A DNA stretch of 64,000 nucleotides from Gammaproteobacteria bacterium (GTDB lineage: Bacteria; Pseudomonadota; Gammaproteobacteria; Ga0077536), in contig CAXXLL010000002.1 of assembly GCA_963662545.2 (NCBI GenBank), positions 64,001 through 128,000 of the forward strand. The letters are read 5' to 3'. The notes under the pieces are model-generated. The model saw only the letters and a list, made by a program, of their open reading frames with translations, did not search any database and was not told where the DNA came from. Of this stretch, positions 1 through 64,000 are shown one piece after another. A program made the translations under genes and the position numbers. Positions within the stretch are counted from its first letter, which is position 1. Each line of letters begins with the position of its first letter.

Positions 1-29
1 TCGCTGTTCAGCATGAAGCGGCCGCACAT
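1..29 (-). CDS. SOS response-associated peptidase (SRAP/YedK family), 5' end only; runs off the window
   Basis: Minus strand reads ATG TGC GGC CGC TTC ATG CTG AAC AGC = MCGRFMLNS. The N-terminal MCGRF motif is diagnostic of SRAP proteins. Starts 12 bp after the mtdA stop. Confidence 0.65.
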
Positions 30-41
30 CATCGAAGGCGC

Positions 42-908
42 TCAGCGCCTCATCACCATGGCTTTCGCCAGTTCGAAAATCTCGGGCGCGTCGAGCACGG
101 CGTCGTTGGTCTCGAACAGCCGCTCGATGCAGGCCTGGTGAACTTCGAGTTTGAATGAACCGAATCCAATGGCGCCATAGCAGAGCTTGCCGTGATGCTC
201 GTGCGCGCGGTTCTTCATGTCAACGCCCTGAATTCCGAGCGGCGGCGTCGCGTTGGCGTCCATCAGGATCTCGAGCTCTGGCAGGTCCTTCCATTCGTCT
301 TCATGGAGCAACTCGACACCCGCCGCACCAGTCGCGAGGATGATGTTGGCGCCCTCTAGGACGCGGCCGATGCTCGTGCGATCGTCCGCGGCCGCTGCGA
401 GCAGGGTCACGCCGAAACGGCTGCGCATCGCCTCGCAGGCAGTCTCCGCTCGATCGACGTGGCGCGAGGTCAGGATCACTTCGGCGCCTTCCTGGGCAAA
501 CATCATGCCCGCGCGCTGCCCGACCGGGCCGGTCCCGGCGAGCACGACCACGCGCTTACCCGTGAGATTCGTATGCAGGCCTATCGTCGCGACCGCCGCG
601 GCTGCGGTGGTGTTGCTGCCGTTGCTGTCGAGCATGACGGACACGCGGAAATCGTCGAAAAAATGATTACGCACTGAGGCAAGCACGGCTTCGCCGTCTG
701 CTATGTTGCTGCCCGACACGAACAGCGCCGTGTTTTTCTTCATTTTCGGCGGGCGCGTAAAAATCGCGCCATCGACTATGGTTCCAACCGTACTCGGCTT
801 TATGTTGCCGTAGGACAAGACATGGTCAGCACCGCCGTCGTAAGCGACGACGGTGTCGAAGATATTCGGAGTGGGATCGGTATCCAGTTGAAACAAGAGC
901 TTTTTCAA
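42..908 (-). CDS. mtdA: NADP-dependent methylene-tetrahydromethanopterin/tetrahydrofolate dehydrogenase (MtdA-like)
   Basis: MKKLLFQLDTD..FDTVVAYDGGAD, MLDSNGSNTTAAA and GTGPVG motifs match MtdA; 288 aa. Confidence 0.88.
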   Translation of the reverse strand: MKKLLFQLDTDPTPNIFDTVVAYDGGADHVLSYGNIKPSTVGTIVDGAIFTRPPKMKKNTALFVSGSNIADGEAVLASVRNHFFDDFRVSVMLDSNGSNTTAAAAVATIGLHTNLTGKRVVVLAGTGPVGQRAGMMFAQEGAEVILTSRHVDRAETACEAMRSRFGVTLLAAAADDRTSIGRVLEGANIILATGAAGVELLHEDEWKDLPELEILMDANATPPLGIQGVDMKNRAHEHHGKLCYGAIGFGSFKLEVHQACIERLFETNDAVLDAPEIFELAKAMVMRR

Positions 909-1019
909 TGTTGTTGCCTGATGTCACACCGCGTTTCGCAGCCTAACGCGTCCAGGCTTCTACAGCAAAACGGCGTCCCGGAAAGGACATGGTAATCGCT
1001 GTCGATTGGGATCGGTCGT

Positions 1020-1886
1020 TCAGCGTTTTTCGATACGCATCGAGAAATCGATGGCGCGCACGTGCTTGGTCAAGGCGCCGATCGAAACGTAATCGGCGCC
1101 GGTATCTTCGATGTCGGCCAGGTTCGCCAGGTCGACATTGCCCGAGATTTCGATCACGGCGCGGCCGTCGACGAATGCGGTCGCGTCACGGATGGCCCCG
1201 GTTGGAAAATTGTCGAGCATGATCATCTCCGCGCCGGCGTCGACCGCTTGCTCAAGCTCGCTCATGTTTTCGACTTCGACCTCGATCTTGATGTCCGGAT
1301 GTGTGCGGCGCACAGTGGCGAGGGCGGCTGCGATCGAACCGGCTGCCGCGATATGATTCTCCTTGATCAAAACCGCATCGGACAGACCCATGCGGTGATT
1401 GACGCCACCACCGCAACGCACCGCGTACTTTTGCGCCGTGCGCAATCCCGGCAGAGTCTTGCGCGTGTCCAGCACGCGCGTAGCTGAACCCGACAATGCC
1501 GCCACGTAATGGCGCGTGACGGTCGCGGTTCCGGACATAGTCTGCAGGAAATTGAGGGCGGTGCGCTCACCGGTGACGATCCCGCGCGTCGGTCCCGAGA
1601 TCCGGCAGACGACGGCAGCGGGAAGCATTTCGTCGCCGTCGCTGTACGACCACTGTAAGACGATGGCGGGATCGAGCGTTGTGAAGACCCGATCGAACCA
1701 CGGCTGCCCCGCGAGCACTGCGGTTTCGTTGCAGACGACGTCCGCCATGCAAGTGTGTCGGGCGGGAATGAGTTCGGCCGTGATGTCGCCACTGCCGACG
1801 TCTTCGGCCAACGCGGCCGTGACTACGGCGTCAAGGTCGTCGGGCACAACAATGGGTTGCTCTCGTTGACTAAGCACGTTTGTCAA
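1020..1886 (-). CDS. nadC: quinolinate phosphoribosyltransferase (nicotinate-nucleotide diphosphorylase)
   Basis: ALAEDVGSGDIT, GERTALNFLQ, LDTRKTLPGLR, NHRMGL, IKENH, EVEVE and MLDNF motifs. Exact start uncertain. Confidence 0.95.
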   Translation of the reverse strand: MTNVLSQREQPIVVPDDLDAVVTAALAEDVGSGDITAELIPARHTCMADVVCNETAVLAGQPWFDRVFTTLDPAIVLQWSYSDGDEMLPAAVVCRISGPTRGIVTGERTALNFLQTMSGTATVTRHYVAALSGSATRVLDTRKTLPGLRTAQKYAVRCGGGVNHRMGLSDAVLIKENHIAAAGSIAAALATVRRTHPDIKIEVEVENMSELEQAVDAGAEMIMLDNFPTGAIRDATAFVDGRAVIEISGNVDLANLADIEDTGADYVSIGALTKHVRAIDFSMRIEKR

Positions 1887-3258
1887 AATCTGTTTGTGCT
1901 TGGTCCGACCCGGACAAAGCGTCCCGCGTCATCTTGAAAATCACGGGACTCAGGAGCAGCAGGGCGATGAGGTTGGGCAGCGCCATCAGGCCGTTAAACA
2001 CGTCGGCCAGCGCCCATACGAGGTCGAGCTTGACCACGGCGCCGATCATGATGGCGATGATCCAGGCGACGCGGTAGCCCGCGATCACCTGTACGCCGAA
2101 TAGATACTCGGCGCAGCGTTCCCCGTAGTAGCTCCAACCGACGGTGGTGGTGAAAGCGAAGACCGCGAGTCCCAATCCGACGACGGTCGCGCCTGCCGGC
2201 CCGATCCCTGATGCGAACGCGGCGGCAGACATCGATGCACCTCGTTCGCCGAGCGTCCAGGCATCCGTAACCAAGATCACCAGTGCGGTCATCGTGCAGA
2301 CGCACAGCGTATCGATGAAGGTGCCGAGCATCGCGATCATGCCCTGTTCGACTGGTTTGTTGGTGCGCGCGGCGGCGTGGGCGATGGCGGCGCTGCCGAG
2401 CCCCGCCTCGTTCGAGAAGATCCCGCGCGCGAATCCCCAGCGCAGCGCCATCCACACGGTGGCGCCGGCGAATCCCCCGGTGCCGGCTGTTTGAGTGAAG
2501 GCGCTCTCGAAGATCAACACGAGAGCGCTGGGGACAGCTTCGATCCTGATCACGAGAATGATCAGGGCGATGCCGACGTAGAGCAGCGCCATAACGGGCA
2601 CCACCGCCTCCGCCACGCGTGCGATGCGCCGTACTCCACCAATGATCACCATTCCCGTAAGCGCCGCTGCTACGGCGCCCGTGATCCAGACTGATACGCC
2701 AAATGTCGAGTTCATGACGTCGGCGACCGAATTGGACTGCACGACGTTGCCGATCCCGAAAGCCGCCAGCATGCCGAACAGCGCAAAGCAGGTGCCGAGC
2801 CAGGCCCAGCCGCGGCCGAGGCCGTTGCGGATGTAATACATCGGCCCGCCGACGTAATGGCCGAGACTATCGACTTCGCGGTAACGCACCGCCAGTACCG
2901 CTTCGCCGTACTTGGTCGCCATGCCGAACAGGGCGATCATCCACATCCAGAACACCGCGCCCGGTCCGCCGAAATAAATCGCGGTAGCGACGCCGGCGAT
3001 ATTGCCGGTGCCGACCGTCGCTGAAAGCGCGGTCATCAGCGCCTGAAAGGGAGAAATTTCGCCGCTCGCGCTGCCGCGGGCGCGGCCGCGCCAGAGCAGC
3101 GCGAACGCGTGCGGAATGCAGATCCAAGTCATGCCGCGCAGGCCGGCGGTGAGGTAGAGGCCGACGCCCGCCAGCAGGGGAATCAGCAGGTATTCGCTCC
3201 AGATGAACCCGCTGAACGCGTTCAGCAGGTCGTGGGCACCGGCCAGTGCGCCAGTCAA
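1870..3258 (-). CDS. sodium:alanine/glycine symporter (AGCS family)
   Basis: ISPFQAL, TVGTGNIAGVA, GGPGAVFWMW, GGPMYYI and RGIFSNEAGLGS motifs; multiple TM helices. Confidence 0.93.
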   Translation of the reverse strand: MTGALAGAHDLLNAFSGFIWSEYLLIPLLAGVGLYLTAGLRGMTWICIPHAFALLWRGRARGSASGEISPFQALMTALSATVGTGNIAGVATAIYFGGPGAVFWMWMIALFGMATKYGEAVLAVRYREVDSLGHYVGGPMYYIRNGLGRGWAWLGTCFALFGMLAAFGIGNVVQSNSVADVMNSTFGVSVWITGAVAAALTGMVIIGGVRRIARVAEAVVPVMALLYVGIALIILVIRIEAVPSALVLIFESAFTQTAGTGGFAGATVWMALRWGFARGIFSNEAGLGSAAIAHAAARTNKPVEQGMIAMLGTFIDTLCVCTMTALVILVTDAWTLGERGASMSAAAFASGIGPAGATVVGLGLAVFAFTTTVGWSYYGERCAEYLFGVQVIAGYRVAWIIAIMIGAVVKLDLVWALADVFNGLMALPNLIALLLLSPVIFKMTRDALSGSDQAQTDFDKRA

Positions 3259-3788
3259 AGCGCCGGCGCTCCGTACGCTGCACGCCGTGATTTCAAGACC
3301 AGGGTTTCACCGCTCTGGGAGAAATCGAGTCGCTTGAGGAAGCTCATACCCAGCAGCACCTGTGGGTCATCGAGATTGGGTACGATGCTCGCCCTGACGT
3401 CGTATTCGACGATGTCCCCCAGCCTGAGCGACTCGATGACCGTCGCATAGGCAATGGTTGAGCCATTGGCCGTCGACACGGGATAGGCCGGTCCTTTCGC
3501 GAGCCCGGCCATGGCTGCGACGGCCTCGGAGACGGCCACGTCCGTCGCCCCGGTGTCGAGCATGAGTTCAGTGGTGATGCCGTTTATCTCGCCATTGGCG
3601 ACGTAATGGCCGTAGCGGTTGCGGTGCAGAACGATGGTGGCTGCGCCACCTGGCGCGCTCAGGCTTTCAACCGTGCGATTGGGGTTTCTGTAGTCTTCGA
3701 TCCGCTCGGAAAACAATAGGGTCAGAATCGCAATTAATCCGATAATTGCGATGATAGTCATCGTCGAGCCGATCTTTTTCGTGGACAT
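3255..3788 (-). CDS. membrane-anchored clan AA (retropepsin-like, TIGR02281) aspartic protease
   Basis: N-terminal TM helix, GHY..GEING, catalytic LDTGAT, TANG and LLGMSFL. Start placed at the ATG of MSTKKIG. Confidence 0.88.
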   Translation of the reverse strand: MSTKKIGSTMTIIAIIGLIAILTLLFSERIEDYRNPNRTVESLSAPGGAATIVLHRNRYGHYVANGEINGITTELMLDTGATDVAVSEAVAAMAGLAKGPAYPVSTANGSTIAYATVIESLRLGDIVEYDVRASIVPNLDDPQVLLGMSFLKRLDFSQSGETLVLKSRRAAYGAPAL

Positions 3789-3901
3789 CGCGTGGAGCGA
3801 ACTGAGATGTTCGCCGTATATCTTGGTTGTCGCGAATGTTAATCTTTGTGTCTGGATACAAAGATCTCGCCGGCCGGCGAGTATCGCACAAGGATTCATT
3901 C

Positions 3902-4891
3902 GTGAACACCGCCATCACAACCACCATCGAATGTCAGACCATCCAGCCGACGCGGTTGGTTTCGACCCTCTCCGAAGACGTCGTCAACGGTCTGTTCGGC
4001 GAGCCTCGGAGCCTGCCGCCGAAGTATTTCTACGACGAGCGGGGATCGGATTTGTTCGATCGGATCTGCGATGCGCCGGAATACTATCCGACCCGCACGG
4101 AAAGCGCGCTGCTCGAGAAGATTGCCGGCGAGGTGATCGAATCCGCGCGCCCCGAGTGCATCGTCGAACTCGGCAGCGGCACGTCGCGCAAGACGCGCCA
4201 CCTGCTGAATGCCTGTGACGAACAAGCCTACTATCCCGTCTATGCACCGTTCGATGTCTGCGACGAAGTATTGGTGAGCAGCGGTAAAGCGCTGCACGCG
4301 GAATACGATTGGCTCGAAGTGCAGCCCATCGTTGGCGATTATACAGCGGGTCTCGGCAATCTGCCGCGCCGGGCGGAGCGCACGCTCATCGTTTTTCTGG
4401 GCGGTACCATCGGCAATTTCACACAGGCGGAACGTTTGGATTTTCTCGCGGAGGTGCGCGGTGTCATGGGCCGCAACGATAAGCTGTTATTGGGTGCCGA
4501 CCGGGTCAAGGAGCCGGACGTGCTGCACGCCGCGTACAACGACAACGCGGGCATAACCGCCGAATTCAACCTCAACATACTGCGCGTTTTGAACCGGGAA
4601 CTCGGCGCGGACTTCGACCTGGGTAGTTTCGAACATTACGCCCATTTCAACCTGCTCGAATCGCGCATCGAGATGCATCTGATTTCAATGCGTAAACAGA
4701 CCGTGCATTTCGAGGGCATGGACAGGCGGCTCGAGTTCAAGGAGGGCGACCACATCCTGACCGAGATCAGTACCAAGTTCACGCGCACTGAACTCGAAGC
4801 GATGTTCGCCGAAACGGGGTTCGAAATCGTCAGGCATTACGAATCGAATGCCACCAAGTTTTCATTGCTGCTTGCGCAACCCTTACGCTAG
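3902..4891 (+). CDS. egtD: L-histidine N-alpha-methyltransferase (ergothioneine biosynthesis)
   Basis: SLPPKYFYDERGS.LF..IC..PEYYPTRTE, ELGSG.S.KT, GGTIGNF, AAYND..G.TA.FN.N and TEISTKF. GTG start with AAGGA RBS. Confidence 0.9.
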   Translation: MNTAITTTIECQTIQPTRLVSTLSEDVVNGLFGEPRSLPPKYFYDERGSDLFDRICDAPEYYPTRTESALLEKIAGEVIESARPECIVELGSGTSRKTRHLLNACDEQAYYPVYAPFDVCDEVLVSSGKALHAEYDWLEVQPIVGDYTAGLGNLPRRAERTLIVFLGGTIGNFTQAERLDFLAEVRGVMGRNDKLLLGADRVKEPDVLHAAYNDNAGITAEFNLNILRVLNRELGADFDLGSFEHYAHFNLLESRIEMHLISMRKQTVHFEGMDRRLEFKEGDHILTEISTKFTRTELEAMFAETGFEIVRHYESNATKFSLLLAQPLR

Positions 4892-4908
4892 CGGGTATCC
4901 GTGATCGG

Positions 4909-5469
4909 GTGAGCCGGCACGCGCCTGACATCGACAGCGGCTGGATCGAGACCGCCGCCCGGGTCGATTCGCCGAACTGCGACCCGCGGCCGCCCACGGT
5001 GGTGGTCGATCTCATCGTCATCCATGCCATCAGTCTGCCGCCAGGCGAATTCGGCGGCCCCTACATCCATCAACTCTTCACCAACCGGCTCGACACCGCG
5101 GCGCACGAATATTTTCTCGAGATCGACGAACTGCCCGTATCGGCCCATTTTCTGATCGATCGAGAGGGCGCGCTGACCCAGTTCGTCAACATCCGCGATC
5201 GCGCCTGGCATGCGGGCCAGTCGTGCTGGGAGGGCCGCAGTGCGTGTAATGATTTTTCGCTCGGCATCGAGCTCGAAGGCTGCGACGAGGCGGCGTTCAC
5301 CGATGCGCAGTATCATGTCCTTATCGATCTGATCGGAGTATTGATGGCGTACTTCCCCGGGATTACGCGCGAGCGCATCGTCGGACATTGCCACATCGCG
5401 CCGGAGCGCAAGACTGATCCGGGGCCACAATTCGACTGGACGCGTCTGCACAGCCGTTTGAATGCATGA
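4909..5469 (+). CDS. ampD: 1,6-anhydro-N-acetylmuramyl-L-alanine amidase
   Basis: SPNCD.RP, IHAISLPPGEFGG, VSAHF, RAWHAG, CNDFSLGIELEG and GH..IAP.RKTDPG motifs. Confidence 0.95.
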   Translation: MSRHAPDIDSGWIETAARVDSPNCDPRPPTVVVDLIVIHAISLPPGEFGGPYIHQLFTNRLDTAAHEYFLEIDELPVSAHFLIDREGALTQFVNIRDRAWHAGQSCWEGRSACNDFSLGIELEGCDEAAFTDAQYHVLIDLIGVLMAYFPGITRERIVGHCHIAPERKTDPGPQFDWTRLHSRLNA

Positions 5470-6347
5470 ACTTTCTGCTCATATTGATCGCAGCCATCGT
5501 CGAGTTCACCGTCGCGAGCTTCGAGGGCATGCGCTCAAAGCGCTGGAGCCGGGACTGGGCGATTTGGATCAACCAGGTAGCCGGTGCTTATGGCTGGTGG
5601 CCCGGGCTGTTGGGGGCGGTCATCACGGTTGCAGTTCCCGTCGTGATCGTAGCGGTGCTGTTCGGCTTGCTCTACGCCGCATCGGCGTTTCTCGGCCACC
5701 TCGCGGCCCTCTTCGTCCTGTTGCTGATGCTGGGGCCGACGGATCTCAACCGGGAGATCGATCGCCACAAACGCAACATCGATCTCGCGCTCGGTGGGAC
5801 ATCGAGCGTTGCGGAGCCTGAATTCCTGGCGCGCGGCGAGACGCTGGATCTAGAGGATGTCAGCGGGGAGGAGGCTTTTGACCCGCACCGCGGCGAACTG
5901 GCCGAGCTCGCGCTCGCCGCGGATACCGCGTGGTTCCAGCCACTCTTCTGGTTTTTCGTGCTGGGGCCGGTGGGCGCCGTGCTATACCGCTTGTGCGCCA
6001 ACCTGCGGGCGTTCGCTGCTATCGAGCCTGGCGTCGCAAAGCTGATCGGAGAGTTACGCGAAGCCATGGAGTGGCTGCCCGGCCGCCTCACGGTATTCGC
6101 CATGGGCGTTGCCGGAACCCTCGTGCCGGTGCTGGAAACCGCGCGTGACTTCGGCGTATTTCGCTGGTCCGTGACCGCTGATCTCGTCGCACGCGCGTCA
6201 CTCGCTGCCATCGACCACGGTCGGGTTCAGGAAGTGATCACACTCGATCCACGGGTCTACCGCATCAATCTCATGCATGCCCTTATCAAGCGAACGCTCA
6301 ACGTATGGCTGGTGATCATCGCGGGGGGCGCGTTGCTTTTTTCCTGA
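5466..6347 (+). CDS. ampE: AmpE-like inner membrane protein (CobD/CbiB superfamily)
   Basis: Overlaps the ampD stop (ATGA); hydrophobic; F..LFWF..LGP.GA.LYR and EWLP.RL motifs. Confidence 0.75.
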   Translation: MNFLLILIAAIVEFTVASFEGMRSKRWSRDWAIWINQVAGAYGWWPGLLGAVITVAVPVVIVAVLFGLLYAASAFLGHLAALFVLLLMLGPTDLNREIDRHKRNIDLALGGTSSVAEPEFLARGETLDLEDVSGEEAFDPHRGELAELALAADTAWFQPLFWFFVLGPVGAVLYRLCANLRAFAAIEPGVAKLIGELREAMEWLPGRLTVFAMGVAGTLVPVLETARDFGVFRWSVTADLVARASLAAIDHGRVQEVITLDPRVYRINLMHALIKRTLNVWLVIIAGGALLFS

Positions 6348-6578
6348 GTTCCCTGGCCGCCCGCTTGCGGACTCCTACTTCTATCAAATACTCCGTGCCT
6401 GCCATCCATGGCGGTACGTTACGGGCTTTGTTTGAACCCAGGCTGGAGTAGTAGCGAATGTTGGTGCCTGCCATCCCTGGCGCTACGCAACCGTCTTCGT
6501 TCGACTCCAGCCCGGCCATTCATGGCCGGGCGCTCGCCGGGCGAAAGCCACGTTAAGTGGCTTTCTCCTTACTCCGGC

Positions 6579-7310
6579 TCACCCAAGAAACTCGCTGACC
6601 CGCAACGCTCGCGGCCCGTCGCCGTCACAGAGCAATACGCTGTCCTGCTCGTACCAGTCGCCGAGTACGATGCGACGGCAAGCGCGGCCCTCGACGTCGA
6701 GGTCGTGAATCGCGGGGCGGTGGGTGTGTCCGTGGATGAGCAGGGTCACGCCGTGTGCCGCCATGACGTTCGTCACCGTCTCCTCGTCGACATCCATGAT
6801 GTCATCCGGCTTGGCGCGCATCGATGCCTTGGTGCCCGACTGCGTTTTTAAAGCGATGCGCCGACGCAGGCTCAACGGCGTGCCGAGAAACGCAGAGCGG
6901 ACGATGGGGTTTCTCACGAACTTGCGGAATTTCTGGTATTTGACGTCTTTGGTGCAGAGCAAGTCGCCGTGGGTCAGGAGGGTGCGCTGGCCGTATAGAT
7001 CGATGACCTCATAGTCCGCCATGAGCCGCGCGCCCGTGGCTCGTTCGAAGCGGCGCCCGAACAGAAAATCGCGATTGCCGTGCCCTACCGAAAGCTCGAC
7101 GCCTGCATCGCTTACACGCTTGAGTGCTTCGATGACCTGCGGGTGCGGCGGCGTATCGTCGTCGTCGCCGAGCCAGACTTCGAAAAGATCACCCAAGATA
7201 TACAGCGCCCGTACGGTCGAGCATGCTTGCTCGGCGAAGGCGAGGAACAGGTCCCGTTGATCCGGGCGCTCACCGCTCAGGTGCAGGTCGGAGACGAACA
7301 GCGTTGCCAT
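6579..7310 (-). CDS. lpxH: UDP-2,3-diacylglucosamine hydrolase
   Basis: FVSDLHL, YILGDLFEVWLGDD, GNRDFL, THGD.LCT.D, IHGHTHRP and VLGDW motifs; follows ppiB as usual. Confidence 0.95.
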   Translation of the reverse strand: MATLFVSDLHLSGERPDQRDLFLAFAEQACSTVRALYILGDLFEVWLGDDDDTPPHPQVIEALKRVSDAGVELSVGHGNRDFLFGRRFERATGARLMADYEVIDLYGQRTLLTHGDLLCTKDVKYQKFRKFVRNPIVRSAFLGTPLSLRRRIALKTQSGTKASMRAKPDDIMDVDEETVTNVMAAHGVTLLIHGHTHRPAIHDLDVEGRACRRIVLGDWYEQDSVLLCDGDGPRALRVSEFLG

Positions 7311-7328
7311 CGCGCGACCCCAAAAAGA

Positions 7329-7832
7329 TCAGTCCGTGATCACCGTTACGCTCTCGATCTCGATCGGTTCCGCGGGAACGTCCCCGTGCCCCCCATGGGA
7401 AGCAGTCGCGACGCCCTTGATCTGATTGACCGTATCCATGCCGTCGATGACCTTGCCGAATACGCAATAACCCCAACCCTGCTGCGTCTCGCCGGAGTGG
7501 TTCAGGAATTCGTTGTCACCGACGTTGATGAAGAACTGCGCGGAGGCGGAATGGGGATCGCCGGTTCGCGCCATGGCGACGGTGCCTATGTCATTGCTCA
7601 GACCGTTGTTTGCCTCATTCTTAATGGCGTCGCGGGCAGTCTTCTGATTCATGTCGCGGTCCATGCCGCCACCCTGGATCATGAAGCCGTCGATGACGCG
7701 ATGGAAGATGGTACCGTCATAAAAGCCGTCCTCGACATAGGTAATGAAATTTTTCGCCGTGATCGGTGCGGCCTCCTCGTCGATTTCGAGCGTGACTTCG
7801 CCCATCGATGTTACGAGTTTTACATTGGTCAT
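7329..7832 (-). CDS. ppiB: cyclophilin-type peptidyl-prolyl cis-trans isomerase
   Basis: FHRVIDGFMIQGGG, AMART.DPHSASAQFFIN and GYCVFG. Start at the ATG of MTNVKL with a GGGGA RBS. Confidence 0.95.
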   Translation of the reverse strand: MTNVKLVTSMGEVTLEIDEEAAPITAKNFITYVEDGFYDGTIFHRVIDGFMIQGGGMDRDMNQKTARDAIKNEANNGLSNDIGTVAMARTGDPHSASAQFFINVGDNEFLNHSGETQQGWGYCVFGKVIDGMDTVNQIKGVATASHGGHGDVPAEPIEIESVTVITD

Positions 7833-8078
7833 GGGTTCCCCCGCTTGCTTGCAGTGTCGTTCGCTCGGACTCGTAGATGACGGTGGCCGTAATGTGGCAC
7901 TACGACCCGCAAAGGCGATGCTGTTCATCTGGAAACAGTCGATGCTGTTATTCGAAGCCCACCGTCATGGTGCCGGTCCGATCGCCGGATCGCAAGCTGC
8001 GAACGGCGTTGATGTTACCTCGTGCGCACCGTCGTAATGCCTTATTGCATCGACAATTTCCACACCCACCGTACGCCA

Positions 8079-8107
8079 TTGACGCTTCCATGAGGCGTGC
8101 GTATCAT
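8079..8107 (+). promoter_or_regulatory. sigma70 promoter of the tRNA operon
   Basis: TTGACG-17 bp-TATCAT followed by a GC-rich discriminator, 33 bp upstream of tRNA-Pro. Confidence 0.7.
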
Positions 8108-8140
8108 CGGCGTCCCGTCGGTAGGCAAGGCGTACGATGC

Positions 8141-8217
<77 letters not shown>

Positions 8218-8320
8218 TAATCGTGAAAAGTCGTAGGCGAGAAGCTATAACTAAACGTAATGCCGCCGTTTGCAAACTCGAACGATTGGCGCAGAGCTTG
8301 TAACGTATAGCGCACCGTGT

Positions 8321-8397
8321 GCGCCTGTAGCTCATTTGGATAGAGCATCGGCCTTCTAAGCCGGCGGTAGCAGGTTCGAATCCTGCCAGGCGCGCCA
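8321..8397 (+). tRNA. tRNA-Arg(TCT)
   Basis: GCGCCTG/CAGGCGC stem, CTTCTAA anticodon loop, GGTTCGAATCC, CCA. Confidence 0.97.
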
Positions 8398-8497
8398 ATT
8401 TAGGCAAGCGGAAAGCGAAGGGATCGGACCCCTGTTTCGATCGGCCACAAATCGAAGTGAGTCCGAGTGAACCCGACAATTTTCTACTTGCGTCAGT

Positions 8498-8574
8498 GGT
8501 GGGCGTAGCTCAGTTGGTAGAGCACAGGATTGTGGCTCCTGAGGCCGCGGGTTCGATCCCCGTCGCTCACCCCA
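8498..8574 (+). tRNA. tRNA-His(GTG)
   Basis: G-1 plus GTGGGCG stem, TTGTGGC anticodon loop, GGTTCGATCCC, CCA. Confidence 0.96.
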
Positions 8575-8581
8575 TTTATTC

Positions 8582-8657
<76 letters not shown>

Positions 8658-8770
8658 CTTACCTTTCCCAAGAAGTCCAGCGTTGTCCAGAGACTTCTTT
8701 ATAACGGCTTAATAACAGAAAGTTAGTGACCTATTAAGTCCCAACCTCTCCATTGACAGCCACTATTTCC

Positions 8771-8831
8771 TGACGGTAACTTTGACGTTAACACTATCAC
8801 TCGCCGCCAAAACGGCAGGGAGTTACCGTCA
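8771..8831 (+). promoter_or_regulatory. probable integrase arm-type binding sites
   Basis: Direct repeats TGACGGTAAC and TGACGTTAAC plus an inverted copy GTTACCGTCA at the integrase start, typical of P4-like att arms. Confidence 0.5.
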
Positions 8832-10055
8832 TGTTAGGGAAACTCACCGACACCGGAATTAAAAACGCCAAGCCGAGAGCCAAGCCCTATAAGCTGGCTG
8901 ACGGCGGGGGCATGTATTTACTCGTCACGACGAAGGGCCAGAAGTGGTGGCGGCTGGACTACCGACTCCACGGCAAGCGCAAGACTTTAAGCCTAGGCGT
9001 TTACCCTGACGTGAAGTTGAAGAAAGCCCGCAAGCGGCGGGAAGCCGCACGCGAAAGCATAGACGACGGCTTGGACCCCTCAGACATACGCAAAGAAGAA
9101 AAAGCCGCCCGCGAGGGCGCGGACACCTTCAAGGCCGTAGCCGAAGAATGGTTAGCCAAGTGGAAGCCCGACAAAGCTCCTCACTACACGGATGAAGGTG
9201 CAAGGGCGGCTCAGGAATGACGTGTACCCGTGGCTGGGCGATTCCACCATTAACGACATACAGCCAAAGGACGTGCTGCGCGTCTTGCGGCGAGTAGAGG
9301 ACCGGGGTGCAGCCGAGGCAGGCCACCGCATTCGTCAGCATTGCAGCGCCGTCTTTCGCTATGCCGTGGCGTCCGGGTACGCCGACCGTGACCCGACTCA
9401 GGACTTGCGGGGGGCCTTGCTACCAACAAAGCCGAAGCATTACGCCAGCATTACGGACGCGAAGAAAATTGGCGAGCTTCTACGCGCCATCGACGCCTAC
9501 AAAGGGCAGTTGGTGACTCGCTGCGCCCTCACCCTTACCGCGTTAACTTTCGTCCGTCCCGGCGAATTGAGAAAAGCTGAATGGGCCGAATTCGACTTAG
9601 AAAATGCAGAGTGGCGCATACCGGCCGAGAAAATGAAAATGGACAGGCCACACATTGTCCCCTTCTCTGAGCAAGCCCTAGACGTGCTGAAAGAAATACA
9701 GCCGCTCACGAGTGACGGACGCTTCGTGTTTCCTGGCATTCGCAGCCAACAGCGTCCCATGTCCGAAAATACGGTAACGGCGGCACTGCGTGGCATGGGT
9801 TATACGGGCGACGAAATCACAGCGCATGGCTTCCGCAGCATGGCGTCTACCCGTCTGAACGAAATGGGCTGGAATAGAGACGCAATTGAAAGACAACTAG
9901 CCCACATTGAAGGTAACGCAGTGCGGGCCGCGTACAACTACGCCGAGCACCTGGAAGAAAGGCGGCGCATGATGCAAGCGTGGGCCGACTATTTGGACGG
10001 TCTGCGAAACGACGCTGACGTAACACCCATTCGCGGAAAAGGAAAAGCCGCCTAA
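8831..10055 (+). pseudogene. P4-type tyrosine integrase, frameshifted near 9190
   Basis: ORF 8831-9220 encodes the arm-binding domain (KPYKLADGGGMYL, LGVYP). ORF 9192-10055 has VRPGE, KMK, TAHGFRS, LAH and AYN catalytic motifs. Confidence 0.88.
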
Positions 10056-10154
10056 CGTAAACTTCTCAATACAGCCCTAGTCCAGCGGGACGAAAAGGCG
10101 GCACCTTCCCGCCTTGGGCTGTCATCACTAGAAGGACGCCGAAAGGAGCGTGTT

Positions 10155-10559
10155 ATGGGACAGCCAGCTGAAGACGAAATGGAGAGAAGCCCCCGCGTTG
10201 CCGCGAAGCACTTGGAGGATGTTGTTCTTCATGGGAAGAGTATGAAGGCCCCAGGCACATATACGAACACCGTGGCAACGGCTTATTACCAGCATTTCAT
10301 GAAATGGCTGAAAGATATGAGAGAGGGACAAAAACAAGCCACGAAGGCGAGCGCGGAGGCGCGCAAGTGCAAGAAGGTCGCTCGGGAGAAGTTATGGCGG
10401 GAAATGACCGAAGTTCAACTGAAAGAACACTTTGAATGGGACACTAAGGACATAGTGAAATATATTCAAAATCAAGGGGACGATAAAAAGTCCCAGACTA
10501 TCGCTCGCATCGTCGCACCACTTGTCAAAAAGCATAGAAAAGACCAATTAAACGCCTAA
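10155..10559 (+). CDS. hypothetical basic protein between integrase and AlpA
   Basis: AAGGAG RBS, 134-aa ORF in a position typical of integrative elements. Confidence 0.55.
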   Translation: MGQPAEDEMERSPRVAAKHLEDVVLHGKSMKAPGTYTNTVATAYYQHFMKWLKDMREGQKQATKASAEARKCKKVAREKLWREMTEVQLKEHFEWDTKDIVKYIQNQGDDKKSQTIARIVAPLVKKHRKDQLNA

Positions 10560-10658
10560 CTTTGCGGTGCTGCCTACGCTGCACCGCAAAAGCACTCCAT
10601 GTCTGCGCCTTCATGTGTTTCTAATGGCAATTCATTAGAAACCAAGAAGGCCATTAAG

Positions 10659-10874
10659 ATGCAAAAAGCAACCAGCAGACTGCCGGAGCCCGGCTACTCC
10701 CGCATTCGTGACATCCTGCACGTTATTCCCGTCAGCCGCAGTCGGTGGTATGCCGCCGTATCCGACGGCCGCATAAAGCCCCCGACAAAACTTGGCGAGC
10801 GCACCGCCGCGTGGCCAAATGAGTACCTTAACGAATTACTCACACGCCTCGAGGCGGGCGAGCGCATTCTCTAG
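10659..10874 (+). CDS. AlpA-family regulator/excisionase
   Basis: RIRDIL.VIPVSRSRWYAAV.DGR..PP.KLGERTAAW matches the AlpA winged-helix pattern. Confidence 0.8.
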   Translation: MQKATSRLPEPGYSRIRDILHVIPVSRSRWYAAVSDGRIKPPTKLGERTAAWPNEYLNELLTRLEAGERIL

Positions 10875-10914
10875 AGTGGCTCCGAATGGAAGCACTAATG
10901 CGCGGAACCGACTG

Positions 10915-11060
10915 GCCCGCGCGCGGCTAAGCAGCCGCCGCTCTTAGTGGTCGCAGCACTGAACGCTATTGAGTGACCGCTTCCGAGGGGATTGCAGACG
11001 TAATTCTAACTTGTGATGCACTACCGCGATTAGGCCGCTGACGACCCATAGGAGATATTC
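10915..11060 (+). repeat. tri-hairpin repeat, copy 1 (first unit degenerate)
   Basis: ..AGCCGCCGCTC..GTGACCGCTTCCGAGGGGATTGCAGACGT..TAGGCCGCTGACGACCCATAGGAGATATTC; about 80% identical to copy 2 over the 74-bp core. Confidence 0.8.
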
Positions 11061-11129
11061 GGAACTGCGCTATCCTCGACGTATTTATTCATTAGAGCCG
11101 ATTATGGGTGCTACAAAAGGAGTGAATTA

Positions 11130-11987
11130 ATGAACCGTTGGCTAATCGCGTGTGTGCTGCTGTGCTCTTGGATCAGCGTCCCGGCTGAGGAAACGAACGA
11201 ACCGGTGCTCGATGCACCCGAGAATGCCTACTGGCACGCCGGTTCGCAGTCCTGGTTCGTCTCCAGCCTAGGCGGTGGCTTGTCGCTTGAGGTGGATGGT
11301 TATGGCTGGGTTTCCCGTTTCGATGCCGCAGGCAAAATCGTTGAACCGCGATGGGTTGAAAACCTCGATGCGCCAACTGGAATGGGGGCAATGGGCGACC
11401 GGCTCTACGTTGCCGACCGCGGGCGCGTGCACGTCATCGACATCCCGTCGGCGCAAGTTGTCGCGACCATCCCGCTCCCCGGCGCGGAGTTTGTCAATGA
11501 TGTCGCCGTGGGTCCTGATGGCGCAGTCTATGTTTCGGATACCGCGACCAACCGGATTTATCGCATCGTCAACGGCGCTGCGTCGATATGGCTCGAATCG
11601 GAAGAACTGCAGAGCCCGAATGGGTTATGGCTGGACGGTGACACCTTGGTGGTCGCCGCGTGGGGACCGATGACTGACATCGAGACGTTCGCGACGAAGC
11701 ATCTGGGCACGCTGTTGCGGGTGGATTTAGACTCGAAGGCCGTGCAGCCGGTCGGAGTGGGAGCGCCTATCGCCAATTTCGATGGCGTGGTCACGGTAGG
11801 CAATTATTACTACGCCACCGATTGGACAGGGGGACGCCTGCTACGAATCGACCGCGAGGGTCGCGTCACCGTCGTTATGTCAGGCTTCAATCAGCTTGCT
11901 GACCTTGGCTATGACCCCGTGCGGGGGATCCTCGGCCTGCCCGTTATGAGTGATAACCGCTTCATCCTGCTGTTCCTTGATCGATGA
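11130..11987 (+). CDS. secreted SMP-30/gluconolactonase-like beta-propeller protein
   Basis: Signal peptide, LDAPEN, APTGM, LYVAD, VNDVAV..DG.VYVSDT, PNGL and FDGV repeats; AAGGAG RBS. Confidence 0.8.
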   Translation: MNRWLIACVLLCSWISVPAEETNEPVLDAPENAYWHAGSQSWFVSSLGGGLSLEVDGYGWVSRFDAAGKIVEPRWVENLDAPTGMGAMGDRLYVADRGRVHVIDIPSAQVVATIPLPGAEFVNDVAVGPDGAVYVSDTATNRIYRIVNGAASIWLESEELQSPNGLWLDGDTLVVAAWGPMTDIETFATKHLGTLLRVDLDSKAVQPVGVGAPIANFDGVVTVGNYYYATDWTGGRLLRIDREGRVTVVMSGFNQLADLGYDPVRGILGLPVMSDNRFILLFLDR

Positions 11988-12049
11988 GGGCAACGTCTGA
12001 AGAAGAGTCAGGACATTCGGAAACACGCAACGGTATTTTGAGTACTCAA

Positions 12050-12360
12050 ACGTTCGCTTTTTGGCCGACTGCCGCCGCCCTCCCTCAGTACTGCTTTGGA
12101 AGCAGCGGGAGGACCGCTTACGAGCGCATTGCAGACGTAATGCTTAGTAGTGCTGCACTGTCGCGATCAGGCCGTTGACGACCTATTCTGTTGAAAAAGT
12201 CCGATTCGCCGTCGGTCGCGACGTGTGCAGAAAAACCGACCGCGTAGGATCGCCTGTAAACGACGATCGGCACTCCGGGAACGGTTTAGCGACCCCCAAA
12301 TATATCGAAATCGCATGCGGTACGACTTTTTCAACACAATAGACCCTTTGCGGTCGCTCG
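12050..12360 (+). repeat. tri-hairpin repeat, copy 2 (interrupted by a MITE)
   Basis: Units start at 12050, 12110 and 12168; the third unit is split at GACC by a MITE. Confidence 0.8.
12184..12341. mobile_element. MITE A, copy 1 (158 bp, IS1182-like ends)
   Basis: TIRs TATTCTGTTGAAAAAGTC / GACTTTTTCAACACAATA, flanking GACC duplication, no transposase. Confidence 0.8.
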
Positions 12361-12504
12361 AAGTAATTCGCGATGGGCGTGGGAATTACCACATCGCCGT
12401 CTCAGTCCTGTCCCTACACTGACTTCCAAGAATCACATGGAACCCCCAATGCGGGCCGCGAAACGACCGTCGAGCGCCCCGGCAATGACTTGAAAGAGAG
12501 GACC

Positions 12505-12618
12505 ATGAGCACATTCAACGACCGGATCTCTGCCGCCACCACCACGCTCACAACGATAGCCCTCATCGCCCTTATAAGCTTCGGGGTAAGCGCGAGTCTG
12601 ACGCCGCTTGTCATCTGA
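12505..12618 (+). CDS. 37-aa single-TM small protein
   Basis: GAGAGGA RBS; MSTFNDRISAATTTLTTIALIALISFGVSASLTPLVI; the only credible ORF between repeat copies 2 and 3. Confidence 0.5.
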   Translation: MSTFNDRISAATTTLTTIALIALISFGVSASLTPLVI

Positions 12619-12676
12619 ACACAAGCTCCGCAACGAATATTTAGGGCCAAGGCAAAAACTTGCCTTGGTCACGTTC

Positions 12677-12985
12677 ACGTCTGCTTCTCGCCGAGAGCCG
12701 CCGCTCATCGCGGTCGCACCGCATAGCGCAACTCGACGACCGCTTATGAGTGTATTGCAGACCTACCGCTTAACAGTGCTGCACTGCCGCGATGAGGCTG
12801 CTACCGACCTATTCTGTTGAAAAAGTCCGATTCGCCGTCGGTCGCGACGTGTGCAGAAAAACCGACCGCGTAGGATCGCCTGTAAGCGACGATCGGCACT
12901 CCGGGAATGGTTTAGCGACCCCCAAATATATCGAAATCGTATGCGGTACGACTTTTTCAACACAATAGACCCTTTGCGGACATTC
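12677..12985 (+). repeat. tri-hairpin repeat, copy 3 (interrupted by a MITE)
   Basis: Units start at 12677, 12736 and 12794; the third unit is split at GACC by a MITE. Confidence 0.8.
12810..12967. mobile_element. MITE A, copy 2
   Basis: Differs from 12184-12341 at 3 positions; same TIRs and GACC duplication. Confidence 0.8.
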
Positions 12986-13027
12986 GCAATAACCGACCGC
13001 GCCTTGAAAACATCACTGCGTCCTGCT

Positions 13028-13240
13028 TTAAAGAAATTGAGCAACACGTTTGATATGCCCATCTGCGCCAAGCTCCTCGAAGAGCCGGTGAGCCTCACGC
13101 ATTTCGTCGTCGGCCGTCCACTCGCAATCGTAAGCCTCGGCGAAGGCCGCGCGGCATTCGTGCAGGAAGGGTTGATAAACGATCGCACCGGTCTCGTTTA
13201 TGATTGCTCCGTTTCGTCGAGCACCTCGCGCGCACCCTTG
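13028..13240 (-). pseudogene. C-terminal remnant of a large helical/TPR protein (resembles tails of adenylate cyclase-AAA proteins)
   Basis: Tail ..EMREAHRLFEELGADGHIKRVAQFL* with no credible start; family assignment is from memory. Confidence 0.35.
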
Positions 13241-13429
13241 TGATCGATGTCTCCGATTCGCACGCGCGCGAGCGCCAACCAGGGTTGCAGCGTCCATTTC
13301 AAGCCGCGCGGGCGGGAAAACGCCACCGCGTCTTCGGCGCACCGCCGCGCCTCACCGCCTTTCCCGCATGCCAGGTTCGCGGTTGCCAGGAACCCGAGCG
13401 CTGCGCCCCGGAACCAGCCACTTGCCCGA

Positions 13430-13790
13430 GTTTCGTCCGCGACGCGCAGGCACTCGCAGATGCCATTTCTAACCTACAGCAAGAAACTCGTCGTCAAGCG
13501 GTGACGATCACGCCAGTTCAACTGGCTGGCAACGAAATCTATGAGATCCTCAAGAAACGCCTCATCGATGAGATGCCTGACGAGCGGGTGCTCTCCGATG
13601 TAGCTCGAGAGTATGTCCAGCAGATCAAAAAAGCCGAAGATGGTGGCTACATCACGGCAACCGGCATTGAGCAAATCGCTGCGCAGGTTCGAGAAACTTA
13701 CCCGTTCCATCCGTCCTTCAAACACCTAGTGGCACTTTTCAAGGAAAGCAAAGGATTTAGGCAGACGGGCGGATTGATGCATCGTAGACG
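13430..13790 (+). pseudogene. internal fragment of a DUF499-type ATPase (anti-phage restriction-like systems)
   Basis: ITPVQLAGNEIYEILKKRL, YPFHP..K.LVALFKE..GFRQT.GLM; lacks N- and C-termini. Confidence 0.65.
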
Positions 13791-13984
13791 CCTTCGTTTC
13801 GATGTCGTCTAAGTATCCGCGCTTTTTGAATTGGCTTGAAGTTCTTGAGTATTGGAAAGAGAGATCTGGTGACCGAGCAGGGGGCAGAAAACAGAAAGAC
13901 AGTAAAAGGACGGAAGAGGTGACGGAGGGAACAATTTTAATCCCGCCGTCGCCCTTAATAATGCCTGCTCGCAGCCTGCTATTT

Positions 13985-14368
13985 TCAGGATGACGGGCTA
14001 TATCGATCTCCATTGATGATGGCGATTTTGCGGACGTTCTCCTGCATCTCAAAGGTTCCGGTAAATCCTTTTTTCAGCACCAGTGCCTGGCCCGGGTAAA
14101 ACTCCTCGAGATTTCCGTGCTCATCGGTAATCAAAATCTTGCCGCTCAGCAGATACATAAATTCATCGTGTGGATAATCTTCGAGCGCGAGCTTTGCCGG
14201 TTCCGCCTGGTAGGCGCCGACGAAGAGTTCATCGTGGGTAAATTGCCAACGTTGATGTTCGGACTTGCCTGACAGCACCACTTCGTCGGGGTAGGGGGCA
14301 AGCTCGTTTAAACCCAGACCGGCCAGTTTTTCCGGGTCCAGTCGGATCAGATTGTTGTTGGTTTTCAT
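13985..14368 (-). CDS. cupin-domain protein (EutQ/DUF861-like)
   Basis: G.YQAEP, YPHDEFMYLLSGKI.ITDE.G...F.PG..LVL.KGF.GTF; AAGGAG RBS. Confidence 0.8.
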   Translation of the reverse strand: MKTNNNLIRLDPEKLAGLGLNELAPYPDEVVLSGKSEHQRWQFTHDELFVGAYQAEPAKLALEDYPHDEFMYLLSGKILITDEHGNLEEFYPGQALVLKKGFTGTFEMQENVRKIAIINGDRYSPSS

Positions 14369-14394
14369 TGTGTTGCTCCTTTCGCCCGTTTCCG

Positions 14395-15027
14395 TTATGA
14401 CGATGCGACTTTGACTGCAAACGTTCGTCCACCCTCATTGGGAAGTCGCTCGATCATGGTTTCCACGATGCGGGTGCCCCGTGCTTTTGAATAACCTTCG
14501 GGATTCAGCAATGCCGCTATGCAGACGCCGTCCAGGACCGCGAACACCAAATCCAGAACATCGTCCGACGACTTGTCGACAAGGATTTCACCGTCATTGA
14601 TCGCGTCATGAAGATAAGACTTCAGCAGTCGGCGATATTCGTTTCTCTTTTTCTTATAGTCCGTTGCCAGTAGCGGATCGCTATTATTGCGAATGCCGAA
14701 ACACATCGACACGAATGCGACACTTTCGGGTCGTTTCTTGTCGGGAATGAGCGCTACGAGCGCGTTTCTAAGTCGCGTCAAGCCCGATGAAACAGCTTCA
14801 TTTGATTGCAGTATCCGGTCATTGGCATGCTGATATGCGAGATTGAATGCATATCTGAGAACGCTGTCTTTATCGCGGAAGTAGTGGGCGAACACACCGG
14901 TGGTGAACCCTACCTCGTCGGCAATATCCCGTAATCGAAGACGCTCGATCCCGACATCCTGTACTGCCGCCCACGTTGCCTGCGCGATCTCCGTTCGTCG
15001 CGCGTCGTGATCTACCAATTTCGGCAT
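14395..15027 (-). CDS. TetR/BetI-like transcriptional regulator
   Basis: MPKLVDHDARR.EI, RDIA.EVGFTTG.FAHYFRDKD HTH. Confidence 0.9.
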   Translation of the reverse strand: MPKLVDHDARRTEIAQATWAAVQDVGIERLRLRDIADEVGFTTGVFAHYFRDKDSVLRYAFNLAYQHANDRILQSNEAVSSGLTRLRNALVALIPDKKRPESVAFVSMCFGIRNNSDPLLATDYKKKRNEYRRLLKSYLHDAINDGEILVDKSSDDVLDLVFAVLDGVCIAALLNPEGYSKARGTRIVETMIERLPNEGGRTFAVKVASS

Positions 15028-15089
15028 ATTTCACTGCTCATCGAAGACAATGTTCGTCGGTATCCAATCTATCGGTTCTTGTTTTATTA

Positions 15090-15101
15090 TAATCATGATT
15101 A
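15090..15101. promoter_or_regulatory. candidate TetR operator
   Basis: Perfect palindrome TAATCATGATTA in the AT-rich divergent intergenic region upstream of the TetR gene. Confidence 0.45.
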
Positions 15102-15113
15102 CATAATAAAAGA

Positions 15114-16498
15114 GGGTCTACGCGGAAACGTGTGGGTTGATATTGGCATTTCTGGGTAGTGGCGGAAGAAATGCCGCAATGATTTTCAGTTTGAGGAATT
15201 CCTCATCACGATAGCCATAGGCGCGTCGTTGCAGGACCCGGATTTTGTTGTTGACCCCTTCGACCAATCCAAGACTGACTTTATTCTTAGCATCACAATA
15301 GGAAGCAATGCCATCCCAATGGGATTCAATCAGCTCAGCAAACTTGCGATACGGCGCCAATCGCTGCCATTTCAGACTGTCCTTCCAGCGCTCGAAAAAG
15401 GCACGCGCGCCGCGCTCGGTACGGTAGTCCCAGAGTTGGCCGAAGGTTTCCTTGAGGACGTAGGCGGTGTTCAGACGCCGGTTGGCCTGGAGCAGTTTTT
15501 TCAGGGCTCGTCTGCCATCCAGATTCAGGTTCTCGCGTCGCGAGAGCAAGGTATATCGCTGGCCTTTGATGTAACTCCTGTCCTTGCCGCGGAGACGTTT
15601 GTATTCACGGCGCCGGACTTCATCGAGAGCCTTTGAGAGGTGGCGCATGATATGGAACTTGTCATAGATGATCCGCGCCTGCGGTGCGTTGTTCATGACC
15701 GAGTTACGGAACGGCTTCCACATGTCCATCGCCGCCAGTTCGATGCGAGCGCTCTTGTTCTCGCCCAATGCCTGGAAAAACAGGTCGATGTCAGCCTCTT
15801 TGCGACCTTCACCACCGACCCAGATAGGACGCCCCCGATCCAGGTCACTGACGATGACCCGGTAGTTATGTCCTTTGCGGATGGAGATCTCATCAATACC
15901 GATGGCCCGGGGTGCTGGCATGCCCGCCAGCTCAACCTGCTTTTGCATGTACAGCTTATCGAGGTCTTTCACCGTGCTGTGGTGCAGGCGTTCCCTCTCG
16001 GCGACAGCCTGGTTCGGCATGTCCCGGCACAGCTTGCCCACCTGCATGGCAAAGCGCTGCGTATAGCGAGGGTTCTTTGCCAGCCAGTCAAGATGTTCTA
16101 CCTGCACGCCGCCGCACCTCCGGCAACTGACACGCCAGCGTTCGAACTCCAGGTAGATTCGCCATCCGGCAACTGACAGGTCTCGTACTCGCAGCACCTT
16201 CTTGTCGTAACGCCCGCGGCACCGGTGAGCACAGTGAGAACAGATCGCTGTTTTTTTCGCCTCTTGAGTTGGATCACACGGGCATACCGATCACCAAACA
16301 TGCCCACCAATTTCGATGCGGCGGTAAAACCAGGGAACGCAAACAGCGCTCGGATCGACTTGGGATTCTTCATGGCCTTAGCCTACCCACAAAATGAAAC
16401 CACTTTCACCCCATACGAAATCTCTGAATGTCTACATGATTTCAATGGTTTACACTTGGTCTAATTCAGAATTTACCCACATGAATCCGCGTAGACCC
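15114..16498 (-). mobile_element. ISL3-family insertion sequence
   Basis: IRs GGGTCTACGCGGA..GTGGG / CCCAC..TCCGCGTAGACCC; 8-bp TSD ATAAAAGA at 15106-15113 and 16499-16506. Confidence 0.92.
15118..16373 (-). CDS. ISL3 transposase split over two frames (probable -1 frameshift at an A7 run, 16251-16257)
   Basis: GIDE, MDMWKPF, DKFH and EGVNNKI motifs. A -1 shift joins ORF 16098-16373 to a CxxC zinc finger (TAICSHC) in the downstream frame. Confidence 0.85.
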
Positions 16499-16575
16499 AT
16501 AAAAGAAAAGATGATGTCGACACGATGAGCTTCATCGTCGAGGTCAAAACTCATGAAACGCGAGCCGCCCACTAG

Positions 16576-17874
16576 ATGACTATGAAAACAACGCCGCTGT
16601 GGTGGGAAGACAGCCTGCCGGTGCCGCTGGCCGACACCGAGCTGCCACAGCGCGTCGATGTCGCGGTGATCGGTGGCGGGTTCGCCGGCCTCAGTGCCGC
16701 GCTTGAACTGCAGCGGGCCGGAACACAGGTCGCCCTGATCGACAAACAATGGCCCGGCTATGGCGCATGCTCCAGAAACATGGGATTGGTAGTTGAGCGC
16801 GTCGATGGCAAAACGACCGGAGAACTGGACGCTGACCTACATGGTGTGCCGCGACACGAGTTGATTGCCGAAGGACAGCGCGCTTACGATTTTGTGCTGC
16901 ACCTCATAGACCGTGAACAAATCAGCTGCGGGTTAAGAGATCGCGGCAAGCTCGTACTGGCGACCACAAAATCTGCCTATGACAAGATGGCCCGGTATCT
17001 CGATCGTCACGAGAAAGTTTTTGGTGCCAACGACGCCTACATGATCCCCAGGGCCGACTTGCAAAAAGAAATTGGCGGCGAAGCGAGTCGCTATTATTAC
17101 GGCGGCAAGGTTCTCCCGAATCATCACGATCTGAATCCGGGTCAACTGACAGCCGGACTCGTTCAGGCGTTAACGAACACGGGCGCTTCCATCTGCACTG
17201 CCACTGAGTGTCTCGCGATGGAACGTCTACCGGATCATAAATTCCGGCTTAAGACCAACAAGGGCGAGACGGTCGCGGAACAAGTCGTTGTCACGACGCA
17301 GGGCTATTCCGGTGTTGGATCCGGCTCTCTGCGCCGTCAGATTTTTCCTTTTTTGGCTCACGTCGTTGCAACTGAACCACTCGACGCGGACCTGCTGAAT
17401 GAGTTGCTTCCGACCTTGCGTGGTGTTGTCGACACTAGACAGATGTTCTACAACTTCAGGCCTTGTGATCGAGAACAGCGGTTGCTGCTTGCTTCCAATT
17501 ACCTGCGAACGGATAGCGACGACGCTCAGGCGAGGAGAATACTTAAATCCTACAAGCGGCTGTTTCCACAACTGGAACACATCGATGCTGAGTATTGCTG
17601 GCACGGCAACCTCGCATTAACGGCTGATAGTCTCCCGCATATCGGTGCCGATAACGGCATCCATTATTGCGCGACGGGCAGCTTTTCGATGGCGCTTTAT
17701 CTGGGTTCCAAAATCGCGGATAGAATTCTTAATTATGATGATGCGCAAAGCGTACTCGACCGTATTCCACTACCCAATTTCCCTCTTTATAACGGCAACC
17801 CTGGATTGCTCTACGTCCTGTTGAGGCTCGTTTTCAACACCCTTGATGTCGCGAAGGTCGCCGCGCCGAAATAG
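16576..17874 (+). CDS. FAD-dependent amine/amino-acid oxidoreductase (DadA/PuuB-like)
   Basis: DVAVIGGGFAGLSAA, GACSRN.G, LNPG.L..GL, ATEPL and W.G...T.D.LPHIG motifs. Confidence 0.85.
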   Translation: MTMKTTPLWWEDSLPVPLADTELPQRVDVAVIGGGFAGLSAALELQRAGTQVALIDKQWPGYGACSRNMGLVVERVDGKTTGELDADLHGVPRHELIAEGQRAYDFVLHLIDREQISCGLRDRGKLVLATTKSAYDKMARYLDRHEKVFGANDAYMIPRADLQKEIGGEASRYYYGGKVLPNHHDLNPGQLTAGLVQALTNTGASICTATECLAMERLPDHKFRLKTNKGETVAEQVVVTTQGYSGVGSGSLRRQIFPFLAHVVATEPLDADLLNELLPTLRGVVDTRQMFYNFRPCDREQRLLLASNYLRTDSDDAQARRILKSYKRLFPQLEHIDAEYCWHGNLALTADSLPHIGADNGIHYCATGSFSMALYLGSKIADRILNYDDAQSVLDRIPLPNFPLYNGNPGLLYVLLRLVFNTLDVAKVAAPK

Positions 17875-17918
17875 CGGAAACTTCTCGCTGTTATTTAACT
17901 TTCCGGGAGCACGCTTGA

Positions 17919-19766
17919 ATGTTGTTACCACCCTATGACCCCCGTTTGATCATTGATCCATTAAGCGACGAGGAAATCGCAGGCGTCCCGGGCGCTGTTG
18001 ATCGCGGCCGCGAGGACATCGACCCGGTGGTGTTCTCGGTCGTTTACGCCCGGCTCGACGGCATCTTGAGCGAGATGACCGAGACTATCCTTACCACCGC
18101 GCGCAATCCCATCCTCTACGGCGCCAAGGATTTCACCTGCACGGTGATGAGTCCGCGCGCCGAGGTGCTATCCATGCACGACTGCCTTCCGATTCATGTC
18201 GGTACCATGGACCCTCCCCTTCGATTCCTCATCCGGGTGTTCGGCGAGGACATCCGCGAAGGCGATGTGTTCGTGAACAATGCTGCTTATGCGGGCAATG
18301 CACACGTCGGTGACTGGACCATGTTCGCACCTATTTTTCACGACGGCACGTTGGTGGCGTGGGCGGCCAACAAATGTCATTTGATTGATCTCGGGGCGCA
18401 CATACCGGGCAGTGTCGACGCCAGTGCCAGGGATGTTTACGAGGAAGCCATGCATTTCCCCGGCGTGCGCGTGTGCCGGGACCACAAGCCAATTGAGGAT
18501 CTGGTGCGATTTCTTGGCTACAACATTCGCTACCCGCAACACTGGTACGGTGATTTTCTGGCGCAGCTCGGCTCGTTGTGGACGGCGGAGAAGCGCATCA
18601 AGAGTCTCTGTGATCGCTTTGGCATCGATGTGGTGAAAGGCTGTTTTTCCGAAGCACTCAACTATGGCGAGCGCCGCATGATCGATGTAATCGGGAAGCT
18701 CCCTGTGGCCGATATCGAGGTCAGCATGATCGGGGAGATCTTCGAGGGGTTCTTTCCCGAAGGGGTCCCGCTCAAGCTCAAACTCAAGGTGATGCCTGAC
18801 GAAGGACGTATCGAGTTCGACTACACCGAGATGCCGGATCAACAGGCGTTCGGCTACAACCTGACCTATGCCACCGCGCGTTGTTCAGCGCTGCAGGGCA
18901 CGTTGCCGGTGCTCGACCCTGACATACCGACTAACGACGGTGCCTTGAAACGCATCAACGTGAAGCAACGCGAAGGGGCGCTCGCCGGGATCCCGCGCTG
19001 GCCGGTCGGTACGTCGCTGGCGACGATTGCGCTCTGTGACGAAGTCACCAATCTTGTGCTCAAGGCGTGGTCGCAGATCTTGCCGGAGCGAGCTATGGCC
19101 GGGATGGGTGAGTACTGCGCGGCGAACTTCATTGGTTCGGGGCGCAGCGCCGCGGGAGAGGATTACGCACACGCCTTTTATCTCGCCGCGAGCGGTGGCG
19201 GTGCGACCGGAAATCACGATGGTCTGCCCCACATGTTCGGCGCGTGCATCATGGGCAACATGGGCTACGAGTCGATCGAACAGCTGGAAATGGCGCGACC
19301 GTTCTACGTGCGAGAAGTCAGCGCGATCGCGGATTCCGGCGGCGTCGGCAAGTTCCGTGGTGCGGTCGGTGTACGTCAGCAGATCCAGCCGCGCGATCAC
19401 GTGATGAACATTAACTACGGTGGCTCGGGTCATACCTGTCCTGCGTTTGGCATCGGCAACGGGTCGCCCGGAGCGCTCGCCGATCACTGGGTGGAAGACG
19501 CGCTGAGCGGCGAGACGCTTACCGCACTCAGAAATTCAGGCAGCACCAATATTGAAGCCTCTGAGGTGTGGGTTGCCGACACCGGCGGCGGCGGAGGGCA
19601 CGGCGATCCGAGATCGCGCGATCCGCAAGCGGTGCTGGACGATGTGTGTGACGGTTTCGTCACGCTTGAAGCGGCAGAGCGTATTTACGGCGTGGTGCTG
19701 GTACCTGCTGACAACGGCTATCAGCTTGACGAAGCGGCGACCAAAACGCTGCGAGGTTCAGACTGA
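17919..19766 (+). CDS. hydantoinase B/oxoprolinase-family subunit
   Basis: EM....ARNPI..AKDF.C, EGDVF.NN..Y.G..H..D, HLIDLG, DSGG.GKFRG and TGGGGGHGDP.SR motifs. Confidence 0.9.
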   Translation: MLLPPYDPRLIIDPLSDEEIAGVPGAVDRGREDIDPVVFSVVYARLDGILSEMTETILTTARNPILYGAKDFTCTVMSPRAEVLSMHDCLPIHVGTMDPPLRFLIRVFGEDIREGDVFVNNAAYAGNAHVGDWTMFAPIFHDGTLVAWAANKCHLIDLGAHIPGSVDASARDVYEEAMHFPGVRVCRDHKPIEDLVRFLGYNIRYPQHWYGDFLAQLGSLWTAEKRIKSLCDRFGIDVVKGCFSEALNYGERRMIDVIGKLPVADIEVSMIGEIFEGFFPEGVPLKLKLKVMPDEGRIEFDYTEMPDQQAFGYNLTYATARCSALQGTLPVLDPDIPTNDGALKRINVKQREGALAGIPRWPVGTSLATIALCDEVTNLVLKAWSQILPERAMAGMGEYCAANFIGSGRSAAGEDYAHAFYLAASGGGATGNHDGLPHMFGACIMGNMGYESIEQLEMARPFYVREVSAIADSGGVGKFRGAVGVRQQIQPRDHVMNINYGGSGHTCPAFGIGNGSPGALADHWVEDALSGETLTALRNSGSTNIEASEVWVADTGGGGGHGDPRSRDPQAVLDDVCDGFVTLEAAERIYGVVLVPADNGYQLDEAATKTLRGSD

Positions 19767-21823
19767 TGGGTTATCGCATCGGTACCGATATCGGCGGCAC
19801 TTTCACTGATTTGTCGATCGCACGCGACGACGTGCTTGTCGGCCGCTTTAAATCTCCCAGCACGCCCGGCCGGCTATCCGAAGGGGTCATGGCCTGTGTT
19901 CAACTCGCGGCGGACTCGCTGGCGCTCACCGTCGAAGATCTGTTGGGCGACACCGAGGTGTTCGTCCACGGCTCTACCGTCGCGACCAATGCCGTACTTG
20001 AAGGCAAGGTCGCCAAGACCGGCGTGTTGTGTACCCGTGGTACGAAATACACCTTGTGGCGCGGTGAAGGCCGCCGCAAGGACATCTTCGATTTTACGAA
20101 GCCGCCACGCGAGCCGCTGATCGCGCCGCGCTACTGCGTCGAACTCGACGAGCGCGTCAATGCCGACGGCGAGATCGTTGCTGAGATCAAAGACGACGAC
20201 GTACTGCACGCCATAGACACACTCAAGCGTGCCGGTTGCGAGGCGGTTGCTGTTGCGCTGCTTTGGTCAATTCGCAACGGCGCGCACGAACGGCGAATCG
20301 GAGCGCTGCTTAAACAACACTGGCCGGAGGCGGTGGTCAGTTTGTCGTCCGAAGTGCAGCCGGTATTGCGCGAGTACACGCGGACCTCCTGCACCGTACT
20401 GAACGTCATGCTGAAACCGATGGTGGCCGCCTATCTGAATGAGCTCGAGGCGGCACTGAAGGAGAAACAGCTCGGCGGCGAGTTGCTGGTGGTGTCTTCC
20501 GACGGCGGCGTCCAGCCAGTCAGTGAGATCCTCCAGCGTCCTGTCTATATGCTGTTCTCCGGGCCTTCGACGGGCCCGGCTGCGGCGCGCCAGTTCGCCC
20601 ATGAGGAAGGTACGCGCGACGCCTTGCTGATCGACATGGGCGGTACGAGTTTCGATGTCAGCACGGTGATTGATGGACAGATCACGGTGACGCGCGACGG
20701 CCGCATCAACGATTACCCAACCGGCATCGCCGCCGTCGAGATCCTGAGCCTTGGTGCCGGCGGCGGCAGCATCGCCCGCGTCGATAGTGGCGGATTGTTG
20801 CAGGTCGGTCCGGAATCCGCCGGTGCTGAACCAGGCCCCGCGTGTTACCACCGCGGCGGTACGCGCCCGACAGTCACCGACGCTTATATCGCCTTGGGCT
20901 ACCTGGTTCCGGAGCACTTTCTCGGTGGCCGCATGCAGCTTTCAAGAGATGCCGCTGTTGCCGCGATTACGGAACATGTCGCGAGCCCCTTGGGCCTTGA
21001 CCTAGAAGCTGCGGCACTCGGGATCCTGCGCGTCGTTAATGAACGCATGATCAATGGCATTCTTGAGATGACTGTGCGTCGTGGCATTGATCCCAGGGGA
21101 CTCACACTCGTCACCGGTGGCGGGGCTACTGGCGTTGCCGCAATTGAACTCGCGCGCGAACTTGGCATCCCCAAGATCATCGTGCCGCGTGAAACATCGG
21201 TGTTGTGCGCGCTGGGCGCGCTGAATGCGGATCTCAAATGGTCTAACGTCGTCAGTCTGCCTTCTACGATTCGCACCTTTGCAGCCGACGAGGTCAATGG
21301 CGGGCTTGCCACGTTGCGCGCAAGCGGCGAGGAATTTCTCGATCGTCTCCGCGTTGAAGCGTCGCGCCGCCGCTACGAATTGTTTGCGTCGGCACGATAC
21401 CCGCTACAGGTGACCGAACTTGACGTCGCCTGCCCGGATACTCAGATCAGTGAGCAGGACCTCGCCGCCATTGCTGCAAGGTTTCACGATAGCTATCGCG
21501 ATCGCTACAGCATTGCGGAACCGGAGAATGATGTTGAACTCGTGATGTGGCGTCTAGTCGCTGCCGGCGTAGTCGAAGCACCACGACGTCCCAGTCCATC
21601 GACCGATGCGGACGAAAGCAGCATCGGCAACACGCGCTTTTTCGATGCTGTCACTCAATCGTGGGAGCAGGCGACGATGACCGATCCGGATCGCATGAGC
21701 GAGGACGAGGTCGTCAGTGGTCCGGCCTTGCTGGTTGCCGTGGATACGACCGTCGTCGTGCCGAGCGGCTACTCGGCAAGAATGACGACTGGCGGTTACG
21801 TCGTGATTGAACTCGATCACTGA
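19766..21823 (+). CDS. hydantoinase A/oxoprolinase-family ATP-binding subunit
   Basis: GTDIGGTFTD, HGSTVATNA, SGP, DMGGTSFDV, GAGGGSIA, VGPESAGAEPGPACY and PTVTDA motifs. Confidence 0.92.
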   Translation: MGYRIGTDIGGTFTDLSIARDDVLVGRFKSPSTPGRLSEGVMACVQLAADSLALTVEDLLGDTEVFVHGSTVATNAVLEGKVAKTGVLCTRGTKYTLWRGEGRRKDIFDFTKPPREPLIAPRYCVELDERVNADGEIVAEIKDDDVLHAIDTLKRAGCEAVAVALLWSIRNGAHERRIGALLKQHWPEAVVSLSSEVQPVLREYTRTSCTVLNVMLKPMVAAYLNELEAALKEKQLGGELLVVSSDGGVQPVSEILQRPVYMLFSGPSTGPAAARQFAHEEGTRDALLIDMGGTSFDVSTVIDGQITVTRDGRINDYPTGIAAVEILSLGAGGGSIARVDSGGLLQVGPESAGAEPGPACYHRGGTRPTVTDAYIALGYLVPEHFLGGRMQLSRDAAVAAITEHVASPLGLDLEAAALGILRVVNERMINGILEMTVRRGIDPRGLTLVTGGGATGVAAIELARELGIPKIIVPRETSVLCALGALNADLKWSNVVSLPSTIRTFAADEVNGGLATLRASGEEFLDRLRVEASRRRYELFASARYPLQVTELDVACPDTQISEQDLAAIAARFHDSYRDRYSIAEPENDVELVMWRLVAAGVVEAPRRPSPSTDADESSIGNTRFFDAVTQSWEQATMTDPDRMSEDEVVSGPALLVAVDTTVVVPSGYSARMTTGGYVVIELDH

Positions 21824-21855
21824 TCCCTGGAGTGCGCGCCATGTCCGCTTTGGGC

Positions 21856-23084
21856 TGCGGATTCAACCAGTCGATGCAACATCTAATCTCTAGTCATCGA
21901 GAGGAGGATGTTGAACATGAAGTACAGACAGAGGACTTACTACAGCGAAACTGACAAGGCTCTAATGTGGGATCGCTGGCAGAAAGGCGAGTCTCTGCAG
22001 ACCATCGCTCAGCTTTTTAATCGAAATCATTCATCGATAGCTGGCGTGTTGTCGAGAACTGGGGGCATCCGTCCTCCTCAGCGAACCCGTTCAAGATCCG
22101 CACTAAGCTTGGCGGAGCGCGAGGACATCTCGCGGGGTGTTGTCACCGGCCATTCTGTTCGTTCGATCGCAGCAACGCTCGAGCGGTCGCCTTCTACGGT
22201 GAGCCGAGAGATCGCCCGTAACGGTGGCCGACAATGTTACCGCGCGAGCGAAGCTGACTTAGCCGCCTGGGATCGGGCGCCTCGTGCCAAGACCTGTAAA
22301 CTGGTACAGAACCGCGACCTGGCCCGCATCGTGGCGAGCAAACTCAAGAAGTTCTGGTCACCCGCGCAGATTGCTGGCTGGTTGAAGCAAACGTATCCGC
22401 ACGATGAGAACATGCAGGTGTCGCACGAGACCCTCTATCGCAGTCTATTCATTCAAGCCCGTGGCGCCTTGAAGAAAACGCTGCTACAGCACCTCAGGCG
22501 AACACGTGCGATGCGTCGTTCGCGCCATCACACACAGAAGACCGATGATCACGGCAGGATTAGTAACGCAATCTCGATCAGCGAGCGTCCGCCATCGGTG
22601 GAAGACCGGGCCGTGCCAGGGCATTGGGAAGGTGATCTGATCTTCGGTTCGAACAACAGCCAGATCGCGACCTTGGTCGAGCGCCATACGCGTTACGTCA
22701 TGATGGCAAAGGTCAACGGCAAGGACACTGAGACGGTGATAAACGCGCTAATCAAACACGCACACAAGTTACCAAACGAACTCTACAAATCACTCACCTG
22801 GGATCGTGGCAAGGAAATGGCTGATCACGAGCGCTTTACGTTAGCGACCGATATCAAGGTGTACTTCTGTGATCCTCAAAACCCTTGGCAACGAGGCTCA
22901 AACGAAAACACGAACGGTCTTCTCAGGCAGTCCTTCCCGAAGGGAACGGACCTGTCGGTTCATTCGCAAGCCAAGCTCAATACGGTCGCACGGCAACTCA
23001 ACGAACGACCTAGAAAAACGCTAGACTTTGAAACACCGGCGCAACGTTTTAGCCAATGTGTTGCATCGACTGGTTGAATCCGCA
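21856..23084 (+). mobile_element. IS30-family insertion sequence, inserted in a hairpin repeat
   Basis: Perfect 26-bp IR TGCGGATTCAACCAGTCGATGCAACA; flanked by GGGC on both sides. Confidence 0.92.
21908..23077 (+). CDS. IS30 transposase
   Basis: RSPSTVSREI.RN, WSP.QI.G, VSHET.Y, GHWEGD, TWDRGKE, PWQRGSNENTNGLLRQ and LN.RPRK motifs. Confidence 0.93.
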   Translation: MLNMKYRQRTYYSETDKALMWDRWQKGESLQTIAQLFNRNHSSIAGVLSRTGGIRPPQRTRSRSALSLAEREDISRGVVTGHSVRSIAATLERSPSTVSREIARNGGRQCYRASEADLAAWDRAPRAKTCKLVQNRDLARIVASKLKKFWSPAQIAGWLKQTYPHDENMQVSHETLYRSLFIQARGALKKTLLQHLRRTRAMRRSRHHTQKTDDHGRISNAISISERPPSVEDRAVPGHWEGDLIFGSNNSQIATLVERHTRYVMMAKVNGKDTETVINALIKHAHKLPNELYKSLTWDRGKEMADHERFTLATDIKVYFCDPQNPWQRGSNENTNGLLRQSFPKGTDLSVHSQAKLNTVARQLNERPRKTLDFETPAQRFSQCVASTG

Positions 23085-23118
23085 GGGCTAAACGGACGTG
23101 GGCTTAATCGACAGCTTC

Positions 23119-23472
23119 TTATTCCTCTTCCCCACCCTCCGGCCATAGTGCCCTACCAAATATTGCCTTCGTCACAGCATTCCCGATCAGCACAAACAAG
23201 AACATCGTCGTTGCTTCTATCGGCACTGCTTCGGACCCTCTTGCACATATCCAATAGCTGAGTGTAATTCCGTACAGGTTTCCGATAGCTACGCAGGCGC
23301 ACAGATACGAATTGAAGCGCACATCCATTAAGATTGCCCCTACGGCTGTCAGAATGAACGGTACCGCGCTTCCTATATGGTGGTGCGCTAGTGGGACCAT
23401 CGTGACGGGTCGCGTGGGCGTGGCCGTGATTTCAGTGTTCGTGATTGATGGCCGTATTGACGAATCGAACAT
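23119..23472 (-). CDS. possible small membrane protein or remnant
   Basis: Three hydrophobic stretches in the C-terminal part; start uncertain; no family recognised. Confidence 0.25.
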   Translation of the reverse strand: MFDSSIRPSITNTEITATPTRPVTMVPLAHHHIGSAVPFILTAVGAILMDVRFNSYLCACVAIGNLYGITLSYWICARGSEAVPIEATTMFLFVLIGNAVTKAIFGRALWPEGGEEE

Positions 23473-23580
23473 GCGACAACTACCAGAGAATCCTACCCCA
23501 AAAAATGAACGTAAATGTTCTCTTCCTATAACACCACGGTCATTCGTTATCAGAGTAGTAGACGGATAAGTTGACCTCTT

Positions 23581-24852
23581 ATGTCGAAAGACTGCCCGCC
23601 AAAAGTTGTTATTGTTGGCGCCGGCTTCGGCGGATTGTTTGCTGCCAAAGCATTATCAAGGGTTCCGGCCGATGTCATCTTGGTTGATCGCCATAACTAT
23701 CATCTGTTTCAACCCTTGCTTTATCAGGTTGCGACGGCCGGCTTGGCGCCTTCTGATATTGCCTGGCCGATCAGATCTATTTTGACCCGACAGCGCAATG
23801 TATCGGTCCTATTAGGCGACGTGCAAAGTGTGGATATGGACAAGCGACTGGTGAACTTCAAGGACGAGCGCATCGAATTTGATTACCTTGTCCTGGCGAC
23901 GGGAGCCCGGCATTCATATTTTGGCAATGATGAGTGGAGTCACTCTGCCCCAGGCTTAAAGAGTATTAATGATGCAACTGCCATTCGCCGCCGCCTGCTG
24001 CTGGCATTTGAGCAAGCGGAATCATGCAACGACCTGAGTGAACGTGAGCGTTTGCTGCGATTCTTAATCGTCGGTGCCGGTCCCACGGGAGTTGAGCTCG
24101 CAGGGGCAATAGCGGAACTGGCACACTTTACTTTAGCCGCGGACTTCCGGCGCATTGACCCACGCAGCGCCAAGGTCCTTCTCGTGGAAGCCGGATCGCG
24201 AGTATTACCGACCTTTGATGAATCTAGTTCGAAGTATGCAAAAAAGGCCTTGGAACGACTGCACGTAGAAGTTCGGCTCAATTCACCCGTTACTCATTGC
24301 GACGCTAGTGGGGTCGTGATTGGCGATGAAAAAGTCGATGCGGCAACAACACTCTGGGCCGCTGGCGTAGCAGCTTCTCCAGTCGGCGACTGGCTAGGTG
24401 CGGAGACCGACCGAGCTGGGCGAGTAATAGTAAAACCAGACCTGTCCATCGAAGACGCGCCTAATGTTTTTGTGATTGGCGATGCTGCAGCCGTCACGGA
24501 TTCACGGGGTGTCCAGGTGCCAGGGATCGCACCAGCTGCAAAGCAACAGGGCCGGTACGTTGCCAGAATTATTGGCTCACGAATCAATGGGGGGGGCAAA
24601 CCGCCGCCGTTCCGCTATCGGCATTCCGGAAACCTGGCAACAATCGGCCGTAAATCCGCCGTAATTGAGTTTCCTTTGTTGCACCTCAAAGGCTTCCTGG
24701 CCTGGTGGATCTGGGGAGTCGCGCACATCTACTTTTTAATAGGCCTGCCGAGCCCTCTAATGGTTTCATTCCGCTGGCTCTGGGAATACATCACCTACAG
24801 CCGCGGTGCCCGGCTAATCACGGGTAAAGACCAGAATGCTGGTCATGGATGA
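23581..24852 (+). CDS. ndh: type II NADH dehydrogenase-like FAD oxidoreductase
   Basis: GAGFGG, HLFQPLLYQVATAGL, GAGPTGVELAGAI, WAAGV, IGD, PGIAPAAKQQG and GNLATIGR motifs. Confidence 0.9.
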   Translation: MSKDCPPKVVIVGAGFGGLFAAKALSRVPADVILVDRHNYHLFQPLLYQVATAGLAPSDIAWPIRSILTRQRNVSVLLGDVQSVDMDKRLVNFKDERIEFDYLVLATGARHSYFGNDEWSHSAPGLKSINDATAIRRRLLLAFEQAESCNDLSERERLLRFLIVGAGPTGVELAGAIAELAHFTLAADFRRIDPRSAKVLLVEAGSRVLPTFDESSSKYAKKALERLHVEVRLNSPVTHCDASGVVIGDEKVDAATTLWAAGVAASPVGDWLGAETDRAGRVIVKPDLSIEDAPNVFVIGDAAAVTDSRGVQVPGIAPAAKQQGRYVARIIGSRINGGGKPPPFRYRHSGNLATIGRKSAVIEFPLLHLKGFLAWWIWGVAHIYFLIGLPSPLMVSFRWLWEYITYSRGARLITGKDQNAGHG

Positions 24853-25082
24853 ATTTGAGACGCCGACCGCAACAGAAGTAATTCAGCGGTTGAACTCCAC
24901 AATGCTGCGAGTATTCTCGAGTTTGAGAGTTTTGGCTTTGAGTGATTCGACCTTCCCGGCAACTTGAAGCCGACCGAACTTTCCCGAAAACAGTTATCGG
25001 AGCCCCACGTTCCACGCGCCGGCAGGCCGCATAATTACTAAAACGTCAAATCAGAACTTTCCCGAAAAGGGGTATTTTCGAG

Positions 25083-25111
25083 ATGACCGCTTAGCACCCG
25101 AAAGCGACCGT
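25083..25111 (+). repeat. single hairpin unit of the repeat family
   Basis: ATGACCGCTTAGCACCCGAAAGCGACCGT between ndh and the CehA-like gene. Confidence 0.6.
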
Positions 25112-25328
25112 GACCGACGATGCAAATACCTCGGTCATAAACGGATGTCCTCGGATACTCGGCGACGCCCGAAAGTTTAATAATTTGGGCGGTGTATCCG
25201 GGAACCAAGGGAGTGAAATTCCTGGTTTTTAAACTGGCGTTTAGCTCCCCTAAGTTCCGTTCAGGTTTCGCGATCGTCTGCGACCGAAATCCGTTTTAAT
25301 TTCGCGGCTGTTAATCGTTTGGGCAGGT

Positions 25329-27056
25329 CTATTTCATTAGCGCCTTAAAGTAATTTTTCGATACTTCAATTTCTTTTAGCAACGCCGCGCGGTTTTTCCG
25401 CAAAATTTCCTCAGGCACCGCATCCATGGTCGGGTTCTCAAGTTTCGCGGCCAGAAAGTCAAGATTGTCTTCCGCGAGGACGCGCTCGAGGTCGTTCAAT
25501 CTCGCTATAAATGCTTGGGCGACGATCCTGGTGCGTGCGCTTTTCTCTATTCCGGGGCGATTCTTGATTGAGACATACACGGGTGCGGAATGGAATGTGC
25601 TGTTCGGCGCGAAGGTGCCAAAGATAATCGGTGTGGCGAACGGGACTTCATCGATTCGAGCGCCGTAGCCTCTCATGGCAAGCCAGGAACCATTCTCGAT
25701 CCGGCGCTTTACCGAGAATTCGATTGTTGCGGCGTTGCCGACGCGCGAGATGCGCTCGACGACGTTGCCGTTATGAATGAGTTCAACGAAGCTGACGTCG
25801 TCTCGTGTCGGGTCAAAGGCGACGCTGCCGGAAATTTCCACGTCGGATGGCGTGTCGAGCTCTATGGTGCTGCCAATATCGCCACCATTCACGCGAAATT
25901 CTACGAGCGGACCCGTCGTTACGAATGTGCGACCTTGACGCACGCCTTCCAGCCATTTTGCGTAGGTCAACGGTCCGTCGACTTTGGTGTAAAACCGTTC
26001 GTGCCCCGGAATGACCTGCCCGCCACAGGGGTAGTCGGTACCGGCGGTCGGTGTAATGCGCAGGCCAAGTGCAAGCAGGTCGTACCAGACGTCATAACCA
26101 CTACGATCGAACTGCAACACCTCGAGAAAATGAAGCAAACCGTGCGGTACGACGACCGCCATGCCGTCGTGAGGGGCGATAAATGAAGCATAGGGAAATA
26201 CCGCGTGCGCGAATCCGTTAAGTGCGCCTTCCTTAACAGTCTGTTCCCAAATAAGGCGGTAGATCAGGTACTGGTCCTCATTGAAGTGCGTCTTTTCCGC
26301 ACCCAATGTGATGGTGTGGCCGAGGAAGTGTGTTCGCGGGTTTTCCTGACCGGCGGCCAAAATGTAGTGTCCCTCTTGATAATGACTGTCTGGTCCGTGC
26401 GCGTATTGGTGCGCAATGCCGAAGTCGCCGACTTTCCCCATCTGAAGCAGATTGGCGACGTGAACGTCTTCGGCCTGCATCATTTTTGATACGTCGTGAT
26501 TGTGCGCAGCGCTTGGTCGCTGAATATGCAGGTGATCGTCGCCGCTGTACCAGCCCTTTTGTGGCATGTTGATCCAGCGGGTCAAACTGATTTCCAGATC
26601 AACGTTGTCGGCTTTAGAAATCTCGACGTTTGCCTCCGCGACCTTGTATTCGGGGCCTTTGAATACACGAACGTTTGCCGATCCGGCTGGCAGCCTGAGG
26701 GTTGACGTTCCCGCACTATAGAACTGCGTAGACTTGGTGTAGGGATTTTCTATGCCAACACGGCCGGAGTAAGCGGGGACCGACGCAGCATCATCCAGCA
26801 GTCCGGCGCCCGGTTTGCTCATCGTGCAATCACCGCTGTAGGCGAGCGCATTGTCGGCGACGAAGTACTCTCCGTTGGCGCCCTGGACTTCCAAACGCGC
26901 CGGCACGATGGCGCCGGATTCGGCGTCTTTGAGCGTCAGGCGTAGTGTCCCCATACCCTCCTGCGCATGAAGTGTGTGAGAACCCGTCGCAATGACGATG
27001 GACAGGATCAGCGCACGTTCAAAGTCGCGGTTAGTCAGACGCCACAATGGAATCAT
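25329..27056 (-). CDS. secreted CehA/McbA-family (PHP-like) metallohydrolase
   Basis: Signal peptide, KGPEY, GWYSGDDHLH, GH, FAHA, TAGTD and W.EG.RQGRTFVTTGP motifs. Confidence 0.8.
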   Translation of the reverse strand: MIPLWRLTNRDFERALILSIVIATGSHTLHAQEGMGTLRLTLKDAESGAIVPARLEVQGANGEYFVADNALAYSGDCTMSKPGAGLLDDAASVPAYSGRVGIENPYTKSTQFYSAGTSTLRLPAGSANVRVFKGPEYKVAEANVEISKADNVDLEISLTRWINMPQKGWYSGDDHLHIQRPSAAHNHDVSKMMQAEDVHVANLLQMGKVGDFGIAHQYAHGPDSHYQEGHYILAAGQENPRTHFLGHTITLGAEKTHFNEDQYLIYRLIWEQTVKEGALNGFAHAVFPYASFIAPHDGMAVVVPHGLLHFLEVLQFDRSGYDVWYDLLALGLRITPTAGTDYPCGGQVIPGHERFYTKVDGPLTYAKWLEGVRQGRTFVTTGPLVEFRVNGGDIGSTIELDTPSDVEISGSVAFDPTRDDVSFVELIHNGNVVERISRVGNAATIEFSVKRRIENGSWLAMRGYGARIDEVPFATPIIFGTFAPNSTFHSAPVYVSIKNRPGIEKSARTRIVAQAFIARLNDLERVLAEDNLDFLAAKLENPTMDAVPEEILRKNRAALLKEIEVSKNYFKALMK

Positions 27057-27260
27057 CGATTCGCTCCCTTATCCGATTCGAGTTCGCCTAGCGTAAGGCA
27101 TGTACGCGTCATTGTAGAGCGCCTAACTGAGAACAGACTGACGCGATAACTATCTGCGCCGTGTAGTGGAGCTAAGCAATCCTCGAGTACCGCGAGCTAT
27201 TAGCACTCGCGCAAAGTAGCGGGCGGGATGATTAGTGCACCGATACGTCCGTTTCGGGTC

Positions 27261-27419
27261 CAGGCTGTCCGAAAACTAATTTCGATTTTGGAAAGTGGGG
27301 TATGCGTTATCCAATTTGATCAATTTGCGCAGTGTGGTCCCTAATTTATCTGCTATGGGGACAACAAGTGGGGAAACTTTTCGTCGCGTAACGATTTTTC
27401 GGAGTTTTCGGACAGCCTG
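27261..27419. mobile_element. MITE B (159 bp), inserted in a hairpin repeat
   Basis: TIRs CAGGCTGTCCGAAAACT / AGTTTTCGGACAGCCTG, GGTC duplicated on both sides. Reconstructed empty site: ACGTCCGTTTCGGGTCGTCAGCGTGGT. Confidence 0.8.
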
Positions 27420-27516
27420 GGTCGTCAGCGTGGTAGTACGGTGCCAGATATTACGGGGACAAATTACTTAATCATGCCAAGCCGGTCCGTTCGGTATGAG
27501 CCGCGTGGCAATTAGT

Positions 27517-29217
27517 TAGTGTCCGTCCATAAACAGGCATTTTCTTCGATGGGCACGGAGAAATCGAGGTGTTGAAAGTAGGTTGTTGGAGCGGTAGCGG
27601 CGGTTCGGTGGGGGTCGAAGGGCTCTTCGAGCGTAATTGTGAGTACGTTCGCCGGCCGCAGAGCGCTGCAACCCAAAGTCGCCCGTTCGACGATATCGAG
27701 GAGGTCAGTTAGTGCGAGTGAACGTCGCTATTCGAGTTGATAGCGCGCGAGCAGGCTGAGGTTGTAGGCGACCACAGAAGACCACACGTAGGCTTCGAAG
27801 TGCGGCAGGCTCTTCCAGGTGCAACGTGCCAATCCGTATGCACGCTTCAGGCAGGAGATACCGGCCTCGATGCCGGCGCGGAAGTTGCGCAAGCGTCGAT
27901 AGACCCACTGACTCTTGACCATGTCGGCGATCGCGAGCCCGCGCTTCTTGTGGAAGGCAACGTCTTCGATGCCTTCTGCTTTCGCCGCCCGGAGATTGTC
28001 GAGGCTCGCATAGCCGCCATCGGCGGCGACCTGTCGTGGCATCGTCCCGTAGTGTGTTCGATGCCGTTCGAGCATCGGCATGAAGCGCTGACTATCGACC
28101 GGATTGCCTCGCTCGATGACCACGTCGAGGATGAGGCCACTGCGCCCCGAAGCCAGATTGATTTTGTGTCCGTACTGAACGTCGCGCGCACCCTTTATGA
28201 TGATGTCGGTATGCGGCTCGAACAAGCTCACGCACTTCTCGCTCGCGGGGACCTTCTCACCGCCGAACACCCGCCGCTCAGTTTGCGAAATCACCTGCAG
28301 AACAAGTGTTTCGTAGTGCGCTACCTGCGCTAGCCAGTCCGGCAGTTCAACGCCGGTGACGCCCGGGCTCAGCAGCTGCTCACGTACCCTCGCTACCGCT
28401 TCCAAGGTTGAACGCGTCGCCCCAATCAAATCGCGATACAGACGTTGGCGTTGCTTCGCACCACGCGCATACCACAGCGCCCGCGCACGCTTCTTCGCCA
28501 ATCGAGTGTGGTTCACGAAGCACAACTCCGGCGCGCCAGGCAACTCGCGCGCCTGTGCGAGCAGACGAACCACAACACGCACGCCATCCCACAGCAGATG
28601 ACTGTCGCTCGGCGCGTGGATGGCACTGTCCGTTACCGTGCTATCAATCCGTACACGCTGTGCCGGCTCAATGCGCGTCTCTTTCGCCGTCGCCAGCAGG
28701 GCGCGATGAATAGACTCCCACGTCGATACCTGGATCGCCGAGACCACCCGCTGTAAGGCAGACTTCTTCGGACGTTCATTACCCGGCAACCGGGCGAAGG
28801 CCTGAAAGCTCGCCGAGTCCTGCAGGTGAAAGGCCAGCTCCTCGTAACTCAATTGCCGGTGCTGCTTGAGCACCGCGCAGCGCAGCACCGACTCCGCCGA
28901 CAGTCCGCGTCGACCGGTGGGCTTCAAACCCCGCCGACACAGATCGTTCATGACCGGCGTGAGGACCTTGGGGTGAGCATCGAGCCACTCGGACATGCCC
29001 TGCAGCTCTCGCCCCAGGTCATGGTCAGCAAACAGCTCGTATATACTCGCTTGGGCCGTGCGTTTCTGACGCATTCCCCCTCCTGTGGTGTCGATGATTG
29101 TGTGGAAAATCAGAGGTTTGAAGTTCCATTAGATCACGACCCACCGGAGGTTTCGATCCCTTAAGCGACAAATTTTCCTTTTTATTTCAACCGCATCGCG
29201 TTTAGGGATGCACACTA
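27517..29217 (-). mobile_element. ISNCY/IS5-like insertion sequence
   Basis: Imperfect IRs TAGTGTCCGTCCATAAAC / GTTTAGGGATGCACACTA around the transposase. Confidence 0.7.
27728..29074 (-). CDS. ISNCY-family DDE transposase
   Basis: RIDSTV....IHAPSDS.LL, SLFEPHTDII.KG, YGHK, ADGGY and FRAGIEAGIS.LKR motifs. Confidence 0.9.
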   Translation of the reverse strand: MRQKRTAQASIYELFADHDLGRELQGMSEWLDAHPKVLTPVMNDLCRRGLKPTGRRGLSAESVLRCAVLKQHRQLSYEELAFHLQDSASFQAFARLPGNERPKKSALQRVVSAIQVSTWESIHRALLATAKETRIEPAQRVRIDSTVTDSAIHAPSDSHLLWDGVRVVVRLLAQARELPGAPELCFVNHTRLAKKRARALWYARGAKQRQRLYRDLIGATRSTLEAVARVREQLLSPGVTGVELPDWLAQVAHYETLVLQVISQTERRVFGGEKVPASEKCVSLFEPHTDIIIKGARDVQYGHKINLASGRSGLILDVVIERGNPVDSQRFMPMLERHRTHYGTMPRQVAADGGYASLDNLRAAKAEGIEDVAFHKKRGLAIADMVKSQWVYRRLRNFRAGIEAGISCLKRAYGLARCTWKSLPHFEAYVWSSVVAYNLSLLARYQLE

Positions 29218-29501
29218 GCAAGGGAATCGAAGGCAAACGTGATGAACTCGTGCACAGCGCACGCGAGAAGATCACCAAAGACGAGGCCCGCACCGTAATC
29301 ATCGCGCGTCTGCGGCTACTTCTAACGGACACCTACGTCGCTTATTTACGTGCCGACCAACGAAAATGCGTAAAGTGCATCGAAAATCTGTGGGATAAGT
29401 ACGCAGTGACCGCAACTAGCATCGAAGCAGAACGGGACGCTGCATCAGAGCGGTTACAGACCTTCTTGGTAGATTTGGGCTACGACGTTGCCCAATCATG
29501 A
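29218..29501 (+). pseudogene. hsdM: C-terminal remnant of type I RM methyltransferase, truncated by the IS
   Basis: AREKIT.DEAR..I, ENLWDKYAVT...IEAERD.A...LQ.FL..LGY C-terminus; translationally coupled to hsdS. Confidence 0.8.
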
Positions 29502-30763
29502 GGGAAGCAAACGAGTGGTTAGAAGAAAACATAGGTGAAAATCTAGCGCTCCTAAGCGGTTTTCCCTTTCCATCGAATAAGTTTTCCAATGAAGAGGGAT
29601 TCCCGCTAATCCGGATTAGGGATGTCGTCGAATCAAGCGTCGAAACCTACTACCAAGGCGCTGTACCTCCAATGTTCATTGTAAAACGCGGAGATGTTTT
29701 GGTTGGTATGGACGGCGATTTTAATTTGGCGAAATGGAATAACCGCGATGCTCTGCTCAACCAGCGGGTATTGAAGGTGGACGTTCTTGACGCAGAAAAG
29801 CTCGATATTAATTTCGTATTTTATTGGCTTCATTCATACATAAAAAAAGTCAACGACATAACAGCGGCAACTACAGTTAAGCACCTATCGACGAGGGATA
29901 TAAGAAAGGCTAAGGCGAGAATACCGAGCTTGCGCGTTCAAAAAAGAATCGGGTTGATATTGCAAACCATCGAAAAAGCCGAAGCGCTGATCGAAAAATA
30001 CCAGCAAATCAAAGCGGGACTGGTGCACGACCTCTTTACCCGAGGCATCGACGCCGACGGCAAACTGCGCCCGCCCCGCGAACAAGCCCCGGAGCTGTAT
30101 CAGCAAACCCCGCTTGGGTGGATTCCGAAGGATTGGGAAGTAAAAGGGCTTAAAGATGTGTACAAAAATCCTATACGAGATTTTGGGAGCTTCTCATCAA
30201 CTAGTTTGATCACCTTTCTAGAGGAGGGCGTACCGTTCATAAAGTCGGAAATGGTAAAGGAGGAAGAAATTGATTGGACTAGCGTTAGCTTTATTTCAAC
30301 TTCGGTGCATAGGCTTCTTTCTAAATCGCATGTGCAAGAAGGTCAAATACTATTCAGCAAAATTGGGTCGGCGCTCGGCAAGGCTGTTTTGTACGACGGG
30401 GAAAGAGGAGAGTGCAATAGCAACGCGGCTGTTGCCAAGATTGAGGTAAATGAAAGCATAATTGAGCCGCAATTTGCAGAAATATTTCTCAATAGTAATT
30501 TCGCGAGAAGGCAATTCGAGTTGATGATAATAAGCCTTCTTCCGAGGATAAATTTGGGAGACATCAATAAAGTGTTGGTCCCATTGCCGAAAATCGCGGA
30601 ACAGGAGTTGATTTGCACACGGTATAACTCGATAAGAGCGAAACTGCGGTCGGAAAAAAGCACGTTAGCGAAACTGCAATGCCGAAAATCCGGTTTATTG
30701 CACGATCTGCTTACTGGTCGAGTGCAGGTCAGCGCAGAGCAGCCCGAGGCGGCCCTTGTCTGA
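29498..30763 (+). CDS. hsdS: type I RM specificity subunit
   Basis: Two low-GC TRDs separated by KAGL.HDLFTRG..LGWIPKDWEV; distal KSGLLHDLLTG. Confidence 0.92.
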   Translation: MREANEWLEENIGENLALLSGFPFPSNKFSNEEGFPLIRIRDVVESSVETYYQGAVPPMFIVKRGDVLVGMDGDFNLAKWNNRDALLNQRVLKVDVLDAEKLDINFVFYWLHSYIKKVNDITAATTVKHLSTRDIRKAKARIPSLRVQKRIGLILQTIEKAEALIEKYQQIKAGLVHDLFTRGIDADGKLRPPREQAPELYQQTPLGWIPKDWEVKGLKDVYKNPIRDFGSFSSTSLITFLEEGVPFIKSEMVKEEEIDWTSVSFISTSVHRLLSKSHVQEGQILFSKIGSALGKAVLYDGERGECNSNAAVAKIEVNESIIEPQFAEIFLNSNFARRQFELMIISLLPRINLGDINKVLVPLPKIAEQELICTRYNSIRAKLRSEKSTLAKLQCRKSGLLHDLLTGRVQVSAEQPEAALV

Positions 30764-33700
30764 ATACACGGAAGTAGAACAGCCCTTCCTGCATCAGATG
30801 AAGGTGCTGAATTGGCAGACTATCGATCAAGGGCCGGACATCCCCTCCGATCCGACCAGAAGTAAACGACTAAATTTCCGCCAATGGCTGCTGCCAGAAG
30901 TTTTCGCACAATCGGTTGCCGCACTGAATACCACCGCAGATGGCGAGCCATGGCTGACAGCTAAGCAGTTGCAGGATTTACAAGACCAAATCCTGCGCCA
31001 GCCCAACCGCACCCTCCTGGAAGCCAACGAGGCCATCCAGAAGTTGTTTTTCAAGGCGCAGGTGGATGTGAACGAGGTCACTGGCGAGCAAGACCCGGTG
31101 GTCAAGCTAATCGACTTCGCGAATCCCAAGAACAATCACTTCCTGGCTATCAATCAGTTCCGCATTGATACGCCGGGCTGCGTGAAGCAGTTCATCATTC
31201 CCGACATCGTACTGTTTGTGAACGGCATCCCGCTGGCGGTAGTGGAGTGTAAAAAGGGTGGGCCAACGTGCGCCAACCCGATGGCGGAAGCGTTTGAACA
31301 ATTGCACCGCTATATGAACCAGCGCCCATCGACGAAACAACAGGGTCTTAAAGAGGGCGAAGCGCGCCTTTTTCACTGCAACATGCTGCTAATCCGCACC
31401 AGCGGCGTGGAAGCTGATTACGGCACCATCACGTCCGGCGAGGAACATTTCTACCCCTGGAAAACGCAGTGGCCGGAGCCGGACAGTGTGGCCGAGGGCA
31501 GGAACCAGCAGCAGCAACTAATCAACGGCATGCTCAATAAACTCAACTTCCTTAGCGTGCTGCGGACATCATCGGTGTTTATGGATACCGACGGCGGGCC
31601 GCGCATCAAGGTGGTGTGCCGCTACCAACAGTTCCGTGCCGCGAACAAGATTGTCGAGCGACTGCGCGACGGTAAAACCGTCGAAGAGAAAAGCGGCGTG
31701 GTCTGGCATACCCAGGGTTCGGGTAAGAGCCTGACAATGGTGTTCGTGGCCCGCATGCTGCGTACCTCTAACGATCTGAACGATTACAAGATTCTGCTGA
31801 TCAACGATCGGGTTGATCTGGAAGACCAGCTCGCCCAAACCGCGACCCTGATAGGTGGCCGCGTGAATATCATCAATACCCGCAAGGCGCTGCGTGAGCA
31901 GTTATCGACCGACAGTTCTGACGTGAACATGGTGATGGTGCATAAGTTCATGCTGCGCGACCAAAGCCTGCCGCTGAAGGTGGCGGAGGCGTTGGGCACC
32001 TATCAGGCCATCCCGACCAGCCAAACCTTCGGCGTGGTGAATGATTCCGCGCGCATCGTGCTGATGATCGACGAGGCGCACCGCACCCAGGGCTCGGACC
32101 TGGGCGATAACCTTTTTGAGGCGTTTCCCAATGCCGCGCGTATCGCGTTTACCGGTACGCCGCTGATCACCGAGCGCCACGGTGAGAAGAAAACTATCGC
32201 GTGCTTTGGCGATTACATCGATACCTATCGTCTAATGGATGCGGTTAACGACGGCACTACTCTGCAGATCCTTTATGAGGGTCGCACCGCCGATGCCGCG
32301 CTGAACGACAAGCACGGCTTTGAAACCCAGTTCGAGAACCTTTTTAAGGATCGCGGCGAAGACGAGCTGCTCGCGATCAAGAAGAAATACGGCGCCACCG
32401 GCGATTTGCTGGAGGCCGAGCAGCGCATTGCCGCGATTGCCAGGGACATGGTGAAGCACTATCTGGAGCATATTTTTCCCAATGGCTTCAAGGCGCAGGT
32501 GGTGTGCCACTCGAAGTTGGCGGCATATCGTTATCAGCAGGCCATTCATGCGGCGCTGGCTGAAACGCTGACCGAACTGGAGGCGGCAGCCGAGCCGGAT
32601 GTCGAGCTGATCAAAAAGCTGCGGTTCCTGAAAGCGGCGGTGGTGATCTCCGGCGATGGCACGAATGAGGCGGCCTATATCACCGAGGCACGCAAACAGG
32701 CCAGGGCCTGGAATGCGGTTGATAATTTCTGCAAGCCATTTGCATTCGACGATCCGGACAAACCTTATGCGGGTATCGCTTTTCTGGTGGTGTGCGACAT
32801 GCTGATCACGGGCTTCGACGCCCCCATCGAACAGGTGATGTACATCGATAAAAAGATCCGGGAACACACCTTACTGCAGGCCATCGCCCGCACCAACCGG
32901 GTGAAGAAGGGCAAGAAGCGAGGTTATGTAGTGGACTACATCGGTCTCACGGATAACCTTACCGATGCCCTGACCCTGTACGCGGCCGCCGATGAACAGC
33001 AGGAACTGGCACAGGGTTTGAAGAGCATTGCCTCGGAAGTGCCGGTGCTGGAAGAGCGCTATCAGCGCTTGCTGCAGTTATTCACCGAACACAAGGTGGC
33101 GAATGTGCGCGAGTTCGTTGAAGGCACGCTGGCATCCATCGAGGAGGATGCCGCTGTAGTGCATGAGGCGGTGAAGCTGCTCAAAGACGAGAAAATCCGC
33201 GCTGATTTTGATGTTTATCTAAAGAAATTCCTGATGAGCCTGGACATTATCCTTCCGCACCGTTCCGCCCATGCGTACCGTGTACCCGCCAAACGCCTCG
33301 GATATATCTTGCGTGTGACCAAGGAGCGCTACAAGGACACCAGCCTCAATCTGGGCGATGCCGGGCAGAAGGTGCGCGACCTGATCAACGAGCATTTGAT
33401 AAGTCTCGGCATCAATCCCAAGGTGCCGCCGGTGGAGTTGCTGTCGGAAGACTTCATCGCCAACCTGAACCAGCACGCCGCCGGGAATGCAGAGGCCAAG
33501 GCCAGCGAGATGGAACACGCCATCCGTAAGCACTGCACGGTGCATAACGATGAAGACCCTGCGTTCTACAAGAGCTTGTCGGAGAAGGTGGAAAACCTGA
33601 TCGACCAATATCAGGACCAGTGGGAAAAACTTGCCGAGGAGTTGGAGAAGTTGCGTACCCGCGCCATCGACGGCCGCACAAAGGGCGAGGAGGGCATGAG

Positions 33701-34022
33701 CAAAGAGGCCACGACCTTCTATGAGCACATCGCTAATGAAGCCTTCAAGGATGGCGACGTACCGGCCAGCGCCAAACCCAAAATGAAAGCGCTCATGGCG
33801 GCGATTGTCGATACGCTACAAGACAGCATTGGCAGTATCGATTTCTGGAACAACAGCGATAAGCAGAAGAAAACGCGCAGCGAAGTGAAAACAGCCCTGA
33901 CCCTGACTGGCATCGCCGAGCTGAAGATCAACCGTGAACGCGTTGCAATCGAGATCATGAAGCTAGCAAAGAACCGCCATGATGAACTGCTCAAGGGCGC
34001 AGCCAAGGTAGAAGACGCATGA
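30756..34022 (+). CDS. hsdR: type I RM restriction subunit
   Basis: PDIVLFVNGIPL.VVECK nuclease motif, WHTQGSGKS, DEAHR, FTGTP, DMLITGFDAP and LLQAIARTNR. Confidence 0.95.
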   Translation: MSEYTEVEQPFLHQMKVLNWQTIDQGPDIPSDPTRSKRLNFRQWLLPEVFAQSVAALNTTADGEPWLTAKQLQDLQDQILRQPNRTLLEANEAIQKLFFKAQVDVNEVTGEQDPVVKLIDFANPKNNHFLAINQFRIDTPGCVKQFIIPDIVLFVNGIPLAVVECKKGGPTCANPMAEAFEQLHRYMNQRPSTKQQGLKEGEARLFHCNMLLIRTSGVEADYGTITSGEEHFYPWKTQWPEPDSVAEGRNQQQQLINGMLNKLNFLSVLRTSSVFMDTDGGPRIKVVCRYQQFRAANKIVERLRDGKTVEEKSGVVWHTQGSGKSLTMVFVARMLRTSNDLNDYKILLINDRVDLEDQLAQTATLIGGRVNIINTRKALREQLSTDSSDVNMVMVHKFMLRDQSLPLKVAEALGTYQAIPTSQTFGVVNDSARIVLMIDEAHRTQGSDLGDNLFEAFPNAARIAFTGTPLITERHGEKKTIACFGDYIDTYRLMDAVNDGTTLQILYEGRTADAALNDKHGFETQFENLFKDRGEDELLAIKKKYGATGDLLEAEQRIAAIARDMVKHYLEHIFPNGFKAQVVCHSKLAAYRYQQAIHAALAETLTELEAAAEPDVELIKKLRFLKAAVVISGDGTNEAAYITEARKQARAWNAVDNFCKPFAFDDPDKPYAGIAFLVVCDMLITGFDAPIEQVMYIDKKIREHTLLQAIARTNRVKKGKKRGYVVDYIGLTDNLTDALTLYAAADEQQELAQGLKSIASEVPVLEERYQRLLQLFTEHKVANVREFVEGTLASIEEDAAVVHEAVKLLKDEKIRADFDVYLKKFLMSLDIILPHRSAHAYRVPAKRLGYILRVTKERYKDTSLNLGDAGQKVRDLINEHLISLGINPKVPPVELLSEDFIANLNQHAAGNAEAKASEMEHAIRKHCTVHNDEDPAFYKSLSEKVENLIDQYQDQWEKLAEELEKLRTRAIDGRTKGEEGMSKEATTFYEHIANEAFKDGDVPASAKPKMKALMAAIVDTLQDSIGSIDFWNNSDKQKKTRSEVKTALTLTGIAELKINRERVAIEIMKLAKNRHDELLKGAAKVEDA

Positions 34023-34726
34023 ATGCCCGCCGCGTGAGAGACATCGATTACCAATTGCTGCCGGGGAGCAAGCGTAAAACGACAGATATCGTAATAGAGC
34101 GCGATGGTGTCGTGTCTGTGCGCCCGCCCGCCGATTACACCCCGGAGCAGGTCGATGCGGTGGTGGAAAGCAAACGCATGTGGATCTACCGCAACCTCGC
34201 CGACTGGAAGGATTTGAACGCCAGCGCGGTCGTGCGCGAATGGGTTAATGGTGAAACGTTTCTGTACCTTGGTCGCGCGTATCGGTTGTCCCTAGTATCC
34301 GATCAGGTTTGCGCCGTACAGCTCAAGGAGGGTCGATTCTGTCTGGATCGTGCGCTTATCGAACAGGGTGGCACGGCGGCGGCACGGCAAGCCTTTGAAG
34401 CCTACTTTTCTGATAAAGGCACGCACCGCATTACCGAACGTGTGGCTTACTTCGCGCCGAAAGTGGGCGTGAGGATGGCCCGCGTAAAAGTGAAAGATAT
34501 GGGGTATCTCTGGGCGAGTTGCGGCAAGAACGGCACGCTCAACTTTCACTGGAAGTGCATGATGGCGCCGCCGAAAATCATCGACTACATCGTGGTGCAT
34601 GAGCTGTGTCATCTCCATTACCGTAACCACAGCGATGCATTCTGGAACGAGGTGGATAAAGTGATGCCGGATTATCGCGAACGGAAAGAATGGTTGCGGA
34701 AGCACGGTGCCAGCCTGGATGTTTAG
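34019..34726 (+). CDS. M48/YgjP (DUF45) metallopeptidase-like protein commonly following hsdR
   Basis: GETFLYLGR.Y.L, WASC, IDYIVVHELCHL...NH...FW. Confidence 0.88.
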   Translation: MNARRVRDIDYQLLPGSKRKTTDIVIERDGVVSVRPPADYTPEQVDAVVESKRMWIYRNLADWKDLNASAVVREWVNGETFLYLGRAYRLSLVSDQVCAVQLKEGRFCLDRALIEQGGTAAARQAFEAYFSDKGTHRITERVAYFAPKVGVRMARVKVKDMGYLWASCGKNGTLNFHWKCMMAPPKIIDYIVVHELCHLHYRNHSDAFWNEVDKVMPDYRERKEWLRKHGASLDV

Positions 34727-34830
34727 CGGAAAGTGGCAGAGGACTTATGCGTGGCCCATAGCAACCAGCCGATTGGTACTCGTATGAGAATTTTCGCTTG
34801 CGCATGTGGGATAGCCACAAGGCACTAGGG

Positions 34831-35997
34831 ATGGCCAGCCAGTACTCGCATTTGCAGTTTTTCCGCCGCGTCCCGAACGAACTGCTGGCCCGCTATTTTT
34901 CATCGCAAGACGTAGCGCTTGGTCTTGATCTGACGAAGCTCAAACCCACCGAAGTGGAACCGCTACTCAGTGCCTTCATGCAGCTCGATGACGAACGCCA
35001 GGCCGGGATGGAAGCTGAGTTTCAGGATATGCATGCACTAGCCTGTGAGGGCGGTGTGGCCGCTTTGATAGATGAGGCGGCGTTTCATCCCGGCGACAGC
35101 TTCGTCTTCGAATTGGCGAAGCAGGAAGGCTTTCACGCGAAGGTCATGTGGGCGTTTCTGGAAAGGCACGCGTATTGGCGCGGCGCTAAGATGTTCCTGC
35201 ATGCGGATAACGTGAGTCCGTCGTACTGGAAGAAGCGGAATGATTTACCGAAGCTGCCGCCGCACGTAGACGACTCGGATATAGGGGCGTTGGCCACGGC
35301 GATCAGTGCATTGTTCGTTAAGGAAGGCCGCGGCAAGAACTGCAAGGTTGAGCCGTACCGGAGGCACAATCGCGAGTACTTTTTCGCGTACCCGGAAGAC
35401 TTTGCACAGCTCGGCATTGAGTGGATAAGCAACACGCTGAAGACACTGCCGCACCATCCGGCTTTTGAGATCATCTTTGTCTACTGCGAAGAAGAAGGTC
35501 CTCTGGATATTTATGCGCCGCGCAATACCAAGGCGGTTCCGGACTTGCAGCGCGCGTTTGCCAAGACGATTCTTAAGCTGGAAACGTTAGCCGACGGCAC
35601 GATAGACAAACGCGTGTATGACCTAACTCCGCTACAGGATGCGAATTTCAACTTTACAATTGCGCCAACCAGCGGAATAGCGAACGTGGTGGTAACGCTC
35701 ATGCGTTTAACGTTGCAGCACGGAACCAAGCGACGAATAACCCTAGAGGCAGACACCAAAAGCAATAGAAAGGCGGTGTACGATTTGCGGGATAGTCTGC
35801 AACTGCCTGCACATCACATCACGCAACTCGGTGTGAGAGTGACCTTCGAGTCGGTAGATGGGAAACGAGCGAGAATGCGCACATTCAATATCACATATCC
35901 TAATTCCTGTGCGCTCAACAATGACGGGTTGGACTTGAAGATCCGGAACATGCTGAACGACTCGGGCATCGAACCACGGGCGGCGGGAGCCGGTTGA
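34831..35997 (+). CDS. island-associated hypothetical protein
   Basis: 388-aa open frame with globular composition; first gene of the module leading to AlpA and the recombinase. Confidence 0.7.
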   Translation: MASQYSHLQFFRRVPNELLARYFSSQDVALGLDLTKLKPTEVEPLLSAFMQLDDERQAGMEAEFQDMHALACEGGVAALIDEAAFHPGDSFVFELAKQEGFHAKVMWAFLERHAYWRGAKMFLHADNVSPSYWKKRNDLPKLPPHVDDSDIGALATAISALFVKEGRGKNCKVEPYRRHNREYFFAYPEDFAQLGIEWISNTLKTLPHHPAFEIIFVYCEEEGPLDIYAPRNTKAVPDLQRAFAKTILKLETLADGTIDKRVYDLTPLQDANFNFTIAPTSGIANVVVTLMRLTLQHGTKRRITLEADTKSNRKAVYDLRDSLQLPAHHITQLGVRVTFESVDGKRARMRTFNITYPNSCALNNDGLDLKIRNMLNDSGIEPRAAGAG

Positions 35998-36001
35998 AGC
36001 C

Positions 36002-36793
36002 TTGAACATAGCGCAAGCGCTGGGTGATTTGCTGGCAGGTGTCGAGGCCGGGGTGGGTAGGACGATTATTGGTTATGACGCGGTATCGGCTTGGGATGCG
36101 ACGATCCTGGATACGTTCATATCGCTCGGCCTTCTCAAACCAGCGTCGGCGGCGCAAAGCCTTGAGTGCAAGGGCTGCGAGGAGCGCTGCTTCACCGATG
36201 TCGTGGTGCAATCGTCCAAGGAGGGCGAGGACCGTGCATTTGTGGTCTGCGAGGTACCTCACAAGCGGGAAGAAATGGGGCGAGTGCCAGTGCGCATGGA
36301 GCGCCTCGGCCAATGGCTTTGCAATGCAGAGCTACTTGCGCAGTTCATCGCCGCGCAGTTGGGTCTGTCTAACGAGTTTGCAGCAGGTAATGATTCGCGG
36401 TCGATTCGATTGGGCATGCTGAAAGGGCCGGAAGGTCGACGTTGGGTAACGTTGCTGACCGTGCCGCTGGCGCTGGAAGTTAATCAGCAGAACGTGCCGC
36501 TCTCTGAGCTGCTATTTGCGGATGACGGTGAGATCGCACTGGACGTTGCGCGTATTCAGTCTTTACTGGACATGCCTGCCGGTACAGCCGGAAAGTCATA
36601 TACGCCGAGTACCAGTGGGCGGGAAGCGCGCAAGCTGGCGACTCAGGCCATGTATCAGGATTGGCAGGATGCTTACGATTCGCTTCGCGAAGAACATCCT
36701 GACCAGACCAAGAAATGGTATGCGTTAAGACTTGCCCGCACGCCGGTGGCGCGCCGCCGGGACTCGGAAACTATTCGCAAAAATATAAAGTGA
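36002..36793 (+). CDS. hypothetical protein with CxxCxxxC motif and possible C-terminal HTH
   Basis: LECKGCEERC motif; basic helical C-terminus; TTG start 4 bp after the upstream stop. Confidence 0.65.
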   Translation: MNIAQALGDLLAGVEAGVGRTIIGYDAVSAWDATILDTFISLGLLKPASAAQSLECKGCEERCFTDVVVQSSKEGEDRAFVVCEVPHKREEMGRVPVRMERLGQWLCNAELLAQFIAAQLGLSNEFAAGNDSRSIRLGMLKGPEGRRWVTLLTVPLALEVNQQNVPLSELLFADDGEIALDVARIQSLLDMPAGTAGKSYTPSTSGREARKLATQAMYQDWQDAYDSLREEHPDQTKKWYALRLARTPVARRRDSETIRKNIK

Positions 36794-37009
36794 AAAAGTT
36801 GGGCGGAAACTTTTCGCCCACGATACCTCTCTGATTCCGAAAGGAATTAAAGCTGGCCGCAATGGTAACGCCGGTTTCTTGCGGGGCGAATAACCCACTG
36901 AAAACCTGAAGAAGCGCACGATTTCGCGCGAGCCGCGACCTGATCCAATCGCCCAATTCGCCCATGCACCGTGGAACCTCATTCCTATTTGAACTTATGA
37001 GGTTTCATC

Positions 37010-37216
37010 ATGGCGCACGTCATATTAAGGCTACCTGAAATCATTGCCCGCACCGGGCTGTCGCGCAGCAGTATCTATTTGAGGATCTCGAATGGCGAAT
37101 TTCCGCGCTCTGTGTCGCTGGGAGGCAGAGCAGTGGGCTGGCTGGAGGAGGACGTGGAGCGGTGGTTGGCCGAGAAAGTTGAGGCCAGTCGCGAGGGGCG
37201 CGCGTGCCAAAGCTAG
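37010..37216 (+). CDS. alpA: AlpA-family regulator/excisionase
   Basis: ILRLPEIIARTGLSRSSIY.RI..GEFPRSVSLGGRAVGW; GAGG RBS. Confidence 0.92.
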   Translation: MAHVILRLPEIIARTGLSRSSIYLRISNGEFPRSVSLGGRAVGWLEEDVERWLAEKVEASREGRACQS

Positions 37217-37671
37217 TGAATCCCAATCTGGCGAAGATCCACCGGAACTACACCGTGGAAGATGTCGCTGCGTTATTCGGCGTTCATAAGAATACGGTAC
37301 GGAGCTGGATCAAATGTGGCCTGCCACTTTTAGATGACCGGCGGCCCAGTCTGATCCTTGGCGTCGAATTGCGAGGCTTCTTGCAGAAGAAAAGGCAGTT
37401 GCGAAAACGACGATGTACGCGGTTTGAAATTTACTGCTTGCGCTGCCGCGCGCCCAAACGCCCGGCTGAAAACATGGTCGATTATTCGCGTTTGAGCGAG
37501 TCGTCCGGGCGTCTCATCGGCCTTTGTCCAGATTGCCACAGCGTGATTAACCGGTACGTGAACGTGGCCAGCCTGGCAGAGATCCGGGTCGTTTTAGATG
37601 TTTCGATCCCGACAGCGGAGAAACACATAAACAAGAGCAGCGCTCTCCCCGTAAACAGTGACTTCAGCTAG
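37204..37671 (+). CDS. HTH DNA-binding protein with zinc ribbon
   Basis: YTVEDVAALFGVHKNTVRSWIK.GL; YCLRC and CPDC motifs. Confidence 0.8.
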   Translation: MPKLVNPNLAKIHRNYTVEDVAALFGVHKNTVRSWIKCGLPLLDDRRPSLILGVELRGFLQKKRQLRKRRCTRFEIYCLRCRAPKRPAENMVDYSRLSESSGRLIGLCPDCHSVINRYVNVASLAEIRVVLDVSIPTAEKHINKSSALPVNSDFS

Positions 37672-37683
37672 AGGGCTCAAACC

Positions 37684-38787
37684 GTGAAGAAACACCATCC
37701 CGATAACGAGCGTTTTAAGCGCAAATACTTTGTGTTTTTGAAGGAGGCCAAGCGTCAGAGCGAATCCTCAGTAGACGCTGTTGCAAAGTCCATCAATCGA
37801 TTCGAGTCATATACAAAATGGCGCGACTTTAAAGCCTTCCGTTTTGAGCAGGCAGTAGGTTTCAAGGCACATCTAGCGAAACAGCGAAATGGGAAAACCG
37901 GCGCCGCTTTGAGCAAGGCGACCATGAACTCGACGTTGCGCGCCCTGAAAACATTTTTCCAGTGGTTGGCGATGCAGCCAGGATATAAGTCCCGGATTAG
38001 CTATACCGACACCGAGTATTTCAACTTGTCTGAAAAAGACGCCCGAGTTGCGACGGCCAGACGAAACCGGGCGTATCCAACGCTAGAGCAGGTAAAACGG
38101 GCTATTGCGATGATGCCCAACGGTACGGCGATTGAGCGGAGGAATCGGGCACTGGTTGCGTTCACATTACTGACCGGCGCGCGGGATAGAGCGACTGCCT
38201 CGCTGAAGCTGAAGCATGTGGATCTCGAATCCAGAAGCGTTTTTCAGGACGCGCGAGACGTAAACACGAAAGCCAGCAAAACATTCACGACCTATTTTTT
38301 TCCGATAGATGATGAAATTAAAAAGATCGTGCGCGAGTGGGTGACGTACCTGAAAGAAGAATTATTTTTTGGCCCGGACGATCCGTTGTTCCCCAAAACA
38401 GAGGTGAAACAAGGAGCGGCCAGAGTGTTTGAGCCGGTGGGCGTTAAGCCGGAGCACTGGAGCAATGCGACGCCTATACGCAAAGTATTCAAGGATGCGT
38501 TCGAGCAGGCGGAATTGCCTTACTTTAATCCGCACAGTTTCCGCAAAACGCTGGTGCAGCTTGGCGAAACTGTTTGTCAGAGTCCGGAAGAGTTTAAGGC
38601 GTGGAGTCAGAATCTCGGCCACGAGGGCGTGTTGACTACCTTCCTCAGTTACGGCGAAGTGCAGGAGAGTCGCCAGGCAGAGATATTCCGGTCGCTTCAG
38701 GATTCAAGGCTTAGCCCTGATTCGCAGAGCGCAAGCGAATTTGCGAAAGCCGTGGCGCGTGAGATGAAAGCGCAGTCCGAAGCGTAG
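37684..38787 (+). CDS. tyrosine recombinase, not P4 type
   Basis: LLTGAR, TK.SK, PHSFRK, QNLGH and SYG catalytic residues all present. Confidence 0.9.
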   Translation: MKKHHPDNERFKRKYFVFLKEAKRQSESSVDAVAKSINRFESYTKWRDFKAFRFEQAVGFKAHLAKQRNGKTGAALSKATMNSTLRALKTFFQWLAMQPGYKSRISYTDTEYFNLSEKDARVATARRNRAYPTLEQVKRAIAMMPNGTAIERRNRALVAFTLLTGARDRATASLKLKHVDLESRSVFQDARDVNTKASKTFTTYFFPIDDEIKKIVREWVTYLKEELFFGPDDPLFPKTEVKQGAARVFEPVGVKPEHWSNATPIRKVFKDAFEQAELPYFNPHSFRKTLVQLGETVCQSPEEFKAWSQNLGHEGVLTTFLSYGEVQESRQAEIFRSLQDSRLSPDSQSASEFAKAVAREMKAQSEA

Positions 38788-39194
38788 CGTCAGGTGTAAT
38801 AGTCAGCATCCGATCTAACAGGCAGCATCAGATCCGCTTCAGCCAGCCACGCCTAAAGCGGACACCCAACCGATAAGAAAATGATTTTGTAGACCGACTC
38901 AAATCGACTCTATGCTGTCGGGCGGCTGGGTCGCAGACGCGGTGGTCAGGCCGAGCATAGCGGCCATTGGCGATCATACCGGCGATCCGCTATCGCGACC
39001 GTATCGGGACAACGCCGCATGCAGCGAGCAGGCGTTCTCATTTAATATCGGGCAACATATCGAGAGACTTCCATCGAAAGCAGCGGTCCGAATGAAGTCC
39101 GTGAGGACCGAAACGGGTCGCAGAGGCTGCGCCGATAACCACCACTTTCGCGCCTTCGGGATGAACGTCTGTTAACCTAGAGTGATCAGAAGCC

Positions 39195-40705
39195 ATGTCT
39201 TTCGTTTTTCTGAGCCATGCCAGTGCAAACAACGCGCAGGCCCTCGCGCTCGCACAGTGGCTCGAAGGCAATGGCTGGGCGGATTATTTTCTTGACATCT
39301 CGGAAACCCGCGGTCTGATCCCCGGAAGCCAGTGGCAGAACGCGCTCAAATACGCCTCTCATCGCTGCGAAGCGGTGGTCTTTCTCGTCTCGCGTGCGTG
39401 GCTTGACTCGAACTGGTGCGTCGCCGAATTTCTGCACGCGAAGCAACTTGGCAAAAAAATCTTTGGTGTGCTCATCGAAGACATTCCCATCGAAGAGTTG
39501 CCCAATGAACTGACCACGGAGTGGCAGCTATGTGACCTGGTAAATGGCGAGGCCAGGGCGTCGTTCGACGTTGTGCGCGAACCCTTTGTGCCGCCGAGTC
39601 GCGTTGACCTGCCGGAGCTGGGACTCACTGCACTCAAGCGTGGGTTGAAGAGAGCGGGCCTCGAAGCCACCGCCTTTCCCTGGCCGCCAGAGAACAAACC
39701 CGAGTGCGCGCCTTACCGCGGCTTAAAGCCCTATGAGGCGAAAGACGCGGCGATTTTCTTCGGGCGTGATGCCGCCATCGTGCGCGGCCTCGACCAGGTG
39801 CGCCAGTTGCGCGACAACGGCATCGATAAGTTGCTCGTGATCTTGGGCGCTTCGGGCGCCGGCAAATCCTCCTTCATGCGCGCCGGGCTGTGGCCGCGTC
39901 TGCAACGCGACGACCATCACTTTTATGCGCTGCCGGTCTTGCGCCCGGGACGCGCGGCGATGAACGGCGAGGAGGGGCTGGTCAGCAGTCTGGCCACCGC
40001 GTTGAGCGATGTGGGCATAACTACCGCCAGCCGCGGCGAAATGCGCGCCCGGTTTAAGGCTGATCGCGACGGTGAGGCCTTGATGGGATACGTGCAACAA
40101 CTGCGCGATGCCATCGTTGCGCGAGGCGTTAGCGATCGGTCCGAACCGACCTTCATCCTGCCGATTGACCAGGGCGAGGAGCTCTATGCGAGCGACGGCG
40201 CCGAGGAGGCGGCGCAACTACGCGCGCAGTTGGTCTGCCTGGAAAAGCGCTATGACAAACTGCCCGATCCGGGCGACCGTCCGCAGCTACTGGCCATGAT
40301 CACCATCCGCACCGATCTCTACCAACACCTGCAAACCGACGCGTTGCTGCAGGAGGTCGGGCGGCAATTTATCGACCTCACGCCGATGGATCGGTCCGAG
40401 TACAAGCGCATCATCGAAGGACCCGCTGAGCGCGCCACCGAGGCTGGAAACGCCTTGCTCGTCGAGCCGGCACTGACCGAGCAACTGCTCACCAAGACCT
40501 GCGGCGCTGACGCTCTGCCGATGCTCGCGTTCACGCTCGAGCGGCTCTATAACGACTACGGCGGGGACGGCGACCTGACGCTTGAGGAGTACCATCTTCT
40601 GGGCGGCGTCACGGGTTCACTGACGGCCGCCATCGACGCGGCGATGGCGGCACCGCAAAACGCCCCCGTGATCCCGGCAGATAAAGTTGCCCAACAGCGC
40701 CTGTT
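39195..40705 (+). pseudogene. TIR + STAND NTPase protein, truncated by IS21
   Basis: VFLSHAS and SNWCVAEF (TIR); PYRGL..Y...DAAIFFGRD, GASGAGKSS, IDQGEELY and ALPMLAFTL (nSTAND1). Frame cut by the IS at 40706. Confidence 0.85.
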
Positions 40706-40804
40706 TGCGTATTCCGGCGAAGCCGATCACTGATTCCATTTGATGCCGATCACCTGTTCCGGTCATGCCGATCGCTCATCGGAGCGTAGCGACGCAGGTG
40801 TAGT

Positions 40805-41563
40805 TTATTGTGCCGAGTGATCGGGCTGAGTCAAGTTCGCTTGTTTTTTCCGCATGGATTCTCCTTTTAAATTGATCGTGTAGGCGTTGTGCACGAGCCG
40901 GTCGAGGATGGCATCGGCGAGCGTGGGATCGCCGATGACCTCGTGCCATTGTTTGACGGGTAATTGCGATGTCACGATGGTCGAGTGCAACGCGTGCCGG
41001 TCGTCGAGGATGTCGAGCAGGTCCCGCCGTTGTTCAGCATTGAGTATCGCGAGTCCCCAGTCATCGAGGATGACGAGGTCAGTCTTGGCAAGCTGCGCGA
41101 GGAGCTTGTGCTAGGTGCCGTCGCCGCGTGCGAGGGTGATGTTGGTGAGCAATCGCGGGACACGGAGATAGCGTGCCGAGAAGCCGTTACGACAAGCGCT
41201 ATGAGCAATGGCGCAGGCGAGATAGGTTTTGCCGACGCCGGTGGGTCCGGTGATGAGGACGTTGAGATGGTCGTTGATGAAGCGGCAGCGGGCAAGTTCA
41301 TTGAGGGTGGATTTATCGAGGCCGCGGGGTGCGCGATGATCGATGTCCTCCACGGTGGCGTTGAGCTTGAGCTGGGCGCGGCGGAGTCGATAGGTGAGTT
41401 GCCGGTTCGAGCGTACAGCGTGCTCACGTTCGACGAGGAAGGCGAGCCGGTCGTCGAAGGATAAGTCGTTGAGGTCGGTGCGTTGCAGCTGCTCTTCGAA
41501 GGCCTGGGCCATGCCGGTGAGCTTCATGCTTTGCAGTTGGTCGAGGGTCGGATGATTCAGCAT
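40805..41563 (-). pseudogene. istB: IstB ATPase with an in-frame stop at 41111-41113
   Basis: GPTGVGKT Walker A; after the TAG the frame continues ..[14 protein letters not shown]...[20 protein letters not shown]. Confidence 0.88.
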
Positions 41564-41575
41564 CGATGTTTCTCC

Positions 41576-43117
41576 TTAATGATAGTAGCCGGGTCCACGG
41601 AGATTGCCGTGGTCGGCGGGCAGCGTGGATTCCGTCGGTGGATTCAGGGGTTGCTGGTCGAGTCCTTTTTTGAGGATGGACTCGATACTTTTGTAACGAT
41701 GGGTGCCGAGGATGAGCGCGCGGGCACAGGCCGCATTCAGTCGTTTATCGCCGTAGCTTTTGGCCAGCCGCAAGATCCCGAGGCAGGCACGGTAACCCTG
41801 CTCCGGGTGGGGTCGTTCAGCTAAGACTTGGGTGATGAGGGCGGCGGTCTCGGGGCCTATCTTCGCGGCCCAACGCTGTAATCGCTCGGGTGAGAACTGG
41901 GCCAAGTGCCGATGCTGCTCGGGCATATGCGCGGTGATGGTGGTATGCCGCCCGGGTTGATTGACACGGCGATGACAGGCCACGCGTTGGCCCTGATGGA
42001 AGCACTCGATGGTGGATGCCGTCACACGAACATCGAGTTGTCGTTTCACGAGATGATGCGGCACGGAGTAGTAATGGCGCTCGACCTCGATGTGATAGTC
42101 GATATGCACGCGTGCCTGCTTCCACTCGGCGTATTCATAGGGGGTACTCGGTAGCGGTTTCAGCGCGGGTCGGTCGATGGCCTCGAACTGGCTCTGGCGA
42201 GAACCGGGTAGTTTCTTGAAGGGTCGAAGGTTGAGCCGGATGAGCAGTTCAGCGATGGCGGCATTGAACTCGGCCAGCGAGAAGAACTGCCGATGACGCA
42301 GCGCCGCGAGGAGAGTGCGTTCGACGATCTGGACACCGACTTCGACTTTGGCTTTATCGCGTGGTTTGCGCGCCCGGGTTGGCACGACAGCGACGCCATA
42401 ATGGGTGGCCATGTCCTGGTAGGTGGGATTCAAGTCGGGCTCGTAGCGATGCGCGAGCGTGACACCGCTTTTGAGGTTATCCGGCACCACGATGTTGGGC
42501 ACACCGCCAAAGAAGCTGAATGCGCGGGTGTGGGCGCCGATCCAATCCGGCCGACTTTGCGTCCACGTCGCCTCCGCATACGTATAGTTCGAGGCGCCCA
42601 GCACGGCGACAAAGATCTCGGCCTGGCGCACCTCACCGGTCATGCGGTCAATCACCGGCATCGTCTGCCCGGCATCGTCGACGAACAGTTTGTCGCCGGC
42701 CAGATGCGTCTGGCGCATCACGACATCGAGATGGTCTCGCCAGGCACGATAACGCTCGCAGAAGGCGGAATACATGAGGCCGTCGGGATGGGCGGCCTTG
42801 TACTCCATCCACAGCAGCATCAGGGTCACGCTTTTGCGCCGCAGTTCGCGATGAATATCGGCGAAGTCCGGCAACGGTCGTGGGCCACTGGGCGGGTTGG
42901 CGCTTGAGCCGTACAGCGCCTGCTCCAGGGCGGTGTCGCTCATGCTCTCGGGCAACGGCCAAGCGATGTTCGCGGCACGCGCCCGACTCAGGCAATCACT
43001 GACCGTCGAGGCCGACGCCTTGATGGCGCGGGCTATCGCCCGGTTACTGAGTGCGGCGGCATGATGCAGCCGCACAATATCGCGTATTTTGCGCATGGAT
43101 AACCTCGTCGTGGCCAT
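41576..43117 (-). CDS. istA: IstA transposase
   Basis: MRKIR, FVAVLGASNYTYAEA, VPDNLKSGV, PRDKAKVE and YYSVP motifs. Confidence 0.92.
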   Translation of the reverse strand: MATTRLSMRKIRDIVRLHHAAALSNRAIARAIKASASTVSDCLSRARAANIAWPLPESMSDTALEQALYGSSANPPSGPRPLPDFADIHRELRRKSVTLMLLWMEYKAAHPDGLMYSAFCERYRAWRDHLDVVMRQTHLAGDKLFVDDAGQTMPVIDRMTGEVRQAEIFVAVLGASNYTYAEATWTQSRPDWIGAHTRAFSFFGGVPNIVVPDNLKSGVTLAHRYEPDLNPTYQDMATHYGVAVVPTRARKPRDKAKVEVGVQIVERTLLAALRHRQFFSLAEFNAAIAELLIRLNLRPFKKLPGSRQSQFEAIDRPALKPLPSTPYEYAEWKQARVHIDYHIEVERHYYSVPHHLVKRQLDVRVTASTIECFHQGQRVACHRRVNQPGRHTTITAHMPEQHRHLAQFSPERLQRWAAKIGPETAALITQVLAERPHPEQGYRACLGILRLAKSYGDKRLNAACARALILGTHRYKSIESILKKGLDQQPLNPPTESTLPADHGNLRGPGYYH

Positions 43118-43499
43118 GGAATTCCCCCGGACGGCAAAACGTCCAGGGTGCCATGGGCCAGTTGTTATCCTGCGGTCGTCAACGCTCCTTCAGTGCTCGA
43201 AACCGATCCCGGCAATCGCCCGAAAGTGATCGCGATGAGCCGGAATCGATGATCGGCATGCGCTGGAATCAGTGATCGGCATCAGCTGGAATGGGTGATC
43301 GGCTTGCGCCGGAATCGGTGATCGGCATGGGCTGGAATACGCAGCGAAACGCCGTTTGCACTATCAACGACGCGCCGTGTAATATGAAAATGATGAGCAA
43401 AACACGCCCTTAGCAAGACCAAACATCTGTCCCATTTGTTTGAAGACGGACAGCAGACAACGGTAAGCTTTCGGGGCGCGGCCAGCATACGGGGACACC

Positions 43500-44480
43500 A
43501 TGAAAACAGATCATTCTGCTGAAAAAGAGCGAACTCCGGCGAGATTGAAGGCCGCCCTGCTGGTTTGCCTCCTTTTCACCCTCGCGACCGGCGAGGTCGG
43601 GGCGCAACACGGCAAGGGGTTTTACGCGAACCTGGAACTCGGGGCGAACTTCGCTCCGAGCATTCGGATTGCTGCAAACGCCAATGGCAGGGGGAGCATC
43701 TGCGACGAGCACCTGAACCCGTTTACCGATCTCATGCCGGCGTCCTGCGACGACCCGAATGCTCCCGGTACAGCCTGGAGCAACGGTTTCGGCGGGGCCA
43801 ACGGGTTCATGGGCGGTGGAGCGGTGGGATACCGCTTCCGTGACGGAGGAAGACTCCGTATGGAGCTGGAGTACCTGTTCCGCGAAACAGCGCACAACGA
43901 GACATCTCCTATCGAAGGTCGCGGCGGAGTGGCCGTAGCCAAGCTGGGCGGCGAGGTCGTCGAGGCCGTGGACCGAATAGGCAGCGTCACGTCGCATAAC
44001 CTATTCGCCAACCTTTATCTCGACTTCATCAATCGCAGCAGGTTTACGCCCTATGTGGGATTCGGTGTCGGCGTTGGGTTTACGCGGATGGACCACGGCT
44101 TGTTGTGGGTCAGGAACAGCGACCCGCGCCAGATCACCTCTATCGCGGGGTATTTTCCCGCAGACCGGCAGAACGATCTGCAGATCGTGCAGGCCAACCT
44201 AGCTTCGACAACCAGCAGCAATCAGACCGAGCTTTCGGATAGCCTGTTTGGCTACCAAGCGGTGATCGGTTTCGACTACGCCCTCACGGAGTCGGTTTCC
44301 ATCGGCCTGAAGGGGCGGCACACCATATTCCACGCTTTCGAAGACAGCAGCGACCCAGACCGGCTGCGCGGCCACATCTCAAGCAACAACCTGGACGGAA
44401 GCGACCCGGTGATATACACGATTAAGACCGATGACATAGACATGTTCGCCATCGGCTTGAGCCTGAAATATCGGTTCTAA
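43500..44480 (+). CDS. outer membrane beta-barrel protein (P44/Msp2/opacity-like)
   Basis: Signal peptide, GGAVGY, RMELEY, FANLYLDF, TPYVGFGVG and FGYQ..G; C-terminal YRF. Confidence 0.8.
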   Translation: MKTDHSAEKERTPARLKAALLVCLLFTLATGEVGAQHGKGFYANLELGANFAPSIRIAANANGRGSICDEHLNPFTDLMPASCDDPNAPGTAWSNGFGGANGFMGGGAVGYRFRDGGRLRMELEYLFRETAHNETSPIEGRGGVAVAKLGGEVVEAVDRIGSVTSHNLFANLYLDFINRSRFTPYVGFGVGVGFTRMDHGLLWVRNSDPRQITSIAGYFPADRQNDLQIVQANLASTTSSNQTELSDSLFGYQAVIGFDYALTESVSIGLKGRHTIFHAFEDSSDPDRLRGHISSNNLDGSDPVIYTIKTDDIDMFAIGLSLKYRF

Positions 44481-44598
44481 AGCGCTCCGGGCCATGAGTT
44501 CTTCACCTGCACAACAGCAGGCAACACCCAAACTGGACTTTTCATGGTCTACACCCACAAGATTGAACTCGCCCCCAGCCTGTCTGACGTCAGCGCTT

Positions 44599-44710
44599 AT
44601 GGAACAGATTTAGTTGTGGTTTAAGAGCGTGTTTTTGTTCATCCAAGCTGAGGAGTTGAGATGAGACAGAAACGGGCAGGACGGCCATCGTCGTCAGAAC
44701 ACCTCATTAA
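44599..44710 (+). pseudogene. left end and first codons of an IS3-family element, truncated by IS6
   Basis: TATGGAACAGATTTAGTTGTGG end, GAGGAG RBS, ATG MRQKRAGRPSSSEHLIK; resembles IS3 orfA starts recalled from memory. Confidence 0.4.
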
Positions 44711-44711
44711 G

Positions 44712-45486
44712 GCGTACTGACAAGTTATTGTCCCTGGACCGCAGAATTTTGCTCTCCAGTTTTACGCCACTGCCGATGACCAATTATTAAACGCATCTTC
44801 CCTGAGATTTCGATAATGTGCGGCTTTGACTAAGTGACGACCCAGATTGAACAAGTTGTAAACGGCAGCGTGAACAGTCAAGAATCTTCCCGCGTGCCTT
44901 GGTGACTTGAATCTCCGCATCCCGCGCTCCCTCACGCTGGTTAGTTCGTGCGATTGCTCTGCTCGATTATTAGCATATTGCGCTGTATCGTGTATCGCTT
45001 CAGGAATAATCTCCCGATGCGCCACGCAATAACTCCGCAATTTGTCTGTCACGATCCGCCTGGGTTCGCCGCCATGGCTTCTCAGTAAGCGCTTGAAGAA
45101 ACGCTTTGCAGCCGCGCCATCTCTACGGCTTTGGAGAAACACGTCCACCCCTTCACCATCCTGATCGACTGCCCGCCATAGATAATGCTGTTTGCCATTG
45201 ATCTGCACGAAGACTTCATCGATGAAGAAGGTATCGCCGTAGCCATGATGCTTTCGCTTCAGTCGCCTGGCGAACCTGGGACCGAACTTGATACACCAGA
45301 GCCGAATGGTTTCGTAGGTGACGGTGATGCCTCGCTGAGCAAGCAAATCTTCGATATCACGGTGGCTGAGGTTGAATCTGCAGTAAAGCCAGACTGCATA
45401 GCTGATGATCTCAGGTGGGAACCGGTAACGTTTGTAGATATTCATTCCGGAATTATCCATTTTCGAGAGTTAAGTTGTCAGTACGC
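44712..45486 (-). mobile_element. IS6-family insertion sequence with transposase at 44762-45460
   Basis: IRs GCGTACTGACAA / TTGTCAGTACGC; RFPPEII, DE.FV.I.GK..YLWRAVD, IVTDK and NNRAEQSH motifs. Confidence 0.9.
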
Positions 45487-45812
45487 ACAAGGCGATTAAA
45501 GAAGGCGTAGAGGAGGAACCGAATGAACAAACAGAACCGGAAGCGGGCTAAAAAGAAGCTTGGCAACAAGCCGCTAATCAACATAAAACCGTCCAGTCAC
45601 CAGCCATCTAAGGCTGAGCTGGAAGAGACAATTCACTTGGCGGTCAGCCCCGAGAAGTAGGGCGCGCTGCTCAAGAAAATAACTGTCTTGATCGAGGGGC
45701 AACCGCGGGTTGTGGGACACGCATGAGCGCACCGAGATCCAATAGCCGATGCGCCGCAAGAGCTAACCGATGCGCCGCAACTGCAACGCAACAAATACCG
45801 CACCGCAGCAAA

Positions 45813-45875
45813 GGGTCCTCCTGGGCGGGGTGTGGGGGCCGCCGTTGGGGTGTATGGCAAAATCTCACTATTTTT
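45813..45875 (+). other. lambda-like cos site candidate
   Basis: GGGTCCT (identical to lambda cosQ), then a GC-rich cosN-like segment and CTCACTATTTTT, just upstream of a terS-like gene. Confidence 0.45.
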
Positions 45876-45921
45876 CGGATGGCGTAAACGTGAGACACTT
45901 TAGACACTTTAGGGAAAAGCT

Positions 45922-46485
45922 ATGACTGTAACGATTAAGGTCGGCGATGTGCGGGATCGGCTGCGTGAACGTGAGACACTCCGATCCACTATGACCCCCG
46001 CCAAATTCCGCGCTAAGGTCAACGCTTGTGGGTCTGCTGAAATCGCGCAGAGAGCGGGCACGACGCGCCGTTCGGTTGATCGTGCGCGTGCACGTGGAGC
46101 GCCGCCCCGCGGCGAGCGTGGAGACGCGATGCTTGCTGCCATCGCGGCGCTATCCGCGAAGCCAGTTGAGTCGAATGGGGCGGAGCACCGCGCGGACGGC
46201 CAGCATGACAGCGCGATCTATCGAGATGAGCGCGGCCTCTTAACGAGGGAGAGGCGGATACAGATGGAGCGCCAGAACGCCGTCGAGGCCGGCGAGCTGG
46301 TGAGCACGTCTGAGGTTCTAGCCCGTGTCTTGTCGGCGGCGTCGGTGCTTCGAATGGGCCACGAAAACGCGCGGCGCAACGTCGAGTCGGTGTGCTGCGG
46401 ATCGTGCCGAGGCCCAGCCGCGGAGACCGTTGACGAGGTATTCGCCGCGACTGCAAAGGCTGTCGGGGAGGCGTTGCGGGGATGA
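45922..46485 (+). CDS. Nu1-like terminase small subunit
   Basis: N-terminal HTH (AEIAQRAGTTRRSV); Y.DER..LTRERRIQMERQNAVEAGELV...V coiled coil resembling Nu1. Confidence 0.55.
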   Translation: MTVTIKVGDVRDRLRERETLRSTMTPAKFRAKVNACGSAEIAQRAGTTRRSVDRARARGAPPRGERGDAMLAAIAALSAKPVESNGAEHRADGQHDSAIYRDERGLLTRERRIQMERQNAVEAGELVSTSEVLARVLSAASVLRMGHENARRNVESVCCGSCRGPAAETVDEVFAATAKAVGEALRG

Positions 46486-46518
46486 ACCGCATTCACGAGA
46501 GAGCGGCGTGCCCTGGCC

Positions 46519-46906
46519 CTGGCGGACGCTGACACGATCCATTTCACGAAGCCTTCAATTGCAGAAGTTAATCATGTCTTCGCCAAGTGCCATCAGCATA
46601 TCCACCAGTCCGACAAAATCAGCCAAGCGAAGGGGTTTGAAGAATTCGTTAAGCTCATCACGCTCAAGCTCCTTTCCGATAAGTCAATCAAGGAAACCTA
46701 TCCTGGCCTAGCCGCCGAACGGCGATTCGAGCATCCATCTGACGAGGTAACATTTTCCCTTCGATGGATTAAGGCGCATGAAGCGTCAACGCCTAATCCT
46801 GTCAACTCGATACTGTTCAAGGACTTCATGGACGATATGGAGAAGCAGATCGCCAGAAGAGTCAGAAAGCGGTTCTTTGACAAAGACGAACAGATAGATC
46901 TCAAAC
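46519..46906 (+). pseudogene. internal fragment of an N6-adenine methylase/RM enzyme
   Basis: Unlisted frame ..VNHVFAKCHQHIHQSDKISQAKGFEEFVKLITLKLLSDK..PVNSILFKDF..FDKDEQIDLK, cut by IS3; lower GC. Confidence 0.55.
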
Positions 46907-48221
<1,315 letters not shown>

Positions 48222-49654
48222 CCGATACAACTCAAGCGTTTTACGGCCTCATCGGAACGGTCGATGTTGACGAGTAACACGGCCAGACTCAGCTCAACAC
48301 GTAGCGTATCCGGATGGTCATCGCCGAGGACGGCGCGGCGTTTCTCCAACGCCGTCCGGTACAAGGGTTCGGCCTCGGCGTAGCGGCCCTGGGAGTCGTA
48401 GAGAAACGCGAGGTTGTTGAGGCTAGTGAGCGTCTGCGGATGGTCATCACCGAGGACGGCGCGGCTTTTCTCCAACACCGACTGGTACAAGGGCTCGGCC
48501 TCGGCGTAGCGGCCCTGGGAGTCGTAGAGAGACGCGAGGTTGTTGAGGCTAGTGAGCGTCTGCGGATGGTCATCACCGAGAACGGCGCGGCGTTTCTCCA
48601 ACACCGACTGGTACAAGGGCTCGGCCTCGGCGTAGCGGCCCTGGGAGTCGTAGAGAGACGCGAGGTTGTTGAGGCTAATGAGCGTCTGCGGATGGTCATC
48701 ACCGAGGACGGCGCGGCTTTTCTCCAACACCGACTGGTACAAGGGCTCGGCCTCGGCGTAGCGGCCCTGGGAGTCGTAGAGCCCCGCGAGGTTGTTGAGG
48801 CTACTGAGCGTTTGCGGATGGTCGTCGCCGAGGACGGCGCGGCTTTTCTCCAACGCCGTCCGGAACAAGGGCTCGGCCTCGGCGTAGCGGCCCTGGGCTC
48901 TGTAGAGCGCCGCGAGGTTGTTGACGCTAATGAGCGTATCCGGATGGTCGTCGCCGAGGACGGCGCGGCTTTTCTCCAACGCCGTCCGGAACAAGGGCTC
49001 GGCCTCGGCGTAGCGGCCCTGGGAGTCGTAGAGCCCCGCGAGGTTGTTGAGGCTAATGAGCGTATCCGGATGGTCGTCGCCGAGGACGGCGCGGCTTTTC
49101 TCCAACGCCGTCCGGAACAAGGGCTCGGCCTCGGCGTAGCGGCCCTGGGCTCTGTAGAGCGCCGCGAGGTTGTTGACACTAATGAGCGTATCCGGATGGT
49201 CGTCGCCGAGGACAGCGCGGCTTTTCTCCAACGCCGTCCGGAACAAGGGCTCGGCCTCGGCGTAGCGGCCCTGGGAGTCGTAGAGCCCCGCGAGGTTGTT
49301 GAGGCTAATGAGCGTATCCGGATGGTCGTCGCCGAGGACGGCGCGGCTTTTCTCCAACACCGTCCGGTACAAGGGCTCGGCCTCGGCGTAGCGGCCCTGG
49401 GCTCTGTAGAGCGCCGCGAGGTTATTCATGAACGCCAACATTTTCGGGTCCGTCGGCGCCAGTGACGCCTCCGCTTCTTTCAAGAGGCGTTCGCCCACTA
49501 CAATTGCATCGCTATATTTGCCTGTGCGATACAGCTCGAACAGGCGGGCGTTGAGTTTGTAGAGGTCCTCGGTCTGAGCGGTAGCTGTGGGACCGCCTGA
49601 TACCGCCGCAACGACAAGAATTACTCGGAGAAATGAATTTATGGCTCTACTCAT
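48222..49654 (-). pseudogene. secreted tetratricopeptide-repeat protein, truncated by IS3
   Basis: Signal peptide plus about 9 near-identical 42-aa repeats (NNLA.LY..QGRYAEAEPL....LEKSRAVLGDDHP.TL). The frame runs into the IS3 end. Confidence 0.85.
48300..49425. repeat. 126-bp tandem repeat array, about 9 units, encoding the TPR motifs
   Basis: GGCTCGGCCTCGGCGTAGCGGCCCTGGG recurs every 126 bp. Confidence 0.95.
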
Positions 49655-49808
49655 GACACTGACTAAGCCTTCCTTAGTTATGCATCCCCGTATATGAGCT
49701 TCTATCCGAAACTCAACTCAAAATGCTCGAAAGTGGGGAGCGGACTAACCTCGCTGAGGCAATAAGCAGGTATACCTGTCGTGCAGATGCTGCGTCACAT
49801 TCCATTCG

Positions 49809-51053
49809 TTACACACCAATCACCGAGAAAACACGGCTACCCGCGAGACTCATGTTGCCGGTTGCTGCCTTCTCGATACGCTCACTCCACCAGTTCATCA
49901 TAGGAATGCGACGTGCTACATATTCGGCTCGATTATAGGCGTTGCGGACTTCATCCTTTCCGGAGTGGGCCAGCGCGGCTTCAATCACTTCAGGGTCAAA
50001 GCCCTGGTCGTTGAGTGTAGTACTTGCTAAAGCTCGCATGCCGTGGGCAACCAGCGTCTTATCGAACCCCATCCGTTTAAGTGCAGTGTTGGCAGTTTGC
50101 GGATGCGCATGCCTTCTTGTGTTTCTGTCGGAGGGAAAGACAAACTTGCTGCGGCCACTGATCGGTTTGATCAGTTCCAGTAGCTGGACGGCTTGAGGAG
50201 ATAGCGGCACGGTATGAGGCTTGTTCTTTTTCATCCTCTCGGCCGGGATCGCCCAGACATTCTTGGTTAAGTCGATTTCAACCCAGCGCGTACCAGCTGC
50301 TTCGCCGGGGCGCACCATCGTGTGAAGCTGCCATTCAATCAGGCAACGTGTCGTGAGCTTGATGCTGGCGACCGAGAGCGCTTTCATCAATGCGGGGAGC
50401 TGCGCCGGAGTTAACGTTGGTTGGTGCCGCTTGGCAGGCGTTTGGAACGCCTTACCAATGCCGGTCAAAGGATTAGCGGCTACGACGCCGCTATTCACGG
50501 CATACGTCATCACTTCGTTTAGCCGTTGGCAGAGCCGTTTTACCGTTTCCAGGTTTCCTTTTGCGGCAATCGGCGTTATGGCTTCGATGACCTTCACCGC
50601 CGTGATCTTATATATGGGGATCTTTCCGAGAGTGGGGAAAATATGTAATTGAAGCGATCGCCAGGTATCTTCGGCATGTTCCGGCGTAACGGTGGTCTTT
50701 TTGATTTCCAGCCATTGTGAGGCGATGGATTTCAGGGTGTTGTTGTGAGCAGCTTCATGTTCGCGCGCGCACTCATCTCGATATTCCTGCGGATCGATGT
50801 CTTGGGCGAGGAGTGCTCTGGCTTCGTCACGTTTAACACGAGCGGCCGCCAGCGATATGGACGGGTAGGCGCCGAAACTCAGGCTCGTGCGGGCCTTGGT
50901 ATAAGGGCGGCGATAATCTAATAGCCACACCTTGGAACCGTTCGGTTTCACGCGAAGCTGCAATCCGCCGCCGTCTGAAAGCGTGTATATCGTGCCCTTT
51001 TGCTTTGCTTGGCTGACTTCCGTATTGGTCAGTGGTTTGGTGGTGCGTGCCAT
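49809..51053 (-). CDS. P4/CP4-57-type integrase at tmRNA
   Basis: LSDGGGLQLRVKPNGSK.W, GAYP..SLA.AR, VRPGEA, RMK, AHGMR, ALAH and AYNR; intact; adjacent to the ssrA 3' end. Confidence 0.93.
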   Translation of the reverse strand: MARTTKPLTNTEVSQAKQKGTIYTLSDGGGLQLRVKPNGSKVWLLDYRRPYTKARTSLSFGAYPSISLAAARVKRDEARALLAQDIDPQEYRDECAREHEAAHNNTLKSIASQWLEIKKTTVTPEHAEDTWRSLQLHIFPTLGKIPIYKITAVKVIEAITPIAAKGNLETVKRLCQRLNEVMTYAVNSGVVAANPLTGIGKAFQTPAKRHQPTLTPAQLPALMKALSVASIKLTTRCLIEWQLHTMVRPGEAAGTRWVEIDLTKNVWAIPAERMKKNKPHTVPLSPQAVQLLELIKPISGRSKFVFPSDRNTRRHAHPQTANTALKRMGFDKTLVAHGMRALASTTLNDQGFDPEVIEAALAHSGKDEVRNAYNRAEYVARRIPMMNWWSERIEKAATGNMSLAGSRVFSVIGV

Positions 51054-51150
51054 TTTAGTAGTACCGCTGATTGCCTTCCGGCGATGGTACTACAATCAGT
51101 ACTACTAAAATCTATGGATTCGCTAGAACTAGCTAGAATCGCATAGGCAT

Positions 51151-51188
51151 AAAAAAAGCCCTTAATCACAAGTAATCAAGGGCTTTTT
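51151..51188 (-). terminator. rho-independent terminator downstream of tmRNA
   Basis: AAAAAAAGCCCTT..AAGGGCTTTTT hairpin with a U-tract on the minus strand. Confidence 0.65.
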
Positions 51189-51220
51189 CGGTATTCTTCG
51201 GATGTCGAAGAATCTCTTGT

Positions 51221-51583
51221 TGGTGGAGGCGGCGGGAGTCGAACCCGCGTCCGCAAGCCCTCTGCCGTCGGTTCTACATGCTTATCCGAGTCTATTAATT
51301 TAACCGACTGCCACCCGACCGGCAGGGAAAGCAGTCAGCGATTCCGATTAAGTTTTAACGGATCCGCCTCGGATTGCTTCACCGCGATCTTGTGAGCAAT
51401 GACGCCCGAAATCTGGACGCACAAGTACGGCTCCAGTCGGACGGCACCCTACTGGGTTTTAAGCAGCGAGTGCGTAGTTGTCGTCGTTGGCAACTATAAG
51501 GTTTGCAGTTGTATTAACGAGGTGTGCTGCCCCTCGGCATGCCCCTTCGGTTTCGCGACCCGCGTCGAAGCCGTGACGCCCCC
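51221..51583 (-). ncRNA. ssrA: tmRNA, tag peptide ANDDNYALAA
   Basis: GGGGGCG 5' end pairs with CGCCTCC-ACCA (G3:U70); TTCGA T-loop; tag ORF GCC AAC GAC GAC AAC TAC GCA CTC GCT GCT TAA; next to smpB. Confidence 0.97.
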
Positions 51584-51604
51584 AAAAGGAAGCTCACAGT
51601 ATAA

Positions 51605-51768
51605 AGGAACCTCTGAATAAGTCATGGCACATCTGCCTTGCCCATGAAATGGCGCAGTTCGGCGTTACGAACCTTGCCCATAGTCCCCGCTATGGCCTGC
51701 GATTCGTGCCTTGATCTGCACAATTGCATGAACATTTCAGACGCACCATGACTTATTCAGAGGTTCCT
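51605..51768. mobile_element. MITE C, copy 1 (about 164 bp)
   Basis: TIRs AGGAACCTCTGAATAAGTCATGG / CCATGACTTATTCAGAGGTTCCT; second copy at 63217-63380. Confidence 0.8.
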
Positions 51769-51838
51769 AAAGCATAAAACGAACGCTCTCGTACTCATTT
51801 TACGGCGCCGGCTGGATTTTGTTCCGGGGGGCGATGTC

Positions 51839-52105
51839 CTAGCAGCCTGTTGCACTTAGGAAATCTATTCGGCAATTGCTCCTGCATTGCTCTACCTCCT
51901 GCATCCATGCAGTCGTGCGGCGTTGGGATAGCGGTCCAGATGCGCCACGGTTTTCGTTAAATAGCACCACTATTCGCCTCAAACCATGGCGCATCTGGCC
52001 TCGCTCTCCCACCCGCCTCGCTACGACTCCCTAAGTCCAACAGGCTGCTAGCGCGAACTCTCCCACCCGCCTCGCTACGACTCCCTAAGTCCAACAGGCT
52101 GCTAG
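51839..52105. mobile_element. MITE D at a CTAG target overlapping the smpB stop codon; right end duplicated
   Basis: TIRs CTAGCAGCCTGTTG.ACTTAGG / CCTAAGTCCAACAGGCTGCTAG; the right end occurs twice (ending 52051 and 52105). Confidence 0.7.
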
Positions 52106-52583
52106 CGCGAACTCTTCATGATCCGTGCTTTTTCGCGCTGCCAGTCGCGGTCCTTCTCGACCGCGCGCTTGTCGTGCTGCTTTTTACCGCGCGCCAAACC
52201 GATCTCGACTTTAACCTTGCCGTTCTTCCAGTAGAGCGCGAGAGCGATCAAGGCCATGCCCTTGCGCTCCACGGCGCCTTTGACGTAGTCGATTTCTCGG
52301 CGATGCAACAGCAGCTTGCGCGTGCGCTGGGGCTCGGGGTCGACGTGCGTCGACGCCGAGGGCAGGGGATTGATGAGCGCGCTGAACAGGAATGCTTCGC
52401 CGTCTTTCAGCAGCACGTAGGTGTCACGCAGTTGCACCTTTCCAGCACGCAAGCTCTTGACCTCCCAGCCTTCGAGTACCAGGCCCGCTTCGAAACGCTC
52501 TTCGATATGGTAGTCGTACCGCGCTTTCTTGTTCTGGGCGATCGAGCCGGGGTGCTGGACTTTGTACTCTTGTTACCCGCCAT
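52102..52583 (-). CDS. smpB: SsrA-binding protein, with an apparent 1-bp deletion near 52550
   Basis: [40 protein letters not shown] and GKKQHDKR. The ATG start (MAGNK) is out of frame by one base at a C4 run. Confidence 0.9.
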
Positions 52584-52865
52584 GATCATTTCCACGGGCC
52601 AGTGTTCCGCGGCCCAAAACCCGGCCGCGATTATAGCAATGGCGTACCGCTTGAAATGGGCGCAATGGCGAGCGCGAAGTCTTGTCCCCCGACATCGCTT
52701 GCACCATAATGCCGACGGTTTGCTGGCACCGGGGCGCAGTCACGAAACACGTCGGCCGCCCGACTTTGCATGGTTGAAATGAGTCGGGGATCGACTGGCG
52801 CGACAACTCGGGTTACATGGAAAGATCGAACATCGACGCGCCAAGGCGCAAATTGGAAGAGGCTT

Positions 52866-54260
52866 ATGGTTGCGGGCCGTGAATCCATCCACGGACAGTG
52901 GTCATCGCGCTGGATGTTCATCCTGGCGGCGACGGGCTCGGCCGTGGGACTCGGCAATATCTGGCGGTTCCCCTATATCACCGGCGAGCATGGAGGCGGC
53001 GCTTTCGTGCTGGTCTACCTCGCATGCGTGCTGCTCGTCGGGTTGCCGATCATGATGGCGGAAATCCTGCTGGGGCGGCGCGGCCGCCGCAGTCCGATCA
53101 ATGCGATGGCCGTGCTGGCCGAGGAAGAAGGCGCGCACACTGCCTGGCGTTTTCTCGGCTGGATGGGCGTCATCGCGGGGTTTCTGATCCTGTCTTTCTA
53201 CTCGGTCGTTGCGGGCTGGTCGCTCGCTTACGTCTTCTATGTCGCGCGCGGCGTCTTCGACGGTGCGACGATCGCGACCTCGCAGGAGACCTTCGCCGCG
53301 CTCACGGGATCGGCCAGCCGGTTGACCTTCTGGCATTCGGTGTTCATGGCGATGACGATGTTCGTCATTGCCCGGGGCGTTCGCGGCGGGCTCGAGCAGG
53401 CGGTCAAGTTCCTCATGCCGGCGCTTTTCGTGCTGCTCGTCGTCATGGTCGGCTATGCCATGAGTACGGGCGACTTCAGTGGCGCTGTGGATTACCTGTT
53501 CAGACCCGATTTCAGCAAGATCACCGGCGCGACTGTGATGACGGCACTCGGGCAGGCGTTTTTCAGCCTCAGTCTCGGTATGGGCGCGATTATGATCTAC
53601 GGGTGCTACCTATCGGCCGACGCCTCGCTTCCGCAATTGTCCTTCATCATCGCTGGCGTAGATACCCTGGTTGCGCTACTCGCTGGACTCGCCATCTTTC
53701 CCATCGTGTTTGCCTACGGACTCGAACCCGGGCAGGGCCCGGGTCTGGTGTTCGTAACCCTCACCATCGCGTTCGGACATATGCCGGGAGGACAGTTTTT
53801 CGGCACGCTTTTTTTCGTGCTGTTGTCCGTCGCCGCGTGGACGTCGGCGATTTCAATACTCGAACCCGTGGTGGCGTGGCTGGTTGAGACCGCCGGGTGG
53901 AGCCGCGTTAAATCCTGCCTCGTCAGCGGCATTGGCGCTTGGCTACTGGGTCTGGGTTCACTCTTGTCGTTCAACGAGTGGAGCGGCTTCGTACCGGGCG
54001 GCAGGAACTTCTTCGACTGGGCGGAGTTTTTTAGCACCACGTTGCTGCTGCCCCTGGGCGGCATGCTGATCGCCGTCTTCGCCGGTTGGCGGATGTCGCG
54101 CTCGAGTACCATGGACGAACTCGGAACCGGCAATTCTTTAATCTATCGTGGGTGGCTGCTCTTGGTACGCTTCGTCGCGCCAGTGGGTGTAGGCATCGTC
54201 TTCATCGAAGCGATGAAACGGTTCATCGAAGAGATGATCACGTTTTTCGGGTTGTCCTGA
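52866..54260 (+). CDS. sodium-dependent transporter (NSS/SNF family)
   Basis: WSSR..FILAA.GSAVGLGNIWRFPY, GGGAF, GQAFFSLSLG and GPGL.F motifs. Confidence 0.93.
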   Translation: MVAGRESIHGQWSSRWMFILAATGSAVGLGNIWRFPYITGEHGGGAFVLVYLACVLLVGLPIMMAEILLGRRGRRSPINAMAVLAEEEGAHTAWRFLGWMGVIAGFLILSFYSVVAGWSLAYVFYVARGVFDGATIATSQETFAALTGSASRLTFWHSVFMAMTMFVIARGVRGGLEQAVKFLMPALFVLLVVMVGYAMSTGDFSGAVDYLFRPDFSKITGATVMTALGQAFFSLSLGMGAIMIYGCYLSADASLPQLSFIIAGVDTLVALLAGLAIFPIVFAYGLEPGQGPGLVFVTLTIAFGHMPGGQFFGTLFFVLLSVAAWTSAISILEPVVAWLVETAGWSRVKSCLVSGIGAWLLGLGSLLSFNEWSGFVPGGRNFFDWAEFFSTTLLLPLGGMLIAVFAGWRMSRSSTMDELGTGNSLIYRGWLLLVRFVAPVGVGIVFIEAMKRFIEEMITFFGLS

Positions 54261-54282
54261 GCACCCGCCCCGCGGCTTACGA

Positions 54283-54714
54283 GTGGCGCTCGTCAAACGC
54301 AAGGCGTTTTCGCCCTTTACCTCCGCGCAGATGTATGCGCTCGTGAATGACGTTCCGTCCTACCCGTCGTTCTTGCCGTGGTGCGCTGAGGCCATGGTGT
54401 TGGCGCAAGACGAGAACACGATGCAGGCGCGATTGACCGTAAAAAAGGGCCGTTTCAATTATTCGTTTACTACCAAAAATCACCTGCATCCGGACCGCGC
54501 CATCGAAATTCATCTCGTCGATGGTCCGTTCAAGAAATTGCACGGGCAGTGGCGCTTCGAGCCGGCCGATGGCGGTTGTCTGGTGACGCTCGAACTCGAG
54601 TTCGCGTTTCCCGGGCGCGTGCTGGGCGCTGCGCTGACGGTGGCATTCACGCCGATCGCCGATTCGTTTGTCGAAGCTTTCAGGAAACGCGCTTATGTCG
54701 TCTACGATCGGTGA
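54283..54714 (+). CDS. ratA: RatA/PasT (COQ10-like START domain)
   Basis: MY.LVNDV.SYP.FLPWC, FTT.N, LVDGPFKKL.G.W.F and AF.KRA motifs. Confidence 0.92.
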   Translation: MALVKRKAFSPFTSAQMYALVNDVPSYPSFLPWCAEAMVLAQDENTMQARLTVKKGRFNYSFTTKNHLHPDRAIEIHLVDGPFKKLHGQWRFEPADGGCLVTLELEFAFPGRVLGAALTVAFTPIADSFVEAFRKRAYVVYDR

Positions 54715-55003
54715 GAAGCTCAAGGTTCAGGTGGTCTACGTGCTGCCCGACGTACAGCGCGTGATCGTGATCGAAGTTCCCCGGGGTGCGACGCTTCGAA
54801 ACGCCGTCGAGCGATCGCGCATTGCCGATCACTTTCCGGATCTCGATCTTGCGGTGTGTGAATTGGGCATCTTTGGCGAGAAGAGGGATCCCGGTGATCT
54901 CGTGGCGGCAGGGGATCGGATCGAAATCTACCGCCCGCTCGAGGACGATCCAAAAGCGATCCGCCGCCGCCGGGCGCGGGAGCAGCGTCGCGGCAAACGC
55001 TAA
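54695..55003 (+). CDS. ratB: RatB/PasI (RnfH-family ubiquitin-like protein)
   Basis: V.VVY.LP..Q, GIFG and GDRIEIYRPL..DPK.IRRRRA motifs. Confidence 0.9.
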   Translation: MSSTIGEKLKVQVVYVLPDVQRVIVIEVPRGATLRNAVERSRIADHFPDLDLAVCELGIFGEKRDPGDLVAAGDRIEIYRPLEDDPKAIRRRRAREQRRGKR

Positions 55004-55034
55004 CGGGCTAGCCGGCCTTCATGCAATTTGCGGG

Positions 55035-55898
55035 CTATAGATCGTCGGGGTTGGTGATGTCTTTGTACTTCGGATCGCCCGGGTCGTATTCGCCCGGTTC
55101 CTCGTCCTCTTCTGCGCCAAGACCGATACCGTCGAGGATCCGACGAAAGAAGCCGCGCTTTTTCTTGTTCGTCGGCGCATCTTTCGGCACCAGAACCGAA
55201 GGTCCGGTCACTAGCAGCGTATTGTCGGCGTCGTCCTCCTCGTCGTTATCGTCCTCCGCCGACGCCTTATTCTGGTCGTCTTCACCCTCGTTTTCTGCTG
55301 GCGCGTTGTCGTCCTCATGGCGGCGGAGATCCTTTAGGTCATAGATGTATTCCTCTTCCACCTCCTCGGTAAACGGTATTTTGTCCCTGAGCCTGGCGAG
55401 GAGTTTCTTCCTGATGTAAAGGGGCACCTCGACATTCACGTCCTGGCGTGTGTTCACGACCAGTTCGCCCGTCGCTGGCGTGACATCTCCTTCGACGTGG
55501 TCCAGCTTCTCGTCGACGAACACGAGCGTTACGCGGCGGCCCTCGGCGCTGCCACCCCCCGGCTGAAAGGTGTAGACGTAATCCCAGCGGTGCGCGTTGA
55601 AGGTATCCATGATGATGGGCGAGCCCATGATGAACGTGGCCTGTTTCTTGTCCATTCCGCGTTTGAGCTGCGCGATCATCTCCTGGGTGATGACGTTGCC
55701 CTGTTGCACATCGATCTTGTAAATGAACGGCAGATTGCGCGGGCTCGGCAGACTTGGCAGCGGCGATCCGGTCGGCGTTGAGCAGCCGCCGGCGATGATC
55801 ACCACGAGCGCTGTAATCAGGCGAATTGCAAGCAGATGGCGCCGCGCGTGACGGGAGCCTCTACGCCGTGTCCTGGCGGATATGGAAATGCGATTCAC
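55035..55898 (-). CDS. bamE: outer membrane assembly lipoprotein BamE with a long acidic C-terminal extension
   Basis: Lipobox AGGC, YKIDVQQGN, L..GM.K.Q..FIMGSP...D.F...RWDY; divergent from fur. Confidence 0.88.
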   Translation of the reverse strand: MNRISISARTRRRGSRHARRHLLAIRLITALVVIIAGGCSTPTGSPLPSLPSPRNLPFIYKIDVQQGNVITQEMIAQLKRGMDKKQATFIMGSPIIMDTFNAHRWDYVYTFQPGGGSAEGRRVTLVFVDEKLDHVEGDVTPATGELVVNTRQDVNVEVPLYIRKKLLARLRDKIPFTEEVEEEYIYDLKDLRRHEDDNAPAENEGEDDQNKASAEDDNDEEDDADNTLLVTGPSVLVPKDAPTNKKKRGFFRRILDGIGLGAEEDEEPGEYDPGDPKYKDITNPDDL

Positions 55899-56016
55899 GA
55901 ACTCGGTTGATTCCGCCGCAGTTTTGCCGGGGGGCGAAATCCTAGCACAGCGACCCCGTTCCGGGCGAAAGTGCTATGCTGGATGGGTGCCCGGCGGATA
56001 AGGATTATCATCAAAA

Positions 56017-56439
56017 ATGGATACCCAAGAACTTAAAAAAGCAGGCCTCAAAGCGACCCTACCGCGGCTACGCATTCTGGAAATTCTCGAAGGTAGCGAC
56101 GAACGCCACCTCAGTGCGGAGGACGTTTACAAGGCCCTCATCGATATTGGCGAGGACGTCGGTCTGGCGACGATCTATCGGGTCCTGACGCAGTTCGAAG
56201 CGGCGGGCCTCGTGCAACGGCATCATTTCGCCGGTGGCCACGCCGTCTTCGAAATGCGCGCTGAATGCCACCATGATCACATGGTCCGGGTCGATACCGG
56301 CGAGGTCATCGAATTCGCCGATGAGGACATCGAACGGCGGCAGCGACAGATCGTCGAGGACCACGGTTTCGTGCTGGAAGCACACAGCCTCGTGCTCTAC
56401 GTGCGTCCGAAGCCCACCGGCCCGACCGCGGCTGACTGA
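56017..56439 (+). CDS. fur: ferric uptake regulator
   Basis: LKKAGLKATLPRLRIL, HLSAEDVY, GLATIYRVLTQFE.AG and HHDHM motifs. Confidence 0.97.
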   Translation: MDTQELKKAGLKATLPRLRILEILEGSDERHLSAEDVYKALIDIGEDVGLATIYRVLTQFEAAGLVQRHHFAGGHAVFEMRAECHHDHMVRVDTGEVIEFADEDIERRQRQIVEDHGFVLEAHSLVLYVRPKPTGPTAAD

Positions 56440-56515
56440 GCTCTCTAGACCACCTAATTCAAAAGCCGGCTGACGGGATCGAGACGAGCCCGGTTATTTT
56501 TTTGGCGTACCGGTA

Positions 56516-58204
56516 TCAAAGGCGTCGGGTGGCCGTCGCGATCAGATCGCGGGCGTGGGCGACGCTCGATTCGGTCGCTTCAGTGGCGCCCAGCATCCGC
56601 GCGATTTCCGCTTCGCGTTCAATTTCGTCGAGTGCCTCTATCCGCATCTCGGTGTGGCCTCCAACGATGGATTTACTGACGATGAGATGCTGATCGCCGG
56701 CGCTGGCGACCTGTGGCGAATGCGTGATACAAATGACCTGGCAATGGCTGGCGACGTCACGCAGATTGCGCCCGACGATGTTTGCCGTGGTGCCCCCGAT
56801 CCCCGTATCAACTTCGTCATAGACCACGACCGGGATGCCGGCATGACGAGCGGTTGCCGCCTGGATAGCCAGGCCGACGCGCGACAGTTCACCACCGGAG
56901 GCAATCTTATTGAGCGGCCCGGGCGGCTGGCCGGGATTCGTGGAAATGACGAACTCGATTCGATCGCGGCCGTGGAGGCGGGGTACGGCGTCACTTGTGA
57001 GTTGCAGCGAAACGGTGAACTCGGCGTGTGGAATACCGAGATCTCGCAAGCGGCGAGTGATGTCCTCCTGCATTTTTCTGGCGGTTGTGGCGCGCCGTTT
57101 GCTCAGTAGCGTAGCGGATTCGACATACGCCAATTGCGCCGTGCGCAGCCGCTCGTGCAATTCCGCTTCGGCCGCGCTTCGGTTCTCAAGCGCCGCAAGG
57201 TCCCGTTCGAGGCGCTCGAAGAGTTTGGGAAGTTCCTCGATTTCAATGTGATGTTTACGCGCGAGCTTGTGCAGCTCCGCGAGGCGTTCGTCGAGACGCT
57301 GAAGGCGCTCAGGATCAATTGTAATCGAGCCTTCGAGACGATCGAGTTCGTGCAGTGCTTCTTCTATCGTCACGGTCGACTGGTCCAAAAGCTCGAGCAG
57401 GGTCGCGGAGCGACTGTCAACGCCCGCGAGTTCGCGCACCCGCGACGAGGCGGTCTGAAGCGCAGACAACACCCCGGCACCATCACCGTTTAGTGCGTGT
57501 CCGACCGCGGCGCAGTGTTCAAGATTCGCGGCGGCGTTCGCCAGCAGTTTGAAATCGTCTTCGATACTCTTTATTTCGGCCGCATCAATGGACGCCGCTG
57601 ACATTTCCGATACTTGATAGCGCAGGAGTTCGAAGCGATCACGATCCGACCCTTTGGCTTCGAGCCGTGCCAGTTCGTCGCGCACCGATTTCCACGTTTC
57701 GTAGGCCTTGTTGACTTTGGCGACGGCTGCTTGCAGATCGCCATATTCGTCCAGCAAGCGCCGCTGGATTTCGCGCAACAACATTTGCCGCCCTGCATGT
57801 TGTGCGTGAACGTCAACGAGGCCGGCACCGATCTGTCGCAGTAGTTGCACTGAAACCGGGCTCGAATTGCAGAATGCTCGAGAGCGGCCATCCTTCGATA
57901 GGACCCGCCGCAATACGCATTCGTTGTCGGCGTCCACGCCGTGGGTTTCCAGCAGGGTGCGTACGTCGCCCGCGTCCGAGAGGTCGAACTCGGCAGTGAC
58001 GGTGGCGCGTTCGCTGCCCGCGCGCACGAGCTTCACGTCGCCCCGACCACCGAGGGCGAGGCCCAGCGCCTCGATCAAGATCGATTTGCCCGCGCCGGTT
58101 TCACCCGAAAGCACGGTCAGGCCGTGCTTGAATTCGACGTCGACCGAGCGGACGACGACCAGATCCTGAACCGTCAGCGTTCTCAGCAAGGTTCGCGACC
58201 CCAA
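56516..58204 (-). CDS. recN: DNA repair protein RecN
   Basis: GETGAGKS, NPGQP..PL.KIASGGELSR, DEVDTGIGG, CITHSPQVA and EIARMLG motifs. The true start may be a few codons downstream. Confidence 0.95.
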   Translation of the reverse strand: MGSRTLLRTLTVQDLVVVRSVDVEFKHGLTVLSGETGAGKSILIEALGLALGGRGDVKLVRAGSERATVTAEFDLSDAGDVRTLLETHGVDADNECVLRRVLSKDGRSRAFCNSSPVSVQLLRQIGAGLVDVHAQHAGRQMLLREIQRRLLDEYGDLQAAVAKVNKAYETWKSVRDELARLEAKGSDRDRFELLRYQVSEMSAASIDAAEIKSIEDDFKLLANAAANLEHCAAVGHALNGDGAGVLSALQTASSRVRELAGVDSRSATLLELLDQSTVTIEEALHELDRLEGSITIDPERLQRLDERLAELHKLARKHHIEIEELPKLFERLERDLAALENRSAAEAELHERLRTAQLAYVESATLLSKRRATTARKMQEDITRRLRDLGIPHAEFTVSLQLTSDAVPRLHGRDRIEFVISTNPGQPPGPLNKIASGGELSRVGLAIQAATARHAGIPVVVYDEVDTGIGGTTANIVGRNLRDVASHCQVICITHSPQVASAGDQHLIVSKSIVGGHTEMRIEALDEIEREAEIARMLGATEATESSVAHARDLIATATRRL

Positions 58205-59055
58205 TTCAATTTGGCCCTCAAGGTGGCGAAGTGATCGTAGTTTGCAGGGTGCAGCAAGGTGATCGACTGTTTGCGCCGGAACACGCGCACGTGATCGCCT
58301 GGCAGTAGATCCTGGATCGAATTGCCGTCACAAGTTACACACGATTCATCCTCGCGTTCAGTCGCTACGTGAATTTCGATCTGTACGGAATCGCTGACCA
58401 CGATCGGTCGGTTGGTCAGCGTGTGCGGACAAATGGGCACGAGGACCAGCGCGCCGACCTGCGGATCGAGAATCGGGCCGCCTCCGGATAGTGAATAGGC
58501 CGTGGAACCGGTCGGGGTCGCGACGATCATGCCGTCGGCGCGCTGCGAATGGAGAAACTTTCCGTCTACGTAGGTTTCGAGCGTTATCAGGCGCGCCGTA
58601 TTCCATTTCTGTACCACGACATCGTTGAGGCCGTCTTCCGAGGCCACCACTTCGCCGCCGCGCACGATCTCGCAGCCGAGCACAGCCCGCTCTTCGGACA
58701 CATAATGACCGTCGAGCACCGCGCTTAGCCCGCTTGACGCGTCGACCTGCGCGAGATCGGTCAGAAAGCCGAGCCGGCCGAGGTTGACGCCCACCAGCGG
58801 CACGTCGCGGGGATAGATCAAACCGGCTGATTGCAGCAGGGTACCGTCGCCGCCCAGTGAGACAACGAGATCGCAACGGTCCGGCAGCGCGGCCGCGGAA
58901 ACTGATTGAAAAACCCCTGCCATGCCGGCCGTATCTGTGCGCTGGTCGATTAGCACCTCCAATCCGCGTTTGTTCAGCAGGCGGATAAGGGTTTCGAGCG
59001 CATTTTTTACGGCAGGCTCGTGCGTTTTCGTCACGATCCCGATACGCGTGAACAT
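58183..59055 (-). CDS. nadK: NAD+ kinase
   Basis: GGDGT, GVNLGRLGFL, LND, ADG..VATPTGSTAYSLSGGGPI and PICPHTL motifs. Confidence 0.95.
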   Translation of the reverse strand: MFTRIGIVTKTHEPAVKNALETLIRLLNKRGLEVLIDQRTDTAGMAGVFQSVSAAALPDRCDLVVSLGGDGTLLQSAGLIYPRDVPLVGVNLGRLGFLTDLAQVDASSGLSAVLDGHYVSEERAVLGCEIVRGGEVVASEDGLNDVVVQKWNTARLITLETYVDGKFLHSQRADGMIVATPTGSTAYSLSGGGPILDPQVGALVLVPICPHTLTNRPIVVSDSVQIEIHVATEREDESCVTCDGNSIQDLLPGDHVRVFRRKQSITLLHPANYDHFATLRAKLNWGREPC

Positions 59056-59189
59056 TGCGATTTATGCCCGGTCAAAGATTATCAGGCAAGTTAGCATTTA
59101 GGTGAATTGCGGGGCAACGTGGATTTTGCATGAACCCGGGGACGGTGGTAGATTTCCGCTACCGGAACCGCGCGGCCACAGGTCGAAAG

Positions 59190-60376
59190 ATGCCAAATTA
59201 TCATACCGATATCCAACTGAGCGAACGATCGCAGTATCTGTTCAAGTGCCTTGTCGAGCGCTACATCACCGACGGGCAGCCGGTCGGTTCGCGCACGCTC
59301 GCACGCGACGCGAGGCTCGACCTGAGTCCAGCGACCATTCGCAATGTCATGTCCGATCTCGAGGACGCGGGCTTTATTAAATCTCCGCACACCTCGGCCG
59401 GGCGGATACCGACCGTGCAAGGGTACCGGCTGTTCGTCGACTCCATGCTGACCTTTCGCGACTTGAGTCCGCAAGAGATCCGGCAGATGGAGACGAGCCT
59501 CGAGTCCAAAGACGACATCCAGACGCTGCTTGAAAACACTTCGAACATGCTGTCGGAAATCACCAAACTGGCCGGACTGGTCATGATCCCGGTGATCGAT
59601 CGCCGCGCGCTGCGCCAGGTCGAATTCCTGCCGCTCAATGACAATCGTGTCCTCGCCATTCTCGTCACCAACGATCGCGAGGTCGAAAACCTGGAAATCA
59701 CCAAACTGGCCGGATCATGATCCCGGTGATCGATCGCCGCGCGCTGCGCCAGGTCGAATTCCTGCCGCTCAATGACAATCGTGTCCTCGCCATTCTCGTC
59801 ACCAACGATCGCGAGGTCGAAAACCGGATCATCAAGACCAACCGGGTGTATTCGCCCGCCGAATTGACCCGCGCGGCGAATTATCTGACCTCCGCTTTCG
59901 CCGGCCACGACATCGAAGCCGTCAAACGGGGCCTGATCCGCGAGATGTCGGCGACCCGCGAGGAAATGGACCAGTTGATGGCGCTCGTGGTCGAGGTTTC
60001 GCAAAAGGTTTTTCTGGACCAGGATTCTCAAAAGGATTACGTCCTGGCCGGACAGACCAACCTGATGGATATCGACGAGCTGTCGGATATCGAGAAGCTG
60101 CGCAATCTGTTCGAGGCATTCAACCAGAAGCGGGAAATTTTGCACCTTTTGGATCAAGCACTTAAAGCTTCCGGCGTGCAGATATTCATCGGCGAAGAAG
60201 CAGGCTACGAGGTGCTCGACGACTGCAGCATCGTGACCTCGACCTACGCGGACGAAAACCACACCTTGGGCGTGCTCGCCGTCATCGGGCCGACGCGGAT
60301 GGAGTACGAGCGCGTCATACCCATCGTCGAACTCACGGCAAAAATGTTGAGTTCGGCGTTGAATTCCAGGAATTAG
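59190..60376 (+). CDS. hrcA: heat-inducible repressor HrcA, split by an internal ~137-bp tandem duplication
   Basis: YI..GQPVGSR, SPATIRN.M.DLE, PHTSAGRIPT..GYR.FVD and VIGPTRM.Y; 59555-59691 is repeated at 59693-59826. Confidence 0.9.
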
Positions 60377-60385
60377 TCCCCATCT
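60358..60385 (+). promoter_or_regulatory. sigma32 promoter of grpE
   Basis: GTTGAAT-13 bp-CCCCATCT. Confidence 0.65.
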
Positions 60386-60502
60386 CGACGGAGCGATCGG
60401 TCCGGCTGGCCGCGGCCGTTATGGTGCGCTGACGCCTTGCTGGCGCCCTGACGCGGCCGCCGCGCGTCGGTATCGAGTATTAATACGGCCGCCAACCGCA
60501 GC

Positions 60503-61129
60503 ATGGCATTGAGTACAAAGGGTGATGGGGTGAACGAAAAAGAAGACCTTAAAACGGCAGACGAAGCGATCGACGCTACGGACCAGGCCGTAGCCGCGCC
60601 CGAGGATGGTGAGGTGCAAGTCGAGGTCACCGACGATGCCGCGCCTGAAAGCGACGGGCAGCACTCGGAGCTCGAACTGCTCACCGCCGAAATCGCCGAT
60701 CTCAAGAACGAGGTACTGCGCGCACGCGCGGATGCGGAAAACGTTCGCAAACGGGCGGAGCGGGACGTCGAGGCGGCGCATAAATACGGCTTGGAACGGT
60801 TGGTCGGAGAATTGCTGCCGGTCAAGGACAGCCTCGATTTGGGCTTGTCTGCCGCGGCGACGGCTTCCGAGGTCGAGAGCCTGACCGAGGGCATGGAATT
60901 GACCGTGAAGATGTTTAACGATTTTTTCGAAAAGCTCTGCATCGAGGAAATTGATCCCGCGGGCCTGCCTTTCAATCCCGATTTTCACCAGGCAATGACG
61001 GTGGAAGAATCGACGGATGCGGAGCCGGGTACGGTCGTCAAAGTGATACAAAAGGGCTTTCTGTTAAACGATCGCCTCGTCCGCCCGGCACTGGTCATCG
61101 TCGCCAAGGCGGCTGAGTCGAGCGCTTGA
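60503..61129 (+). CDS. grpE: nucleotide exchange factor GrpE
   Basis: LRA.AD.ENVRKR, LLPV.D.L, FNPDFHQAM and QKG..LNDRLVRPALV.V motifs. Confidence 0.96.
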   Translation: MALSTKGDGVNEKEDLKTADEAIDATDQAVAAPEDGEVQVEVTDDAAPESDGQHSELELLTAEIADLKNEVLRARADAENVRKRAERDVEAAHKYGLERLVGELLPVKDSLDLGLSAAATASEVESLTEGMELTVKMFNDFFEKLCIEEIDPAGLPFNPDFHQAMTVEESTDAEPGTVVKVIQKGFLLNDRLVRPALVIVAKAAESSA

Positions 61130-61152
61130 AATCGGGAACCAAGGACCCATTT
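61125..61152 (+). promoter_or_regulatory. sigma32 promoter of dnaK
   Basis: CTTGAAA-14 bp-CCCATTT. Confidence 0.7.
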
Positions 61153-61215
61153 AAAACCAATGATACCGGGGCCTGAGCTAGGCCCTGACAATCAACGATT
61201 AAACAGAGGCAAATC

Positions 61216-63147
61216 ATGGGCAAAATCATCGGTATTGATTTGGGTACGACCAATTCCTGCGTCGCGGTGCTCGAAGGCGGCAAACCCAAAGTCATAGAGA
61301 ATAGCGAAGGCGCGCGCACGACGCCCTCGGTCGTCGCTTTTGCCAGTGACGATCAGGTGCTGGTCGGGCAATCGGCCAAACGGCAGGCGGTTACGAATCC
61401 CACCGACACCCTGTTCGCGGTCAAGCGGCTGATCGGGCGCAAGTTCGACGACCAAGTCGTGAAGCGCGACATTGACATGGTGCCCTACAACATCGTCAAG
61501 GCAGATAACGGCGATGCCTGGGTCGAAGCCAAGGGCAATAAGATGGCGGCGCCGGAAATATCCGCGCGTGTCTTGATGAAGATGAAAAAGACCGCCGAGG
61601 ATTATCTGGGAGAAGAGATTTCAGAAGCGGTTATCACCGTGCCGGCCTACTTCAACGACTCCCAGCGGCAGGCAACCAAGGACGCCGGGCGTATCGCCGG
61701 ACTCGAAGTCAAACGCATCATCAACGAACCGACGGCCGCTGCGCTCGCCTACGGCATGGACAAGCAAGAAGGCGACGCCAAGATCGCGGTTTACGATCTG
61801 GGCGGAGGAACCTTCGACATCTCGATCATCGAGATCGCCGAGGTGGATGGCGAACACCAATTCGAAGTCTTGTCGACGAACGGCGATACCTTTCTGGGTG
61901 GTGAAGACTTCGATTTGCGCTTGATTGATTTCCTGGCGGACGAGTTCAAGAAGGATCAGGGCATCGATTTGCACAATGATCCCCTTGCGTTGCAACGGCT
62001 CAAGGAAGCCGCCGAGAAGGCTAAGATCGAACTGTCGTCGAGCCAGCAGACGGATGTGAACCTGCCGTACATCACGGCGGATGCCAGCGGGCCGAAGCAT
62101 TTAAACGTGAAGATCACGCGGGCCAAACTCGAGTCGCTGGTCGATGACATCATCGAGCGCACGATCGAACCCTGCCGCATTGCGCTGCAGGATGCGGGTA
62201 TGAGCGCTTCCGACATCAACGACGTCATCCTGGTCGGCGGCCAGACCCGCATGCCCAAGGTCCAGGAGGTGGTAAAGGACTTTTTCGGGCGCGAGCCGCG
62301 CAAGGACGTCAATGCCGATGAAGCCGTGGCCGTGGGCGCCGCCATCCAGGCCGGCGTACTCGGCGGCGACGTCAAGGATGTCCTATTGCTCGACGTGACG
62401 CCGTTGTCGCTGGGTATCGAAACCCTGGGTGGCGTGATGACGAAACTCATCGAAAAGAACACGACGATTCCGACCAAGGCCCAACAGGTGTTTTCCACGG
62501 CAGACGACAACCAGACGGCCGTCACGGTGCACGTTCTCCAGGGTGAGCGCGAACAGGCGATTGGCAACAAGTCGCTGGGCCGTTTCGATCTCGCCGACAT
62601 CCCGCCGGCCCCGCGCGGCGTGCCGCAGGTCGAGGTCGCTTTCGACATTGATGCGAACGGCATACTCAACGTTTCGGCGAAGGACAAGGCGACCGGGAAG
62701 GAGCAGTCGATCATCGTCAAAGCGTCCAGCGGTCTTTCGGACGATGAGGTCGATCGCATGGTCAAGGACGCCGAAGCGCACGCGGAAGAAGACCGCAAGT
62801 TCCATGAGCTGGTGAATGCGCGCAACCAGGCGGATACGCTGGTCCATGCGAGCAAGAAATCGATGGAGGAGCTGGGAGACAAAGTCGACGAAAGCGAACG
62901 GACGGAGATCGAGTCGGCTATTGAAACGCTCGAGAAAGCTATCGAGGGCGACGACATCGAGGACATTGCCGGTAAGACGCAACAACTCGGAGAACTCTCC
63001 GGTAAAATTGCGCAGAAGGCTTACGAAGCGCAACAGGCAGAAACCGACGGTGGTGCGGCCGCGGAAACCGTGTCGACCGCCGAGGAAAACGCCGATGATG
63101 GGAACGTCGTCGATGCGGATTTCGAGGAAGTCAAAGACGACAAGTAA
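61216..63147 (+). CDS. dnaK: chaperone DnaK
   Basis: [25 protein letters not shown] and LVGGQTRMP motifs; DADFEEV tail. Confidence 0.99.
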
Positions 63148-63216
63148 ACATTATCTACTTTTTGGATCGAATGGCCCGGTCAGGCTTCGTGCCTCGCCGG
63201 GCCTCGATGTTATTAC

Positions 63217-63380
63217 GGGAGCCTCTGAATAAGTCATGGCACATCTGCCTTGCCCATGAAATTGCGGAGCCTTAACTGACGAACCTTGCCCATAGTCCCC
63301 GCTATGGCCTGCGATTCGTGTCTTGATCTGCACCATTGCATGAACCATTCAGACGCGCCATGACTTATTCAGAGGTTCCT
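63217..63380. mobile_element. MITE C, copy 2, between dnaK and dnaJ
   Basis: Close match to 51605-51768 with the same TIRs. Confidence 0.8.
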
Positions 63381-63493
63381 GTACCTCTGAAAACGAAGGA
63401 ATATCGTTATAGACATCCAACCCCGATTCTCGCCACGAAAGTGAAAGCGCGCATCTTTCACTCGGACGAATACGGGACATCGGCATAATCGAC

Positions 63494-64000
63494 ATGGCTA
63501 AGCGTGACTATTACGAAGTTCTCGGCGTTGATCGCAACGCCAATGACGCCGACATCAAAAAGGCCTATCGCCGCCTGGCCATGAAGCACCACCCCGATCG
63601 AAATGAAGGTGACGCGAAAGCGGAGGATAAATTCAAGGAGGCCAAAGAGGCCTTTGAGATCCTGAGCGACGGGCAGAAGCGCTCGGCTTACGACCAGTTC
63701 GGCCATGCCGGAGTCGACACGTCCGCGGGGGGCGGCCCGGGCTTTGGCGGGGCTGCGGGCTTTGGTGATATTTTCGACACGGTCTTCGGTGATATTTTCG
63801 GCAGCAGCGGCCGTGCCGGTAACCGCGTCTATCGCGGCGCCGATCTGCGTTACGACCTCGAAATGTCGCTCGAGGACGCAGTCGCCGGCCGCGAGATTAA
63901 GATCCGGGTGCCGACCATGCTCAACTGTGATACGTGTCGCGGCAAAGGGAGCCGCAGCGGGCGTGCGCCGGACAATTGCGGAACTTGTGGGGGCGCCGGC
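63494..64000 (+). CDS. dnaJ: chaperone DnaJ, partial; runs off the window
   Basis: [15 protein letters not shown] motif, G/F-rich region, first CxxCxGxG repeats. Confidence 0.97.

Follow-up and report, generated by a model that had tools for sequence, protein, structure and literature searches.

A lineage-specific mosaic repeat as a candidate recombination joint of cassette-like accessory-gene arrays

Clusters of attC sites that have no integrase are known as CALINs. pdif sites are 28-bp XerC/XerD sites with a 6-bp spacer and occur in alternating orientation. Neisseria dRS3 elements are 20-bp units that flank 50–150-bp non-coding segments, and they are associated with rearrangement and mobile-element insertion. 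The published accounts, as far as the excerpts cited here go, describe attC sites as targets of specialised IS and group II introns (PMC3001079), REP/BIME-type repeats as IS insertion hot spots (PMC1525189), dRS3 repeats and intergenic mosaic elements as short tagged palindromes in large clusters (PMC3733652), and short dyad sites as the bounds of pdif gene modules in Acinetobacter plasmids, with IS targeted beside the sites (PMC10132070).

The repeat described here occurs in a 64,000-nt stretch of gammaproteobacterial DNA (the window) and elsewhere in the same genome, where it appears to mark the joints of swappable accessory-gene blocks, in an integron-like layout without the integron's enzyme or recombination sites. 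Like integron attC arrays and CALINs, the arrays comprise co-oriented sites of ~60–160 bp between unrelated accessory genes, and their cassettes are common to, and reordered between, arrays; unlike in attC arrays, the sites form no single-strand hairpin, and a module often comprises several genes and may lie on either strand. As the first-pass annotation of the window had proposed, there is no integron link: the RYYYAAC/GTTRRRY boxes are absent from the copies in both the alignment and the consensus, and IntI is not adjacent to the arrays. Identification of the repeat as attC was rejected, as the genome's true integron has a separate, canonical attC array.

Like REP/BIME mosaic repeats, the repeat joins short palindromic units through fixed linkers, is lineage-specific and is an insertion hot spot; the CGTC/TGTC tag at many of its arm ends is shared with the CGTC-tagged REPs described in part of PMC3733652. 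Unlike REP/BIME elements, it is clustered (93% of copies in 5% of the genome), is strand-uniform over tens of kb, has no RAYT association, and has 7-bp arms with 10–12-nt spacers, versus the 8–9-bp stems with 4–5-nt loops given for the CGTC families (PMC3733652). It resembles the dRS3 elements in forming large clusters of short tagged palindromes and differs from them, by description only, in joining gene modules. It resembles pdif modules in that dyad sites bound discrete gene modules and are targeted by IS, and differs in being a 160-bp triple dyad that is co-oriented and chromosomal. Tandem accretion at tRNA att sites likewise gives islands headed by a tRNA or integrase gene, with successive modules and direct repeats between them, but the present repeat bears no relation to the tRNA 3′ end, one and the same repeat accompanies four different tRNAs, and the modules have no integrases of their own.

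Copies in the window and anatomy of the repeat

The window contains three copies of the repeat and one relic, in the following context:

8582..8657, plus strand: tRNA-Lys(CTT), the fourth and last tRNA gene, at the head of the three-copy island (ARAGORN and Rfam)
8831..10055, plus strand: P4-type tyrosine integrase, frameshifted (ORFs 8831–9220 and 9192–10055)
10070..10135, plus strand: int-alpA RNA motif (Rfam RF02996, 45.8 bits against a gathering score of 35.8)
10599..10874, plus strand: small AlpA-like ORF, weak match (Phage_AlpA, E = 0.021, 15.1 bits, below the cut-off of 21)
10905..11062, plus strand: repeat copy 1 (alignment; nhmmer 10932–11058, model 28–154, E = 7.5e-33)
11130..11987, plus strand: module 1, 285-aa beta-propeller protein, SGL/NHL-like (Pfam SGL 26.5 bits, NHL 25.5 bits)
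12042..12182, plus strand: repeat copy 2, main part (nhmmer 12054–12198, model 13–157, E = 1.8e-37)
12183..12342, no strand assigned: 160-bp MITE in the D3 spacer of copy 2 (inverted-repeat search; 19-bp terminal inverted repeats)
12343..12357, plus strand: 3′ tail of copy 2 (D3 right arm), displaced by the MITE (sequence reading; agrees with the consensus 3′ end)
12505..12618, plus strand: module 2, 37-aa hydrophobic ORF, putative gene (sequence reading)
12668..12808, plus strand: repeat copy 3, main part (nhmmer 12673–12825, model 6–158, E = 2.2e-36)
12809..12968, no strand assigned: second copy of the 160-bp MITE, at the identical D3 position (inverted-repeat search)
12969..12986, plus strand: 3′ tail of copy 3 (sequence reading)
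27243..27432, minus strand: relic, the final ~30 nt of a repeat copy (pieces 27419–27432 and 27243–27261; 3′-end model)
27262..27418: 157-bp MITE splitting the minus-strand relic, at the usual D3 hot spot (sequence reading)

The Arm-DNA-bind_3, Phage_int_M and Phage_integrase domains of the integrase are distributed across its two ORFs, with stops within the match. The 3′ 23-mer of tRNA-Lys(CTT) has no second occurrence in the window. The three ~146-bp repeats reported earlier after int/alpA are real: a repeat search recovers three copies of 117 nt with 70–72% identity, and a MAFFT alignment of the three gives a mean column identity of 78%. As had been stated, successive copies are separated by a single ORF, first the 285-aa beta-propeller and then the 37-aa ORF; the latter is present, with its frame start one base off in the earlier reading, and has no match in a Pfam search. 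Copy 1 lacks the initial ~27 model positions, corresponding to the D1 left arm, while the main part of copy 2 comprises D1, the variable region, D2 and the left half of D3. The MITE splits copies 2 and 3, each 13–15 nt before the 3′ end; both insertions had been overlooked.

A consensus of 160 positions, drawn from 71 genomic copies, shows a ~160-bp composite element with three imperfect dyads, in agreement with the three-dyad build first proposed: D1 at 11–36, D2 at 71–96 and D3 at 129–153, with spacings of 60 and 58 nt. The arms read approximately G.CCGCT / AGCGG.C, a variable stretch is located at ~32–62, and the 3′ two-thirds are conserved. Subfamilies have identical termini and differing interiors, and include a ~75–85-bp "mini" form (6 copies). 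Single-strand folding of the dyads is thermodynamically unremarkable (z-scores of +0.59 to −2.02 over 6 folds). The suggested analogy with a 28-bp tyrosine-recombinase core fits poorly, since the arms are ~7 bp and the spacers 10–12 nt; to our knowledge, this geometry is unlike known tyrosine-recombinase cores.

Five further single units had been placed at cargo boundaries (11992, 21841, 25083, 27245 and 38831). The unit at 27245 is a true relic, and the other four are at noise level. Specifically, a full-model search of the window (nhmmer --max, E up to 100) scores just the three copies, the runners-up being 27430–27403 (E = 0.2) and 25080–25093 (E = 7.9). With separate 5′-end and 3′-end models, only 27405–27430 (E = 0.017) exceeds the reversed-sequence control (best E 0.5–1.9, and 1.9 for the 3′-end model); 21841–21854 appears at E = 49, and 11992 and 38831 are absent from the matches in the window. 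Genome-wide, dyads of this type at 2–200 nt spacing number 11 versus 16 in a wrong-order control at ≤1 mismatch per 9-mer arm, and 2304 versus 2359 at ≤2 mismatches. Bracketing by sites had been proposed for all the cargo; within 10915–27430, real copies flank two modules only.

Arrays, modules and breakpoints

A profile built from 71 copies detects 123 copies in the genome, at least three of which are counted twice through overlapping contig ends and one duplicated segment (C2:2587605–2591134 = C3:8971–12500). The distribution is clearly not an even, REP-like scatter: 114 of the 123 copies are in 12 arrays totalling 291,463 bp, or 5.2% of 5.58 Mb. Ten of the 12 arrays are strand-uniform (33/33, 17/17, 11/11, 9/9, 8/8, 7/7, 4/4 and, three times, 3/3), and the remaining two consist of two opposed blocks apiece. 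Co-orientation extends to other genomes (14/14 on a G001 contig, 3/3 on a G002 contig, 3/3 in L062 and 2/2 in L108), and the repeat is detected only within one genus. Its direction is independent of gene direction, with genes of both strands in the intervals. Successive repeats stand a median of 2.3 kb apart, with modules of one to several accessory genes between them.

The arrays are located in IS-rich islands, and several start shortly downstream of a tRNA and/or tyrosine-recombinase gene:

Window: tRNA-Lys, integrase and alpA
C3:883923–885438: tRNA-Met and an intact integrase (422 aa, at C3:884173), a paralogue 85% identical to that of the window
C3:20983: tRNA-Ser
G002: tRNA-Sec, 0.74 kb ahead of the first copy

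Homologous modules are found in differing arrays, genomes and orders. In particular, module 1 of the window recurs at C3:927755–929981 of the same genome (G000) with 96–97% identity and other neighbours, and window copy 2 matches the C3:929875 copy through model position 31 and then diverges, placing a breakpoint at 31/32. Counterparts of three G001 modules (8511–10171, 16769–18744 and 36085–37676) lie in three separate G000 arrays, with ends in or beside repeats. A permuted order is also present, B-R-A in G000 versus R-A-R-X-B-R on a G002 contig, and the G000 repeat between B and A combines parts of two G002 repeats. All ten mapped breakpoints lie within the repeat, at positions 26–32 (2), ~95–112 (2–3), ~110–126 (2–3) and ~138–150 (3), and each of the three solitary copies examined sits where synteny with G001 and G002 is interrupted. 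The placement of the repeat at module boundaries in co-oriented arrays, as first proposed, is upheld, mainly by loci outside the window; breakpoints fall inside the repeat as anticipated, but at scattered positions, which makes exchange look homology-guided and not bound to one fixed crossover point.

Mechanism of module exchange

We favour, with about even confidence, the reading that cassette-like arrays recombine at this lineage-specific mosaic repeat, probably guided by homology, and that modules would be inserted, lost and reordered there. We infer that two neighbouring direct copies would recombine to give a circle carrying one hybrid repeat, and that the circle would be re-inserted by a single crossover between the hybrid repeat and any other copy. 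Such Campbell-type insertion would automatically keep the copies co-oriented. The crossovers seen are spread along the conserved part, so that exchange looks to proceed through RecA or template switching and not a dedicated fixed-site recombinase; no dedicated enzyme for the repeat was found. Several points weigh against this reading. Copies that are 70–85% identical over ~100 nt are a poor RecA substrate; homology between direct repeats should erode arrays, not build 33-copy ones; circles and deletion or insertion polymorphisms were not seen directly; and several arrays directly follow tyrosine-recombinase genes. Breakpoint resolution is also coarse and could accommodate three sites, at D1 (~26–32), D2 (~95–112) and D3 (~126–150), a grouping that would favour a site-specific enzyme.

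Such an enzyme would imply a dedicated non-integron cassette system, in which a recombinase recognises the dyads, excises circles and inserts them elsewhere, as IntI does with attC. We consider this unlikely. Candidates for the role are the P4-type integrases or ~180-aa tyrosine recombinases at array heads, a host Xer-type enzyme, and the Xer-like integrase that IS91-like elements carry. The integron-like plan of a tRNA/integrase head followed by a co-oriented array is consistent with it, as are the low inter-copy identity, which disfavours RecA, and the targeting of dyads by mobile elements, as described in part for attC (PMC3001079) and pdif (PMC10132070). Three arrays open with a copy that lacks the initial 26–30 positions, near the 26–32 breakpoints, but 5′-truncated copies are found within arrays too, and breakpoints occur at more than one position; the dyad geometry also counts against such a system. 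Small tyrosine recombinases at two array heads are 94% identical and P4-type integrases at two heads 85% identical; however, one of the three G000 copies of the small recombinase is distant from any array, and the window integrase beside the repeat copies, proposed earlier as a possible agent, is frameshifted. In relatives, the co-occurrence with a recombinase family that the first-pass annotation had suggested seeking was absent for the three families tested: the small recombinase and the IS91-type integrase were not found in G001 or G002, the latter being present in three repeat-free genomes, and the P4-type integrase was not found in G002 and has relatives at 65% identity in a repeat-free genome. 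Fragmentation of these relatives' assemblies (89% complete in 20 contigs; 3.0 Mb in 150 contigs) may mean that multi-copy mobile genes failed to assemble.

It is likewise improbable that the repeat is a selfish, non-autonomous, MITE- or REP-like transposon that spreads by itself, prefers islands and provides homology for rearrangement only secondarily. Its small size, non-coding sequence, imperfect 8–10-bp terminal inverted repeats (TGTCCGCT...AGCGGACA), subfamilies, genus-confined distribution and CGTC/TGTC tag, as in one REP super-family (PMC3733652, in part), would fit such an element, but its stems and loops are unlike those of the CGTC families, and the dyad motif does not flank any of the seven Y1 transposase genes. 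No target-site duplication emerged from a comparison of flanks (mean best match 1.97, versus 1.95 ± 0.20 for shuffled pairings), for which just 32 of 140 copies offered recognisable ends. Filled/empty site pairs were not found either; those solitary copies that were examined lie at synteny breaks instead, and transposition is not expected to give strand uniformity over 93 kb.

A further alternative is a cis-acting element kept in one direction for its function. It could be a platform to which a dimeric DNA-binding protein attaches, acting as an insulator, a partition-like site or an organiser of the nucleoid, or else a small-RNA gene whose 5′ part varies while its 3′ scaffold is conserved. Three dyads at ~60-nt spacing (about 5.5 turns), conservation of the 3′ two-thirds alongside a variable internal segment, and a direction independent of adjoining genes would fit. 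This reading is very improbable: the repeat has no stable or conserved consensus fold on either strand, no Rfam family matches it at the gathering threshold, it is restricted to accessory islands, and insertions disrupt 49 of 140 copies.

Insertion hot spots in the outer dyads

The outer dyads, D1 and D3, behave as structured insertion targets. An IS or MITE inverted repeat is located at D3 in 36 of 140 copies and at D1 in 13 of 140, and the elements that target the two spacers comprise an IS1182-like IS, two MITE families, a group II intron and an IS91-like element. The 160-bp MITE of the window has about seven genomic copies; its left-end context ends in GACGAC (D3) in three of six cases and is dyad-like, by eye only, in the other three. 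Left ends abut ..GACGACCC in 13 of 15 cases for the IS1182-like element and 17 of 23 for MITE-A. The group II intron (RF02003, 100.8 bits) has its GTGCG 5′ end within the D3 spacer, and two of three right ends of the IS91-like element abut the D3 right arm.

Anatomy of the repeat in the window

The integrase and alpA genes of the window are followed by three copies of an intergenic repeat, as stated in the first-pass annotation. The features of this region are:

8582–8657: tRNA-Lys, the last of four tRNA genes, upstream of the integrase
8831–9220 and 9192–10055: P4-type integrase, split by a frameshift, downstream of the tRNA genes
After the integrase: int-alpA RNA motif, 134-aa ORF, and weak AlpA-like ORF
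~10905–11062: repeat copy 1
12042–12182, with tail 12343–12357: repeat copy 2
12668–12808, with tail 12969–12986: repeat copy 3

The copies are clearly related (3 × 117 nt, 70–72% identity; mean column identity 78%), and each interval between them contains one ORF, in line with the original description: a 285-aa β-propeller gene, then a 37-aa ORF (12505–12618). A feature absent from the first-pass annotation is a 160-bp MITE with 19-bp terminal inverted repeats, which splits each of copies 2 and 3, 13–15 nt before the 3′ end. The second half of the 37-aa ORF is strongly hydrophobic, resembling a small membrane peptide, and the ORF has no family match.

Derived from 71 near-full-length copies in the genome, the 160-nt consensus reproduces the reported build of three dyads at 58–60-nt spacing: D1 (positions 11–36), D2 (71–96), and D3 (129–153) lie 60 and 58 nt apart. 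The dyad arms are ~7 bp (~G.CCGCT/AGCGG.C), the spacers are 10–12 nt, and imperfect terminal inverted repeats, TGTCCGCT...AGCGGACA, are made up of the outermost arms. A stretch at positions ~32–62 is variable, with several subfamilies, and the 3′ two-thirds are conserved. Single-strand DNA folds compared with shuffled sequences gave z-scores of +0.12, +0.59, −0.52, +0.28, −2.02, and −0.70, with neither strand folding better than the shuffled controls; RNAalifold on the 71 copies gave no consensus structure on either strand, and Rfam at the gathering threshold gave no match in the repeats. A small dyad, ACGTCTGA..TCAGGACAT (window 11985–12040), lies ~60 nt upstream of D1 of copy 2, extending the 58–60-nt spacing; it is part of a module common to C3:929875 (C2 and C3 are contigs of the source genome) and is not conserved at other copies. 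A ~75–85-bp "mini" repeat has the termini of the 160-bp repeat (GTCCGCT...AGCGGAC) and another interior; two of its six copies are in or beside arrays (C2:246990–247067, 1218031–1218115, 1116032–1116109, 1609144–1609207, and 675252–675326; C3:1279407–1279484).

The first-pass annotation also placed single units of the family at 11992, 21841, 25083, 27245, and 38831. With the full profile at maximal sensitivity, the window contains only the three copies, the next matches being 27430–27403 (E = 0.2) and 25080–25093 (E = 7.9). With separate models of the 5′ and 3′ ends, only 27405–27430 (E = 0.017) scores better than the reversed-sequence control (best E 0.5 and 1.9). The 27245 unit is a true relic: ~30 nt remain from the 3′ end of a minus-strand copy, interrupted by another MITE at the usual position. 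By the same end models, the 21841 unit reaches E = 49, and the units at 11992 and 38831 give no match; the 25083 unit looks by eye like a short variant beside an IS91-like left end, but aligns poorly (52% mean identity). Across the genome, correctly ordered arm pairs do not outnumber wrongly ordered ones (11 vs 16 and 2304 vs 2359), and a census of hairpins with exact 7-mer arms found 7 pairs versus 10 in the control, with looser censuses likewise showing no enrichment. The profile, end-model, and arm-pair results thus confirm the earlier observation in part: the three-copy family and the 27245 unit stand, and the units at 21841, 11992, and 38831 are not confirmed.

Arrays, their heads, and their distribution

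A profile built from the three window copies gave 117 matches in the 5.58-Mb source genome, and a profile built from 71 copies gave 123, of which at least three are double counts arising from an overlap of one contig's end with another contig and from a duplicated segment. Specifically, C2:2587605–2591134 is identical, as the reverse complement, to C3:8971–12500, near the start of that contig, so the contigs probably join there, and C2:2582224/2584888 duplicate C3:913741/916405. Twelve arrays totalling 291,463 bp (5.2% of the genome) contain 114 of the 123 copies, unlike the even scatter of ordinary REPs that the first-pass annotation had raised as an alternative. Ten of the 12 arrays are strand-uniform (33/33, 17/17, 11/11, 9/9, 8/8, 7/7, 4/4, and three of 3/3), and the remaining two consist of two opposed blocks each. 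The spacing of repeats in arrays has a median of 2.26 kb (range 215–13,349 bp), and the intervals contain 0 to ~9 ORFs on both strands, encoding small enzymes and many family-less proteins, along with many IS. Since ORFs occur on both strands, repeat orientation is independent of transcription, which counts against the repeat being a terminator or 5′ UTR.

Four arrays, one of them in a contig of G002 (G001 and G002 are two other genomes of the genus), start downstream of a co-oriented tRNA gene:

Window: tRNA-Lys, integrase, and alpA
C3:887208: tRNA-Met plus an intact integrase (85% identity to the window integrase)
C3:16162: tRNA-Ser
G002 contig: tRNA-Sec, with the first copy 0.74 kb after it and no integrase between

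At the heads at C3:354899 and C3:1449909, the array is preceded by a ~180-aa tyrosine recombinase; these two recombinases share 94% identity, and one is split by an IS. The other heads examined have neither a tRNA gene nor a recombinase. A pmoCAB/amoCAB-type copper monooxygenase operon (AmoC, AMO, Monooxygenase_B; C2:751697–754534, positions 16697–19534 of extracted locus L017) lies ~2.7 kb past the largest array's head.

By blastn, the repeat was found in both other genomes of the genus, in none of 22 other genomes of the family, and in none of 16 genomes of the class's other families. On one G001 contig, 14 of 14 copies are on the same strand, and on one G002 contig, 3 of 3. An exact-pattern scan of one genome per species (185,579 species) returned ten stretches. 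Full copies occur in six, which come from two assemblies assigned to Pseudomonadota/Gammaproteobacteria and from two short contigs binned as Chloroflexota and Poribacteria; in the remaining four there are only chance-like matches of 25–46 nt. A metagenome pattern scan returned eight stretches, with true copies in only three (extracted stretches L103, L106, and L108). Searching plasmid and phage collections with copy 2 by blastn gave no match, and a full-text literature search found no description of such arrays in the text portions it returned.

Module exchange and insertions at the dyads

Gene blocks between repeats (modules) have demonstrably moved from array to array and from species to species within the genus. 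The first module of the window (11081–12160) also occurs in the array at C3:927755–929981 with 96–97% identity and different neighbours; the homology spans the first 31 positions of the downstream repeat, then falls to the usual level of the family. Three G001 modules (8511–10171, 16769–18744, and 36085–37676) recur in three different arrays of the source genome with 92–96% identity, and in both genomes they end within or next to repeats. The region surrounding the solitary copy at C2:247855 is ordered B-R-A in the source genome and R-A-R-X-B-R in a G002 contig, and the source-genome repeat corresponds to one G002 repeat up to position ~125 and to another from ~145. All three solitary copies examined lie at synteny breaks relative to G001 and G002. 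The ten mapped junctions are all inside the repeat, at model positions 26–32 (two), ~95–112 (two or three), ~110–126 (two or three), and ~138–150 (three). Public sequence runs for window 8400–15000 comprised contigs of four runs, all assembled; the apparent joints 11004–12141 and 12727–12778 have other letters between their sides, so the joints are other genomic copies, partly aligned, and do not bear on circles or deletions.

The outer dyads are also insertion hot spots. An IS/MITE-family inverted repeat is located in the D3 spacer (after ..GACGACCC) in 36 of 140 copies and at the mirror position of D1 in 13 of 140. An IS1182-like IS, whose 478-aa transposase has DUF772 and DDE_Tnp_1 domains, abuts the same ..GACGACCC with 13 of its 15 left ends, and a related MITE does so with 17 of 23 ends. 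A group II intron (Rfam RF02003, 100.8 bits; RF00029, 36.1 bits, below the gathering score of 40) is inserted in the D3 spacer on the opposite strand, with junctions ..GTCCGTTATGGGT|GTGCG.. and ..CTCTA|CCGATAGCC..; its 3′ junction is present in three copies and its 5′ end in two. IS91-like elements, which have a Xer-like integrase upstream of a Y2 transposase (C2:613247–629350, C2:1616923–1618957, C3:6945–8835, and C3:921389–923279), abut the D3 right arm with two of three right ends; all six IS91-like matches are in or beside repeat arrays in the orientation opposite to the array, and several are mutual copies. Parallels to the dyad hot spots are described for attC, at which group IIC-attC introns insert (PMC3001079); for inverted repeats generally, as targets of IIC introns (PMC1702495); and for REPs (PMC1525189) and pdif (PMC10132070). 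Here, one small DNA structure is hit independently by DDE-type IS, MITEs, a rolling-circle-type element, and a group II intron, and the repeat family makes the question of what is recognised (hairpin, bound protein, or sequence) directly testable.

Relation to known systems and mode of exchange

The closest known systems are integron attC arrays and CALINs (same architecture, different sites, without IntI) and mosaic repeats of the REP/BIME or Neisseria type (alike in the kind of sequence, organised differently in the genome); membership in each fails on defining features.

The arrays resemble integrons in having co-oriented sites between gene blocks, and the two window modules fit the one-ORF cassette pattern. 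However, integron cassettes mostly carry one promoterless ORF in the array direction, whereas the other repeat intervals range up to nine ORFs on both strands. The RYYYAAC (5′) and GTTRRRY (3′) boxes of attC are missing from the three copies, as originally noted, and from the 71-copy consensus, and the repeat lacks the stable imperfect one-strand hairpin pairing the ends of attC, as judged from the fold z-scores and RNAalifold. Integron arrays adjoin intI and attI, whereas the two intI genes of the genome (C2:996723, 462.5 bits to TIGR02249; C3:1527239, 461.1 bits; cut-off 265) are separated from the nearest repeat arrays by ~112 kb and ~52 kb. The IntI gene at C2:996723–997664 is part of a canonical chromosomal integron (positions 2348–15556 of extracted locus L025) whose own array, upstream, comprises 11 or more canonical ~125-bp attC sites (..CCTAAC...GTTAGGY), and the one at C3:1527239–1528180 (locus L026) has no repeated attC-like family in the 17 kb upstream. 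The repeat arrays are distinct from the integron. An ISL3 copy (C3:1522893–1524243) lies near the second IntI gene.

The pdif/dif site is a 28-bp XerC–XerD site with a 6-bp central region, found in alternating orientation. The dif/pdif-like dyad geometry first suggested does not hold for the repeat, which has 10–12-nt spacers and co-oriented copies. Tandem-accretion att sites are direct repeats from a tRNA 3′ end; the repeat is not so derived, and the identical family occurs after four different tRNAs. The idea of an attL was rejected: the 3′ 23-mer of tRNA-Lys occurs only once in the window (≤3 mismatches), with no tRNA-derived direct repeat. A first T-arm motif search gave 8 matches versus 3.2 expected, which is uninformative.

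The data show that the repeat is a lineage-specific composite and the joint of cassette-like arrays. With moderate confidence, we favour a model in which the joint is homology-guided. Circles carrying one repeat, whether recombined by homology or by an enzyme, would enter by repeated Campbell-type insertion and leave by the reverse excision, the simplest mechanism that would account for the co-orientation. Alternatively, but improbably, the arrays could be a dedicated non-integron cassette system, in which a predicted dedicated recombinase would act on a 160-bp triple-dyad site, with one crossover site per dyad, to take up, release, and rearrange multi-gene modules; the tRNA-linked chromosomal arrays would reach 33 or more sites. 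Copies only 70–85% identical, long arrays, several array heads with recombinases, and breakpoints possibly groupable near the three dyads argue for an enzyme, whereas the scatter of crossover positions and the failure to find a co-occurring recombinase count for homology. Specifically, neither G001 nor G002 yielded the small (~180-aa) recombinase or the IS91-type integrase, the latter being present in three repeat-free genomes; the P4-type integrase was not found in G002 and has relatives in repeat-free genomes. These failures to detect are weak evidence, since the two assemblies are fragmented. IS91-like elements were rejected as the engine: searches of G001 and G002 did not detect them, and their ends are merely inserted at D1 or D3. 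Three observations agree with the central idea of the first-pass annotation, that the sites may serve to acquire and shuffle gene modules: the repeats are co-oriented regardless of gene direction, arrays have tRNA/integrase heads, and modules are exchanged at junctions lying inside the repeat.

A primarily selfish MITE- or REP-like element is likewise a doubtful reading. The repeat is MITE-like in being non-coding, ~160 bp (<300 bp), and bounded by imperfect terminal inverted repeats. A search for target-site duplications found none above the shuffled control (flank match 1.97 versus 1.95 ± 0.20) in a small sample (the 32 of 140 copies with recognised ends), and no filled/empty insertion site was found among three solitary loci compared. 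REP/BIME palindromes are dispersed in core intergenic regions, whereas the repeat is concentrated in arrays. The repeat-flanked cognate RAYT (Y1 transposase) gene of REP/BIME was not found, each of seven Y1_Tnp matches having 0–2 arm motifs within 900 bp, near the background of 0.6 per kb. The CGTC-tagged REP super-family, as described in PMC3733652, has an 8–9-bp stem, a 4–5-nt loop, and a terminal CGTC/TGTC tag; many repeat arms share the tag, but have ~7-bp arms and 10–12-nt spacers. A cis-functional element is very improbable.

Among systems that store genes as cassettes between oriented recombination sites and reshuffle them, only integrons are, to our knowledge, well understood. An integron-like architecture, with different sites and without an integron integrase, makes up ~5% of the source genome, a finding of real interest to the mobile-DNA field. 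If the exchange is homology-guided, short lineage-specific repeats alone would suffice for integron-like gene banks; if an enzyme is involved, it would represent a new recombination system.

The window contains further mobile and defence genes. An ISL3-family IS (359-aa transposase; 15113–16499) has more than 20 near-identical genomic copies, and the ALIL frameshift pseudoknot of an IS3 element is present at 47235–47351. Defence-type cargo of the same composite island (29208–34723 and 39195–40730) comprises a type I restriction-modification set, with S and R subunits and a YgjP-like peptidase, as well as a TIR-STAND NTPase gene. An intact second P4-type integrase (414 aa) is directly beside the tmRNA gene (49812–51583), indicating a separate island integrated at ssrA. 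A ~270-bp non-coding repeat (~80% identity) occurs at 23085–23264 and, elsewhere in the genome, at C3:6550–6821, C3:923640, C2:654827–655065, and C3:388631–388902; it adjoins the left end of IS91-like elements.
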